From Antedon mediterranea (taxonomy: Eukaryota; Animalia; Echinodermata), in contig NC_092672.1 of assembly GCF_964355755.1 (NCBI RefSeq), positions 19,853,237-19,917,236 on the forward strand: 64,000 bases of DNA, given 5' to 3'. Below the pieces are notes generated by a model that was given only the letters and a program-made list of their open reading frames with translations, ran no database searches and was not told where the DNA came from. This document shows positions 1 to 64,000 of this stretch, piece after piece; position 1 is the first letter of the stretch; each line of letters begins with the position of its first letter. The translations under genes were made by a program, and so were the position numbers.

Positions 1-806
1 AAATATAACGTATATGAAATTCGTGCATCGTTCCCGCTCCACATACTTCGTGGGTGGGCTGTAAAAAAGTTGGTTTCCATTACCCAAAATGCATTTCGTG
101 AGACGGAAGTATGGATTGACCTAGAGTCTCGTGTAGTGAGGTTACATGACAAAAACAAAACAATGATGGTTTCTCAAAACGTCGTAGCATTGTTTTTTAT
201 TTTAAATCTAATGAGCAGAAGTGGCAACGAATTTACACCGCACAAACAATCTAGAAATGTAGAATGGGCATTGACTAGATTTATGCAAAGAAGACGACGG
301 TGTTTGCCGATAACTTTGGCGTTATTAAGTCTACCACAAATTCTGCTTTTATTTTGTTTGAGATACTTTTGTAAATCTCGGTATCTCTTCTGTTACCATG
401 CAGTCTCCCCCCAACCTTCGCTTCTCCCCACAATTGAATTGCAAAAATAGTTATTTCTTCAGTCCACAGTGATATTTTGATCTGTTGCTTGCTTATACAC
501 GTGTGTGTCAATGCAGCAGAAAAACCAAACAAACGCGTCACGCTCTGTTAGTTTTTGACCTCGTGTCATGGGCCGGGTCACATATACGGTATATTTTGAG
601 TGCAGCAGAAACGGTTTACGAAATATACGGTATATTTTGGAATATACCGTATAATATCCACAAACGATGGGGATATTTATGCGGTATATATACCGCATAT
701 ATATACGGTATACTTTTTATGAGACCCATTTCTGCTGCCAAAAAATATACCGTATATAAAATATACCGTATATATACAGTATATTTTTGGCAGCAGAAAC
801 GGGGCC
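1..806. mobile_element. Non-autonomous PIF/Harbinger-like TIR element (left end outside window)
   Basis: Near-identical to 39135-40006; right TIR gcagcagaaacggggcc; ATACCGTAT subterminal repeats. Confidence 0.8.
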
Positions 807-1078
807 ATTGTTATACTGACTGCAATTATACTGACTACTCTTGAAACAGCCGCTTGTTCCCTTATGTACCAAAACGTAACTTACCTATTAGATTAGTTTG
901 TGTCCACCAATATGCAAATGTATATAAGTAGGAAACACTAGTATTTTTTACAATTCATGGTTGTCATCACTGAAAATGTAATATCCAGTTTTGTCCTGAA
1001 CAGAATGATATTTTGATTTGTTCCATCTATTTAACTTGCATATTGGGAGTTCAACTTTACTATACTTTGTTATAACAG

Positions 1079-1182
1079 TTTCAATTCTAAAGAACCATCC
1101 ACAGATGGCATTGTTACCACAACAGTGTTTCAATCAACTAAGAAAGATTCTGGAAAATGGAAAAAGATAAAGAATGTAAATG
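1079..1182 (+). CDS. ROCO exon: Roc switch I (FNSKEPSTDGIVTTTVFQ...KWKKIKNVN)
   Basis: Acceptor ataacag|, donor G|gtgag; open frame containing the ST.GI switch-I motif; phase 2 to phase 1. Confidence 0.85.
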
Positions 1183-4100
1183 GTGAGATAAAGCAACTTA
1201 TACATATGTTTCAACATGGCATATAAACACATTTGTCTAAATGTTGCTAGTTTTAATATTAACATTTATTTTTTTTGTGAAACTGTGTATAATAATGCTG
1301 ATGACAGACCTACTTAAATGTGACTATACACTATATTCAATTATTATGACGTTGCACAATGGTTATACCAAAAGTGTATATTAGATATTGGATATTTTTT
1401 TCATTTAGAAAGATTTTTATTCTTCTATGCCTAATGAAATGCACACATCAAACAATTGAACTACTTTTCCTTTCTACTATTTCTTTTAAACACACCTCAT
1501 ACAACCTCTATCATAATTGTTTACCTATTTCTTGCTTTCTACAGATATGGAGATATCAAAGCAAGCCCATTCAAGTGCAATAGAAAAAAAAATTGATCAG
1601 AGGTTAGAAAAAGGTAGGCACACCCTAAGCAATTAAAAAATGTTCAACATCTAACTAATGTTCCCATTGTTTTATTATTTTTATTTATTTATTTATAAAC
1701 ATAATTATTTAAAATGAATACAATTTTCATTAAATATAATGTTCTGACAAATGATTCATGTAAAGATAATAATTGAGAAATACTTTTAACAATACATATC
1801 CATTTTGTTTTGGCTTATAGAACATATGATAAAAAGTGCTTATTTAAATAATTCATTATTATATAAAGAAAAAGACATCACAATTAACATAATTATTGTT
1901 AAAATTGTTCTTTTTTTAAAAGAAGATTTGTATTCTAGTATAAATTTATTAAAAATTCTGCATTGTATTTATGTTTGAAGATTTTGTACATGGCAGCCTC
2001 CTGTAATGACATCGGGAGGTTTATTCCACACTTTGCCACCAGAAACTTGGAATTACATTTTATTTATTCTTAGGTATCTTATTGTATTGTATTTAAAGGT
2101 TTTTCCAATCAAGTTTTGTAACCCTGTCTAACAATGACCAGTTCAGTTTGATTTTCAATAGGCCTATAACACTGTATAGTAATTGTTTTTTGTTTTTTTA
2201 TTGTTTTATGTAGAAGGCAGTGTTTGAATCTGGGATAAAATCAAGAATGCTACGTATAAAAGGATGGTAGTAGGAAACAAAAACGTGAGTGACATAACTA
2301 GTATATGGGACTACGCTGGTCAACTAGAATACTATATAACGCACAGGGTATGTTTTCATTATTGTATTGTCACTTTTGGTCTGAGAGTCGCATTTAAAAA
2401 AAAATTTTTTATTGGGTTCAGATACAAATAAAAATGGAAGCTCTATAATACTAATATCTTTTTTTTCTACATGATATGTGTTCTTAACAGTTATATCTGA
2501 TTCAACCATTTTGCTAAGAACTTTTTAACAGGGTTATCATTGTGTTAGTTTCATTTTCATGTGCCATTTCCCTGTTCACACAAAACACACAAACATGTGG
2601 TTTTGTTTTTGTTGTTCCATTGATGATGTTGTTTTGGCATGTCTTAACATATTCACTCTTAAACTAGTGCCAGAGTTTGCTAGAAGGCTCCAGGGTTGAA
2701 GGGAAAAAATTACAAATTCAAAAGAAGATTGTTTAGACTTTTGGAATATTTAAAAACAAAAATGTTTAGTTTTTGATGAAAAGTTTTAAATTATTAATAA
2801 CAATTCTTCAATTTATTTAACATAATCATGACTTGGCGAAATGTGCATACGTTGCACGTGCATAAAAGTGCAATTTCAGGACACCTTTCATATTCTCAAA
2901 AATTCTGCACCCCATGGCGGGTCTATGTTTTCATAGTTCAACATTTACATCATCACTATTTTGAAACTTCTAAATATGGTAGCAGCACTATGATTTTTAG
3001 TGTAAGGGTGCAATTTGTGGACAAACTGTTTCATATTCTATTATTTTCTCACCTCAGGAAATAACTAAAAATGCGACAAATCATGCATCAGCCTCAAAAT
3101 CCCAATCAATAAATTAACACATTTTTACTTTACATTGGCTGGTCTATCATTGCATTTGAACATTGTACTTTTTTCCCCGAAGTGTAAAAATGGCAATATT
3201 TCCCAAATTTAAAGTTTATTTTACTGTTTGCATGTTCTATGTATGTTTTAGTTACTATGTCATACATATAGTAAATCATTGCCCATCAGGAGGGATGTCA
3301 TTGTACATGCTAATTAAGTAAATGTAAAGGAAGAGACAAAATAATAGAGATATTCTGTTTTCCAAGGTTAAAATATGTACAGAGAACTTATCAAATATTA
3401 TTATGAAGTGTTATGACATTTTTACTAATAAATACATTAAAAAAACTAGAGGGTACTCCGATAGTACAAACCTCCGCCTACTGTAAAATTCCCCTACATA
3501 AAATGTCTCCGGAAAATATATTTTTTTCAATATTTTTTTTATTAGCTCTAAGTATAAAAAGGCTAACTGCACACTACAAAGTTGTAGATGAGAGTTTAGT
3601 GTAATGATTATATATCCAGCCTCTCACAGTTGAGATCGCAGGTTGAAGTCCCGCTGACCCTTCAAAATTTAAACAAAATTATATGATGAGTCATTGATCA
3701 TTGTGGCTAAGTTTGGTGAGAATCAGATAAAAATAATGGTCTCTAGGCAGTAAAATAGTATTATGTTAGTTGTGACCTTGACCTATGACCTTTTCCCCTC
3801 AAATTCGAACTCGTCCGAGCTTTTGGGGTATAGATCATTGTGGCCAAATTTGGTGAGAATCGGATAAAAACTGTGGCCTCCAGGCTGTTCACAGACACAC
3901 ACACACACGCACACAAACACACAAACATACATGGGTGAAAATATAACCTCCTTGGCGGAGGTAATAAGGTGAACATGTTAAAACAATAAAAAAAAAGTCT
4001 ATTGGTAACTCTACATATTTTAATTATTTCAGTTTTTTTTGACAAGTACAGTATCGTACTGTGTTGCATTTAATGTCATGGACAAATTGGATGAGCAAGC

Positions 4101-7100
4101 TAATCCACGAGATTCGTCAAAAGTAAGTATTTTAGACAAATCAGAAATACATTATTAGCAAATTTTTAAATTGTAAATGGTGTGGTACTAAAGCCTGTTT
4201 TACTGTTGATCGTTGAGTTGCGTTGAACTGTCGGATTCAATGATTTTACAGGAAAAGGGGGTAAAAATCAACCTTGATAATCGTTAAAATCTAAAATCGT
4301 TAAAGTTGAACCGAGTTTAACTGTAACGTTAAAATCGTTAAAACTGACCAATCAAATGGCCACAAATTAGTCATTGCAGTTTGTGAAAAAAATAGGTACG
4401 TGCTGATATTTCTTGAATTTTAAAACGCAACGATGTTTTTCACGTTTTTTGTACCTTTTTAAGGTCTGATATTACAAAAAAACAAATGTAAGTCAAATTA
4501 AATTATAATATTAAAACAATTTAATTTAATGTTTGTCTTTAGTGTAAGCCTAGATTAAGATATCAGAGAAAGCATGTCCTAGGCTGGGTTGAAGCATAAA
4601 AACCTGTAACTTTTTCAATTTTCATGCGGGCCCGGCTGAGCGTGGCCGCACTTGGTTTTGTAATACTTCACGTAATTGAGAGAACCAAGGAACTATGAAC
4701 GATTGTGTAAAACTGTAACTATTGGCGGTCCGGCTCATTCATCATCATCGTTATTTTATTTTAAACTCAACGCAACTTAACGATCGACAGGAAAACAGGT
4801 TTTAAGCATGGTTCCCACTAGAATGCAACGCAGCGATGTATATTGACGCTAAAGTGCTGAAAACATCGCAGGTTTGATTTCACCCAGGCGAGGGCAAACA
4901 CAATTATTGGAAGGGCATTTTCTTACATTGGGTCGATAGTGGGAACCAAGCTTTAAAATCTGCATTTGTTTAGCAGTTTTAGCTCCAGTTTCAATTGTTG
5001 AGGCTGTACATTAAGATGCTGAGAAGGCATTAATACATCAACACAATACAAGTTGTATTTCAACACTAAATTTACTTCTCCATTGCAAGCTTTACACAAC
5101 ATCATGGATTATAAAATAAAAGCCTTGAATTGTGATGTTCATTCTAAAATTGTAACCCACTAGTTACAAAACTAGCAAAAAAGATGCCAAACCTCACACA
5201 AAGAAATTGCAAAATATAAAAAACCATTGAAATAAAAAAAAATGTAAATGTTAAAAAAAAACAGTTTTAAAAGTTTATGTCTGCATCTGCATCATCTAAT
5301 TTTTATTATTCCAATATTCTATGACTGTGACTTACCAATTCATATTTTATCATTAATCTGTCGACTGATTGACAACGTGTATGTTATGTTATGTCCCTCT
5401 CATGCACGTTGTCACTTTCTGATGCGCACCCAAGATTAATATTCTCACAGCACAAAGTCTCATATCCAAAGTCCCGTATTGCTTTCATTTTGTAGCTTAC
5501 AGATTTCAAAATAAAGGAATACTTTGTGTATAACTAAATAAATGGCCGTAAATAGTAAATAGAATTTTATTCTTGACAATTTGTTTCTTTTTTTGAAAAT
5601 AATTTGTCAGGGACCGGGAAGAGTGCGCTTTTATTATAGCCTTAAATTGTGATGTTCATTCTAACATTGTAACCCACTATACTGTAAATTTATATCCTCT
5701 TTTAACACAGCATATTAAAACAGAATCCAGCTTTCAACTTGTATGCACAAATGTGAAACATTGTCTGACATGCAAACAACACATGTGGTACATATACCAC
5801 AAAGCAACATGCATGCAAATTTATAGATTTGCAAAATACTTTTCTTGACGAAACAAAATACTGCAAGCTTGCGTCGCAACATCAATTCAAAACCACTGAT
5901 CCATTTATGTATTTTATTTATTCATTTAGCATCCATTCAACAATACATTTAAAATACATAAACAAAAAATAAAATGACATATACTACTGTCATGTTATTG
6001 AAAACAAACATGTCTGAACAACACCCCTGGATGACTTGTTTTGACACCATATTCTTTTCTGGCTGACTGACCTGGATGGTGTTTACCGGCATATTTGGGA
6101 CCCAGACAGTGGCCAGTTACTATTAATAGTTAGTAATAATAATTGTTAAAGACACTCTCATTAGGATACTGCAGAGAAAGGAGGTAGAAAATAAAATAAT
6201 AATTTCATTATTAATAGTCTGCAGTAGTATTTAATTATAACACTACACATTTGGTTTTTAATTTATACCTAATATACATTCTCATTTTAGGGTCCACTAG
6301 GAATGACTAATTTGGACATGAATTTGTTCTGGATAAGATCCATTTATGAACATACTGTGTCACAACATGGTTCAGGAAACACTATTTCAATTGACGGCAA
6401 GAACATAGAGTCACCTCCCATCTGTTTGGTTGCAACTCATGTGGACAAATTGCCTGGGACAGCATCAGAAAAAGAGGAAGAGGTAAATAGCTATAGTATA
6501 TTTATATTTGATAATTTCTTCTCTTTCTTAACTCAACTCTTTCAACATTAGCGCTCTGAGCAACTAAATGCAACTAACCTCAACTGACGTCCGCAACACA
6601 CAGAAATGTAGACATAGTTCATTTCAGTTGCCCATGTTCTATTTTTTCTGGAAGTGCAACTAAAAAGTTTGAAATGCGTCACACGTGTGGTATGGGTAGA
6701 GATCGGTTCAATGTTACCTTATAAGTGCTCACGCATACTAGTTCCTTCCTACACGTGGTAAGGTAAGTTAAGATTTTACTTTATTGTTGCTCACAAAAAG
6801 GTTGACTGTAGACAACCCATTAACATCAAAGCATTTTCAGGTCAAATGTTTTTACAATCAATCAATATATAATATGAAAATTTTAAATTGACATGAATTA
6901 CAAAGCAAAAGTGTTATAAATACATATTTAATTGAAGAATCTATATATTATTGCTACTAAATTTGTTGCATAATTTTACGTATCTCCTCCGAAACCACAA
7001 AACGGTATGTGCTCACATTTGGCACACTGATTTATTGAGGGACCGCACACGATAGACTGTCACTTTCCTGAATTTTAAGGATAAACACTAAAAACAGGCA

Positions 7101-10100
7101 CAAAATAACAGTAATTTGACGTCTCAGCGACCATGTTACATCCATGTATAAACTACACATCCTCCTCTGTTGGTATACCGCCATGGTCTACAAACACCAT
7201 GCCAGGCTACCAAATTAAAACAGTGTTTAGTCTCGGCAGCCGGTCAACTGTATAGAATGATCACGTCGTTAAAGTTTTAATTACTTAGGCACCTATCCTT
7301 TGAATAGAATTCGAGTTTGGCTCGGTGAGTAAAACGGCGTGGCCATTGATATCAATGCTTAGTACGTTCGAGTTCAAATCCGCGATAGTGTAAATAATAA
7401 GTATAAATAAAATGAATAAGTACACAAAGGAATTGCAAAATATAAAAAAAACCATTGAAATAAAAAAAAATGTAAATGTAAAAAAAAACACACACACAAA
7501 ACTAAAACGAATCCAAATGGGTGTCGTGTTTCCAAAAAATATCAAATATCAACGAAAAATAAACCCAAAATTTTAAAGTTTGTGTCCGAGCGCATCATCT
7601 AATTTTTATTATTCCAATATTCTATAACTTACCAATTGATATTTCATATTTAGTCTGTCGACTGATTGACAACATGCATGTCCCTCTCATGCACGTTGTC
7701 ACTTTCTGATGCGCACCCAAGATTAATATTCTCACAGCACAAAGTCTCATATCCAAAATCCCGTATTGCTTTCATTTTGTAGCTTACAGATTTCAAAATA
7801 AAGGAATTCTTCATGTATAAAAAAATAAATGGCCGTAAATAGTTCTGAATTATATTCTTAACAATTTGTTTATTTTTTAAAGGGCTGAGAAGAGTGCGCT
7901 TTTATTATACCTAATCATCCCATGCGAATTGTTATTAAGGCAGACAAGACTGCGTGCGAGGCTCGCACACAAAACAATTGGAAAATATCAAAACCATTGA
8001 AATTTAAAAAAATGTAAATTAATAAAAATGAACATACTGTACACAAACAAAACGATTCCAAATGGTTTGATACATTGTTGAATATGAAAACAATTTAACA
8101 TTTGTTTTTACGCAGCAATATGTTTTTCATTCGATTTATGTCCACTTTTTTATTTTCTCTGTGAATTAAATAATGAATACACCATGAAAACACCCAAAAT
8201 AATAATATTATTATTATTACATTTATTTACCCAGGGTAGCCCAAACAGTTAAAAACTGGTTTTCATCGTGAATATAGTTTGGTATTTTATACTTTCATTA
8301 GTGTTTGCGTGCATTATTTAATTCACACTGCACAACTTTTCTTTACCATCTTTTATTTTTGTAAAGTCTGAACAGTCAAAAAGTAAAGTCTAAAATTCCA
8401 TATCCAGTATTGCTTTTATTTTTTAGCTTAAAGACCCCTTCCCTGCAATTTTGGACGTTTTTTGGAAAATAATACATATATATCACTTTAAAAACATTAA
8501 ACCATGTCATTCCTTGTCTTAAATCTACGTTTTATGGTAAATTATGATAAAAAGTGAGAAACAATGCACTACCTAAGTAGCTCGCGGCGATCGACCTCTC
8601 GTGGACGGTCTTAGGCCTAGCCTGGCTAGGCTTAGATTTGTAGGCCTAGCTGGTAAACATCGGTAACGTACGAACATCGTACGCTAGCTATATACCTAGC
8701 CTGACGTTGTATAGTTGCTGCATTAATAGAGAGAAATGGCGAACCGACGTCTAAAATCCGAGTGGGTATAAAATCATAACAAACCGTTGAGGGCGGCACA
8801 TTTCCTATGTTTATACACGTGAATCATGGCGTCGTCTAACCAATGTTGTTGCTGTAACGCTCGTAATTCTTTTCTATTTGTGTATTTAGTCATCCATCAT
8901 TCACAATCATATTCCTAAAAATATCTCATATCTGTATGTCTACATTAGACTAGGCCTATAGTATTATAGTAGAATGGTGTTATCAAGTATTCATTACTGG
9001 CGGTAGCCCCCCGGCCCTCTGCAGGAAGTATAGCCACATAACAAAATGGCAGTTGTCAAGCTGAAACTAAATGCTAGGCCTACGTCTACTAGAGATGCTC
9101 TATTTAGTCTTATTACCTAGCTAGGAGATGCCTAGCAGCACCCTAGCTAAAGTAGTAGTAGTACAGTATGCAATAAAGAATTTCCAATATTATTATTATT
9201 ATTATAATAACCGATAATCCGTGCTAGGCTCGCTCGAGCAGGCCTACTCGAGGTACTACACAGCATCAGCGAAACTATCTAGCTAGGGCCTAGAGCTGGG
9301 TACAGTATATAACAAAAACGCGTCTTAATTCAATCCAAATTGAAATAAAATATGTTAAGATTTGCCCATATAACATTAAAATTGTTAAGGGTGTTGCAAA
9401 AAAAAAGATACTGCTATTATGTGTGTTTTAAACGTTCTTTTCTAACTACCTTTTTAACTCAACCCATCGGAATTTCCCATACAAAAACATGTGGCGAAAT
9501 GGTTTGTTTACAATCTATACCCACTCGGTGAAATTTGAGTGACGTCATCGCGGTTCGCCATTTCTCTCTATTGTCTTTCTATTTTTGCCAGACTCCGTTG
9601 ATACAATTGGGGAAAACCCGGTATTTTCGCTGAAAAGTTAGGAGTCTTCCATTTGTTTTGGCCTCACGATCGATCGAAAAGTGGGCGAATTACAGGTGAA
9701 AAACAAAAATATCAATCCGCGCGCAATGCATTTAGGGATTTATAGCGGGCCGCTATATTTATTAAAATCGACTTATTTTTCACATTTTTAACCGTTTAAA
9801 GACGAAAAAAGTTATCGCAATAGGACCATATAGTATTATTTTTACATTAAATATAGTTTGTGATCTTAAATTAGATCTAAAAAACGTAGGAAATGGGGCT
9901 ATTAAATATATTTCAAAAGCCCCTTTCTCACAGATGTGCCTGCAATATACCGGTACAGTGCTGGCGTCGTGCCGGTATCGTTACCGGCATATACCCATTC
10001 TCATCGGACTATCGTGCCGGAAATATAACCGGTATATACCGGCTTTCTGTGAGAAAGGAGTCGGGCATATTCGGCCAATAAAAAGTCTCTGACAAAATAA

Positions 10101-13100
10101 TTATTGAGGGCGCCCTTTATTGTTATTATTTTTGTCTAGCGATGATATGGCGGCGAATGTTAAGTTACAGATTATTATCTTCCTTTATAGCATATTTATG
10201 CAATACATGCTATGTACAGTATATTGTGCATATATTATACAGGTATAGCAATTAATTTGCCGTCATCGGCAATCTGTAAAACACCTTAGAAGGCTGTAGG
10301 CCTACAATTTACAAGGCGACGAAAGGTCAGGCACCAACAAACAAAGAGCTAATGCTGGCCTACCCTAGCGGCCTATATAGATTATGCTACAAATTTCTTC
10401 TTGTCCCCTTATTTTAAGCAGCTCTCTTATCTCATTATCCCTCCAGTTCGACATTATTATTGTTAATTGAATTGAATAGGCGCCAAAGTGATACACTTGA
10501 CTGCGCAAGGTGTCAAAGCCTCGACGGGGGGAACCCCGGAATATAACGGCAATACGTTCTCACAGAATGCCCGTCTGGCATTGCGGGGAATATCCCTAGA
10601 ATATTACTAGGTCTAAAGCAGGTCATGTCGATGCCGGCATGGTGCCGGCATGATGCCAAGACGACCCGTTCTCACAGAAAACCATACCGGCATGGTAATG
10701 GTATATTCCCGCAATATTCCTGGCACACAACTCTGTGAGAAAGGGGCTAGTGTGAAGAGATAGTGTGGAACAAAATCAATGGCTGTAAAATAGTAGAATA
10801 TTTTAATAATTTGTCAAAATACTTTAATCAGAGTGCGCTTTTATTATTAAAGGTGTGCTTCAACAATGCCTTACACCTGCTTCTAATAAACCTAGGTCAT
10901 GCAGTGCCAGCACCATGTTTGTAGAAAATCGCATCTGCTCGTTCTACGAACTACAGCGTAAGGTGGTGTATGGCATGTTGTGCAGGTTGGGCAAGCCCGT
11001 AGCCAGGGTTGTAGGGGGTTGTAGGGTTCAAACGAACCCCCCTTTTCCTGAAGTGCCCTTTCAAACCAGACTAGCCTAGGCATAGGCATAGGCCTAGGCT
11101 AGCCCATATCATGGTTTTTTTGCCTTTTCTGTAGTATAGCCAGCAGGAGAATGTTACTTTTATTACTAAATAGCAAGATCGTATCATTAAAATAGCTATT
11201 AATCCCGCCGTTTCCTGTGTATTTTCAATTTTCAAATTTAAAAATGCGTCATTTGCCGTCTCTGACTATAGTATTAGCCCCGCAGAAAAAGTTACACTGC
11301 GCATGTATTGCTTACGTAGGGGACGTTCGCCACGCGTAGTGTGTAGAGAGTGTTATGGTTATTCTTGGCCTGCTTATATAAGGAGTTCTAATTAACAACT
11401 CCATGCTTAATTACTTGATCCATTTTGCGTAGGTCTCCTCTTTGTGACCATCACTCTTTTTACACAATAATTTCCGAAAGCGACCAGTCCACCATTTTTA
11501 AGGAGCACCTGCGCAATCGCGCTCCTCAAACCAGCAATTAGCGTCGCCAAAGGGGATTCCCCTTTCCCCTGCCTGCTTTCAAGCGCCAATTATCTCGCAG
11601 TGTATCCAATCCGGTGTCACAGAAGCCGAACAAGTACCAACCAAATGGTTTCTTTTTATTAAACAAAGCAATTTGATGATTCTTTTCCTCGAAAAATGTC
11701 AACCATTTTGGTTATTAAAATCTATCTTCTAGTATTTAGCCAGCATCGCATGTGTGACAGCCCTTTGTAAACACAGCCAATTGACAATTAAATAAACTGT
11801 AAAATGATACTTTGTAACTTATTATCAATATTTTGTTGACTATATATTGCTTGTTAGATTTGTATTAGTGAAATAAAGGTAAATAACTCCGCATTTTCTG
11901 TCCGATTCTTTAGGCCTAGCTAGGCTAGGTTAGCCACTACTCTAGCTAGTTATAGGCTAAGCCTAGGTCTAAAATAGTAGGCTAGCCCAGCCAGGTCAAG
12001 TAGACCTAGTTGGCCAATGACTCCCACCCAAGTTAGACCATGGTCTTATTATTTTGTAACGTTTTGTACGATTGTTGGATGGTATCCTGCAGGCGCCAAC
12101 CCCCTTTTTGGGAAAAAAGAACCCCCCTGTAAAAACCCTGGATACGGGCTTGTTGGGGAGGACAGGCAAAATGGCCACAAAATGTATTTATGAATTTGCT
12201 CTTCCTTCATCCAATATACATGGTAGATGGATAAAGCTATTGTTGTAACCACCTGACTATGTGGCGTAGGTTTTTTTTTAATATATTTATATATATATAT
12301 ATAAATCCAAAGGCAAATTACTGAAAAAATCACAATGCTGTGGGTATCAGTTGCTGGATCTCAATGGAGATACAAAAATAAAATCGAAAAGCTAAATCAA
12401 AACGATAAAAGTAAAACAGCCAGAAAAATTAGCAGAGCTTTCATGCAACTAGTTCTTCATCCGTGCAAGTTAAGGAATTTGGATAACGTCATAGCATAAG
12501 AACTGGCAAGTGCTGCCTGGGTGGACAGGAATAAAAGTAATAGAGACAAGAGAGACAGGGTGGTGAATGGTAGGTGGAGAGTACTGAATAAGAGTAGAAA
12601 ACAAAGAAGGTAGCTTCTTGGAATGGAACTAAAAAACAGCTTAAATGGTGGTTAATGTTAACACTTAAAAAGTGGTAATCAATGGAATAATTTTACCGAT
12701 CTGGTGGGTGTATGTTCCTAATGTTAAGTCAAAAAGGTTTTATGGTTTTAAGTAGTAATTCCTAGTGGTTTTCTTTGTCTTTGCGAGTTTTTTCACTCCA
12801 TTTGACATCGTGGTCTATTGCAATAACTCTGAAATTTGCAATCGAGTGACCAGCTGAATAAAAATGTTCGGCTACAGGTTGATCAAGCTTTACTGTTTTG
12901 ATAGCTGATCTGTGTTGTGTCATTCTCATACGGAGAGTGTTTTTTGTTTGATAATGACGTTTTTGGTTAGACAATTAATTGATTGTCTTATCCGAAAAAT
13001 GCGGCCAGTTTGGTTACTCTTAAATACTCTTTTATATATATATTTATATATATTTGTTTTTTTTATTCCTTTATATCTATATATAAATTTACGTAAGGGC

Positions 13101-16100
13101 AAAATTCGGTAAATCGCGCGTTATTTCTAGAATATTTACTCGATGGTATTTGAAGTTGGTTAGAATCTCGGTACTGATTGTAACCCTGTTTACTAATTAA
13201 ATTGAGTTAGATAATTAGTTATTGACAATTAAAACGAATTTAGGTTCAACGATTTGTCCCAAATAGGGGTGTTTTCCGATCGTGGTATACACTGTCTAAT
13301 GGATGTCCATCTTGGAAAATACCTGCACACAATAATACGAGGATGCTTCGCATTTTCCTATCTCCTCCTACGATAATTGTTTTTAATAGCTGAAAACCGG
13401 TTGAACAGCTCGAGTACAGTATCATAATGTTGAAGACAGGCAGATTTAATATACGTTTATACAAATTGATTTGCGATGAATGGAACATTAAAACAGGGAC
13501 AGTTTTAAAAAAGTATTAAAACGTAAATGTTTTACTGCATTTAGTGGTATATTATTTACGGAAGCCTGTTCGGACCACAAGTTAACTATATTTTAAAAGC
13601 TGTTATCTGGCGGCCGCCACTTAATTATCTGGCGGCCGCCACTTTGGATCAGAGGCGATGTTGCATAAGGAACGCCATCGCTGCCTCCGGCAGCCAACTT
13701 TAATTCTATTCGGCTCTTTTACAACCATTATGTTTGGCTCTTTTAGCATTCGGCGAATTTCTATTCGGCCCATTAACCATATTTACGATTAAAGATGTGT
13801 TGAATAACCTAAAATTAATTCATCTTTTAACAAATTTTGAGAGATAAAGGTTAAATTATTATTGTTAAAAGTTAGGCTGACACTAGACTAGGTCTAGCTA
13901 GCCTAGGCCATAAATCAAACCTTTTCCTCTTTCAAAATAGTCAATAAGGTGGGACAATTGCAAGTTCTCTATCACATTAATCATGTCAATAAAATGATTA
14001 GTCATATTGAAATAACCTTCAAATTCATTTAATTCAACCAACCAAACACTCTACATGCTGCATCTATTTGTTTTGTAAACTTTTCATAGACTCATTTCCA
14101 GCCGTTGATTTTCTTCCATTTGACCACATGTAAAAGGTTAGAGTTTAATTGCGCCGTATAAAAAAAATCAAAAAGAGCCGAACGTAATGGTAAATGGGCC
14201 AAATAAAAAAGAGCCGGATGCTGAAAGAGCCGAACGTAATGGTAAATGGGCTGAATAGAAATGCGCCGAATGCTAAAAGAGCCGAACGTAATGGTAAAAG
14301 AGCCGAATAGAATTCAAGTTTGCTGCCTCCGGCAGCGATGGCGTTCCTTATGCAACATCGCCTCTGATCCAATGCACGTACATGTGTCACGTGACGGGAC
14401 ATGTACTAATAATTAAGTTGCGGCCGCCAGATAATTAAGTGGCTGCCGCCAGATAATTAAGTGGCGGTCGCCAGATAATTAAGTGGCGGCCGCCAGATAA
14501 CAGCTTTTAAAAAATAGTTAACTTGTGTCCCGAACGGGCTTCCGTAATTATTGATTATAATTGCCTATAAAACATTTTTTAAAGTATTTCGTTACTGAGG
14601 AGATAAAGAATATATTTAAAAATTGTTCTTTCCATAAGACAAGTTTCTTCTTCGGAAGTAGGTCTAATTCCCAGGGTGCTAATTTTAGTTGACTACATAA
14701 ATCATTGTGTCTATTTATTCGTTTTCTGTAAGCGACAATGTACTATAGTCCTGCGGTACGTACATTTGAAATCGCCAGTTTTTTTTTTACGCTGAAATCA
14801 CTGTGTATTCGAGAACCATCTGTGGACGCGAAGCGAGTTTATAATAATGTAGACACTAATTTATTCTTGAGCTATGGAGAATTACTTTTTTTTCCGAAAT
14901 AAAAGATGAATGAATGAATGAATTATATTTGCCCATGCAAAGCATTTAACCACATATTAAAGCAGAAAAAGACCGTGCAGAGCACGTGTTACTGCTAACC
15001 ACATTAACTTATCTGTATATAATTCTTAACGATAAACCATGAATATGTATGTGTGCAACGTTTTGACTGTTTTCAACAGTCTTCTTTTGGCAAGCCGAAG
15101 AACTTCGGCAAATCTCAGACTAAGGTTACACATAAGGGGCGCTGTTCTACAACTATCAATGTGCTTCTAGCAACCACTAACATCTAGTCATTGCCAGAAG
15201 GAAACTGTTGAGTTGGAAACAGTCAAAAGGTCGCACATGGTCTATCGTTAAGAATTATATACAGATAATTAATATAAAAACCAGATGAAATAATTTTTTG
15301 AGTACATTAAATTAGAGAAAACGAAGTACCTATTTGAGATTTTGAATAAATACAGTATGAATCAAATAAAATAACCTAGTGTTGTGTATGTAAACCACTG
15401 ATCAAGTTAATCACCACACATGCCGATAAATAATATATATAACTAAAAATACACACCCTCTCCTCATCATTTTCTGTGTTATCTAGAGTTTAGGATTTGT
15501 TTGTAATACAATAATTTATTCATTCACATTACCAGTGGCTAGTCTTGTAAATGCTGATACTGGTCACCAGTCATTTTTTTCTATCAAGTATTCTCAGTGA
15601 ATTTTTCATGTGTCAACACTTAGCTTGAAATTATGCATGTAGGCCCCAAATCCAAGATGGCAGTCAAATCCAAAATGGTGGTCAAAATCCAAAATGGCTG
15701 CCAATTTGATCTAACTTGTACTTATAATGCCTATTAATTTTCCTTTCTAAACTGTTTATTCTATTTGTTTACCACACACATTGAAGTTTACAAGACACCG
15801 TCCATATAACTTATCAGATGTAATAGTATATAGCAATGATCGTATTTATTAATTGAAGGTCATGAAGATGTACAAGAAAATGTTTGATAAAATGGAAGGA
15901 ATGCCATATGCTCACCATGTAGATCGTGAAATGTACATGGTTGATAACACCATGAAATCACATGAAGGTATTACAAAACTTAGGCGAAACGTTGGTAGAT
16001 ACATGAAGGAAATGGTGAGAGAAGTTCCAGTAAAGTGGGTTAATTTACAAGAACGTTTGCAAAGAGAAACAGAATTGTGTATTACATTTGAAGAGGTAAA

Positions 16101-19100
16101 GTTTTGATTGTTATTCCAATGTAATTGCATAATATTATTAAACTATCGCTCTCTGTAGAGCGATAGCCTATTGTTATTGCTAAAAACTTCATTTTTTCTG
16201 CTCATTTTTTGTGTCACGCAGATCTTGAAAGTTATGTTGGCCAGCAGATGCACGTATATATGTAGTTGTGCAACAAACTTTGGTTTAATGAAAATATGGT
16301 CGCGATTTTTTGAAATTCTTAAATTGACTATAAATTCAAAACTAACAGCCTTTTAAATTGTGAACATTGATATTTTCACGCGTACGCGCACTTTGAAAGT
16401 TAAAAATGCTCAAAATCAATTCCTAATCAAACGTTTCAGGACATTTTAAGCATTTCACATTTTTCAAAAAAATTTCAGCTTAGAAAGACCGCTTTTGCAC
16501 TTGATTGTTGTTGAATTTGTTGATGAATTATGAATGTAAAATAATGACACACGTGCACGCCAAACTAAAAAAATCTTGCACCTAAAAATGGTTAATTTTA
16601 TGCAAATTTGTGTAAAAATATGCCTATTTTGAATCAATTATAGCTATCCGGGATGGCTGGTGACCCCCTATTTTTTTCACTTATTGTAAAGGGTAATGAG
16701 TTTTAGATATGAATTCATGTGAAATTTAGACCATAAGTATTTTATGACGTCATCATATGACCATCTGAATTTTAAAAATTGGATTTTCATCTCTTTCGTC
16801 ACAGTTTGTCACATTCAATAGAGCGCATATCGGGTAAACGTTATCAATTTTCTTCCAATTTTCAATAATATTAATATTTCTCCTTCAGACATATTTATTT
16901 TTAATTTGAAAATGTCATCATATTCAAACAATTAAATAAACGTGGGTGGTGTAAAATAAAAACTAACCGTCAACAAACCGTTTACAATGTCAATACAGTC
17001 AACTGCTTGTTGAACGATTTTGATCGATGCTATGCTGTTTATACAATCGTTGTGGTGCAGCTTACTGTAGGCTAAACCTAATAAATAGCATCTGTATGTT
17101 ACGATGCGTTGCACGATAGCCTAACTCGTCACCATGACAAGTTCAAATTTAGTTATTTCATTGTTACTTTGTTTACCTACAGTACACTAGCAATATTTAT
17201 AGCCATAACAGTACTGGGATATAAATGTGCTAAAATCTATACAGAGCTTATATTTTCGTAAATAAATAAAATTCTATTTGTGAACACTATACAGACCAAT
17301 ATACAATACTAGAATGGGTATACATGCGATTGTTACCTGACAATATACAATACTAGAATGGGTATACATGCGATTGTTACCTGTTTTGCTGAAATTAAAC
17401 ACAAGGTTTTCTTGTCCTGGCCTATCATTGAATTTTCCATTATATTTTCTAAAGTTCTACGCTAAGTTATTTTTTTATTTAAATTTAATTCTTTATTAGG
17501 TTTCCGGGATTGGCACTGAATGTGGAATATCCAAAGAGGGGCTCGCCACTGCCATAGAGTATATGAATGACATTGGGATCATTTTGCATTCGAGTACTAA
17601 CGAAAAACTGAAAAACACTGTGATAACAGATCTTAAAATGATGATTCGAATGGTGACAAAAGTGATCACAGTAGTTAAACCGTCTATTAAAGTGGTAGGT
17701 AGATAATGTATTTTATTATGATATCAGATTGTCAAAAATGTGGATGTATAGGTGATGTTAATAATCTGTTCTTAGTAACTTGATGTGAAACAGTATAATT
17801 GTGTTGATCATGTGACTGTACTGTTTAAAGTAAGAATAAACTGTTTTTTTTTAAATATAGAAGCAAATGAGGGTGCTGTGGAAAAGGCTTGATGAAGAAG
17901 GAATACTGGAGGAAAGACTGCTACGGTATTTATGGGAACAGGAATTAGAGGAAGATCCACATCGCTTTGAAATCTTTACTGAAGTGATGAAGACATTTGG
18001 TTTGCTCTTTGAGAAATTGAAGGTAAGTTAAACATCTTATTTTAGATTGGCTATTACTTAAATTAGCTTAAATGTTATACTTATATTTACAACACTTTGC
18101 TTACATCCGCAGGTACCTGAAAGTAACCGGGTATTCTTGGTTCCATCTCGGATGCAAACCAAGAAAGAGAGTCTTGAAGTTAAAACGGACGAGGAAAATA
18201 TGGTATCGATCTATCTTACACCTACGGACTTTCTTCCCAATGCTGTATACAATACATTGGTTGTTGCATTTCTTGACTTGATGGAGGTCAAAGGTAGACC
18301 TGGTGAACCAGTTGTGTTTCAAAATCGCAGTGAATTTGACTTTAAGGATCATGGGGTTAATTTAGGCACAGTGAAAATTGAAAACAGGCATGCATTAAAG
18401 GTACAGACATTATTTATGTATTTAGTTTCAAATAAATATATTAGAACAGAAGATCAAACATAAAATTTTGAACTAATTTTGCCACTTTTACTGAATTAAA
18501 ATGTTTATGAATGAATGTTGAACATGAACCTACAAAAGGTAATTGTAATAATCCAATGATACCTTTTTGCATTTATTAACTTTTTTTAGTAAACTTTTCT
18601 TATCAGCTTGAAATATCTCATCTAATTAAAGTTCATGGCAGTACTACAGGCCCAATAAATGAACCACATCGAAGCTTCTGCATAGAGGTAAGGATAATAT
18701 GTGTTAACATTTTCAACAAAACAGTACTAGAATGTAATAAAAGAATATTTTTAACTTAAGTTTTTCATTATGTTATAGGTGTTAGGATATCTGAAGCATC
18801 AACTAGAAAATGTGCTTGTCACAAGTGAAGGAGTTGGCTACAATCTATGTGTGTTGTGTAATGTTTGTAATCCAGCAGAGAAGCCTCATTTACATGGTCT
18901 CAAACGATGCTTGGAACAAGGTTTCGATGGTGTTAAATGTGGCGATAAGCTCATGGATACCACTCGTTTAAAGAACCTATTTTCGGAAGGTAATTGAAAT
19001 TTGGAATTATCATCAACATTTTCTTCAATAGCAATATTATTAGTTTGTTTTAATGACATAGGAACATGTGTGTATGAGATATCTGCAAAGACCCTTTGAA

Positions 19101-22100
19101 TAATAGATAACATTTATTCTTATTATTTACAACCTAATGAAAATCAGTTGACTAATTAATTGGCATTTGGGAATTAATTTTTTAACATTTTTTTTTTAAA
19201 AAATAAAACAGATTTAGGCTAAGCTAAACATTTATCCCAAATAACTTGAGGCGTCATGTAAATCTATTGTTTTCCCTGCAGAAATCTTTCTTCACACAAT
19301 AAAGATTTTAAATCTATCTGCAGTATTTATTCTGGGAGGCCTGCATAACTTTAAAATAAATATTTAATTTAATAATTTAATTTCTTTTTCTCACTAATAC
19401 AATGTACTGATAGATATTTTTTTTTGCATAGATACACCAGATGCTACTACTACTACTCTGGCTATAAGCTCATCATTACCATCAGGTCAGTTGATTGATA
19501 AAATTTGTTAATTCTAAATTACATAAAAATTACATACAATTTAGAAATGGCAATAGCTAGTTCAGAACAGTTAAAAATATGTTATATGGTACTTGATATG
19601 TAAAGTTTGGAAAATGTAATAGTATTTTAAACAATTTATAATAAGGAACATGTCAAAGATGGTGGTTTCTGACAAATCTCATGATTTCAAAATACATGAA
19701 GGTCTACTTTGAATGGCATAAAACCGTGTATCTTAGTGTTGTTAACAGAATAGTTTATTTGATAAAAACTAACTTTAAAATGTGTATTGAATAAATTGTG
19801 ATAATGTTTTTGTTATTATGACTATGTATATGTTTATTTTGTATAGATACACCGACTACTACTCCTCTGGCTACAAGCTCATTACGAACAGGTTAGTTGA
19901 TTATCATTAGATCATTAGAGATCATTGGATCCTTGGATCTAATGTAGAAAATATTAGCTAATGTTGAAATGGCAATAGCTAAATGTAGAAATAACAAATT
20001 GCTCATATGTAATTAGTACCAGCTAAGGTGAGAAAATGCTTCACAACTATGATGAAATTACTGTTGGGAACTACATCAAGAAACCTGAAGGATAGATACA
20101 TTATGTGAAGTTAAATATAATATAAAGTTGGTAATACATAAGGATAACAACTAAGCAGATTCTGTATTAATCACTTTCAACTACCATGCCTTTTTTTGGG
20201 GGATATTAATTATTCCCTATGCAGCAATATAAATTGTGACCTGATTTATGGAAAGTTATGGTGTTTTAAGGATTTATATTCATACATACAGACATATTCA
20301 AACAATGATTTTCAACAACTATGATTATTATGCTCAATTTATATCATAATTTTGGAAACTTGTCTTCAACTATTTAGAGTTGTCAGAGGATAATTTTAAA
20401 CAGTTGATTGCAGACTTTGCAAAATGGTTTGATGATCGTGGTCTCCTTAAAAGGCTACAAGTTATATGCACAGAAATAGTAGATGACATTCAAGAGTTGA
20501 AAAGGGTTACCAGTACAATCAACCTGTTAGCTCTTTTAACTGCAAATGGACAATTGAGTCAAACAAATCTTTCTGTCCTGTATGATGCAATAAAAGTAAC
20601 AGAACAATTTGGCTTTCAGTCAGTAATTAAAGAAAAGCTTTACATACCTGTCCTAATACAGCTTATTAGCTTTAAAATCACTCATTTGTTGGCGATGAAT
20701 GGTTTTTCCCATCAAAGTTTTTTTTCCAATTATAAAATGAATATCATGACAAAAAGCATAACTTTCCAACCATTTTTTGCAAACCATATCTCTATGTTTT
20801 TTAAGCCTCTTTATCTCCCCACTAGACTAGACTCATTAATGTACAATTGATAGAATCAGATGAATTAATTGTGTGTTGCTTGTATAATAGGTCAGAGTAT
20901 AGCATCCGATTAAACTCTGGGCAATCAAACAAAAGCCAGCTTTTGCTAAAGGTTTTCTGATTAATTACCATTACCTTAATTTCATAAACTAGATGGTACG
21001 CAAGCAAAGCGAGCGTACCATCTAGGTCGTGCCCACACAGATGGTTCTCGAATACATAATAATTTCAGCGTTAAAAAACTGGCGATTTCAAATGTACGTA
21101 CCACAGGACAATAATACATGTCGTTTACGGGAACGAATAAATAGACACTGTGATTTATGTACTGAACTAAAATTAGCACCCTGGGAATTACTTCCGAAGG
21201 AGAAACTTGTCACAAAATGAGACCAATTGTTTTAAGTCAAATTTAAACAAACTTAATTTGTGTTTTGTATGTAACATTAGGGTTGAGGGATGGGAAAGAG
21301 GATGGGTGCAAAGAGGAACAATTAATTTTTAAATATATTCTTTATCCATGTAGTAACGAAATATTAATTGTTTTCATGTTTTACAAATAATATACCACTA
21401 AACACAGTAAAACATTGCGATGTAATACTTTGTTGAAACTATCACCGTCCTAGTCGATTGAAATAGTACAGTACATGTAACGATACATCACTACGACATG
21501 TATAATATGTTTATATAATGTAAAACAATTTTTGAAAACCCCCCCTATTCGTGGCAAATCATAAATTCGATTTAATCGTCAATAAATATTAAATTATCTA
21601 ACTCAACTTAATTAGTAGGCCTAATTGTTTTCAATTGTTTCTTAGAGCCAATTCATACTTAAGTTGGTTCCTAACCCTACCCACCAAAGTTGTTCTGCGT
21701 TTAGGGCATGTGATGCACCGTAGGCCTATCCTCTACTGGCTTTACAACGCTACTCATGCCAGTGAGGGAAGGGTGATGATGTCACATGGGTGGTTTAACT
21801 GCAATAATAAAGATTTGTACATAATATACGGCGACTGAAAACGCTAGCTCATTATCCGTTAAAAAAAATCTAAAAAATCTATATCCAACCTCTGCAGCAC
21901 AGATTGAAAAAAAAAATGGATCGAATTTCTGTTATGAGTATACAGTACTTGCCTTTACGACGCCTGAGGGAATAGACACTTGTGGAACAGAGATTGGAAT
22001 GTTCCATTCATTTCAAATCAATACATTTGCATAAACGTATATTAAATCTATCAAAATAGTATTTTTTTAAGAAAATCGGCCTGTCTTCAACATTATGATA

Positions 22101-24004
22101 CTGTACTCGAGCTGTTCAACCGGTTTTCAGCTATTAAAAACAATTATCGTAGGAGGAGATCGGAAAATGCGAAGCCTCCTCGCATTTTTTGTGGCGGGTA
22201 TTTTTCAAGATGGACATCCATTAGACAGTGTATACCACGATCGGAAAACACCCCTATTTGGGGCAAATCGTTGAACCTAAATTCGTTTTAATTGTCAATA
22301 ACTAATTATCTAACTTAATTTAATTAGTAAACAGGGTTACATCAGGTGGTTAAAATCAGTACCGAAAGTACGAACCAACTTTATATACCATCGAGTAAAA
22401 ATTGTAAAAGTAAGGCGCGATTTACCGAATTTTGCCCTTACGTAAATTTATAAATAGATTAATTGTATTTAATAAATTCGTTTTAACCGTCAATAACTTA
22501 TTATCTAACTTAATGTAATTAGTAAACAGGGTTACATCAGGTGGTTAAAATCAGTACCGAAAGTACGAACCAACTTTATATACCATCGAGTAAAAATTAT
22601 AGAAGTAAGGCGCGATTTACCGAATTTTGCCCTTACGTAAATTTATATATAGAAGCTCAGGTACAGGCATGAATTTTAAACATAATATCTGGTTAATTGT
22701 ACATAAATAAAATATTTATAGCAGAAAGTAGTAGTTAGGTAGTTTTACCTAATGTAATAACATGTCTGGTGACTCCCTAGAAGGTGAAAAAAAGATGTTG
22801 GATATACGGTGGATAATCTTTGCTTTAGTGATCTGATAACATTTTTTACTACACCATAGCTTTTTAAAATGCCTCTCTATTTACAAAATTTGTGTACAAA
22901 GAAATAGAGATTTTACTGTGTAATTTGAACTATGCTCCCACTGATAAGAAAGTGCTTATTTTCAACAAACTCGTGTAACACAAATAAAATCCCAAAAATT
23001 ATGAAACAAAGGCGAAACTATAGATCGATAATTATTGGAATGTATGATCAATAGAAATTTTTTGCCCGCACCTGGCCTTTAAGATAATAACGTGAGAATT
23101 TAATTATCCACATTGATAGTTTTTTTAATGGTTATCTAGTTAGTAAATCACAATATATTTTCAATTTTGTGTATGGTGTGATGATTGTCTAACATGTGTC
23201 TTCTATGCATCATTTATGATGAGGATTTTAAACTTTTGGCAAATTACAATAGTATGGTCACAAAGATTATAAGTTGAATGGGAAGAATGTTTTAATGATT
23301 TAAAAGATTTCCTGTTTTGTTGACCTTCAAACTTTTTATTTTCTTTAAATATATTCATTATTCAAAATGTTGGTACTGAAATTTTTTTCAAATCTGCTAT
23401 CTCGGCCTTTTATTGTGTCCACAAAAAAAAGACGACCCAGTGACATATATTACACTGTTGATTTTTTTTAGGTGAACTATCTGACGATAACTATCGGGAA
23501 CTGCTCAGCAAAGTGTCATCGTGGTTCAAGGAATCAGAGAAAGTCAATCTATTGAAAGTTATACTTTGCAAGTGTGAACATATTTCTGTTGTCGAAATAG
23601 AAAGAAGGAATGATCCATTTGAGCTGTTTAAGTTACTTGAAGGTCCTGGAATCATTAGCCAATCAAATATCGATGTTCTCATTGAAATCATTGCAATAGG
23701 AGGAATGGAGGGTGTGTATGAAAGCATCAAGCACTTGATACCAACCTTTGCTGGATTTGAGAAATTAATCATCTCTGAACGCTGGAATGATGTACGAAAG
23801 GTGATCAGATTTGGTCTTAAAATAAGTAATGCAGATAAAGTAAAAATTGGACAGTTGCGTGGCCTAAAGGTTAAGGAATCAGATGATGTTTGGACTTTAA
23901 TATTTCAGCTAGTAATGAAAGATACATTTACTAAAAACAGCACAGAATTCGTTCGACTACTTAAGGACAATGACATGGATAGCCTTGCTACATTATTGGA
24001 ATAG
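1079..24004 (+). CDS. Multi-exon ROCO-family gene (Roc GTPase-COR-Cys/His segment-S/T linker-DED-like domains), 5' part outside window, possibly pseudogenising
   Basis: Manual splicing of GT-AG exons with compatible phases: 1079-1182, 1545-1613, 2214-2347, 4033-4122, 6291-6482, 15859-16095, 17500-17694, 17861-18022, 18113-18400, 18607-18687, 18779-18989, 19432-19485, 19847-19891, 20378-(20850), 23472-24004. Roc motifs EPSTDGI, IWDYAGQLEYYITHRFFL, PPICLVATHVDK. COR motifs VPVKW, EYMNDIGIILH, EEGIL, VMKTFGLL, FLVPSRM. Confidence 0.88.
1545..1613 (+). CDS. ROCO exon: Roc insert (DMEISKQAHSSAIEKKIDQRLEK)
   Basis: Polypyrimidine tract then ctacag|, donor G|gtagg; 69 nt, phase 1-1, in frame with the previous exon. 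Confidence 0.75.
2214..2347 (+). CDS. ROCO exon: Roc G3/switch II (SIWDYAGQLEYYITHR) with in-frame TGA at 2225-2227
   Basis: Acceptor ttttatgtag|, donor AGG|gtatg; WDxAGQ-type motif. The frame reads EGSV*IWDKIKN... from this acceptor. Confidence 0.85.
3446..3965 (-). mobile_element. Helentron-associated non-autonomous element (HINE/DINE-1-like)
   Basis: Sub-TIR acctccgcc/ggcggaggt, CA microsatellite, terminal stem-loop and CTAG end; inverted copy at 58451-59061. Confidence 0.8.
4033..4122 (+). CDS. ROCO exon (FFLTSTVSYCVAFNVMDKLDEQANPRDSSK)
   Basis: tttcag| ... |gtaagt; 90 nt, phase 0-0; continues THR-FFL as in Roc domains. Confidence 0.85.
4191..4803. mobile_element. MITE (Harbinger-like TIR), abutted by a short MITE at about 4804-4953
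   Basis: aagcctgttttactgttgatcgttgagttgcgttga / tcaacgcaacttaacgatcgacaggaaaacagg; the neighbour has TIR aagcatggttcccacta / tagtgggaaccaagctt. Confidence 0.7.
5190..7910 (+). repeat. Intronic direct duplication flanking exon 6291-6482 (5190-5640 vs 7420-7910; third partial copy from about 7968)
   Basis: Shared block atgcacgttgtcactttctgatgcgcacccaagattaatattctcacagcacaaagtctcatatccaaa ... gaagagtgcgcttttattata. Confidence 0.85.
6291..6482 (+). CDS. ROCO exon: Roc G4 (TNLDMNLFWIRSI...PPICLVATHVDK)
   Basis: ttttag| ... GAG|gtaaat; 192 nt; overlaps ORF 6303-6551. Confidence 0.9.
8432..9901. mobile_element. Kolobok-like non-autonomous element (TTAA flanks) containing a nested TIR element
   Basis: ttaa|agaccccttccc ... 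ggaaatggggcta|ttaa; TIR imperfect. Confidence 0.5.
8728..9569. mobile_element. Nested TIR element with AT flanks (ISL2EU/Harbinger-like)
   Basis: Perfect inverted ends aatagagagaaatggcgaaccg (8725-8746) / cggttcgccatttctctctatt (9551-9572). Confidence 0.72.
9918..10748. mobile_element. Harbinger-like MITE with internal TIR copies
   Basis: agcccctttctcacaga / tctgtgagaaaggggct; repeated ttctcacagaa and CCGG subterminal motifs. Confidence 0.75.
10992..12152. mobile_element. TIR element with apparent 5-bp TSD (TTGGG)
   Basis: caagcccgtagccaggg / ccctggatacgggcttg; ttggg on both flanks. Confidence 0.7.
12400..12960 (-). mobile_element. Penelope-like retroelement 3' fragment (GIY-YIG endonuclease C-terminal part)
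   Basis: ORF 12762-12974: QTKNTLRMRMTQHRSAI...QPVAEHF..AGHS...FRVIAID, typical of the PLE GIY-YIG; degenerate hammerhead-like motif at about 12432-12468 (-). Confidence 0.8.
13076..14840 (+). mobile_element. Helitron-like non-autonomous element, split by an IS3EU-like foldback
   Basis: 5' TCTATATATA start; colinear with the inverted copy at 20988-22652. Confidence 0.65.
13557..14546. mobile_element. IS3EU-like foldback element with 6-bp TSD ATTATT
   Basis: TACGGAAG...CTTCCGTA termini, long inverted arms, tandem aattatctggcggccgccactt units; ATTATT at 13551-13556 and 14547-14552. Confidence 0.78.
15004..15272. mobile_element. Degenerate inverted-repeat relic, Penelope pLTR-like
   Basis: Arms ttatctgtatataattcttaacgata / tatcgttaagaattatatacagataa with a decayed hammerhead-like stem (agactgttgaaaacagtc). 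Confidence 0.55.
15859..16095 (+). CDS. ROCO exon: end of Roc and start of COR (VDNT...EVPVKWVNLQERL)
   Basis: tgaag| ... GAG|gtaaag; 237 nt, phase 0-0; overlaps ORF 15853-16107. Confidence 0.88.
16140..17153 (+). mobile_element. HINE-like non-autonomous element, different family
   Basis: 5' hairpin ctatcgctctctgtagagcgatagcc; sub-terminal cgatagcc repeated near the 3' end before a stem-loop and ttagtt. Confidence 0.6.
17500..17694 (+). CDS. ROCO exon: COR (AIEYMNDIGIILHSS...VITDLKMMIRMVTKVI)
   Basis: tttattag| ... GTG|gtaggt; 195 nt open frame with a COR signature. Confidence 0.88.
17861..18022 (+). CDS. ROCO exon: COR (WKRLDEEGILEERLLRYLW...EVMKTFGLLFE)
   Basis: atatag| ... AAG|gtaagt; 162 nt. 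Confidence 0.88.
18113..18400 (+). CDS. ROCO exon: COR (VFLVPSRM...DFLPNAVYNTLVV)
   Basis: ccgcag| ... AAG|gtacag; 288 nt. Confidence 0.88.
18607..18687 (+). CDS. ROCO exon (LEISHLIKVHGSTTGPINEPHRSFCIE)
   Basis: tatcag| ... GAG|gtaagg; 81 nt, phase 0-0. Confidence 0.8.
18779..18989 (+). CDS. ROCO exon: COR C-terminus with Cys/His cluster (CVLCNVC...HLH...C...C)
   Basis: ttatag| ... G|gtaatt; 211 nt, ends in phase 1. Confidence 0.85.
19432..19485 (+). CDS. Ser/Thr-rich linker mini-exon 1 (DTPDATTTTLAISSSLPS)
   Basis: tttgcatag| ... G|gtcagt; 54 nt, phase 1-1. Confidence 0.75.
19847..19891 (+). CDS. Ser/Thr-rich linker mini-exon 2 (DTPTTTPLATSSLRT), paralog of mini-exon 1
   Basis: ttgtatag| ... 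G|gttagt; 45 nt, phase 1-1; downstream intron sequence is also similar (gttgatt, gaaatggcaatagcta). Confidence 0.75.
20378..20850 (+). CDS. DED-like exon A: one death-fold domain, then loss of homology after ...IKEKL (about 20640)
   Basis: Phase-1 acceptor tatttag|; ELSEDNFKQLIADFAKWF aligns with exon B ELSDDNYRELLSKVSSWF, and LSQTNLSVL with ISQSNIDVL. The frame runs to TGA 20848-20850 through UTR-like sequence. Confidence 0.7.
20988..22652 (-). mobile_element. Helitron/Helentron-like non-autonomous element between the two DED exons
   Basis: On minus: TCTATATATA 5' end (5' segment tandemly duplicated); 3' hairpin ctagatggtacgc...gcgtaccatctag ending in CTAG; inserted between T and T. Confidence 0.72.
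22653..23078. mobile_element. Kolobok-like short element
   Basis: agctcaggtacaggca / tgcccgcacctggcct|ttaa imperfect TIR. Confidence 0.45.
23472..24004 (+). CDS. Terminal exon B: tandem DED-like pair, stop TAG at 24002-24004
   Basis: Phase-1 acceptor ttttttag|; two helical units with DED-like patterns (FELFKLLE.PGIISQSNIDVLIEII; FGLKISNADKVKI...VWTLIFQL). The DED call is from pattern recognition. Confidence 0.75.
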
Positions 24005-25620
24005 ATAAAATACAAGATAACAATACATAACATGTGACAACATAACACTGAATTAACATTCTACTACTTAAAGACAATGACATGGATAGCCTTGCTACAT
24101 TATTGGAATAGATAGAATACAAGATAACAATACATAACATGTGACAACATAACACTGAATTAACATTCTACTACTTAAGGACAATGACATGGATAGCCTT
24201 GCTACATTATTGGAATAGATAGAATACAAGATAACAATACATAACATGTGACAACATAACACTGAATTAACATTCTACTACTTAAAGACAATGACATGGA
24301 TAGCCTTGCTACATTATTGGAATAGATTGAATACAAGATAACAATACATAACATGTGACAACATAACACTGAATTAACATTCTACTACTTAAGGACAATG
24401 ACATGGATAGATAGCCTTGTTACATTATTGGAATAGATAGAATACAAGATAACAATACATAACATGTGACAACATAACACTGAATTAACATTCTACTACT
24501 TAAAGACAATGACATGGACAGCCTTGCTACATTATTGGAATAGATAGAATACAAGATAACAATACATAACATGTGACAACATAACACTGAATTAACATTC
24601 TACTACTTAAAAACAATGACATGGATAGCCTTGCTACATTATTGGAATAGATTGAATACAAGATAACAATACATAACATGTGACAACACAACACTGAATT
24701 AACATTCTACTACTTAAGGACAATGACATGGATAGCCTTGCTACATTATTGGAATAGATAAAATACAAGATAACAATAGATAACATGTGACAACATAACA
24801 CTGAATTAACATTCTACTACTTAAGGACAATGACATGGATAGCCTTGCTACATTATTGGAATAGATAGAATACAAGATAACAATAGATAACATGTGACAA
24901 CATAACACTGAATTAACATTCTACTACTTAAGGACAATGACATGGATAGCCTTGCTACATTATTGGAATAGATATAATACAAGATAACAATATATAACAT
25001 GTGACAACATAACACTGAATTAGCATTCTACTACTTAAGGACAATGACATGGATAGCCTTGCTACATTATTGGAATTGATAAAATACAAGATAACAATAG
25101 ATAACATGTGACAACATAACACTGAATTAACATTCTACTACTTAAGGACAATGACATGGATAGCCTTGCTACATTATTGGAATAGATAGAATACAAGATA
25201 ACAATACATAACATGTGACAACATAACACTGAATTAACATTCTACTACTTAAAGACAATGACATGGATAGCCTTGCTACATTATTGGAATAGATAGAATA
25301 CAAGATAACAATACATAACATGTGACAACATAACACTGAATTAACATTCTACTACTTAAATACAATGACATGGATAGCCTTGCTACATTATTGGAATAGA
25401 TAGAATACAAGATAACAATACATAACATGTGACAACATAACACTGAATTAACATTCTACTACTTAAATACAATGACATGGATAGCCTTGCTACATTATTG
25501 GAATAGATAGAATACAAGATAACAATACATAACATGTGACAACATAACACTGAATTAACATTCTACTACTTAAGGACAATGACATGGATAGCCTTGCTAT
25601 ATTATTGGAATAGATAAAAT
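23957..25620 (+). repeat. 107-bp tandem array, about 15.5 copies, first unit overlapping the ROCO stop codon
   Basis: ctactt recurs at 23957, 24064, 24171 ... 25566; one unit has a 4-bp insertion. Confidence 0.97.
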
Positions 25621-26134
25621 TTAAATGTGACAATATAACTATTAGAATCAGAATTACTAAAAAGTGACTACAATTTAATAACAGTTGTTTGGATTTTTTT
25701 TAAATAAACTAATTACAACCAATCAAAATCTGAATTTGATTGTAAAGAACCTGTAAAGTTTTATTAAATACAGTCAGTTCATCCAAAACCATACCTTTTT
25801 AATGTCCCAAATTGTTCAGAATACCAGATATATTAGCTCAGCCCAAGGCTGTCCTGTTAATGTCCCAAATTGTTCAGAATACCAGACATATTAGCTCAGC
25901 CCAAGGCTGTCCTGTTTTGGAGAGTTGACTGTATTATTAAATTATTTATTGGTTATTGTAATAATGTTTCAAGACAAATATTTAATCTTGCAACAATTCA
26001 TACAGTAGTGATTCAGATTTAAAAGCTCTTGATGGACAATACAGCTTCTCTGTCCTTAAGCAGTATACAGACAGCTGAAGTTTAAAGATGAAATGTAGCT
26101 TACTGTCACAAGTCTAACCTTTTTTTGCAAACCA

Positions 26135-27075
26135 TATCTTTCTGTATTTGTAGCCTCTTTATCTACCCACTAGACTAGACTCATTAATGTACAATAGATA
26201 GCATATGATGGATCATGTAGATACGGAAGGCAACAAACAACTGACATACACCATTTTAAATCTCTATGTTTTTGTAGCCTCTTTATCTACCCACTAGACT
26301 AGACTCATTAATGTACAATAGATAGCATATGATGGATCATGTAGATATGGAAGACAACAAACAACTGACATACACCATTTTAGATCTCTATGTTTTTGTA
26401 GCCTCTTTATCTACCCACTAGACTAGACTCATTAATGTACAATAGATAGCATATGATGGATCATGTAGATATGGAAGACAACAAACAACTGAAATACACC
26501 ATTTTAGATCTCTATGTTTTTGTAGCCTCTTTATCTACCCACTAGACTAGACTCATTAATGTACAATAGATAGCATATGATGCATCATGTAGATATGGAA
26601 GGCAACAAACAACTGACATACACCATTTTAAATCTCTATGTTTTTGTAACCTCTTTATCTACCCACTAGACTAGACTCATTAATGTACAATAGATAGCAT
26701 ATGATGCATCATGTAGATATGGAAGGCAACAAACAACTGACATACACCATTTTAAATCTCTATGTTTTTGTAACCTCTTTATCTACCCACTAGACTAGAC
26801 TCATTAATGTACAATAGATAGCATCTGATGCATCATGTAGATATGGAAGGCAACAAACAACTGACATACACCATTTTAAATCTCTATGTTTTTGTAACCT
26901 CTTTATCTACCCACTAGACTAGACTAATTAATGTACAATAGATAGCATCTGATGCATCATGTAGATATGGAAGGCAACAAACAACTGACATACACCATTT
27001 TAAATGTCTATGTTTTTGTAGCCTCTTTATCTATCCACTAGACTAGACTCATTAATGTACAATAGATAGCATGTG
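26135..27075. repeat. 124-bp tandem array, about 7.5 copies
   Basis: cactagactagac at 26168, 26292, 26416 ... 27036. Confidence 0.95.
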
Positions 27076-27218
27076 ATAGGAATAATTAGTTCAATGTAGT
27101 TTATTTCAAGTGCTTTATAGTTGTTGCTTTGTTTTTTTTTCCAATTTATATTTGTGTATGTTTTTTTTACAATCAATCATTGTGAGTTTATTTTAAATAC
27201 TTACATATTATTGTAAGT

Positions 27219-27407
27219 GTTAAAGCTTTGTACATTATATTATATACGTTATGAAATAAAATGTGAATAAGATGATTTATTGTTAAAGCTTTGTACATTA
27301 TATTATATACATTATGAAATAAAATGTAAATAAGATGATTTATTGTTAAAGCTTTGTACATTATATTATATACATTATGAAATAAAATGTGAATAAGATG
27401 ATTTATT
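27219..27407. repeat. 63-bp tandem repeat x3 (also a 59-bp x2 repeat at about 25799-25916)
   Basis: gttaaagctttgtacatt at 27219, 27282, 27345. Confidence 0.9.
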
Positions 27408-28111
27408 TTTGTATATAGAAAATTGTAAAAATGAACACATTTAATTTTGTCCATTTGTATGATGTGGGATTTTTAGGTGGAAGTGTGTTAACAGTAACCA
27501 TAGTGATAGTAACAATAATAATGCACAGTTACAATACTGATAACAATGTAGTCACTCATTTAAACAAATAAAATATATAAATATAATTATATAATTTACT
27601 TCTATAATGAGGACATGTTCACCTAAAGAGTGTGTGAGTGCTGGCTGTGTACAGGCTGATAGTCATTAAATTGTTTACACAACTTTTACCTGCTGCCACA
27701 ATATTAGGTTAATTACATTTGGTATTTTAAGATGGAAATTATCTGCAATTTTGAGGCAATTTTTATGAAGTTTAAAAATCCAATAAATTGAAAGAAGAAT
27801 ACCAATCTAATATAATAGTTTTTGTAAATGTTTTTTTTTCTGTAGGTAGGTTATGCAAACATTATGAATTATTCATCAGCTATGTTTGTTATAATGGATT
27901 GCTATGTTTCAAAGAAATCATCAGAAAATCACTAGATTAATTTATTTTGTGCATTATGAGAAATGCAGTTTATGGCTCAGCAATTGATGCAAACTAGGGG
28001 TTTAATTTATTACCAGTCTGTGGTACAAGGGTTGTTGTTATTGTAATTATTAGGCCCATTATTGACAGTCCATTGGGCAACAACAAAAGCTGAGCCGAAA
28101 ATGGTTCTTAC

Positions 28112-28910
28112 CAAAGAATATATGTCACAAGAATGAGTAATCCGCGATTTTCCCTGTAACAGTAATATTGTCCATGTGGTAGGGCGCCGCCATAAGTAAG
28201 GATGTATACAACTTTTTGTGACGGTTACACTAATCTAAGCCTGCACCACCGGTAATATTTTCATGATAAAAAATGTTATCAACTACATGCCAACATCATG
28301 TTAAATGCTGTTTGGATATTTAATTGTTCGTTTCATGCAATCTATGTATTAAAAACTGCCGAATAAACAGTTCGCTTCATCTACCGGGCGTGAATTGGTG
28401 TTTACGCGTTTTCACGAAGGATAGTTTAATAATATTTCTATATTTAACTTGTTTCTGGTATAACAAATAAATGTTAATGAAATTTAACATTGTATCCTAT
28501 TAATAATATGTATTTTATACTAATTTATATCTTAAAAACAATACTTAATTTACCGGGCGTAGATTAGTACGCGGCAATGGTAAAGAATAGGCCGTGCTGA
28601 GTAACGCTTCGTTGATTTTTGGTGTAGCTGTTAGGCTTTTTTGTGAACTAATTTAGTATGGTAGTAAATAATTTTCTGTAGAAGTGAATGTACACTAGTT
28701 TGGTATTATATATGCATTATAAAATGTTTTACAATTGCAAAATATATTATCATAATTCTATTTAATCATAATGTGACATGTAATCTATTAAATCAAGTCT
28801 TATTTAGTCTGTATACATTGGCATCCCATCTGAGGGCGGGCAACACTCTCTGTTACAAATTTATCATGCAAAAATCGCGGAATACTCATTCTTGTGATAT
28901 ATATTCTTTG
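28112..28910. mobile_element. P-superfamily-like MITE with 7-bp TSD
   Basis: About 40-bp TIR caaagaatatatgtcacaagaatgagta / tactcattcttgtgatatatattctttg; flanks ttcttac / ctcttac. Confidence 0.8.
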
Positions 28911-29130
28911 CTCTTACTAAAATCTCAATAATCTCAAATCAACTGATGGTCGCCGACGTTGACATTCCGAACAGAATACCTCCGACTCGTTTCGTTGATA
29001 TTTTGACAGAACAGACAATAAACTATTGGACAAAGCTACCTCGATTACACAAAACAGTCAACTGGTCAACAGTCAGTATTTTTACAGACTTAAAAAATAA
29101 AGCTTGTGGATAAAGCAAAAGAACGATTCA

Positions 29131-30540
29131 GGCTGGTTTCCTGTCGACGTAAGAAGTTGAATTTTGCAACGATTCTTGCGTTTCATACGTTTCTTACGTC
29201 TCTTACGAAAGTTGAGAAAAAATTGACGTCGTTGACGTTAGTCAAGATCGTGTCGGGCCACAGAGAAACATCTGTAGTTATGCTGCTCCCGAAAGTTGAA
29301 ATTTTGGCTGTGAAACACACGTCGTATGCTTACGTCGATTTTAGTGTTGTTACGAAATTTTTTTCTTACGTCGGTCGGATTTATGACGTATTTGAAACAA
29401 CATCTATGATTGGTGTTTCTTTTTAGAGCGGGTTTTATAATTTTTCGCGCGAAATGTTGAATGTTGTTATTGTAGCCTACCTGTAGCTACTCAGTGTCAG
29501 TGCAGCACACCAACATATTATTTTTAGTAGATATGCTAGGCCCTAGTATTAGCGATAATACTTAATTAATACTGTACTAATAGGAATGGATTTGACCAAA
29601 ATATCAAACTAGCCTAGGAGCCAGGCTAATAGGCTAGGCCTATGCACTATTGTATGAACCAAAATATGAATTAATTATTCTGGCCTTAGTAGGCCTAGCC
29701 TTAAATAGTTTTCAAAATTAAAAAACGGCAAATTATTTCGGGATTCCTGTTATTATTAGGCCTACCTATGGGCCCAGGCATACCAAAATATAATATATAT
29801 TGACAAAACAATATAAATTATACAAAATCAAGCAAACATTTTTTTTTAAAGTTACATAATAATATTATATTGCTTACAAGGGCTTCCTATATCTTATCTT
29901 GTTGCAAATGTTCATTTTCGCGACGTTTCTACCGACAAATAGAACAGAAGAATGTCGAATGTTTCAATGCGGATTGTTTATTGCACGTCCATAAATAAGA
30001 GTATTAAATTTTGATGTGAGTTGTAAACTCCCTGATTAGAACAATATTATATTGAAACTACTGTGCATTTGTAAAGTATGTACATTGTACAACATCGTAA
30101 AGTGGGCTAAAATTGTAGTAGTACGGTAAATACATACAAATGTTATTGTCCGGCTATATATTTCACTGTAAGGTCATACACATTACGTCATAACTCTTGT
30201 CGCTCATTGGTTGCTTGTTACGATTGCGCTTACGTCTCTTGCGAAAGTTGACTTCAAGTCCACTTTTGTAAGAGACGTAAGAAACGTGACGCAAGGGCGT
30301 TCATTCAAGCGTAAGATAAAAAATCCCGGTTTCCTGTAAAATCGGAAGAAAACGTCGTAACGCAACAATTGTTAGGTCATCGGTTTCCTGTAAAATCGTT
30401 TGTCGTTACCATTTTTCTTACGTTACGTCGATTTTATAAATTTTCGATCGTAATCGGTTTTATGTAAAATCCGCATTTCTTACGACAAATCGACGTAGTC
30501 GCAACAAAAGTGATGTTCTTACGTCGACAGGAAACCAGCC
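29131..30540. mobile_element. Harbinger-like non-autonomous element
   Basis: 25-bp perfect TIR ggctggtttcctgtcgacgtaagaa; 3-bp flanks tca/tcg; TTACG subterminal repeats. Confidence 0.82.
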
Positions 30541-31089
30541 TCGACGCAATTGGCGGTTACAGCCATGCAACCAGTGCTTGGCAATCTGTTGCTCCAACCA
30601 AATTGAACAGGTTCGTACAATTTGAAAACGCAGATCCCGTCCTTCGCCATATATCATAGAAGCGTCTATACAAAGTGGATTTTCAGAAACATTTTCTTCA
30701 CGTCTGCATGTCTCGTGTAGTTTATGATGCGACAAGATATTGGTTTTCTTGGTTATTAGAACCGATTGTGACGCATGGAAACAACAAAACTGTTGAAACA
30801 ACTCTTTCACTGCTGTACCTTTGCGAAATGTGAATCGGAATTGGATCCGTGTACGTTGACGGTGTATGGCCGTTTTCTATCATATCACGACGCATGCATC
30901 AGAGAAAACGAAAAATAGGCGTGCATTAAATCATTAAAGACGGTACTCATATTGTGACGTGTTGTGATGAATGCGATCGATGGGACGGTATGATTTATTT
31001 TTGCAAAGGTTAGATCAACGTGTTGGTATAATGTGGTTCGGTTAAATCGTGGTAGGCCCTACAGTACATGCTTTACAGATCGTAGTACC

Positions 31090-32465
31090 AAAGTACTTAA
31101 TAACAATTGTTGGACCGTTGGGTTTTATCTTATATACATCTCCTATCTGTGATATCATTCGCAATCACAACGTCCTTATTCTTGAATATGCCGATGATAT
31201 ACAGACCCAACAATTGTTAATGATTATCAAAATTCACTTAAACATTTGACTTCCTGCATATCCAAAATGAATGAATAAATGATTAGTAGGCTAATGTTAC
31301 AGTTAAATCAGGAGAAAACTGAGTTCTTTTGTTTTGCAAGTAATCGTGTCGCGCTACCAGATCTTGAATTAAAATTAGATAACAATATTATTATTCGTAC
31401 TTCAAAATGTATTCAAAACTCTAGGTGTGATTTTGATAGCTCTTTGAATATGTCCTCTCAAGTAAATGCTTTATGCAAGTCATTGAATTACCAACTTCAT
31501 AATTTGTCGCGCATACGTAAATATATTACTAAAGCTTGGTTCCCACTAGAACGTAACGCAAGGACGTAAACGCAACGCAAGCGTTTTAACCAATGACAAG
31601 CGAAGTTATAGACAGTTAACAATCACAAGCGAATAAGCCATCGCTTGTGATTGGTCAATTCACTTGCGTTGCGTTACGTCCTTGTGTTGCATCGCTACTG
31701 GTAACCACGCTTTAAGCTTGGTTTTCACTAGCGACGCAATCTACGCAACGTAAGAAAATGCCCTTCCAATCACTGTGTTTGCCCCCGCCTGCGTGAAATC
31801 AAACATACGATGTTTGCTGCACTATTGCGTCGTCGGTTCCCACTTATGATTACGCAATACAGCACATTGCGTCGATACGTCTATGCGTTGCGTTGTAGTG
31901 GGAACCACGCTTAAGGATGCATGCCAAAATCCTGTCCCGCCTTGACTATGCTAACTCGCTCTTGCTTGGAGCTCACGCCCGTGCCCGCGAAGTTGATCTT
32001 AAACGATTACAGCGATTGCAGAAACAAGGCTGTGTTTGCGTGTGGACGATATCAGCCTTCGGATGGTTTATATTGAAATATCTCGATTGGCTTCATAATA
32101 AAAAAAAGAATTGTGTACAAAATTATTGTTTTTGTTCATAAATGTATTTACTCTGTTTCCTTTATACCTTTTTTTATTTAACCGTGATCCGCTTTCATTT
32201 AATTTCGACTTCTCTCCTCTAATTGATCCCACCCGACTTTTCGTTGCACGATCTAATCGGAAAGCTGGGGACAATACTTTTTCTGTCACCTCTCCGCGGA
32301 TCTGGAACGTAACGCGCTTCCTGTCGATTTAAGAGGAGCGAATTCGGCAACTCTATTTAAAACATCAAATTTTCTTTAATTAATAATAGGCCTACTAGTG
32401 TTGTTAGGCGCTCTGTTCATTGTAGAGGGCGCCTATACGAACTTATAGAATAGAATATAAATAAA
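31090..32465 (+). mobile_element. 5'-truncated degenerate L2/CR1-group LINE RT fragment with two tandem short MITEs (31532-31913) inserted
   Basis: GPLGFILYT...YADDIQ, LQLNQEKTEF, LSRIRKYIT, LSRLDYANSLL, AGDNTFSVTSPRIWN; MITE TIRs aagcttggttcccacta / aaccacgctt. Confidence 0.88.
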
Positions 32466-33108
32466 TATTCTTTAGAAACGTGTAGCTTAAACAGATCTGA
32501 TATCAATGATCAGTGGCCTCTTGTACCTGACAATGATGGATGCAGCCTGTTTGGTTCTCATTGCTTTTTCTCAGTGGGTGAAAACGTAGGAAGGTGCGTT
32601 CCCACTCTGTTTGGTTATCCAGAAACAATTCCCGTATCGGATGAGTGCTTTCAACGATGTAATGTTGACGCGGCAGTATGTGAGCCTATGTCGGTAGAAA
32701 TCTTGTCGTATGCGACATGATTTGATTATCGTATACAGATGTGTGTCTGTTATCGTATGTTTGTGATACGTCGTATTCTTATTTTGTTTTCTAAATAAAA
32801 CTTTCTAGCCAAAAAAGAAAAAAAAATTGTCGTATGCAGATGTGTGTCTCTTATCGTATGTTTACAATGTTTTAATATTTCTGTAATAACACACTAGAAA
32901 TCGTATTTTAATTTTTTAAATTATTTGTTTTCGGTCATAATAATATTATTGACAATGGTGCGTGTAATACTGTTCTTGATAATGAAACAAACATTAAATT
33001 AACATAGCTAAACTATTAACACATCGATGGTCTTTCTTGTTATGCCTGGGGAAGCGATATGGAAACGGTAGTAAAACAGTGTTAGAACATTGATCCCAAA
33101 CAGGAATA

Positions 33109-33759
33109 ATGTTGCTAAGATACGAAAAGGAAAAGCAGAAAACTCAAAGCAAAGAATACTTTGAAGAGATTTGCAAAAGAGTTGTGTTGACCAGAGGCTA
33201 TGAATTGCATAGAGCCAGGCACTCATCGTTTTACGAATATTTATCGTATACATCTGTATACGATAATCAAATCAATTGCACGTTGTTCCCAGAGCAGATT
33301 TACGGATTTCGAAAAGTATTGAGTTTCATGCATCAAATTATAGCACAGCCAGAAGATTTATTGAGAAAACCGATATTGAAACTGAAAAGGACCACTTGGC
33401 AGTGCATCAAGAGCGTAGACTTTAAGGTTGATTTTGGCGAATTTATAGAAAACGCAAACATCGACGTCTTAACCATGTATCATAACGTACTGGGTGGTAT
33501 TAAACGTGAAATGAATAGAAAAGACAGTTTCCTACCAAACACTCTATTCGATGTCATAGAGAACATTAATGTGCCACATGGACTCTTGTGTCTTCCAAGG
33601 TCTTTTATAGCAGCCACACAGATGGCTATGCAAAAGGAATATAAATCTACCATGAAGAAATTACATTCCCACGTGACACCGGAGCTCATACAAGAATATG
33701 CTACATTCACTCCATCGGACATTCTGAACGACATACGCATTTTGAAAGGTTCTGTCTAA
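33109..33759 (+). CDS. Intronless orphan ORF, 216 aa, unknown function (possibly viral or large-element derived)
   Basis: Longest ORF in the track; non-repetitive, protein-like composition; flanked by further degenerate same-strand ORFs. Confidence 0.55.
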   Translation: MLLRYEKEKQKTQSKEYFEEICKRVVLTRGYELHRARHSSFYEYLSYTSVYDNQINCTLFPEQIYGFRKVLSFMHQIIAQPEDLLRKPILKLKRTTWQCIKSVDFKVDFGEFIENANIDVLTMYHNVLGGIKREMNRKDSFLPNTLFDVIENINVPHGLLCLPRSFIAATQMAMQKEYKSTMKKLHSHVTPELIQEYATFTPSDILNDIRILKGSV

Positions 33760-35589
33760 AGACAGCCATTCTTTTCTTGTTATTCGGCCGACTTTGACAT
33801 TCGATAGAATGTGAAAATCCCTTTATATGCTGGGATGAGGAACATAACCGACTTGAGGAGGAGCCAGCGTTTTCCGGTTTTTTTAAAAATTTGTACTTCA
33901 GCATTGTTGAAACATAGCTTGCGTGCTTTCCTCACATATATAATAAACATATACCTAATAATAGTTTTTATAATTTTTGTTTCATTAATGGCTTTCAAAA
34001 TCATCATAATGACAGAAGATGAATGTCGATAGTATTCGACAGAACAGAGTCTTTTTCAATGTACTAAGCAATGTGGGATGGTAAAGAGTTGGAACAGATT
34101 TCAAGACGATTAAGATCGTGTAATGAGTATCCAAGTATCAGTTTCGATTCATGAAGCCTAACGGATTTTCATGTTTGCCGAGAGTGATGGTAGACTGGTA
34201 TTTGCCTTCAATTCAAGGACGTCACCATGTACGTTGTAACTTTACAGACGACTTTGAAGAGCACTTTACAAACAGGTGAAATGATGGATACACAAAGAAA
34301 TTTGAAGTTAAGTCAACGCGTTTGCTAAACACCTGTTATCGTGCCAGGGAGTGATTTACGGCAGCGAAATCTGTCAGCCGATGTTGTTTGGACAGTATGT
34401 AGCCGAACATTCATCTATAAAATTGGCCATGAAACGGCAAAAGATAATCGCTCACGTAAACGGCAAGCAAATATTTGCTTGGAGAATGCTACCAAACCGA
34501 GTCGTTGAAGGCTGTCAGGATGCATGTGTTCTCTTGGTAAAACGCAATCTGCAAAATGTATCATATGCTTCACAAAGAAGTAGCGTTATTCCATCCATAA
34601 TCCGTACACGTTACCTACATCTTTAATAAGTCGTTTGTTATACGCAGTTCATTGTTGCTATATTATTATTCATGGAGAGCACTCCCGGATCACTTCATTA
34701 TTTCTTATAGTACATTTTGAAACAATTTTAAATAATACAATGTTTAACTAGGTTTTATATTTTTTCTATATATTTTGGTATTAATGAAAATAATGTATTT
34801 GTTATGTATATTGGAAAAGATATATAAAAAGAAATATGATTTACAATAATATTTAAATTATTTGTACTTTATATAATTTGACACACGCACATACAAAGAC
34901 GCAGACAACTGATGGGTAAACTTTTACTTTGATTAGAAGAATTAAATATTGGATTTGATATATAATAATTCTAATTTTTGTTAATTATAATCACAGACAA
35001 AATGAGATTTTAGGCTATAGTAATCATTCATAATACCGTAAGCACATTTGTCATAAATGTAGGCCATACAACATTGGAATGTCGGTCCTTGACTCGCTAC
35101 GGATTACCGTAGGTTAGAGCCTGTTTACACGTATGGGCGTAACGCGTAAGCCATGGTGTACGCATTGCGTAGCCTACGCCTTGCGTGTGAAGGCACTTAC
35201 TACGCCACGTTCGTGGCGTTAGATAACGAGCCTAACGCTGTGTCGTTTGTTCAACAGTCCATTGTTTCTTGATAATTTATTTATTCAGAGCACACCGGAA
35301 CACTTTTTTTATATAGTATATTTCTAAACATTTTTATATAATACAATTTTTAATAACCATATAAATTTTTTATATTTTGTAATGACCAATTGATGATTAT
35401 TTAATTTGTAGGCCTATATTGGACAAAATAAAAATAAAATATATTTGACATATTATTATTTGATATAATTTAACGTACGCACATAAAGAGACGCAGACAA
35501 CTAAACTTTACTTTGATTAGAAGTAATAATTGTTTATTTGATTTGATATAATAATTCTATTGTTTGCTACCTCTACTCTAAGACCCGTA

Positions 35590-35695
35590 AGGTCCGTATT
35601 AATGACTGGACTATCTCTGGATTTAGTCTTGACAATCTTTAGTCCTGGACTAAACCAGTATTAAAATCGGCAAAAGATAGTCATGAATACGGGCC
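35590..35695. mobile_element. Short MITE
   Basis: ggtccgtattaatgact / agtcatgaatacgggcc inverted ends. Confidence 0.55.
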
Positions 35696-36943
35696 AATGT
35701 GATTGTGGCTACACTATGCAGTCATTCACAGTACGCATTAACCTCAACAACAGTCACTGATCGTTTTATATTTTAGTACATATAGATATAGATATCACAT
35801 ACCAGTTCATAAATCACATTTAGTCCAAAAATATCATAACCAGCAACTACAATTGAAAAACATTCATGTCAACAAAAAAAGCAACTTACAAATATATTAA
35901 TAAACAACTTCACTTAACAGGTCTGCCTCATTATTTAAGCCCTTAATTTCAAAACTGAACTTGTCATGGCACACAACAAAGCGGCAAGTACGCCACCAAT
36001 ATTTTGGAACGTAAGTGATAACAGTTATCAGACATTCAAACACTCTCCGTTTATTTAAGTGTTGATATACTATTTGTTAGCAAAGTGTATTTAGAAGTGA
36101 TAGTGAGTTTACAGTAGGCCTGTAAAGATGGCCTATGATTGTGTAAATGCTATTTTAGGAAACAAATGCAAACTTTATGTCTGTTCTCTTATACTAGTAG
36201 GCCTACTTTAACTAAAATCATTTTACATTGGTATTGTCTTGCTAAAAGATGTTGCTAGTAGTTGTACTCAAACATGTATTGTTGTCCCACAAAAACATGA
36301 AAAATGAAGATTAATTAAATCAGACTTTGAATAGGTTATTTTGTAGTTTTTAATAAAGTTAATCAATTCCGTAGAAAAAAAAAATGTTTTCACTTATAAA
36401 ATAACATAATAAATGGTTAAATTCAACCAAAAATCCATTGGCTGGCAGCCAATTTGACCATTTTTGCTTAAATACATTTTTTTTGATCCAATTTATCCAA
36501 AAGTGGATAACTATCATGTGACATTAAATGGCATATTGAAAAAGTTAAAGTTAAAAATTATTTTTCAGGGGGGACAATACATCTTTAAACGAATTTTTTT
36601 AGGTTTAATCAATTTAGTAGGCCTAGTAACTATATGGTCGCAAACAAGTGTATTTTGATTGTATGAGCATTAAGCGATTGATTATTCAAACTTTCGCTTG
36701 TCATTTAATTTAATTTAATTGTCATTTAATATTTAATTTTAATTGGTTAAAACAACGAAAGGAATGTGCTCACCCCCACAACTAACGTATGCACTATTTT
36801 CTATAAATCGATAACAGGCGTAAAATCAGAAGTAAAATAGGCATACAACTTATTTTTCTAAGCATGCAATTTGGGTAAAAATACACACAATTTTTCAATA
36901 AAAATAGGTAGTCTGGGTAAAAAATAATATAAAAATATATTAG

Positions 36944-37198
36944 TTTAGATGACAAATTTCGTTTTTGTAAAAGCACAAGTTAACGGAGTACTTACTTGAA
37001 CGTTTCGATCTCTATCAGAGATCCTTCTCAACTGACTGCGGAGTGTTAATGCAGCTTGGTCAACAGCAACACTCCGCAGTCAATTGAGAAGGATCTCTGA
37101 AAAGATCGAAACGTTCGAGTAAGTACTCCGTTAACTTGTACTTTTACAAAAACGAAATTTGTCATCTTTACAAAATCGAAGCTAAATGAAATTCTTTC
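36944..37198. mobile_element. Inverted-repeat insertion with 12-bp TSD; Penelope-type pLTR pair with hammerhead-like motifs
   Basis: About 100-bp arms 36947-37047 and 37068-37167; AAAATATATTAG at 36932-36943 and 37199-37210; each arm has TTGAGAA-G-GATC-loop-GATC-GAAAC. Confidence 0.72.
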
Positions 37199-37654
37199 AA
37201 AATATATTAGGCCTAGTTGTTAAGGTTTTTTTTTTAATTGTTGTAATATTGTTTATGGGGCCCTCAAAACGACAACAAAACATAATAATGGCATAAAAAT
37301 GGCAAGAGGCATTAATAAAAAGATTAAAATGTAGGGCTACAATAAAACAATGTTAAAAATTGGATTAATTAATATAAGTCATTGCAGTCATTTCCCAGGT
37401 ACGTACTTCTCAAGATCCAGGTCATAGAATGTAGAGTCGCCCACACCCTTCTTTAGCAGCAGCACACGTGTGTGATGGCATGATGGCTCATCAAAAAAAG
37501 TTCTCAAAATGAAACATGTATTTATATGGGGTGAACATGTTGTTACGTTTGTTACCGGTAATATTTTATGGTAATTAATAATTTATAGAACAGTGAATGT
37601 TAGGAAAAAATGGCGAAATAAATGTAAGGGTACACTCAGCTACTAAACTATAAT

Positions 37655-37990
37655 TAGGCCTAGGGCCTAGGCCTAGCCTAATACTACGTACTAGCTAGGC
37701 CTAGGCCTAGCTAGGCCTAAGTGTCTCTAGGCCTACGTATGTAGGGTGATGTAGGCCTAAGGCTATACTATAGAGTACTAACTACTTTCTCTAGGCCTAG
37801 GCCTAAATACTAAATACTACTAACTAGGCCTACTTATGTAAGTTGATGTAGGCCTAAGCTAAGGCTATACTAGACAAAAAGGGTGCTAGAGTAATAGATA
37901 GGAGGAGGAACAGGTAAGGCTGGACCAGGCCTAGTAGTACAAGTTAGGCTTATAGCTAGCTAGATACTGTTTAGGCATAGCCTACTAGGA
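37655..37990. promoter_or_regulatory. TAGGCCTA/CTAG-rich island with a candidate splice donor (CAG|gtaag, 37913); possible 5' end of the downstream gene
   Basis: Dense palindromic aggcct/ctag words outside any recognised TIR pair; candidate non-coding exon 38626-38666 follows. Function is inference. Confidence 0.3.
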
Positions 37991-38324
37991 TCATCATAAT
38001 AGCAGTTTTCATACTGGAATTACGGAAAAAGGTTAAAGGTTTCAAGATGGTTTTAGGCCTGGGGTTAAACCATATAATATTTATATTATAAATAAAGGAA
38101 GTAAATTCATTGGTTAGTGTTCATTAAATATCTTTGTATCAAAATTGATTAAATTCACAGCGTTAATGAATGGTGGCACAGAATAGTTAGCTCTTGTTAA
38201 GAAAGCTAATTGTAATACTTTACTCTCTGTCCAAATTAGCTATTAAATCAAATCAACATCACTGGCAGAATGGCAAAGCATACCAGGTACACACACACTC
38301 ACATTCCTATTTTTCTAAGGACAC

Positions 38325-38472
38325 AATTACAACTCCACTCCCAAAGACTTGTAATAAGACTTTGTTTATGTAGAGCATCTTGTGTATATGTTTGTCTTGT
38401 GAACCTAGCTCTGAGGGTCCCTAATGATCAGCAATTGCTGGATGGATCACCCTCATTAAATATGGTTTAAAA
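38325..38472 (+). repeat. Interspersed repeat (SINE/LINE 3'-end-like); inverted copy at about 63150-63290
   Basis: gagggtccctaatgatcagcaattgctggatggatcaccctcattaaatatgg followed by an A-rich tail; reverse complement present at 63150-63290. Confidence 0.7.
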
Positions 38473-38865
38473 AAATATTAAAAACTGTAAATCAAGAAAA
38501 ACAACATAAAAAAGTACGTCACAATGTGTACATCATCATCATTTCATAGCCTTTGTCAGCTTATTGATCATGTCATCTGGACTGATTTTAATAATATTTG
38601 TTTTTCTCTTTTATTCTCTATCTAGAAAACCATGACACTTTTAACTTTTAAATCCCTAAAAATAAGGTTACATTATTATAAACACTCATACATAGAATTT
38701 GTCAAATTTTATATATATTTATTAACATAGTAAATAAGTCAATACAGTAATTGTGTCATATTTGTTGTGATTGTTTGTTATCCACCAAACATGATAAATA
38801 TTTGTATACATTACCTTTTTTTAATACATCATTAATGATCATAACTGTTTAAATTTGTAACTTTA

Positions 38866-41185
38866 TCATTTCATTTCATTTCATTTATTTCAATATCATT
38901 ATCACAGCCTTAGCTGAATTACAGAGATATTTACATTTTCTCAATATTAAAATTTGTATAAAAGTATAAAACCAATGATAATGATATAAAAAAGGAGGCA
39001 ATTTACACAAGAAATACAATACAGGAACATTCAAAAAGTTTAGCTTAAAATATTAAAATAGAAAAAAAAACACCTAAAAGCACCAATAAGAATCGCATAG
39101 CTGTACTGGGTGATATATACTGATTATTCATATTGGCCCTGTTTCTGCTGCCAATCCCATATACCGTATAAATATACCGTATAAATATACCGTATATATA
39201 CCGTATATGAAATTCGTGCACTGTTTCCGCTGCACATACTTCATGGGTGGGCTGTAAAAAAAGTTGGCTTTTATACCCAAAATGCATTTTGTGAGACGGA
39301 AGTATGGATTGACCTAGAGTCTCGTGTAGTGAGGTTATATGACAAAAACAAAACAATGATGGTTTCTCAAAACGTCTTAGCATTGCTTTCTATTTTAAAT
39401 CTAATGATCAGAAGTGGCAACGAATTTACATCACACAAACAATCTAGAAATGTAGAATGGGCATTGACTACATTTATGCAAAGAAGACGACGGCGTTTGC
39501 CGATAACTTTCCTTTGGCGTTATTAAGTCTACAACAAATTCTGCTTTTATTTTGTTTGAGATACTTTTGTAAATCTCGGTATCTCTTCTGTTGCCATGTA
39601 GTCTCCCCCCAACCTTGGTTCCCCCCACAATTGAATTGCAAAAATAGTTATTTCTTCAGTCCACAGTGATATTTTGATCTGTTGCTTGCTTATTATACAC
39701 GTGTGTGTCAATGCAGCAGAAAAACCAAACAAACGCGTCACGCTCTGTTAGTTTTTGACCTCGTGTCATGGGCCGGGTCACATATACGGTATATTTTGAG
39801 TGCAGCAGAAACGGGGTACGAAATATACGGTATATTTTGGAATATACCGTATAATATCCACAAACGATGGGGATATTTATGCGGTATATATACCGCATAT
39901 ATATACGGTATATTTTTTATGAGACCCATTTCTGCTGCCAAAAAACATACCGTATATAAAATATACCGTATATATACGGTATATTTTTGGCAGCAGAAAC
40001 GGGGCCTTAGAAGCGAGATAAGGTATGGTATTGCACTTTTTCTATATCTTTCAACTCTGCATTTGGGTTGTTGATACTTTACACGTCTTAGTTTCATGTT
40101 ACTTACATTCTTCACTGGAAACCATTTTCCAAAATGAATAGTTTTTGAACAATTCAGAGCAAACTTATAGCATAGATTATGCCTTCTATCAGATAAAGAT
40201 CATTGAGTGCTTGGTCATAACATATGTAGTCATTACACAATATTATTCTGCAAGCCCTTTTTTGGACAGATTCTATCATATCACTTTGTTTCTTAGTGAG
40301 ACTAGAATGCCATACTGGGACAGCATATTCAACACTTGGTCTTATGTAACTCTTAAATACATCTACAAGATCAAATTTCGGAAGATTGAACTTTCTTAAT
40401 CTACACAATATATGCAGACGTCTGCTGGCTTTGGATACAATTTCTTTAACATTACGGTCCCATTTGAGGTTAGCTTGTATCCATTAGTTTCATTAACGAT
40501 TTCAATTGTAGCATTACCAATCAAAAGGGGTTCATGTTCATATTGATTTCTTTGAAAGTTAAAATACATAGTTTTACATTTAGTTGGGTTAAGTTTTAGT
40601 TTGTTTTCATTAGACCATACATTCAGTAAAGCAATATCATTCTGAATTGAGGAAATTTCATCCTTTTTTACTATCTGTCCTATGCACAAATCATCTACAT
40701 ATTTCCAAGTTTTACATGGCGAGTCTTGCATGGCATCATTAATTAGAGCAAGAAAGATCATAGGCCCGAGGAGCGTCACATGTTAGATTAACACTCATTA
40801 ATAAGGTGGATTTATAGCGTACTTGTTGGGTTCTGTTTGACAAAAAGCTAATTAACCACGGTACAATTTCAGGTCTACAGCCAAGTGTTACTAATTTAGA
40901 AACTGCTATTGTGTGGTCAACACCATCGAATGCTTTACTAAAGTCAGTTAAAACTAACTGACCAACAGATTTGGGAATGTTACTACCTTCATAGAAGACA
41001 TTTAGTAGATCAACCAAATTATGGGTTGTAGAAAAGTGTTTACGGCAACCATATTGGTTGTTATCAAGATTTTTCTCGATATCTGTTAAGAGCCATTTTT
41101 TAATGAAGCCCTCGGCTACCTTAGCTAGGATACATGTAAGCGAGATTGGTCGAAATTTGTCAACCCTAGTAGAACCATTTTCTTT
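38866..41185 (-). mobile_element. 5'-truncated, frameshifted non-LTR retrotransposon (RT domain) with 3' UTR and (TGAAA)n tail
   Basis: RPISLT, QYG, DFSKAFDGVDH, LGPMIF, KYVDD, LNPTKC, YIRPSVEYAVPVW, RYRKSAIPY across ORFs 40739-41233, 40396-40779, 40154-40408; AATAAA plus tandem tail at about 38866-38890. Confidence 0.92.
39135..40006. mobile_element. Non-autonomous PIF/Harbinger-like element inserted near the 3' end of a LINE
   Basis: TIRs ggccctgtttctgctgccaa / ttggcagcagaaacggggcc; second copy at 1-806; TSD not clean. Confidence 0.82.
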
Positions 41186-42452
41186 ATATATAGATTTTTC
41201 CTGTTTCACTGTAAATGAAATGATAAAATGCACTTTGTGAAGTGAAACAAATTAATGTAATAAAATTCACTTAATGAAATAAATTAAATCAATAGATTTA
41301 AACTTAGATTACAAATACTGCCACCAGTGTCCCAACATTTGAGATCACTTCTTTCTTTTAAATACTGCCACCAATGTAAGCTTATTTGTTATCTTTGCTG
41401 TTCTATATTTGTAATCAATACAAAGGTTAAAGTTTAAATATTACCTTTTTATGGGTTCTCTGCCTACAGCGTTGAGCCTAATCTAATACTGTTTTACTTA
41501 AATTGTACCAAGGGTTCTTAAAGCTTATTCACATGTCTACATTAGACGGAAGTTTTTCAATTCAATTGTTATTTACAGTTTTGCTGAAAGAAATTGATAG
41601 GTTGCAAATTAAATTGATTTAACAAAGTTACAAATGTGAATTGAGAGATTGTTCCAAATGGCTGGAATGACATTTAAAAAGAATATTTAAGAGAGTTACA
41701 ATGGAAAAAAAGGATACAGAAAGTGGGAAAATCTCTTCTTTGATTAATAAAGTATTAGAGACCAAAATGTTTCATTATTTTGTGTTTTAGCCTAGAGGGC
41801 GTTGTTAAGAATTGTGTTGTTAATTGGTCAAACATTTTAAAAGATTACTTTGTACTGTTCATATTTATTTACAGGGTGTGAGTGAGTGTAGCTACTGTAT
41901 GACACAAAGTACAATGTTATTGAACTTCCTTCAATATAGGTAGCTTGTACTATTGACTATTATGTAATTTGCATATTTTGAGCTTTGCTGTCACGTGACT
42001 ATACAATCACTCAATCAATTTTCAATAAAATCATTAAATTCATTTTTAAACATTTTATTTGATTAATTTATTCACCATGTGACATGATCAAAAAGAAAAA
42101 TCAATATGCATCTGTAGTAGTATAAGATGCTTTTATTAAAATGTCATTATAGCACACGGCAGAATTGGAAGTAAAGTTTCACAATATAATAAAAAATAGT
42201 TGAAATGGTAAATCATACAAAATGAAAAATCTATACAAAATTAACAAATTAGGATAACAAGAAACAAACATAATACAAATAAGATAAAAATTTATTTGAC
42301 ATTGACATTATCTTATATTATGACCTTTGTATTTTCTATTTATTTTACCTTGTCTTTAACCAATATTACATATGAAATTGTAGTGCAATGATAAAATGAA
42401 AGCAAACATTAAATCATGTGACTTTGAATACTTGATTGACGCAGACAATTTA

Positions 42453-43392
42453 TAACAATTCTTGTCCAGTATTGGTCTTCATTTCATATCTTTAAAAGTA
42501 AAATGTTTACTGTAGAGTATTTGTGTTGTAGCTGTTTAACAATTCTTGTCCAGTATTGGTCTTCATTTCATATCTTTAAAAGTAAAATGTTTACAGTAGA
42601 GTATTTGTGATGTAGCTGTTTAACAATTCTTGTCCAGTATTGGTCTTCATTTCATATCTTTAAAAGTAAAATGTTCATTATAGAGTATTTGTGTTGTAGC
42701 TGTTTAACAATTCTTGTCCAGTATTGGTCTTCATTTCATATCTTTAAAAGTAAAATGTTTACTGTAGAGTATTTGTGTTGTAGCTGTTTAACAATTCTTG
42801 TCCAGTATTGGTCTTCATTATTTCATGTCTTTAAAAGTAAAATGTTTACTGTAGAGTATTTGTGTTGTAGTTGTTTAACAATTCTTGTCCAGTATTGGTC
42901 TTCATTATTGCATATCTTTAAAAGTAAAATGTTCACTGTAGAGTATTTGTGTTGTAGCTGTTTAACAATTCTTGTCCAGTATTGGTCTTCATTATTTCAT
43001 ATCTTTAAAAGTAAAATGTTCACTGTAGAGTATTTGTGTTGTAGCTGTTTAACAATTCTTGTCCAGTATTGGTCTTCATTATTTCATATCTTTAAAAGTA
43101 AAATGTTCACTGTAGAGTATTTGTGATGTAGCTGTTTAACAATTCTTGTCCAGTATTGGTCTTCATTATTTCTATATCTTTAAAAGTAAAATGTTCACTG
43201 TAGAGTATTTGTGATGTAGCTGTTTAACAATTCTTGTCCAGTATTGGTCTTCATTATTGCATATCTTTAAAAGTAAAATGTTCATTATAGAGTATTTGTG
43301 TTGTAGCTGTTTAACAATTCTTGTCCAGTATTGGTCTTCATTATTGCATGTCTTTAAAAGTAAAATGTTCATTATAGAGTATTTGTGTTGTA
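42453..43392. repeat. 84/87-bp tandem array, about 11 copies
   Basis: Unit taacaattcttgtccagtattggtcttca...; yields periodic 28/29-aa spurious ORFs. Confidence 0.95.
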
Positions 43393-46146
43393 CCTGTTTG
43401 TCATGTTGGTTTACCTGCTTGTCTTTACATTCTATTAGTATGTTAAACATTTTGTACAGTAAAGAGTTAAGTTGTACATTTTACCCAGTTGTTTCTTGGG
43501 CAAAGTGTAATAAATAATAATCTTTATTGAAAATGATACCTTAATATTTTCATCTGTTGCAACTCATATTACAATTTCTTGAGTTGTAGATTGTATACCT
43601 TTAAAATCTCCTGTCTGATTCAGCAGCCGGTTATCTAATGTATACATTTTAGTTTTCTTATAGTTGTTTAACTTCATAGGTAGAATAATCATGTTGTCAT
43701 GCTGTATGTCATTGAATTGAATGGGTTCATACAGCACAACTTCGTTTGTTTGTATTAATATTCATATGATCATTTCTTTGGTTTTTTGCCTGTAAACATT
43801 CAATTGGTTAGATTTTGTCTTGTCTCTCATTAAGTAGGCCTACTAAAATTGTTTAATAAAGAATATATTTAACACCAAATATTAAACCAGGCTTTGTTGC
43901 ACTATTGTACTTGTAGCATTAAATATAGTAGGTTTATTTATACTTTTTTAAACACTCTAAAGTAAAATTCACAATAAACTAGTTACAGTTTGTCTTCTGT
44001 CTTTATACAATTTTGTTTCAATATTACTATCAACCAAATTACAAAAAAGTGTATAATTTACTTTATTAATTTAAAACCAAAGTTGTTTTTTTAAATCTTT
44101 AAATTCAACGATCAAAGTCTTTTATCAGATTGTCTGTTGACTGATTAGCAGTTGGTTATTTGCGGCAATTTCAACTCTGTATTTTATTTTATTTCATGTT
44201 GGTTTGTAGTTGTAATCAACTAAATGATAAGAACAAAGCAAACACTAAGTCACGCTATGTTATAATTTGTATAGAATCCATTGAATTGCACTGGTTATCA
44301 CTATATAAATAATGATATAAAAGTGTTTGGTCTTCTGTACAACAACCACTTGCATTCAACTTTTGAAGAGGAAACGTTGCATATTTTGGATTTATTTTAT
44401 TTTAGCATTACCACTGTAAGTGTATGTAGTACTTGTAGGTCTAAATAATGTTATAACATTATTTGATAGAGAAAGCATTGGTTGAGGAAAGTGTTGATAG
44501 AGAAGACATTGGATTTTATATTTACTCTATTTCAACATCATGTTATAACATTATTTGATAGAGAAAGCATTGGTTGAGGAAATTGTTGATAGAGGAGACA
44601 TTGGATTATATATTTACTCTATTTCAACATCATGTTCAGTTCTTGTATATTTATATTTGTTACTTTCAAAATTAGAGGGAGGGGTGCTTTTATTTAGGAA
44701 AAGGGTGGTTTAAAGCCACAACAGTCTATAGATGATTCTAATGATGTTGATCAGATTTCTGTAGAAGCTAATGCACTTGTCAATTGTATGACCCACTATA
44801 CGACAAGATTACATGGTTTTGCAAATATTTTTTTCCCCATATTTTTTAATTCCACAATTTTTCCAGTCATTTTAATTTTGTAAAGCTTGGTTTACACTAC
44901 ACTTAACAACTTCTTGTGTTTGTACTACAATTCAAAAGGAAATCATGTGTAGGAGTTTTGTAAATGAATTGTAAGAATTCTAAAGTGAAATTCAATAGAA
45001 TACTTGTGTATTGTGCTTCTATATTTAATAAGTGCACAGACCGTGGACACGTTTTTGTGATATCAAAGTCAGGTACTATTCATTGTGAATACTATAATAG
45101 AAATATACTCTAAAGAGTAGACAGTTGGTGCTATGATTTGATTGAATTCAGACAACTAGAAAGTCAGTCCAGTTATTGTGAATTATAAGATTATTCCAGT
45201 TTAGTCAATAATAATGTAAGTTTGCAATGTAGATGTGAAGTACAGTAAGAAATACAGTATATTGCTAGTTTTATAGATACATTTTTATAAATTTTATTTT
45301 ATTATTTTATAATTTTGATTAATATTAAGAGTAAGAGTTTTAAGGAAGAAGGAAGCTGAAATAAGCTGGTTGAGAATTGAAATGTTTGGATACAAGAGAA
45401 GAAAATTAAATGGGTTGTTACAACAGGATATGTCTATGTTTAAAGATTTAACGTTAAACTTACATTTTGTGTTAGTTTTGCTCATGATTGACAGTTTTAT
45501 TAAATTCAGACAATGCTAGCTAATAGAAACAACTGTTGTTAATGCCAGCATAGAAAAAAACCCAACAAAAAGCCTAAAGAGAAAATGCTCACCAGTATAT
45601 AGATTAACAACAGAAAGCCTGAAAGAGAAAATGATCAACAGTATGTACATTTAGGAGAACACTTTAATGTAGTTTAACTCTATTTCCTTTAACATATCAT
45701 GTTTGATAGCCTGATAAATTGTATACTTCTTAGTCAATGTAAACTTAGGCCTATACTGTATCGTTTAAGCTGCTTGGTTGGTTCTGTAGGTCTGTCAGTC
45801 TTAAAAATTTAACATGTTAAATCTGATATATCAATTGATTTCTGTAGGTCTGTCAGTCTTTTAAACATTTAACAGGTTAGATCTGATATACCAATTGATT
45901 TCTGTAGGTCTGTCAGTCTGTTAAACATGTAACAGGTTAGATCTGGTATACCAATTGATTTCTGTAGGTCTGTTAGTCTTTTAGACATTTAACAGGTTAG
46001 ATCTGATATACCAATTGATTTCTGTAGGTCTGTCAGTCTTTTAAACATGTTACAGGTTAGATCTGATATACCAATTGATTTATGTAGGTCTGTTAGTCTT
46101 GTAAACATTTATCACATTAAATCTGATATATCAATTGATTTCTGTA

Positions 46147-49100
46147 TACTCTAGTAGCTAGATCAACTTTCGTATGCACTTTGAGGCCCAGAGAATTTGA
46201 CTTCAGAAATTGGTTTAGGGTGGTCAAACAATCATTTTTTGCTTGGTTACACATTTTGAAAATGTTGCGAAAGGTCAAAAGGTCAGGGTCAAAGGTTATA
46301 AAATCAAACACCATTATGTCCTTAAATCTCGACAACCACTGGTCACAGCGAGGTAATTTTGGTCTCAAATTGATCAGAAGGTATACATTCATATTCAGTC
46401 TAATAAAACATTTTAGTCGAAAATGACTGGAAATGCCATTTCTGACCTTTGACCCATAAACCAGGGCATGTCTGTATCTCCGTAACTATTGGCCGTAGAG
46501 ACTTGAATTTGGGCTCAAATTGTTCGAAATATACATTTAGTTATTTGTTACACATTTTGAACAATGTTACAAAAGGTCAAAAGGTCAAGGCCAGGGGTTA
46601 TATGAATAAACACAAATAGGTATTTGTATCTCGGCAACCACTGGTCACAGCGAGTAAATTTTGATCTCAAAATGTTCAGAAGCTATACATTCATATTCAG
46701 TCTAATGAAACATTTTGTAAAAAACTTAAAATTAGTATCAAATTGTTAGAAATACACTTATTTACATTCATTCTAACAGAAAATTTGGATAAAAGATGAT
46801 CATAAATACTATTAATTACTAATCTTTAAAATGAAAAATATATCTACCCAACTTATCATTAGACAGTAATGTTATGCAATAATTGATGCTTAATGATTTC
46901 ATTATACTGTAGGAATTAAAAACAAATCCTTTACTGTTTGTAATAATTGTACTTTTGCTTATAATAATGCTAGCAATTGTTGACCCCCGAACGTTCAAAC
47001 ATTTTGAGAATGCTAGAAGTAATTTACTGTAGTTACCCGAATAAAAGCCTCGGGCATTTATTTATTCAGGGAAGGCGTTTATTTTGTTGGGTGTAATAAT
47101 GGTAACATGTATAATCAACTAAATACACCCTAGATATATATATATAAAAAAAAAATATATATATAATAAGAATAATAACGGGATTAAACCTCATTCTATA
47201 CTGGAGAAAGTACAATCATGTAATAAAAGGTATCGGAGACCACAATAATAGACCAAGTCATTGTCATTATTACATAACACTGTTGCATAATAGTTTTGAA
47301 TGTCAACGACAAAACTTATACATACACGTCTGTTCCCAGTGTAGATAATAAAACAATAAATATTTCTGGAGATTTATTATCAAACCACTAGAAACTTTGA
47401 CATGTTTTAGGTACTGAATGCATTGACAACTAGAAAGCCACTCCGAGAGGGCATACCTCCGCCTACTGTAAAATTCTCCTACATAAGATTTCTCCGGTAA
47501 AAAAAAAATAAATATATATATTTGTGTGTGTCTTAATGCTCTTTGTGATTTAGGCTAATTTCATTACAAGCATGTGTATGCTAGTTTGGTGTAATGGTTA
47601 ATATGTAACAAGCCTTTCAATTAACAATAGCTTCAGTTGACTAACAATAGAACAGCAACGCGAAAATCAAACGAGTGAATTTGAAAAGAAATAGGTTTTT
47701 TAAACTACTCGCATCAAAAAACGTGCACATTAAATCAAATTATGTTTTAAAATTACAAATCAAAAATTATAATTCTTGCCTCTTGTTCAAAAATGAAGTT
47801 TTTTGGACAAGTAATTCTCGAGAAAATGAAATTTCAGTTTACTTGTTACTTTAAGACTGCTCGCCGGCTTTTGAAAAATTCTGTCCTATCTTTTAACACT
47901 ATCAGGTCTAAAAAAGTATACTAAAAAGTGGTCCAGAATTGGGACTGTGGTCCCAAATGGTCCCAAAATTTAATGAAATGGTCCTTGACCACATATCTAT
48001 CTGTCTATTTATTTTGGTAAAGATCTTGTAATTACTTTTTGAGTAATCCTGCTAACAAACAAACAAATGAAAGCACTCAGAAACTGAGTGAAGTACTTGG
48101 CAAAATATATATCCACTGACTGGGAGCATGTTGAAAGATACAATTTTTGCTTTAGGTATTATCTTTACATGGTTAAAATACTGATAAGGTTAATAATTTG
48201 TTTAAATAATTTTTAATGCAAACAATTCCGGCATTGCAACAATGACCTTTCTAAAATAAAGTTTGACCAGATTAATGGCCGAGGAGTGTCTTGAAGCTGT
48301 ACCGATTTGCGGCGCCTCTGCCTTAACCCATGTAGTAATATATCAATTTACCTGAAAATCAATAGGCATGTTCTGTAAGTATATACCTGATGAAATAAGG
48401 AAGGACACACGCTGGTGCTAACAAAACTACTTATCAACTTACAATAGTTTAATTTGAATAACAATAGAACAGCAACACCAAAAACAAACTGGTGAATTTG
48501 AAAAGAAATAGGTTTTTTTAAACTACTCGTATAAAAAAGCTGGTACACTGAATCAACTTTTGTTTTAAAATTAAAAATCACAATTTATAACTCTTGCCTC
48601 TTGTACAAAAATGATGTTTTTTGGACAAGTAGTTCTCGAGAAAATGCAATTTCAGTACACTTGTTACTTTAAGACTGCTCGCCGGCTTTTGAAAATTGTC
48701 TCCTATCTTTTAACACTAGCCGGTCTGAAAATAATATCATTTTTGTTATTTGTGAAGTTATTAATAAACCAATTTTGTTGATTTTCAATAGGCATGGTCT
48801 GACAATATATACCTATCTACACCCAAAAATTCAGAACGATAACTTGAACACTGTAGGCGCTATCGTGCTAACAAACAAACAAACAAACAAACATACAAAC
48901 ATACAAACATACATACAAACAAAGTGAATACTATACTTGGCAAAATTCTTTTTTGCCAAGTAACAAACACACGCTACCGATTACATATACCTCCTTGGCG
49001 GAGGTAAATAAAACCATCAGAAGTTTATCATGATAAAATCATACTACAACACTGTACTACAGTACACAAGGGTGTTTTCAGGAAAGCTGGACATATTGTA

Positions 49101-50694
49101 CAATAGTAATGAAACTATGTATTGGCATTTAAAACTATGCAAAAGATTGTTGTCAAATTGTAGTTACAAACAAATAGATGATAGAATGAAGATCCATTAT
49201 GAGTGCAATCGTGTCAGGATAATGATGTGTCATTGTTTTATATCATTATACTGGCACATGGAGGTGAAGATCCATTTAATGGAATCTATCACTTTTATTT
49301 TAAAAGACAGAAACATTTCGTTAAAAAGCATAAAGAGGAAAACGAATCATGTAAAGTACCTTTTATCAGTTGAGAAACGAAATACAATTATTAAAATTAG
49401 AGTATTCCTTCAAATAAACGCCACCATTCTCTCAAATAGAACACCATGTGGAATAAACGTCCCGCCACATGCATTTACACAATAATTGTATCACGTCAAC
49501 ACATTTCATTAACTACCATAATCTACAATTTACCAAGCATTTTGACATAATTTTATCACTTTTTGATATTAATTGTGCAGTATTTGTTTACATCTACAGT
49601 AGGTGGTATTTATTTGATTATACATGTTACCATATTATACCCCAAATAAAGATGCCTCCTTTACCCCTAAAAACCATTTTTAACAATAAATGCCTGGGGC
49701 GTTTAATCGGATACATATGGCAAGTTACTTCTAGCATTCTGAAAAGAACTGTTGAGCTTAACGTTTCTATCTATTTTCTATTGTACAGCGCTTTGGTCAC
49801 TTGGAAAAGCGCTATATAAATCCAAAATTAATTCGGGGACAGCAACAACTAGTACTTGAAATTAAAACAATTTAAAGTATCAGTTATTGCATAACATTAC
49901 TGTCTAAGGATAAGTTGTGTAGATATGTTTTTTGTTTGCAACATTAGTAAGAGTATTTCTGTTCATCTTCTAACCACATTTTCTATTACAATGAATGTAA
50001 ATATGTATATTTCGAACAATTTGATACCAAATTTAAGTTTCTACGACCTGTACTTACAGAGATATGAAGATGTCCTGGTATGTGGGTCAAAGGTCAGAAA
50101 TGGCATTTCTTATCATTTTTGACTAAAATGCCCCATTAGATGGAATATAAATGCATGCCTTCTGAACATTTTGAGACCAAAATTGACTTGCTGCGACCAG
50201 TGGTTGCCGAGATAAAAGTACCTTTTTTTATTTGTTCAAATAACCCTTGACCTTGATCCTTTGACCTTTTGTAACATTTTTCTAAATGTGTAACAAATAA
50301 CAAAACATATATTTCGAACAATTTAAAACCAAATTCAAGTGTCTACGACCAGTAGTTACGGAGATACATACATGCCCTGGGTTGTGGGTCAAAGGTCATA
50401 AATGGCATTTCCGGTCATTTTTTACTAAAATGTCCCATTAGACTGAATATAAATGTATACCTTCTGATTAATTTAAGACCAAAATTACCTCGTTGTGACC
50501 GAAGGTTTTTGAGATTTAAGGACATATTTATGTTTGGTCTTATGACCTTTCACCTTGACCTTTTGACTTTTCGCCACATTTTCAAAATGTGTAACCAAGC
50601 CAAATATGATTGTTTGACCACCCTAAACCAATTTCTGAAGTCAAATTCTCTGGACCTCAAAGTGCATACGAAAGTTGATCTAGCTACTAGAGTA
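46147..50694. mobile_element. Large foldback element with about 1-kb inverted arms and 3-bp TSD GTA, inserted in a 60-bp satellite
   Basis: TACTCTAGTAGCTAGATCAACTTTCG... / ...CGAAAGTTGATCTAGCTACTAGAGTA; the satellite unit tctgtaggtc is split as tctgta|...|gtaggtc. Confidence 0.85.
47430..49007 (-). mobile_element. Composite HINE-like element with a nested second HINE and internal duplication
   Basis: Same termini as 3446-3965; internal cttggcaaa sub-TIR pair and (AAAC)n/(ATAC)n; 47641-47910 repeated at about 48460-48725. Confidence 0.7.
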
Positions 50695-52095
50695 GTAGGT
50701 CTGTCAGTCTTTTAAACATTTAACAGGTTAGATCTGATATACCAATTGATTTCTGTAGGTCTTTCAGTCTTTTAAACATGTAACAGGTTAGATCTGATAT
50801 ACCAATTGATTCCTGTAGGTCTGTCAATCTTTTAAACATGTAACACATTATATCTGATATCAATTGATTTCTGTAGGTCTGTCAGTCTTTTAAACATGTA
50901 ACAGGTTAGATCTGATATACCAATTGATTTCTGTAGATCTGTCAGTCTTTTAAACATTTTACAGGTTAGATCTGATATATCAATTGATTTCTGTAGGTCT
51001 GTCAGTCTTTTAAACATTTAACAGGTTAGATCTGATATACCAATTGATTTCTGTAGGTCTGTTAGTCTTTTAGACATTTAACAGGTTGGATCTGATATAC
51101 CAATTGATTTCTGTAGGTCTGTTAGTCTTTTAGACATTTAACAGGTTAAATCTGATATACCAATTGATTTCTGTAGGTCTGTCAGTCTTTTTTTATTATG
51201 ATAACAGGTTAGATCTGATATACCAATTGATTTCTGTAGGTCTGTCAGTCTTTTAAACATGTAACAGGTTAGATCTGATATACCAATTGATTCCTGTAGG
51301 TCTGTCAGTCTTTTAAACATGTAACAGGTTAGAGCTGATATACCAATTGATTTCTGTAGGTCTGTCAGTCTTTTAAACAGGTAACAGGTTAGATCTACCA
51401 ACAGACCTACAGAAATCAATTGGTATACTAGATCTAATGTGTTAAATGTTTTATTATTTTTTCTGTCTAAACTTGCAGTCCTGTAGTTACCATACTGAGA
51501 ATTTTCCTCAAATGTGTAGTAATTAAATTAAAATACTATTTATTTTTTTGGCCTAAAATAGTAATTATTGCTAATAAAAACTAACCTGAGCTTGTTTCCC
51601 TCTAGTACTAGGTTAGGGGTTTTATAGAAATTTAATAACAGAATTCTAAAAGAAATTCCACAGAGTATTGTAAATTGTACAAGTGCATAGACCGTGAAAA
51701 AGTTGTTGTGACATCATAGCCAAATTCAATAAGCATATTATGTGAATGAACACTAAATATGAAAATAGACTGTAAGTGTGTAAGGAGTGGTAGGCAGTTG
51801 GTGCTACAAATTGGTTGAATTTTGAGTTAATTGGTAAAGTGAGTATAGTTATCAAGATTTCAAGTCCAAGTTGAGTCCATAATTTGTCAGTTTGCACTGT
51901 AGTTCATATTAAAGCAACAAATACTACCCTAACTATTTTCAGATCAATTTATTTACAAATCTGATTTGTAATTTACAGTGCAGCATGGAAGGATGATAAA
52001 TAAAATGAATGAAAATAAACACTGAAATATTGTTTGGATCATAGTGCAAACAATTTTGGTAAATGTAAAAATGACAATTGTGGAAAGGGGGTTAA

Positions 52096-52452
52096 AGGCC
52101 CATTTACACAAGGGCAATAACGATTGACAATAAAAAGATAAATATGAATTTTTATTTTCAAAAAGAAAAGAATTAAAAAAAGTTTTCATCCTAGAACTGG
52201 ATTATCATCTATGCTGCCTCTAATGAAAATAATATTTCCACACGTCCAATCAAATGACGTCATGATTTAATAGTAAGAGCAATAATATCGGGACAATACA
52301 ATGATTCTATTGTTTTTATTGATCATGATGTCATTTGATTAGATTTTTAAAAATACTTTTTTTATCAGATACAGCATAAATGATTATCCTATAGTTCTAG
52401 AACGAAAACCGTTGTATCTATTTATCGTTATCGCCCTAGTGTAAATGGGCCT
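52096..52452. mobile_element. Harbinger-like MITE
   Basis: aggcccatttacacaagggcaataacgat / atcgttatcgccctagtgtaaatgggcct. Confidence 0.7.
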
Positions 52453-54501
52453 TAAGAGTATAGGAGGGGCAATTGCTTTCACCCCTAATTAGGAATGTCA
52501 GAGCCTAAAATCTGTGCAATCTCTAGGATTTATTGTTTTTTTATATAGTCACCATGCATACAGATGTACGAAGCCAATTATATTTTGAAAGGAAATTCTA
52601 AATAATTGAACGAGAATGTATGAGTCAAATGTAAAATTGTCATATTAAACATTTTTTTGAACGGCAACTGATTCTATTTAAAAAATGCCGAGATTTAATT
52701 CATTTTACAATGCTGAAGTAATTTTTGTGTATTTCTTAAAACACATAAAACAGTTATGTTTTTTAATTTCTTTACTTATAATGTAAGTAAGCAGTTTAAA
52801 GGGAATCCCAGAGTTCCACAGTACTTGTTACTTGACATTGGCTGGTGGTCTAGAGCTGTTTTTTAATCCTCTGAATAAAAACAGTACTAGTAAAATGTTT
52901 GGAATAATAGTGCAATTTCCTGACACATACAGATTCGATAATTCCTAAAATTTTCCAGCATTAGCCGAGTAAAGCGCAGGATTAGCTATATGCTATTGAG
53001 TTGGTGTGCACTCTATACAGTTGCGCCCTCCCCACTCCCCCTTTAACAAAATCCTCGATCCCCCCCTGGCATGCATTAATTTATTTATTAATAGTAAAAG
53101 CCAAAGTTTTTTTTCGAAATGCTTATTGGCTGATTCAGCAGCTGGTTATTTAATGTATACGTTTTAGTTTTACTTTGTTGTTTGTAGGTATAGTAATCAT
53201 TTTGACATACTGTATATCATTTATTTCAATGGGTACATACAGCACAACTTCATTAACTGTATTAATAGTTCATAGTACACAACTGTATTAATAGTTCATA
53301 GTACACAACTGTATTAATAGTTCATAGTACACAACTGTATTAATAGTTCATAGTACTCAACTGTATTAATAGTTCATAGTACACAACTGTATTAATAGTT
53401 CATAGTACACAACTGTATTAATAGTTCATAGTACTCAACTGTATTAATAGTTCATAGTACTCAACTGTATTAATAGTTCATAGTACACAACTGTATTAAT
53501 AGTTCATAGTACACAACTGTATTAATAGTTCATAGTACTCAACTGTATTAATAGTTCATAGTACACAACTGTATTAATAGTTCATAGTACACAACTGTAT
53601 TAATAGTTCATAGTACTCAACTGTATTAATAGTTCATAGTACTCAACTGTATTAATAGTTCATAGTACACAACTGTATTAATAGTTCATAGTACTCAACT
53701 GTATTAATAATTCATAGTACACAACTGTATTAATAGTTCATAGTACACAACTGTATTAATAGTTCATAGTACACAACTGTATTAATAGTTCATAGTACAC
53801 AACTGTATTAATAGTTCATAGTACACAACTGTATTAATAGTTCATAGTACTCAACTGTATTAATAGTTCATAGTACTCAACTGTATTAATAGTTCATAGT
53901 ACTCAACTGTATTAATAATTCATAGTACACAACTGTATTAATAGTTCATAGTACACAACTGTATTAATAGTTCATAGTACACAACTGTATTAATAGTTCA
54001 TAGTACACAACTGTATTAATAGTTCATAGTACACAACTGTATTAATAGTTCATAGTACACAACTGTATTAATAGTTCATAGTACACAACTGTATTAATAG
54101 TTCATAGTACTCAACTGTATTAATAGTTCATAGTACTCAACTGTATTAATAGTTCATAGTACACAACTGTATTAATAGTTCATAGTACTCAACTGTATTA
54201 ATAATTCATAGTACACAACTGTATTAATAGTTCATAGTACACAACTGTATTAATAGTTCATAGTACTCAACTGTATTAATAGTTCATACTGTAGTACTCA
54301 ACTGTATTAATAATTGGGTAGTAACAAAGTGCGAGGCAGCGAGGCACGCGAGGCAGGGAAGGCATGCGAGGCAAGTCAGAAATTTATGCGAGGCATCGTT
54401 TTACCATCATCAAAAAATGCGAGGCATCATTTTATCATTTCTCAAAATTGCAAGGCAGGTAATCACCGAAATTGAAGTAGCCTAGGCCTAGGCCCGCTAG
54501 G

Positions 54502-55333
54502 CTAGTTTCCTTTTGCACCTGCCTTGTATTTTAACCAACTTTATCCTGAATACCACAGCTTAGAATTAGTAGGCCTACTTTAATGAAGAAAAATCACATA
54601 AAAGTAACAATACATCCATTAAATTGGTGATTTTACAGACGTTGTTTTTCTCGCATTTCGCACACTCAATGTTCAATATTTTGGTTTCTATGGAACGCCA
54701 AAAGAGCAAAATTAATTAGAGGGCTAAAAACTCTGTGGAATCCATTTATATTTAACGCATTATTTGGTGAAAATCAAGTACAATTTCAATAGATTTTGTC
54801 ACTGTCAGTAAGGAAAAATGTTACTGTTGATAATGTACACGGTTTCGTTAACCTTTTAAAGAATAAAATAGAAAAATTCATCATAATATCCTTAGTAGGA
54901 TGTCCTAGGTCTAGACTAGGTAGTGATGTTGATTTAGGATCGATTATTATTCTTTGAAGAAAACAGAACAGTATCAGCAGTAACATATTACAACATTTTT
55001 ATTGACAAATTAACAAATATATTGAAATAAAACGTGTTTTTCACCAATAAATGCATGAGAAATTGACGCATTCCACTGAGTTTTAGTCCTCTATTATCGT
55101 TGCTCTTTTGGCGCTCCATAGAAACAAAAATATTGAACATTGAATAAGTGAAATTCGCGAACAGTGTGCGAGAAACACGCCTGTAAAATCATTAATTTAT
55201 TAAGGATTTATTTGTTACTTTTTATGTGATTCTTTCATTAAAGTACTCATGAGGTATACTTCTAAGGTGTGGTATTCACACGATAAGGTTAGTTATCAAA
55301 TTTGGAGTAAAAATACAAGCGAAGGAAACTAGC
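54502..55333. mobile_element. Foldback element within the MULE-like element
   Basis: Diverged inverted arms, e.g. tcaatgttcaatatttttggtttctatgg / ccatagaaacaaaaatattgaacattga. Confidence 0.65.
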
Positions 55334-55680
55334 GCCACGTTTATTAGTACGTACATGGACAACAATAAATAAAAATCGTTCGTAATATACCTAGCTTACT
55401 AAAACAGGAATAGTGTATCATTATTAAATATTACACCAATTATTATTATATCAAAATTGATTAAATTATTTTCTACATAGGCCTCTTATCTAGGTTAGGG
55501 CTAAGCATATTAAAAATTATTAGCTAAAGTTTAATTTTAGGCCTAGTATTACAATTGTCGGACGTAAGTCTTTTTTCACACGCGCTCCAGAATTCTGTCG
55601 CAATTTTTTTCTTTGCGGCATGTTATTGGATCGGCATATCAGTTACCTTTTATTCACCGCCAGTTATTGAACTTGTCCTG

Positions 55681-57310
55681 GGGTCTGTTTCTGCTGCATA
55701 ACGCAATTTAACCGGTTATTTTAAAATAGATTAAAAATAGATAACAATAACAAGACCGCGTTTCTGCTCAATTTGTGCTCCGAAATAACCGGTTAAATCT
55801 ATGGGTGGTCGTCGACCAAAACGTCATCATTACCCAAAATGCAATACACTCAGACGGAAGTAGAAGTTGGCTGTTTGTTTACATCGACGTCGTGAGTACA
55901 CACGTGTGTATTATATCGCCGAACATCTCACTCAAACATGTTAAAAAAATAAAATGTTGTCTCCAGGTCTACAAGTTTTGTTTTTTGTAAAGCCTACTTA
56001 CATCGCTAATAAAATTAATTCTCATGGCGCCTTCAATAACATGATGGGGAGGGTCGTGCAGCGCCCGATCGCCTAAACTAGGATAATTTTTATCCTCAAC
56101 AAAGGCGATGACATACGGCCCTTCCCACGTGAACGACTGTTGTCTTTCGCGAGCGCGGTCCTACAAAACACCAAACGGAAACAAAAACGAGACTCAGAAT
56201 GTTGCAATACTTACCAAACGAGAGTAGATAATTGTTAATTAATTATGAAAACCCAACTTTTATAGCAAAAATCGTCCGAATTTATGTTAAAAATGATGAG
56301 TTTAGCCACAAAAACTTAAATCAAACGAGAGTATCCAAGTCATAGAATATCGCACGCATATAGTGCCTTTAATAAAATAATGAGTATTGAACATTATTTC
56401 GTATATTTATGTACTAACATAAATAATAACACATTTCTATGCTTAATAAAATCATATTTAATATATTATCAAAGGCTCTGATTACCTTTGTTTTCGGTCG
56501 ATGTGATGTTTTTCTAAAAAATTATATTATGTAAAACGATCAAAGTAAGAATGTTCATTGTTCTCCTATTAAAGGCACTAAAGGCATGCCATAAATACGC
56601 TCGTTTGGATTAAGTTTTTGTTGCTAAATTCATCGTTTATAACATAAATTCGGATGATTTTTGCTATAAAATTTGGGTTTTCATAATTAATTAACCATTA
56701 TCTACTATCGTTTGGTAGGTATTTGCAACATTCTGAGTTCCTTTTGTTTCCGTTTTGGTGTTTATATAGGAGACCATCCATACCCTTCGCGAGCGTGTAC
56801 TAACGCCTCAAATTGCTTAGCTTGGGTAGTCCCCGGAACTCCACCCCAAACTCCTCTTTTACTTTCGCAAAAATGCTCTTATTTATTATCTGTGATTCTT
56901 TTATATTCCCTGCCATCCTTCCCCGTACTTTCTCTCCCCCCACAACTGAATAACATATCTTGTGATTTCATTCATCCACATACATGTTCACTTCTTCGTT
57001 CGACTGTCAAAACCACGAGGAAAACACACATCGTATGCGACGGTATCTGACCCGGGGTCACAACTGTCAATCAAATAACCGTTATTTCGTGTTGCAGCTA
57101 AGAATTGCTCAGCGATAACCGGTTAAACGGCGTTCTAACACCGATTTAAATTGGTGTTTTTAACCGGTTATTTTGCGCTGCCTTTTAACCGGTTACCACA
57201 AATGTGTCCTGTTTCTGCTGCCAAGAAAATGGAGTTAATTTATTCACACTGATTTTAATTTATTCACACCGATTTTAACCGGTTATTTTCTATGCAGCAG
57301 AAACAGGCCC
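55681..57310. mobile_element. PIF/Harbinger-like element with CTG TSD, nested in a MULE-like element
   Basis: TIR gggtctgtttctgctgcata / tatgcagcagaaacaggccc; CTG at 55678-55680 and 57311-57313; AACCGGTT subterminal repeats. Confidence 0.82.
56155..56776. mobile_element. Foldback element within the Harbinger-like element
   Basis: About 240-bp inverted arms, e.g. ctcagaatgttgcaa / ttgcaacattctgag and aattaattatgaaaaccca / gggttttcataattaatt. Confidence 0.7.
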
Positions 57311-58450
57311 CTGGCAATCGCTGTTCACCTTATTTGTGAGAGAGGTACACGTGTTGTTCCTAGAGAATGGAATGTCAAAAATGTCTTTGGCACGCCGCTC
57401 AGAGAGAAGTCTGTGCGTTACTGCTGAAACCACGTGCTATAGTAGGGGAATGCACCACAATCATCTGAGCTGAGGGCTGAATCATTCCGCTACCTGCTAA
57501 ATAGTAAAGAGGGATTTTCCATCTCTCGGGTCTACCGGATCTAGGCGCAGGGGCGTGACAAAATATTATTTTCACTCTGCTATGTTCGAGAGACATGTGA
57601 GTGAACACGCTCGAAATGCCAACAAACATTGCAGTCATTTGATGAGTGTGTCGCTATAACAATTATTGTTTATCGAAAGTTGAAGACTGTCGTTCAGATT
57701 TTTGAACCGTAGTTTGGGCACTTTTGTAAAAGTAAAATTTGACACGATATGACTTGAATGAAAAAACAATCGTTACATAAAAATAAACAACATGATGAGT
57801 GTATACACGAATCTATTTAGATACGCTTGTATCGATTGATTATTAGGCCTATAATATAGCATAATAGCACGTTAAGATATGCCTCGCACCTTTTTGAAAT
57901 TGTAAACTATATGCCTCGCATGCCTCGCACTTTTGGAAATGATAAAATGATGCCTCGCACAAATATTTGGCATGCCTCGCATACCTCGCGTGCCTCGCTG
58001 CCTCGCACTTTGTCAACACTCTTAATAATTCATAGTACACAACTGTATTAATAGTTCATAGTACTCAACTGTATTAATAGTTCATAGTACTCAACTGTAT
58101 TAATAGTTCATACTGTAGTACTCAACTGTATTAATAGTTCATACTGTAGTACTCAACTGTATTAATAGTTCATAGTACACAACTGTATTAATAGTTCATA
58201 GTACACAACTGTATTAATAGTTCATAGTACACAACTGTATTAATAGTTCATAGTACACAACTGTATTAATAGTTCATAGTACACAACTGTATTAATAATT
58301 CATTATGATCATTTTCTTTGGTTTTGCCTGTAAACATTCAGTTGGTTTGGTTTTGTCTTGTCTCTGATTATTAACTACTAATGCCTTGTTTAATAATGGA
58401 TTTGTTCAATACCTAATTACATAGAGTAAGAAAATTACTGTTATCATCTT

Positions 58451-59061
58451 TTTACCTCCGCCAAGGAGGTTATGTTTTCACCCCTGTATGTTTGTGTGTG
58501 TGTTTGTGTGTGTGTCTGTGAACAGCCTTGAGGCCACAGTTTTTATCCGATCATGGAGGTTATACCTCTATGATCCGATCCTCACCAAATTTGGCAACAA
58601 TGATCTATGCTCCAAAAGCTCGGAAGAGTTCGAATTTGAGGGGAAAAGGTCATAGGTCAAGGTCACAACTAACAAAAAATTATTTTACTGCCTAGAGACC
58701 ACAGTTTTTATCCGATTCTCACCAAACTTAGCCACAATGATCAATGACACATCATATAATTGTGGTTAAATTTTGAAGGGTCAGGGTCAAAGATCAAGGT
58801 CCACAAAAACAAAAACAAAAAGAAATAAAAAAATAATAAAAAAAAAAACCTCAGTGGGACTTGAACCAGCGATCTCAACTGTGAGAGGCTGGATACATAA
58901 CCATTACACCACACTGTCATCCACAACTTTATAGTGTGCAGTTAACATATTTACACTTAGAACTAATAAAAAAAAATGTTAAAAAAAAAATATTCAGGGG
59001 GCATTTTATGTAGGGGAATTTTACAGTAGGCGGAGGTTTGTACTCTCGGAGTACACTCTAG
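58451..59061 (+). mobile_element. HINE/DINE-1-like element, same family as 3446-3965
   Basis: tttacctccgccaaggaggt start, TG microsatellite, taggcggaggt, gtactctcggagtac hairpin, ctag|tttt end. Confidence 0.82.
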
Positions 59062-60042
59062 TTTTATTTTATAATTGCATTATATTTGGTTTTATAGTCG
59101 AACCTGTTTCAAGAGCATTATTCATCATGCATACAGATTCACAAAATGTAAAATTGTCATAATAAAAATGCTTAAAGTAATTTTTGTGTATTCCTTGAAA
59201 CACATAAAACGGTTATGTTTTTTAAAGAAACCTATGTTGGATCGCATTGTACTTTATTTCCTTGCACCTGTTTTTAACTGTACATGAGACAGTATGCGTT
59301 TGTAGTTCTAATCAACTATATGATAAAACAAGGACAACCTATGGTGTAAATTTTACAGAATATATTGAATTGCCCTGGTTATCAGATAAAAGTGTTGGTC
59401 TTTTGTACAACAATTTGCATTCAAGTATTAATATAGAAAAAGCATTATATATTTTAGATTTGTTTGTATTTCAGCATTACCTACTTGTAGAGCTAGAATT
59501 AATATATTATTAATTGATAGAGGAGGCATTGCTTGAGGAAGTGTTGATAGATGAGACATTTATTTACTCAACATCATGTTCAGTACTTTTAGTCCTAGTA
59601 CTGTATTTATATTGATTATTGTCAAAATTAGAGGAAGGGATAGTATTTAGGTTGAGTTTAAAGCCACAATCTGCAGATGATCCCAATGATTGCTTCACAT
59701 TCTTTGCCATTGTGATGAGCTGTCAAAATTAGAGGAAGGGAAAGTATTTAGGTTGAGTTTAAAGCCACAATCTGCAGATGATCCCAATGATTGCTTCATT
59801 CTTTGCCATTGTGATGAGCTGTCACACAAGTTTCTTTTTATCATTAAGTATCTACCTCTAGTATTCAAATAACTCACAATATTATCATCATGTTTTTATG
59901 TCTGTGAAAAGAAGCTGTGTATTTATTAATGCAGTTTACTTTAATATAAAATATTTTTATTTGAATTGAAAAATTGTTTTTTTTTATAACTTAAACAAGC
60001 ATTATACATTGTTTTTGCATTTTCTTTCAGTTTAGCAATACA

Positions 60043-60821
60043 ATGGATCTCCATGGAAGGCTGGTTAATCTTTGTGCAAAAAATGGTCTTGAGGTAGGCA
60101 AGTTTACACATTTTTAGGATAATAGCATTTAACCAGCAACAATTATAGCAACACTATCACATTAACAACATAATAAATTGTTCTATTAGCTTATGTTATG
60201 GAATCAAAAGAGAACTAAAACAAGTAACTAAATAAATTAAATAGTGACAAAATTACAGTATTACAATGAACAAAATAATCACTGTAGTGCTTCTATGCTG
60301 TTGGCTCATTTGATGTGATTGTTTTGATTTAATTATTTGAGTTTGACCAGCATAATACTGTACATCAACACATTAACATACAATACAACATAGAGATGAA
60401 AAATGCTGGGCAGGGGCAGCTTAAGCAAAATACATTGCTGTAAATCAAATGAACCAGATACCCCTCATACAAAAATAAATATTTAAAAAATAATTAAATA
60501 CAAATTTCATTAAAATTTTTCTATACAAATATGTTTACAAAATTAATGTAAATACAAAATTTAAGACAAGAAGAAAAAAAACAGATTTTTTTGGGGAATC
60601 TAATATATTATGATAATAATATAATATAATGGCTGTAATTTAATACAACATGGAATTTATGTTGTTGTCTATGTTTACTATAGTATTATGTATTTTACTG
60701 AAAAATATAACTGAATGCATATTGATGTATATGTTTTATTTCATAGATTGCAAGAGAAAAAACTGCTGAAGAAATTTGCCATTTCATTGTTAGCAACCAT
60801 GCTGTCAACATCAAGAACCAG
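60043..60821 (+). CDS. First coding exons of a second gene (MDLHGRLVNLCAKNGLE / IAREKTAEEICHFIVSNHAVNIKNQ), ankyrin-like
   Basis: Exon 60031-60093 (ttttctttcag|, ATG 60043, GAG|gtagg) and exon 60747-60821 (ttcatag|, CAG|gtatac), both phase 0. VNIKNQ resembles an ankyrin-repeat end. Confidence 0.6.
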
Positions 60822-62112
60822 GTATACATCAATTTGTTTTCCTTTGTAATGAATTTGATATACAACGTTAAATTACTTGACACAAATTAAAGTACATCAA
60901 TACTAATTTGTTTTTAAGATCTTTTATAATTGTTCTCTGGTTGCATATTTGCAGTTAACATTCACACTGATTGTTAAAAGCATCATATTATTTGTTTCAC
61001 TTCTTTAGCATTTTTTAGTGTTAAAAAGTATATTGTGTGTCTATATCTTATCTTAGCTGTCTGTTAGATGGTTTGTCAATATAATTTAGTACATTAGTCT
61101 TTCAGTACAATTTGCTTAGACAATTTGATTGGCTAATACCCGATTTGAATAATGGCTTGGTAACCCCATGGTAACCCAACCCCTGTAATTGTAATTAATT
61201 TCAGAATCTGAACAATGATATAATTATTCATCTGTAGAACAAATAACTAAACAAACTTCATAAGAAATATATACATCACTGAAAAAAAATACAAGGCACA
61301 AGGCAGTGAAAAAAAGGATGAACAGGTGTCAAACACTTCTATCCACATTGGACCCCTTGTACAAATAACAAAACATAAAAACACAAACATTTAGGATATA
61401 AAAATAGCTGAAATGGTACTATTTTCAGTTTCATATATAAAGCACACAGACGCAACATGCCAACATTTAAGACCTGGCCACAACAAGCATAATGGAGGTA
61501 CACACCTAATTGGTGACAGTGGCTAAGGCTGCTTTTGTGCTTTCCTACATTGTCATTCATGCTTATATTAACAAATAATGCCTATTTTTCTCTCTCTCTC
61601 TTTTGAATATAGATTACTTTTTAAAGGCACATAATTTAGCTCATCAGCTTTTGTATTTTTGTAATATGAACAAATTTCACACAGCAGTTTCATTTATTAA
61701 ACTTTATCACTGAAAGAAAAATACAAGGCACAAAAAGGCAGTGAAAAAAGTGATGAACAGGTGGCAAGCACTTCTATCCACATTGGACCCCTTGTACAAA
61801 TAACAAAACATAAAAACACAAACATTTAAGATATAAAAATAGCTGAAATTATAATATTTTCAGTTTCATATATAAAGCGCAACATGCCATCATTTACAAC
61901 CTGGATTTCACACAGCAGTTTGAAACAAACAATTCAATTTTCCATTTATAAAAAAATATTAACATAATTAAAAAACTATTCATTAAACATTAACAATTCA
62001 ACAGATTTAGTTATTCAAGTTATTTAAAATGACATTAAATGCTGTATAAGTATTAATGTGTATTACAACTAAAAATATCAATGTTAGGAAAAATTTAACT
62101 AGATCATTATAA

Positions 62113-62277
62113 AGCTCTGTTTACACTATTAAACTTTATGTGACAAAAAAATGTGATTTGCCCATATATGGACAAAATGATGCCATATCACCACCATATT
62201 TGGGCAAATCACCACCATATTTGGGCACATCACACATTTTTTTGTAAATCTAGTCTAGTGATAGTGTAGACATAGCT
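62113..62277. mobile_element. Short MITE
   Basis: agctctgtttacactat / atagtgtagacatagct. Confidence 0.55.
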
Positions 62278-64000
62278 GAAGTTGAGCAACATGACAGAAA
62301 GAACTGTTTTTACTATATAACAGGCACATGAACATGAGTTTTAAACCGCCTGATTATATACTGAAATTTGATTAATTAATTTGAAACAATAAAGATGAGG
62401 AAACATAAGAATATTTAAATTACAAATAAATTGACATTTAGTCCTTAATTATGACACTCAAAATCTTAAAACATTAATCCTCTCAACATTTTAAAAATTC
62501 TATAAGAATAATATTTAATATAATGTTGTTTTACTCTACTATCACTTTGTTCTATATTTATTTTACTGCATGTTTGTGTCTTTGTCTTTCTTATTCTGAA
62601 ATATTTAAAGTTATTGGTGAACTCTACACAGTAGGCACATTGTAAATAAACTATAGAAATTGATACCAAGAACTATGTTTATCGTCATTCTTTTAGAGAA
62701 TCAAGACAGATTTTGTGGATTCATTTATTTCAAGATGGATATTTTCAATAATCCTCATTATGGGATAATTTTAAAAATATGTTACCACTGTTATAATAGA
62801 CAAACCAATTTCACAAGAAGAAAATATGTGAATGAAATCATTAAGATTAGATTTGGGTTATGGCTGGTAGATTGTATACATTACAATTCGTACTAATTGT
62901 GATAATATAATAAGACACACTATCACTCTAATAAATAGTAAACTGAATCAACAAATTAAACTTATTATAAATGATGGCAAATAATCACAATAAAAGCTTA
63001 AAAAATGCTTGCTCATTTGACTGGCACATAATTAGTATGTTATGTTCAGGCCTAATTTGTCTAATTTTTTCTTAAGTACTTGACTACAGTCGGTAGTATA
63101 ATAGCAATAATACTTGTTATTCTTTCAATGATTATTATTATTTTTTTTTTTTACCATATTTAATGAGGGTGATCCATCCAGCAATTGCTGATCATTAGGG
63201 ACCCTCAGAGGTTCACAAGACAAACATATACACAAGATACTCTACATAAACAAAGTCTTATTACAAGTTTTTGGGAGTGGAGTTGTAATGTTTTCTGACA
63301 TGTGACAGGACTTGAACCCAGGATCCTTAATTATGATAACACACTGTCTGTTATTATTTCATAGATCCTAAATGTATATCAAAGCAATGCTGAAAATTAG
63401 TATTATACAATGTTTGTTATAAAAGACATTAAGTTTTAATTGATTAATTTTATTGATTAAAATTTTTTTATTAGATTTATATTTTTTGCACGACAAAATA
63501 ATATGAAAGAAAATATATACTAAATAATTGTGAATAAAAAGTGAGGTTATGATTACACTGTCAACAATTGTGATGTACAAAATAAAAATGCCTACACACA
63601 AAACACACACAATAAACAGTAGGCCTAAATGATTATCAACAAGCTATTACAAGTTGGAGTGGTGCAATTGAATATTAACAGCTACCAACACAATTTGAAA
63701 TTTAAAATAAATTGTCCAGTTTTATAATTGCACTGTAAAATAATCCTATAAATGAAATTGTTTAAAACATGTAGGATACCTTTTATTTTCACAATAGTTT
63801 TGCATTAAAATAAAATTGATTATAGATGATATAGTTAGTATACTGTTATCTGCTTAATATTTCAGAATATAAATACCTTGATCATGAGCATAAGAATAGT
63901 TTACAAAAAAACAATACATTTTACAATGCTTTGTAGAAATAATCATTTAAAATTGATTGTTGTTTTTAGAAAAATCATTTTCAACATTGAAAAAAATATT

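Follow-up and report, generated by a model that had tools for sequence, protein, structure and literature searches.

ROCO proteins have been studied almost only through LRRK2 and DAPK1, the latter built in the order kinase-ankyrin-Roc-COR-Death. LRRK1/2 carry a kinase (and WD40) after COR. Human DAPK1, a single-copy gene, has a C-terminal death domain (passage in PMC3726526). Invertebrate ROCO cores joined to an innate-immune adaptor have been proposed as signalling receptors (passages on Aplysia, PMC9334734, and sea anemones, PMC5094078; mollusc Atlas clusters; sea-urchin Roc-COR-Death proteins); their adaptor is Death, TIR or CARD, and none of the passages and clusters compared places a DED behind COR. 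Bacterial LRR-AP-GTPase-COR conflict systems combine a repeat sensor, a Roc-COR switch and a variable C-terminal effector, a position filled by at least 24 domains in the relevant sections of Kaur et al. (2021, PMC8195603). The brown-algal LRR-ROCO genes, in the passages of PMC3341825 and PMC11378527 that deal with them, are clustered and expanded, with many broken copies and with exon shuffling; C-terminal domain replacement is noted there, the shuffling affects mainly N-terminal LRR exons, and no DED is described.

The locus described here lies in a 64,000-nucleotide window of Antedon mediterranea (contig NC_092672.1, positions 19,853,237 to 19,917,236, forward strand) and belongs to an expanded crinoid family with N-terminal ankyrins that is annotated but unnamed ('uncharacterized'). 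Compared with the crinoid ANK-Roc-COR-DED RefSeq proteins XP_071944718.1 (P0094), XP_071944627.1 (P0089) and XP_071948768.1 (P0003), its core is up to 95.6% identical and it has the same linker mini-exons and the same class of DED pair, but the window copy carries a premature stop and pairs a subfamily-A core with a B-type cassette. Like DAPK1, the family has Roc-COR flanked by ankyrins on its N-terminal side and by a death-fold domain on its C-terminal side; unlike DAPK1, the orthologue model has no N-terminal kinase, the C-terminal module is a tandem DED and not a Death domain, and the family is multi-copy and fast-turning. The post-COR kinase (and WD40) of LRRK1/2 is absent, and in comparison with the bacterial systems the proteins are animal, their sensor is ankyrin and not LRR, and what varies is an exon cassette that encodes death-fold adaptors or HEPN. 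Our preferred reading, held with moderate confidence, is of an expanded family of kinase-less crinoid ROCO proteins whose core likely joins, by splicing across linker mini-exons, a predicted caspase-8-like tandem DED, and which likely acts as an intracellular immune signalling scaffold. The exon structure, the premature stop, the homology and a conflict between trees are observed and the folds are predicted; the splicing, the partners and the immune role we infer. The features of the locus are as follows.

1079..1182, + strand: exon 1 in the window, Roc switch I region (STDG, presumed G2-type); matches P0094 from residue 275.
1545..1613, + strand: exon 2, helical insert within Roc; 23/23 identical to P0094.
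2214..2347, + strand: exon 3, presumed Roc G3 motif WDYAGQ; contains the premature stop; Pfam Roc E 0.097.
2225..2227, + strand: in-frame TGA, codon 62; Gly in P0094.
4033..4122, + strand: exon 4, Roc, from comparison with P0094.
6291..6482, + strand: exon 5, Roc, presumed G4-type motif VATHVD; motif common to paralogues.
15859..16095, + strand: exon 6, end of Roc and start of COR-A; in frame, two codons shorter than P0094.
17500..17694, + strand: exon 7, COR-A; Pfam COR-A E 3.6e-6.
17861..18022, + strand: exon 8, COR-A; Pfam COR-A E 0.013.
18113..18400, + strand: exon 9, COR-B region, from the fold of the orthologue; Pfam COR-B not matched.
18607..18687, + strand: exon 10, COR-B region, from comparison with P0094.
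18779..18989, + strand: exon 11, last part of COR, containing a Cys/His cluster, from comparison with P0094.
19432..19485, + strand: exon 12, Thr/Ser/Pro linker mini-exon of phase 1/1; the orthologue P0094 has about 14 copies.
19847..19891, + strand: exon 13, a further linker mini-exon and diverged copy of exon 12.
20378..20640, + strand: truncated cassette of a different DED class, one DED; frame continues to a stop at 20848-20850.
23472..24004, + strand: terminal exon, intact, complete tandem DED (176 aa), from Pfam DED and the predicted fold.
23952..25620, + strand: 107-bp tandem repeat, 15.6 copies; starts inside the last exon.
25972..26084, + strand: decayed second-DED remnant of a 20378-type cassette, with a frame change and a stop; 58% over 26 aa to P0056 and P0055.
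26113..26213, + strand: 3' flank, duplicate of 20765-20865 (87%); marks two 20378-type cassette copies flanking exon 23472.

The 13 internal exons (1079-19891) have AG/GT ends and compatible phases and encode Roc-COR and a linker; the terminal exon, which closes with a stop at 24002-24004, brings the model to 14 exons. The joined model aligns to RefSeq ROCO proteins without a frameshift, and 561 of 587 residues are identical to P0094, an A. mediterranea ANK-Roc-COR protein. The earlier note had proposed 15 phase-compatible exons that splice together. The 13 internal exons and the phase-1 AG acceptors at both 20378 and 23472 bear this out in part, but the series has 14 members and not 15, because exon 20378, half of a cassette cut short, has no usable donor; the frame of the joined model is interrupted by the TGA at 2225-2227. 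Contigs assembled from public runs span the introns and cross the exon borders, with no exon-exon join among the joints listed; this has no bearing on expression.

The core is a Roc-COR module. Only part of Roc falls within the window; the exon for the P-loop (G1), like the ankyrins, is upstream. In P0094, which begins with ankyrins, the P-loop (GKEGAGKT) is intact and G1 is at residue 257. The motifs STDG, WDYAGQ and VATHVD, which we take to be the G2-type, G3 and G4-type motifs of Roc, are found in exons 1, 3 and 5 and are common to the paralogues. COR follows directly after Roc, with Pfam COR-A on exons 7-8 and no Pfam match to COR-B in the exon 9 region. The predicted fold of P0094 gives LRRK2, LRRK1 and the C. 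tepidum Roc-COR as its best matches (Foldseek E 1e-17 to 1e-15, ∼ 650 columns). No kinase follows COR either in the window model, where linker and DED exons lead to the stop, or in P0094, whose model ends in the linker repeats (predicted to be disordered) and carries no DED. A Roc-COR without a kinase after COR, as first proposed from the sequence, is supported by Pfam COR-A, the orthologue fold and the P0094 alignment. In the Pfam search COR-A and DED were matched, all under the gathering scores, and Roc reached the E value listed above.

The TGA in exon 3 is codon 62 of 797 and stays in frame with any of three acceptors close by. A frameshift reading of the exon was rejected, as P0094 aligns in the stop-bearing frame. 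The codon is Gly in all covering contigs from 4 of 4 public runs, as in the orthologue. The window copy does not have the uninterrupted reading frame that marks a functional copy and, because of the premature stop, is likely a null allele or a very young pseudogene in this haplotype; a further lesion is the two-codon deletion relative to P0094. Of 12 exonic differences picked from those listed between the window and the contigs, 10 are non-synonymous and 2 synonymous, a count that carries no inference on selection, as the contigs may be paralogues. The stop makes this copy a poor reagent, and it is the family that constitutes the finding.

Exon 23472-24004 is predicted to fold as a tandem DED of the caspase-8 type. 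Pfam DED matches 23474-24001 (E 1e-4; 22.9 bits against a gathering score of 35.9, first domain only), and the AlphaFold2 model (pLDDT 95, pTM 0.90) contains two death-fold bundles in tandem-DED packing. Its top fold matches are caspase-8 tandem DEDs (VIA Z 14.7, rmsd 3.4, 164 residues aligned, with three further caspase-8 entries tied), followed by vFLIP and cFLIP at Z 10.7-12.6, with caspase-8 ahead by only 1-2 Z units; Death domains score Z ≤ 7.2, far below the tandem DEDs. Foldseek gave TM values up to 0.69 with no match at E < 0.001, and a PDB sequence-profile search with the cassette found no DED better than E 1.8. The predicted fold and the tandem arrangement are shared with caspase-8, cFLIP and vFLIP (4zbw, 8ybx, 2f1s), but the cassette is only 11-14% identical to them, lacks RxDL, has five predicted helices in its second DED, sits at the C-terminus and is not joined to a caspase domain. 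RxDL (helix 6) is present anywhere in only 4 of 145 cassettes; its absence is not decisive, because the motif is missing in caspase-10 and altered in caspase-8 according to the passage in PMC4915230. The helix-2 hydrophobic patch has no literal FL; its candidate here is a conserved L-K with two hydrophobic residues at 27-30. The predicted model agrees with the DED-like tandem anticipated at the C-terminus, and the order Roc-COR then tandem DED is supported by sequence, predicted folds and many annotated crinoid paralogues.

Exon 20378 was likewise thought to be spliced in series with 23472, which the data do not bear out. It carries one DED (Pfam on 20380-20637, E 0.0049, below gathering score), and the match to its closest relative, P0070, ceases at 20640. 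None of its six phase-1 GT sites is a good donor: all score ≤ 1.9, whereas the 13 true donors lie at 2.3-12.2 (matrix built leave-one-out from 13 sites only). On the donor scores and the truncation, a 15-exon series through 20378 is rejected. From position, phase and the A. mediterranea RefSeq model P0002, which joins an exon-13-like linker peptide directly to a 95%-identical 23472-type cassette, the core (exons 1-13) is likely spliced to exon 23472 instead, and the broken 20378-type cassettes on either side of that exon are likely debris of cassette turnover.

An alternative that we regard as unlikely is that the 20378-type cassette was the native last exon and is now broken, with 23472 an orphan copy behind a dying gene that never formed one protein with the core. 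In its favour, the first acceptor that follows exon 13 belongs to the 20378 cassette, which has remnants on both sides of 23472; it also fits the stop in the core, the P0094 model without a cassette, and the position of the nearest relatives of the 23472 cassette, which are found on cores of subfamily B and on an NB-ARC protein. A further point against the join of this core to exon 23472 is that its sister paralogues P0093, P0097 and P0098 have a cassette of another class. However, exon 23472 is fully open behind a phase-matched poly-T acceptor, tblastn of 86 relatives found no other core exons between 19891 and 23472, and in P0002, from this species, the linker peptide of exon 13 is joined to this same cassette. 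We retain splicing of the core to exon 23472 as the likely arrangement.

The histories of core and cassette disagree. Subfamilies A and B are separated by one change in the core tree, whereas the cassette tree requires 8 A/B changes, or 6 in a careful tree leaving out four long rows; monophyly of the A cassettes is rejected (p-AU 4e-90, with the AU groups named after the trees were viewed). The window and P0001 are 29% identical in the core and 95% in the cassette, the window and P0097 80% and 21%, and P0097 and P0126 30% and 98%; trees and values alike come from automated gene models in tandem clusters, which can be mis-joined. The window has a core of subfamily A and a cassette whose other occurrences are on cores of subfamily B. 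The conflict points to recent cassette swapping, and duplication of the phase-1 last exon has likely carried output cassettes from one core to another, distant one. It is the new point here, as the Roc-COR-DED architecture itself is common in crinoid RefSeq models. Tentatively, crinoids may possess combinatorial receptors in which a lineage-specific plug-in tandem-DED exon, common to NLR, RIG-I, TIR and Rel proteins, is swapped, at a divergence of a few percent, between cores only 29% alike, and in which loci like the present one retain several cassettes as alternative last exons for one core, so that one GTPase sensor could be rewired to other partners by recombination or splicing.

The DED pair follows COR in 39 of the 61 COR proteins retrieved (crinoid or unnamed RefSeq models); other COR proteins bear HEPN or Death domains at this position. 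Pfam domains on 86 cassette relatives comprise Roc/COR (15), NACHT (9) and TIR (4), with NB-ARC-TPR, RIG-I helicase, Rel and kinase in one each. No caspase or Death domain was found by Pfam in any of the 86, and a link to apoptosis is therefore unsupported. At least seven longer proteins carry the cassette, all crinoid among the matches listed; Atlas DED clusters of similar length include a few cnidarian and echinoderm records, and the cassette may thus extend beyond crinoids. In the non-subscription literature searched, neither Roc-COR-DED proteins nor crinoid ROCOs are described in any paper, and no functional data on any member were found; PMC11378527, which figures about forty animal ROCO architectures, has no match to DED in its text supplement. 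The earlier note's comparison with NLR-like immune receptors is supported only by association, the same DED pair occurring on NACHT, NB-ARC, TIR, RIG-I and Rel proteins, but not in the core, which is Roc-COR and not a NACHT/NB-ARC ATPase; the likeness is one of design only (repeat sensor, NTPase switch, death-fold output).

We suggest that these proteins likely serve as immune signalling scaffolds of a mix-and-match kind. The N-terminal ankyrin repeats, seen in the orthologue and upstream of the window, would bind ligand; the Roc nucleotide cycle and a COR-mediated dimer switch would alter clustering of the cores; and the tethered DED pairs could then, through homotypic contacts, recruit other proteins with a DED pair (those with TIR, Rel, kinase or NACHT, and possibly caspase-8/FADD). 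It is improbable that the cassette works instead as a FLIP-like brake or decoy, capping or sequestering DED assemblies without nucleation and released under Roc-COR control: short cFLIP and vFLIP, blockers of death, are built as a tandem DED without a caspase domain (passage in PMC4915230), and vFLIP and cFLIP rank next among the fold matches, but an activator better suits both the order of sensor, switch and effector and the presence of the cassette at the effector end in NACHT and RIG-I proteins, and caspase-8 outscores the FLIPs, if narrowly. Just as improbable is a non-immune role in membrane traffic, cytoskeleton, regeneration or development, as in LRRK1/2 and Dictyostelium Rocos, with the DED pair a generic docking module, which would suit the trafficking and morphogenesis functions of characterized ROCO proteins (passages in PMC11378527 and PMC4104024), but sits poorly with an expansion specific to the lineage, genes clustered in tandem, broken copies, and partner domains that are characteristic of innate immunity, traits used to propose immune roles for brown-algal ROCOs (passage in PMC3341825).

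As signalling scaffolds, a large kinase-less animal family with death-effector output would be a simple system in which to ask whether Roc-COR alone can switch oligomerization in the manner of the STAND ATPases of NLRs. Provided that the gene models are right, cassette exchange would mean that an invertebrate rewires immune signalling through a one-exon swap, and the occurrence of the DED pair on RIG-I, Rel, TIR and NACHT proteins suggests that a single adaptor fold does in crinoids what CARD, PYD and Death do in vertebrates. Two minor features may be added: the Cys/His cluster of exon 11 is a putative metal-binding site, and the 107-bp tandem repeat includes the last codons and the stop of exon 23472-24004.

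This AT-rich DNA carries a genuine ROCO gene, whose crinoid family is undescribed yet annotated in databases. Thirteen exons (1079–19891), each bounded by AG and GT, fit together in phase, and there are two more acceptors, both of phase 1, at 20378 and 23472. Joined to 23472–24004, the model has 797 codons and no frameshift against RefSeq ROCO proteins; exons 1–11 are identical to P0094 (XP_071944718.1, the orthologue of the window core) in 561 of 587 residues. Chance falls far short of explaining this agreement. Among named proteins, the nearest belong to two feather stars, Antedon mediterranea and Anneissia japonica. In Pfam, exons 7 and 8 match COR-A and the two last exons (20378, 23472) match DED, in each case below the gathering score. 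The Roc domain claimed earlier lies only partly in the window: the Roc-COR core matches P0094, but the P-loop and N-terminus are upstream; in P0094 these parts comprise ankyrin repeats and a G1 motif that is intact. In the structure predicted for P0094 (pTM 0.62), ankyrins and Roc-COR precede a disordered tail, and the best structural matches are LRRK2, LRRK1 and C. tepidum Roco. The exon-12 linker unit occurs in ∼ 14 copies in P0094 (residues 864–1198) versus two mini-exons in the window; tether length thus differs strongly among close copies.

The 176-residue last exon, predicted together with 49 relatives, forms six plus five helices (pLDDT 95, pTM 0.90). Foldseek placed the tandem DEDs of caspase-8 and cFLIP on top, none at E < 0.001. 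A wide structural search aligned 164 residues with the caspase-8 tandem DED (Z 14.7, rmsd 3.4; four caspase-8 rows within 1 Z), with vFLIPs at Z 11.3–12.6 and single Death, PYD and CARD domains at Z ≤ 7.8. Since a caspase-8-type tandem DED is the best structural match, the prediction bears out the earlier note's proposal of death-fold domains in 23472–24004, and the assignment as a tandem DED is well supported by modelling. The cassette sequence contains neither RxDL nor a literal FL; RxDL is absent from caspase-10 as well, according to PMC4915230.

Database searches with two core queries returned at least 29 and at least 38 proteins, mostly crinoid. Among the matches listed, 61 proteins with COR are crinoid or unnamed, and in 39 of them this DED pair follows COR; it does so in none of six non-crinoid ones. 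The other 22 of the 61 include three with HEPN and five with Death (Pfam), as well as P0094, which ends in linker repeats. Pfam analysis of all 86 nearest cassette relatives found NACHT (9), Roc and/or COR (15), TIR (4), ZU5 (2) and single cases of NB-ARC-TPR, kinase, Rel, RIG-I helicase, B-box and NHL, with neither caspase nor Death in any. The Atlas clusters nearest to the core are mollusc Roc-COR-Death proteins; ROCOs that lack a kinase and end in a death fold are thus widespread, and within the searches made the DED pair is the crinoid variant. The same pair occurs on the crinoid proteins P0083 (RIG-I-like helicase), P0040 and P0150 (Rel-homology), P0015 (TIR), P0010 (kinase) and P0004 (NB-ARC-TPR); in P0083 it sits at the usual place of CARDs, the customary domains at that position of RIG-I-like proteins. 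Other variants are three Anneissia ROCOs ending in a DZIP3-type HEPN domain (P0100, P0104, P0107), a model from Antedon in which Roc-COR occurs twice (P0092) and a sea-urchin Roc-COR protein with PF02135 (P0136).

The aspect notable to specialists is a probable exchange of cassettes. Trees were built from 36 of 68 rows, each with at least 200 residues of core match and at least 120 of cassette. On the core tree one change (support 100) separates subfamilies A, which holds the window core, and B; the cassette tree needs eight, and a careful cassette tree minus four long rows needs six, with none of 200 bootstrap trees needing one. For groups picked after both trees had been seen, AU tests on the cassette tree rejected an all-A clade (p 4e-90), the window with the relatives P0093/P0097/P0098 (p 0.0009) and P0001 with P0126 (p 0.0003). 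Core and cassette identities are, respectively, 29% and 95% for the window and P0001, 80% and 21% for the window and P0097, 30% and 98% for P0097 and P0126, and 88% and 28% for P0046 and P0089. P0001, P0002, P0093, P0094, P0097, P0098 and P0126 lie on a contig of equal length, in keeping with exchange inside a gene cluster. The swap evidence comes from automated models in clusters, where mis-joining is possible; only the window locus was seen as DNA, and it is there that the cassette is observed to be a single exon.

The 3′ end contains the following features.

20765–20865: flank, with a second copy at 26113–26213
23952–25620: 107-bp repeat, 15.6 copies, the unit comprising the DED exon's last codons, the stop and 3′ flank
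25972–26084: remnant of the second half of a 20378-type cassette, the half that exon 20378 lacks, decayed and interrupted by a frame change and by a stop
25799–25916, 26136–27077 and 27218–27407: more tandem arrays downstream of the 107-bp repeat

Exon 20378 is 88.6% identical to residues 13–100 of its closest relative, P0070; the match ends at 20640, and P0070 itself continues into a second DED. All six phase-1 GT sites scored below the 13 true donors (small matrix). Exon 20378 is half a cassette, and the series of 15 phase-compatible exons proposed earlier is reduced to 14. Together with the decayed piece and the repeated flank, this half cassette shows that at the 3′ end an intact cassette stands between two broken ones.

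An in-frame TGA (2225–2227, codon 62 of the window model) interrupts the spliced frame, which the earlier note had overlooked. P0094 has Gly there, and exon 6 has two codons fewer than in P0094. The site reads G in all covering contigs of four out of four public runs (eight contigs, at most three samples); these contigs also depart from the window at other positions and may come from paralogues, from a sister species or from different alleles. We infer that the window copy is probably a null allele or a very young pseudogene. An assembly error at 2225 is a less likely explanation of the stop. A reading of exon 23472 as an orphan that follows a dying gene is improbable.

The design of repeat sensor, Roc-COR and variable adaptor tail is already known from bacteria, algae and molluscs. 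Published examples are at least 24 alternative C-terminal domains on bacterial LRR-GTPase-COR proteins (PMC8195603), ROCO-TIR and MyD88-like proteins in Aplysia (PMC9334734), brown-algal ROCOs (PMC11378527, PMC3341825), Roc-COR-TIR and kinase-Roc-COR-Death-TIR in anemones (PMC5094078), DED-NACHT in amphioxus (PMC2575513), Roc-caspase in an annelid (PMC11463336) and LRRK in a sea cucumber (PMC11507063). Roc-COR followed by DED was not found in the literature searched, whose figures and supplements, like subscription papers, may list such an architecture. A nucleotide-linked dimer cycle has been proposed for ROCO proteins (PMC4104024).

In the crinoid protein the ankyrins would be the sensing part, Roc-COR the switch and the DED pair a recruiter on a flexible Thr/Ser/Pro tether. 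In later work on C. tepidum Roco, GTP reportedly favours the monomer, so the switch may run in either direction. Because the DED pair occurs with TIR, Rel, kinase and NACHT and with no caspase among the 86 relatives, we consider homotypic recruitment of such partners, with an NF-κB-type output, no less likely than activation of caspase-8. A FLIP-like brake is doubtful, and a non-immune role equally so.

The window also contains the following elements.

33094–33759 (+): 221-codon single open frame, possibly a mobile-element remnant, with no Pfam match at E up to 1 and weak PHROG matches (E 0.075)
40154–41251 (−) and 31279–32141 (+): frames recognized by eye, which we take to be decayed reverse-transcriptase-like (LINE-type)
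3–806 and 39196–40006: 810-bp repeat, 95% identical and containing inverted segments, probably copied as a transposon
60030–60092 and 60747–60821 (+): two short AG/GT-bounded stretches that resemble exons of another gene
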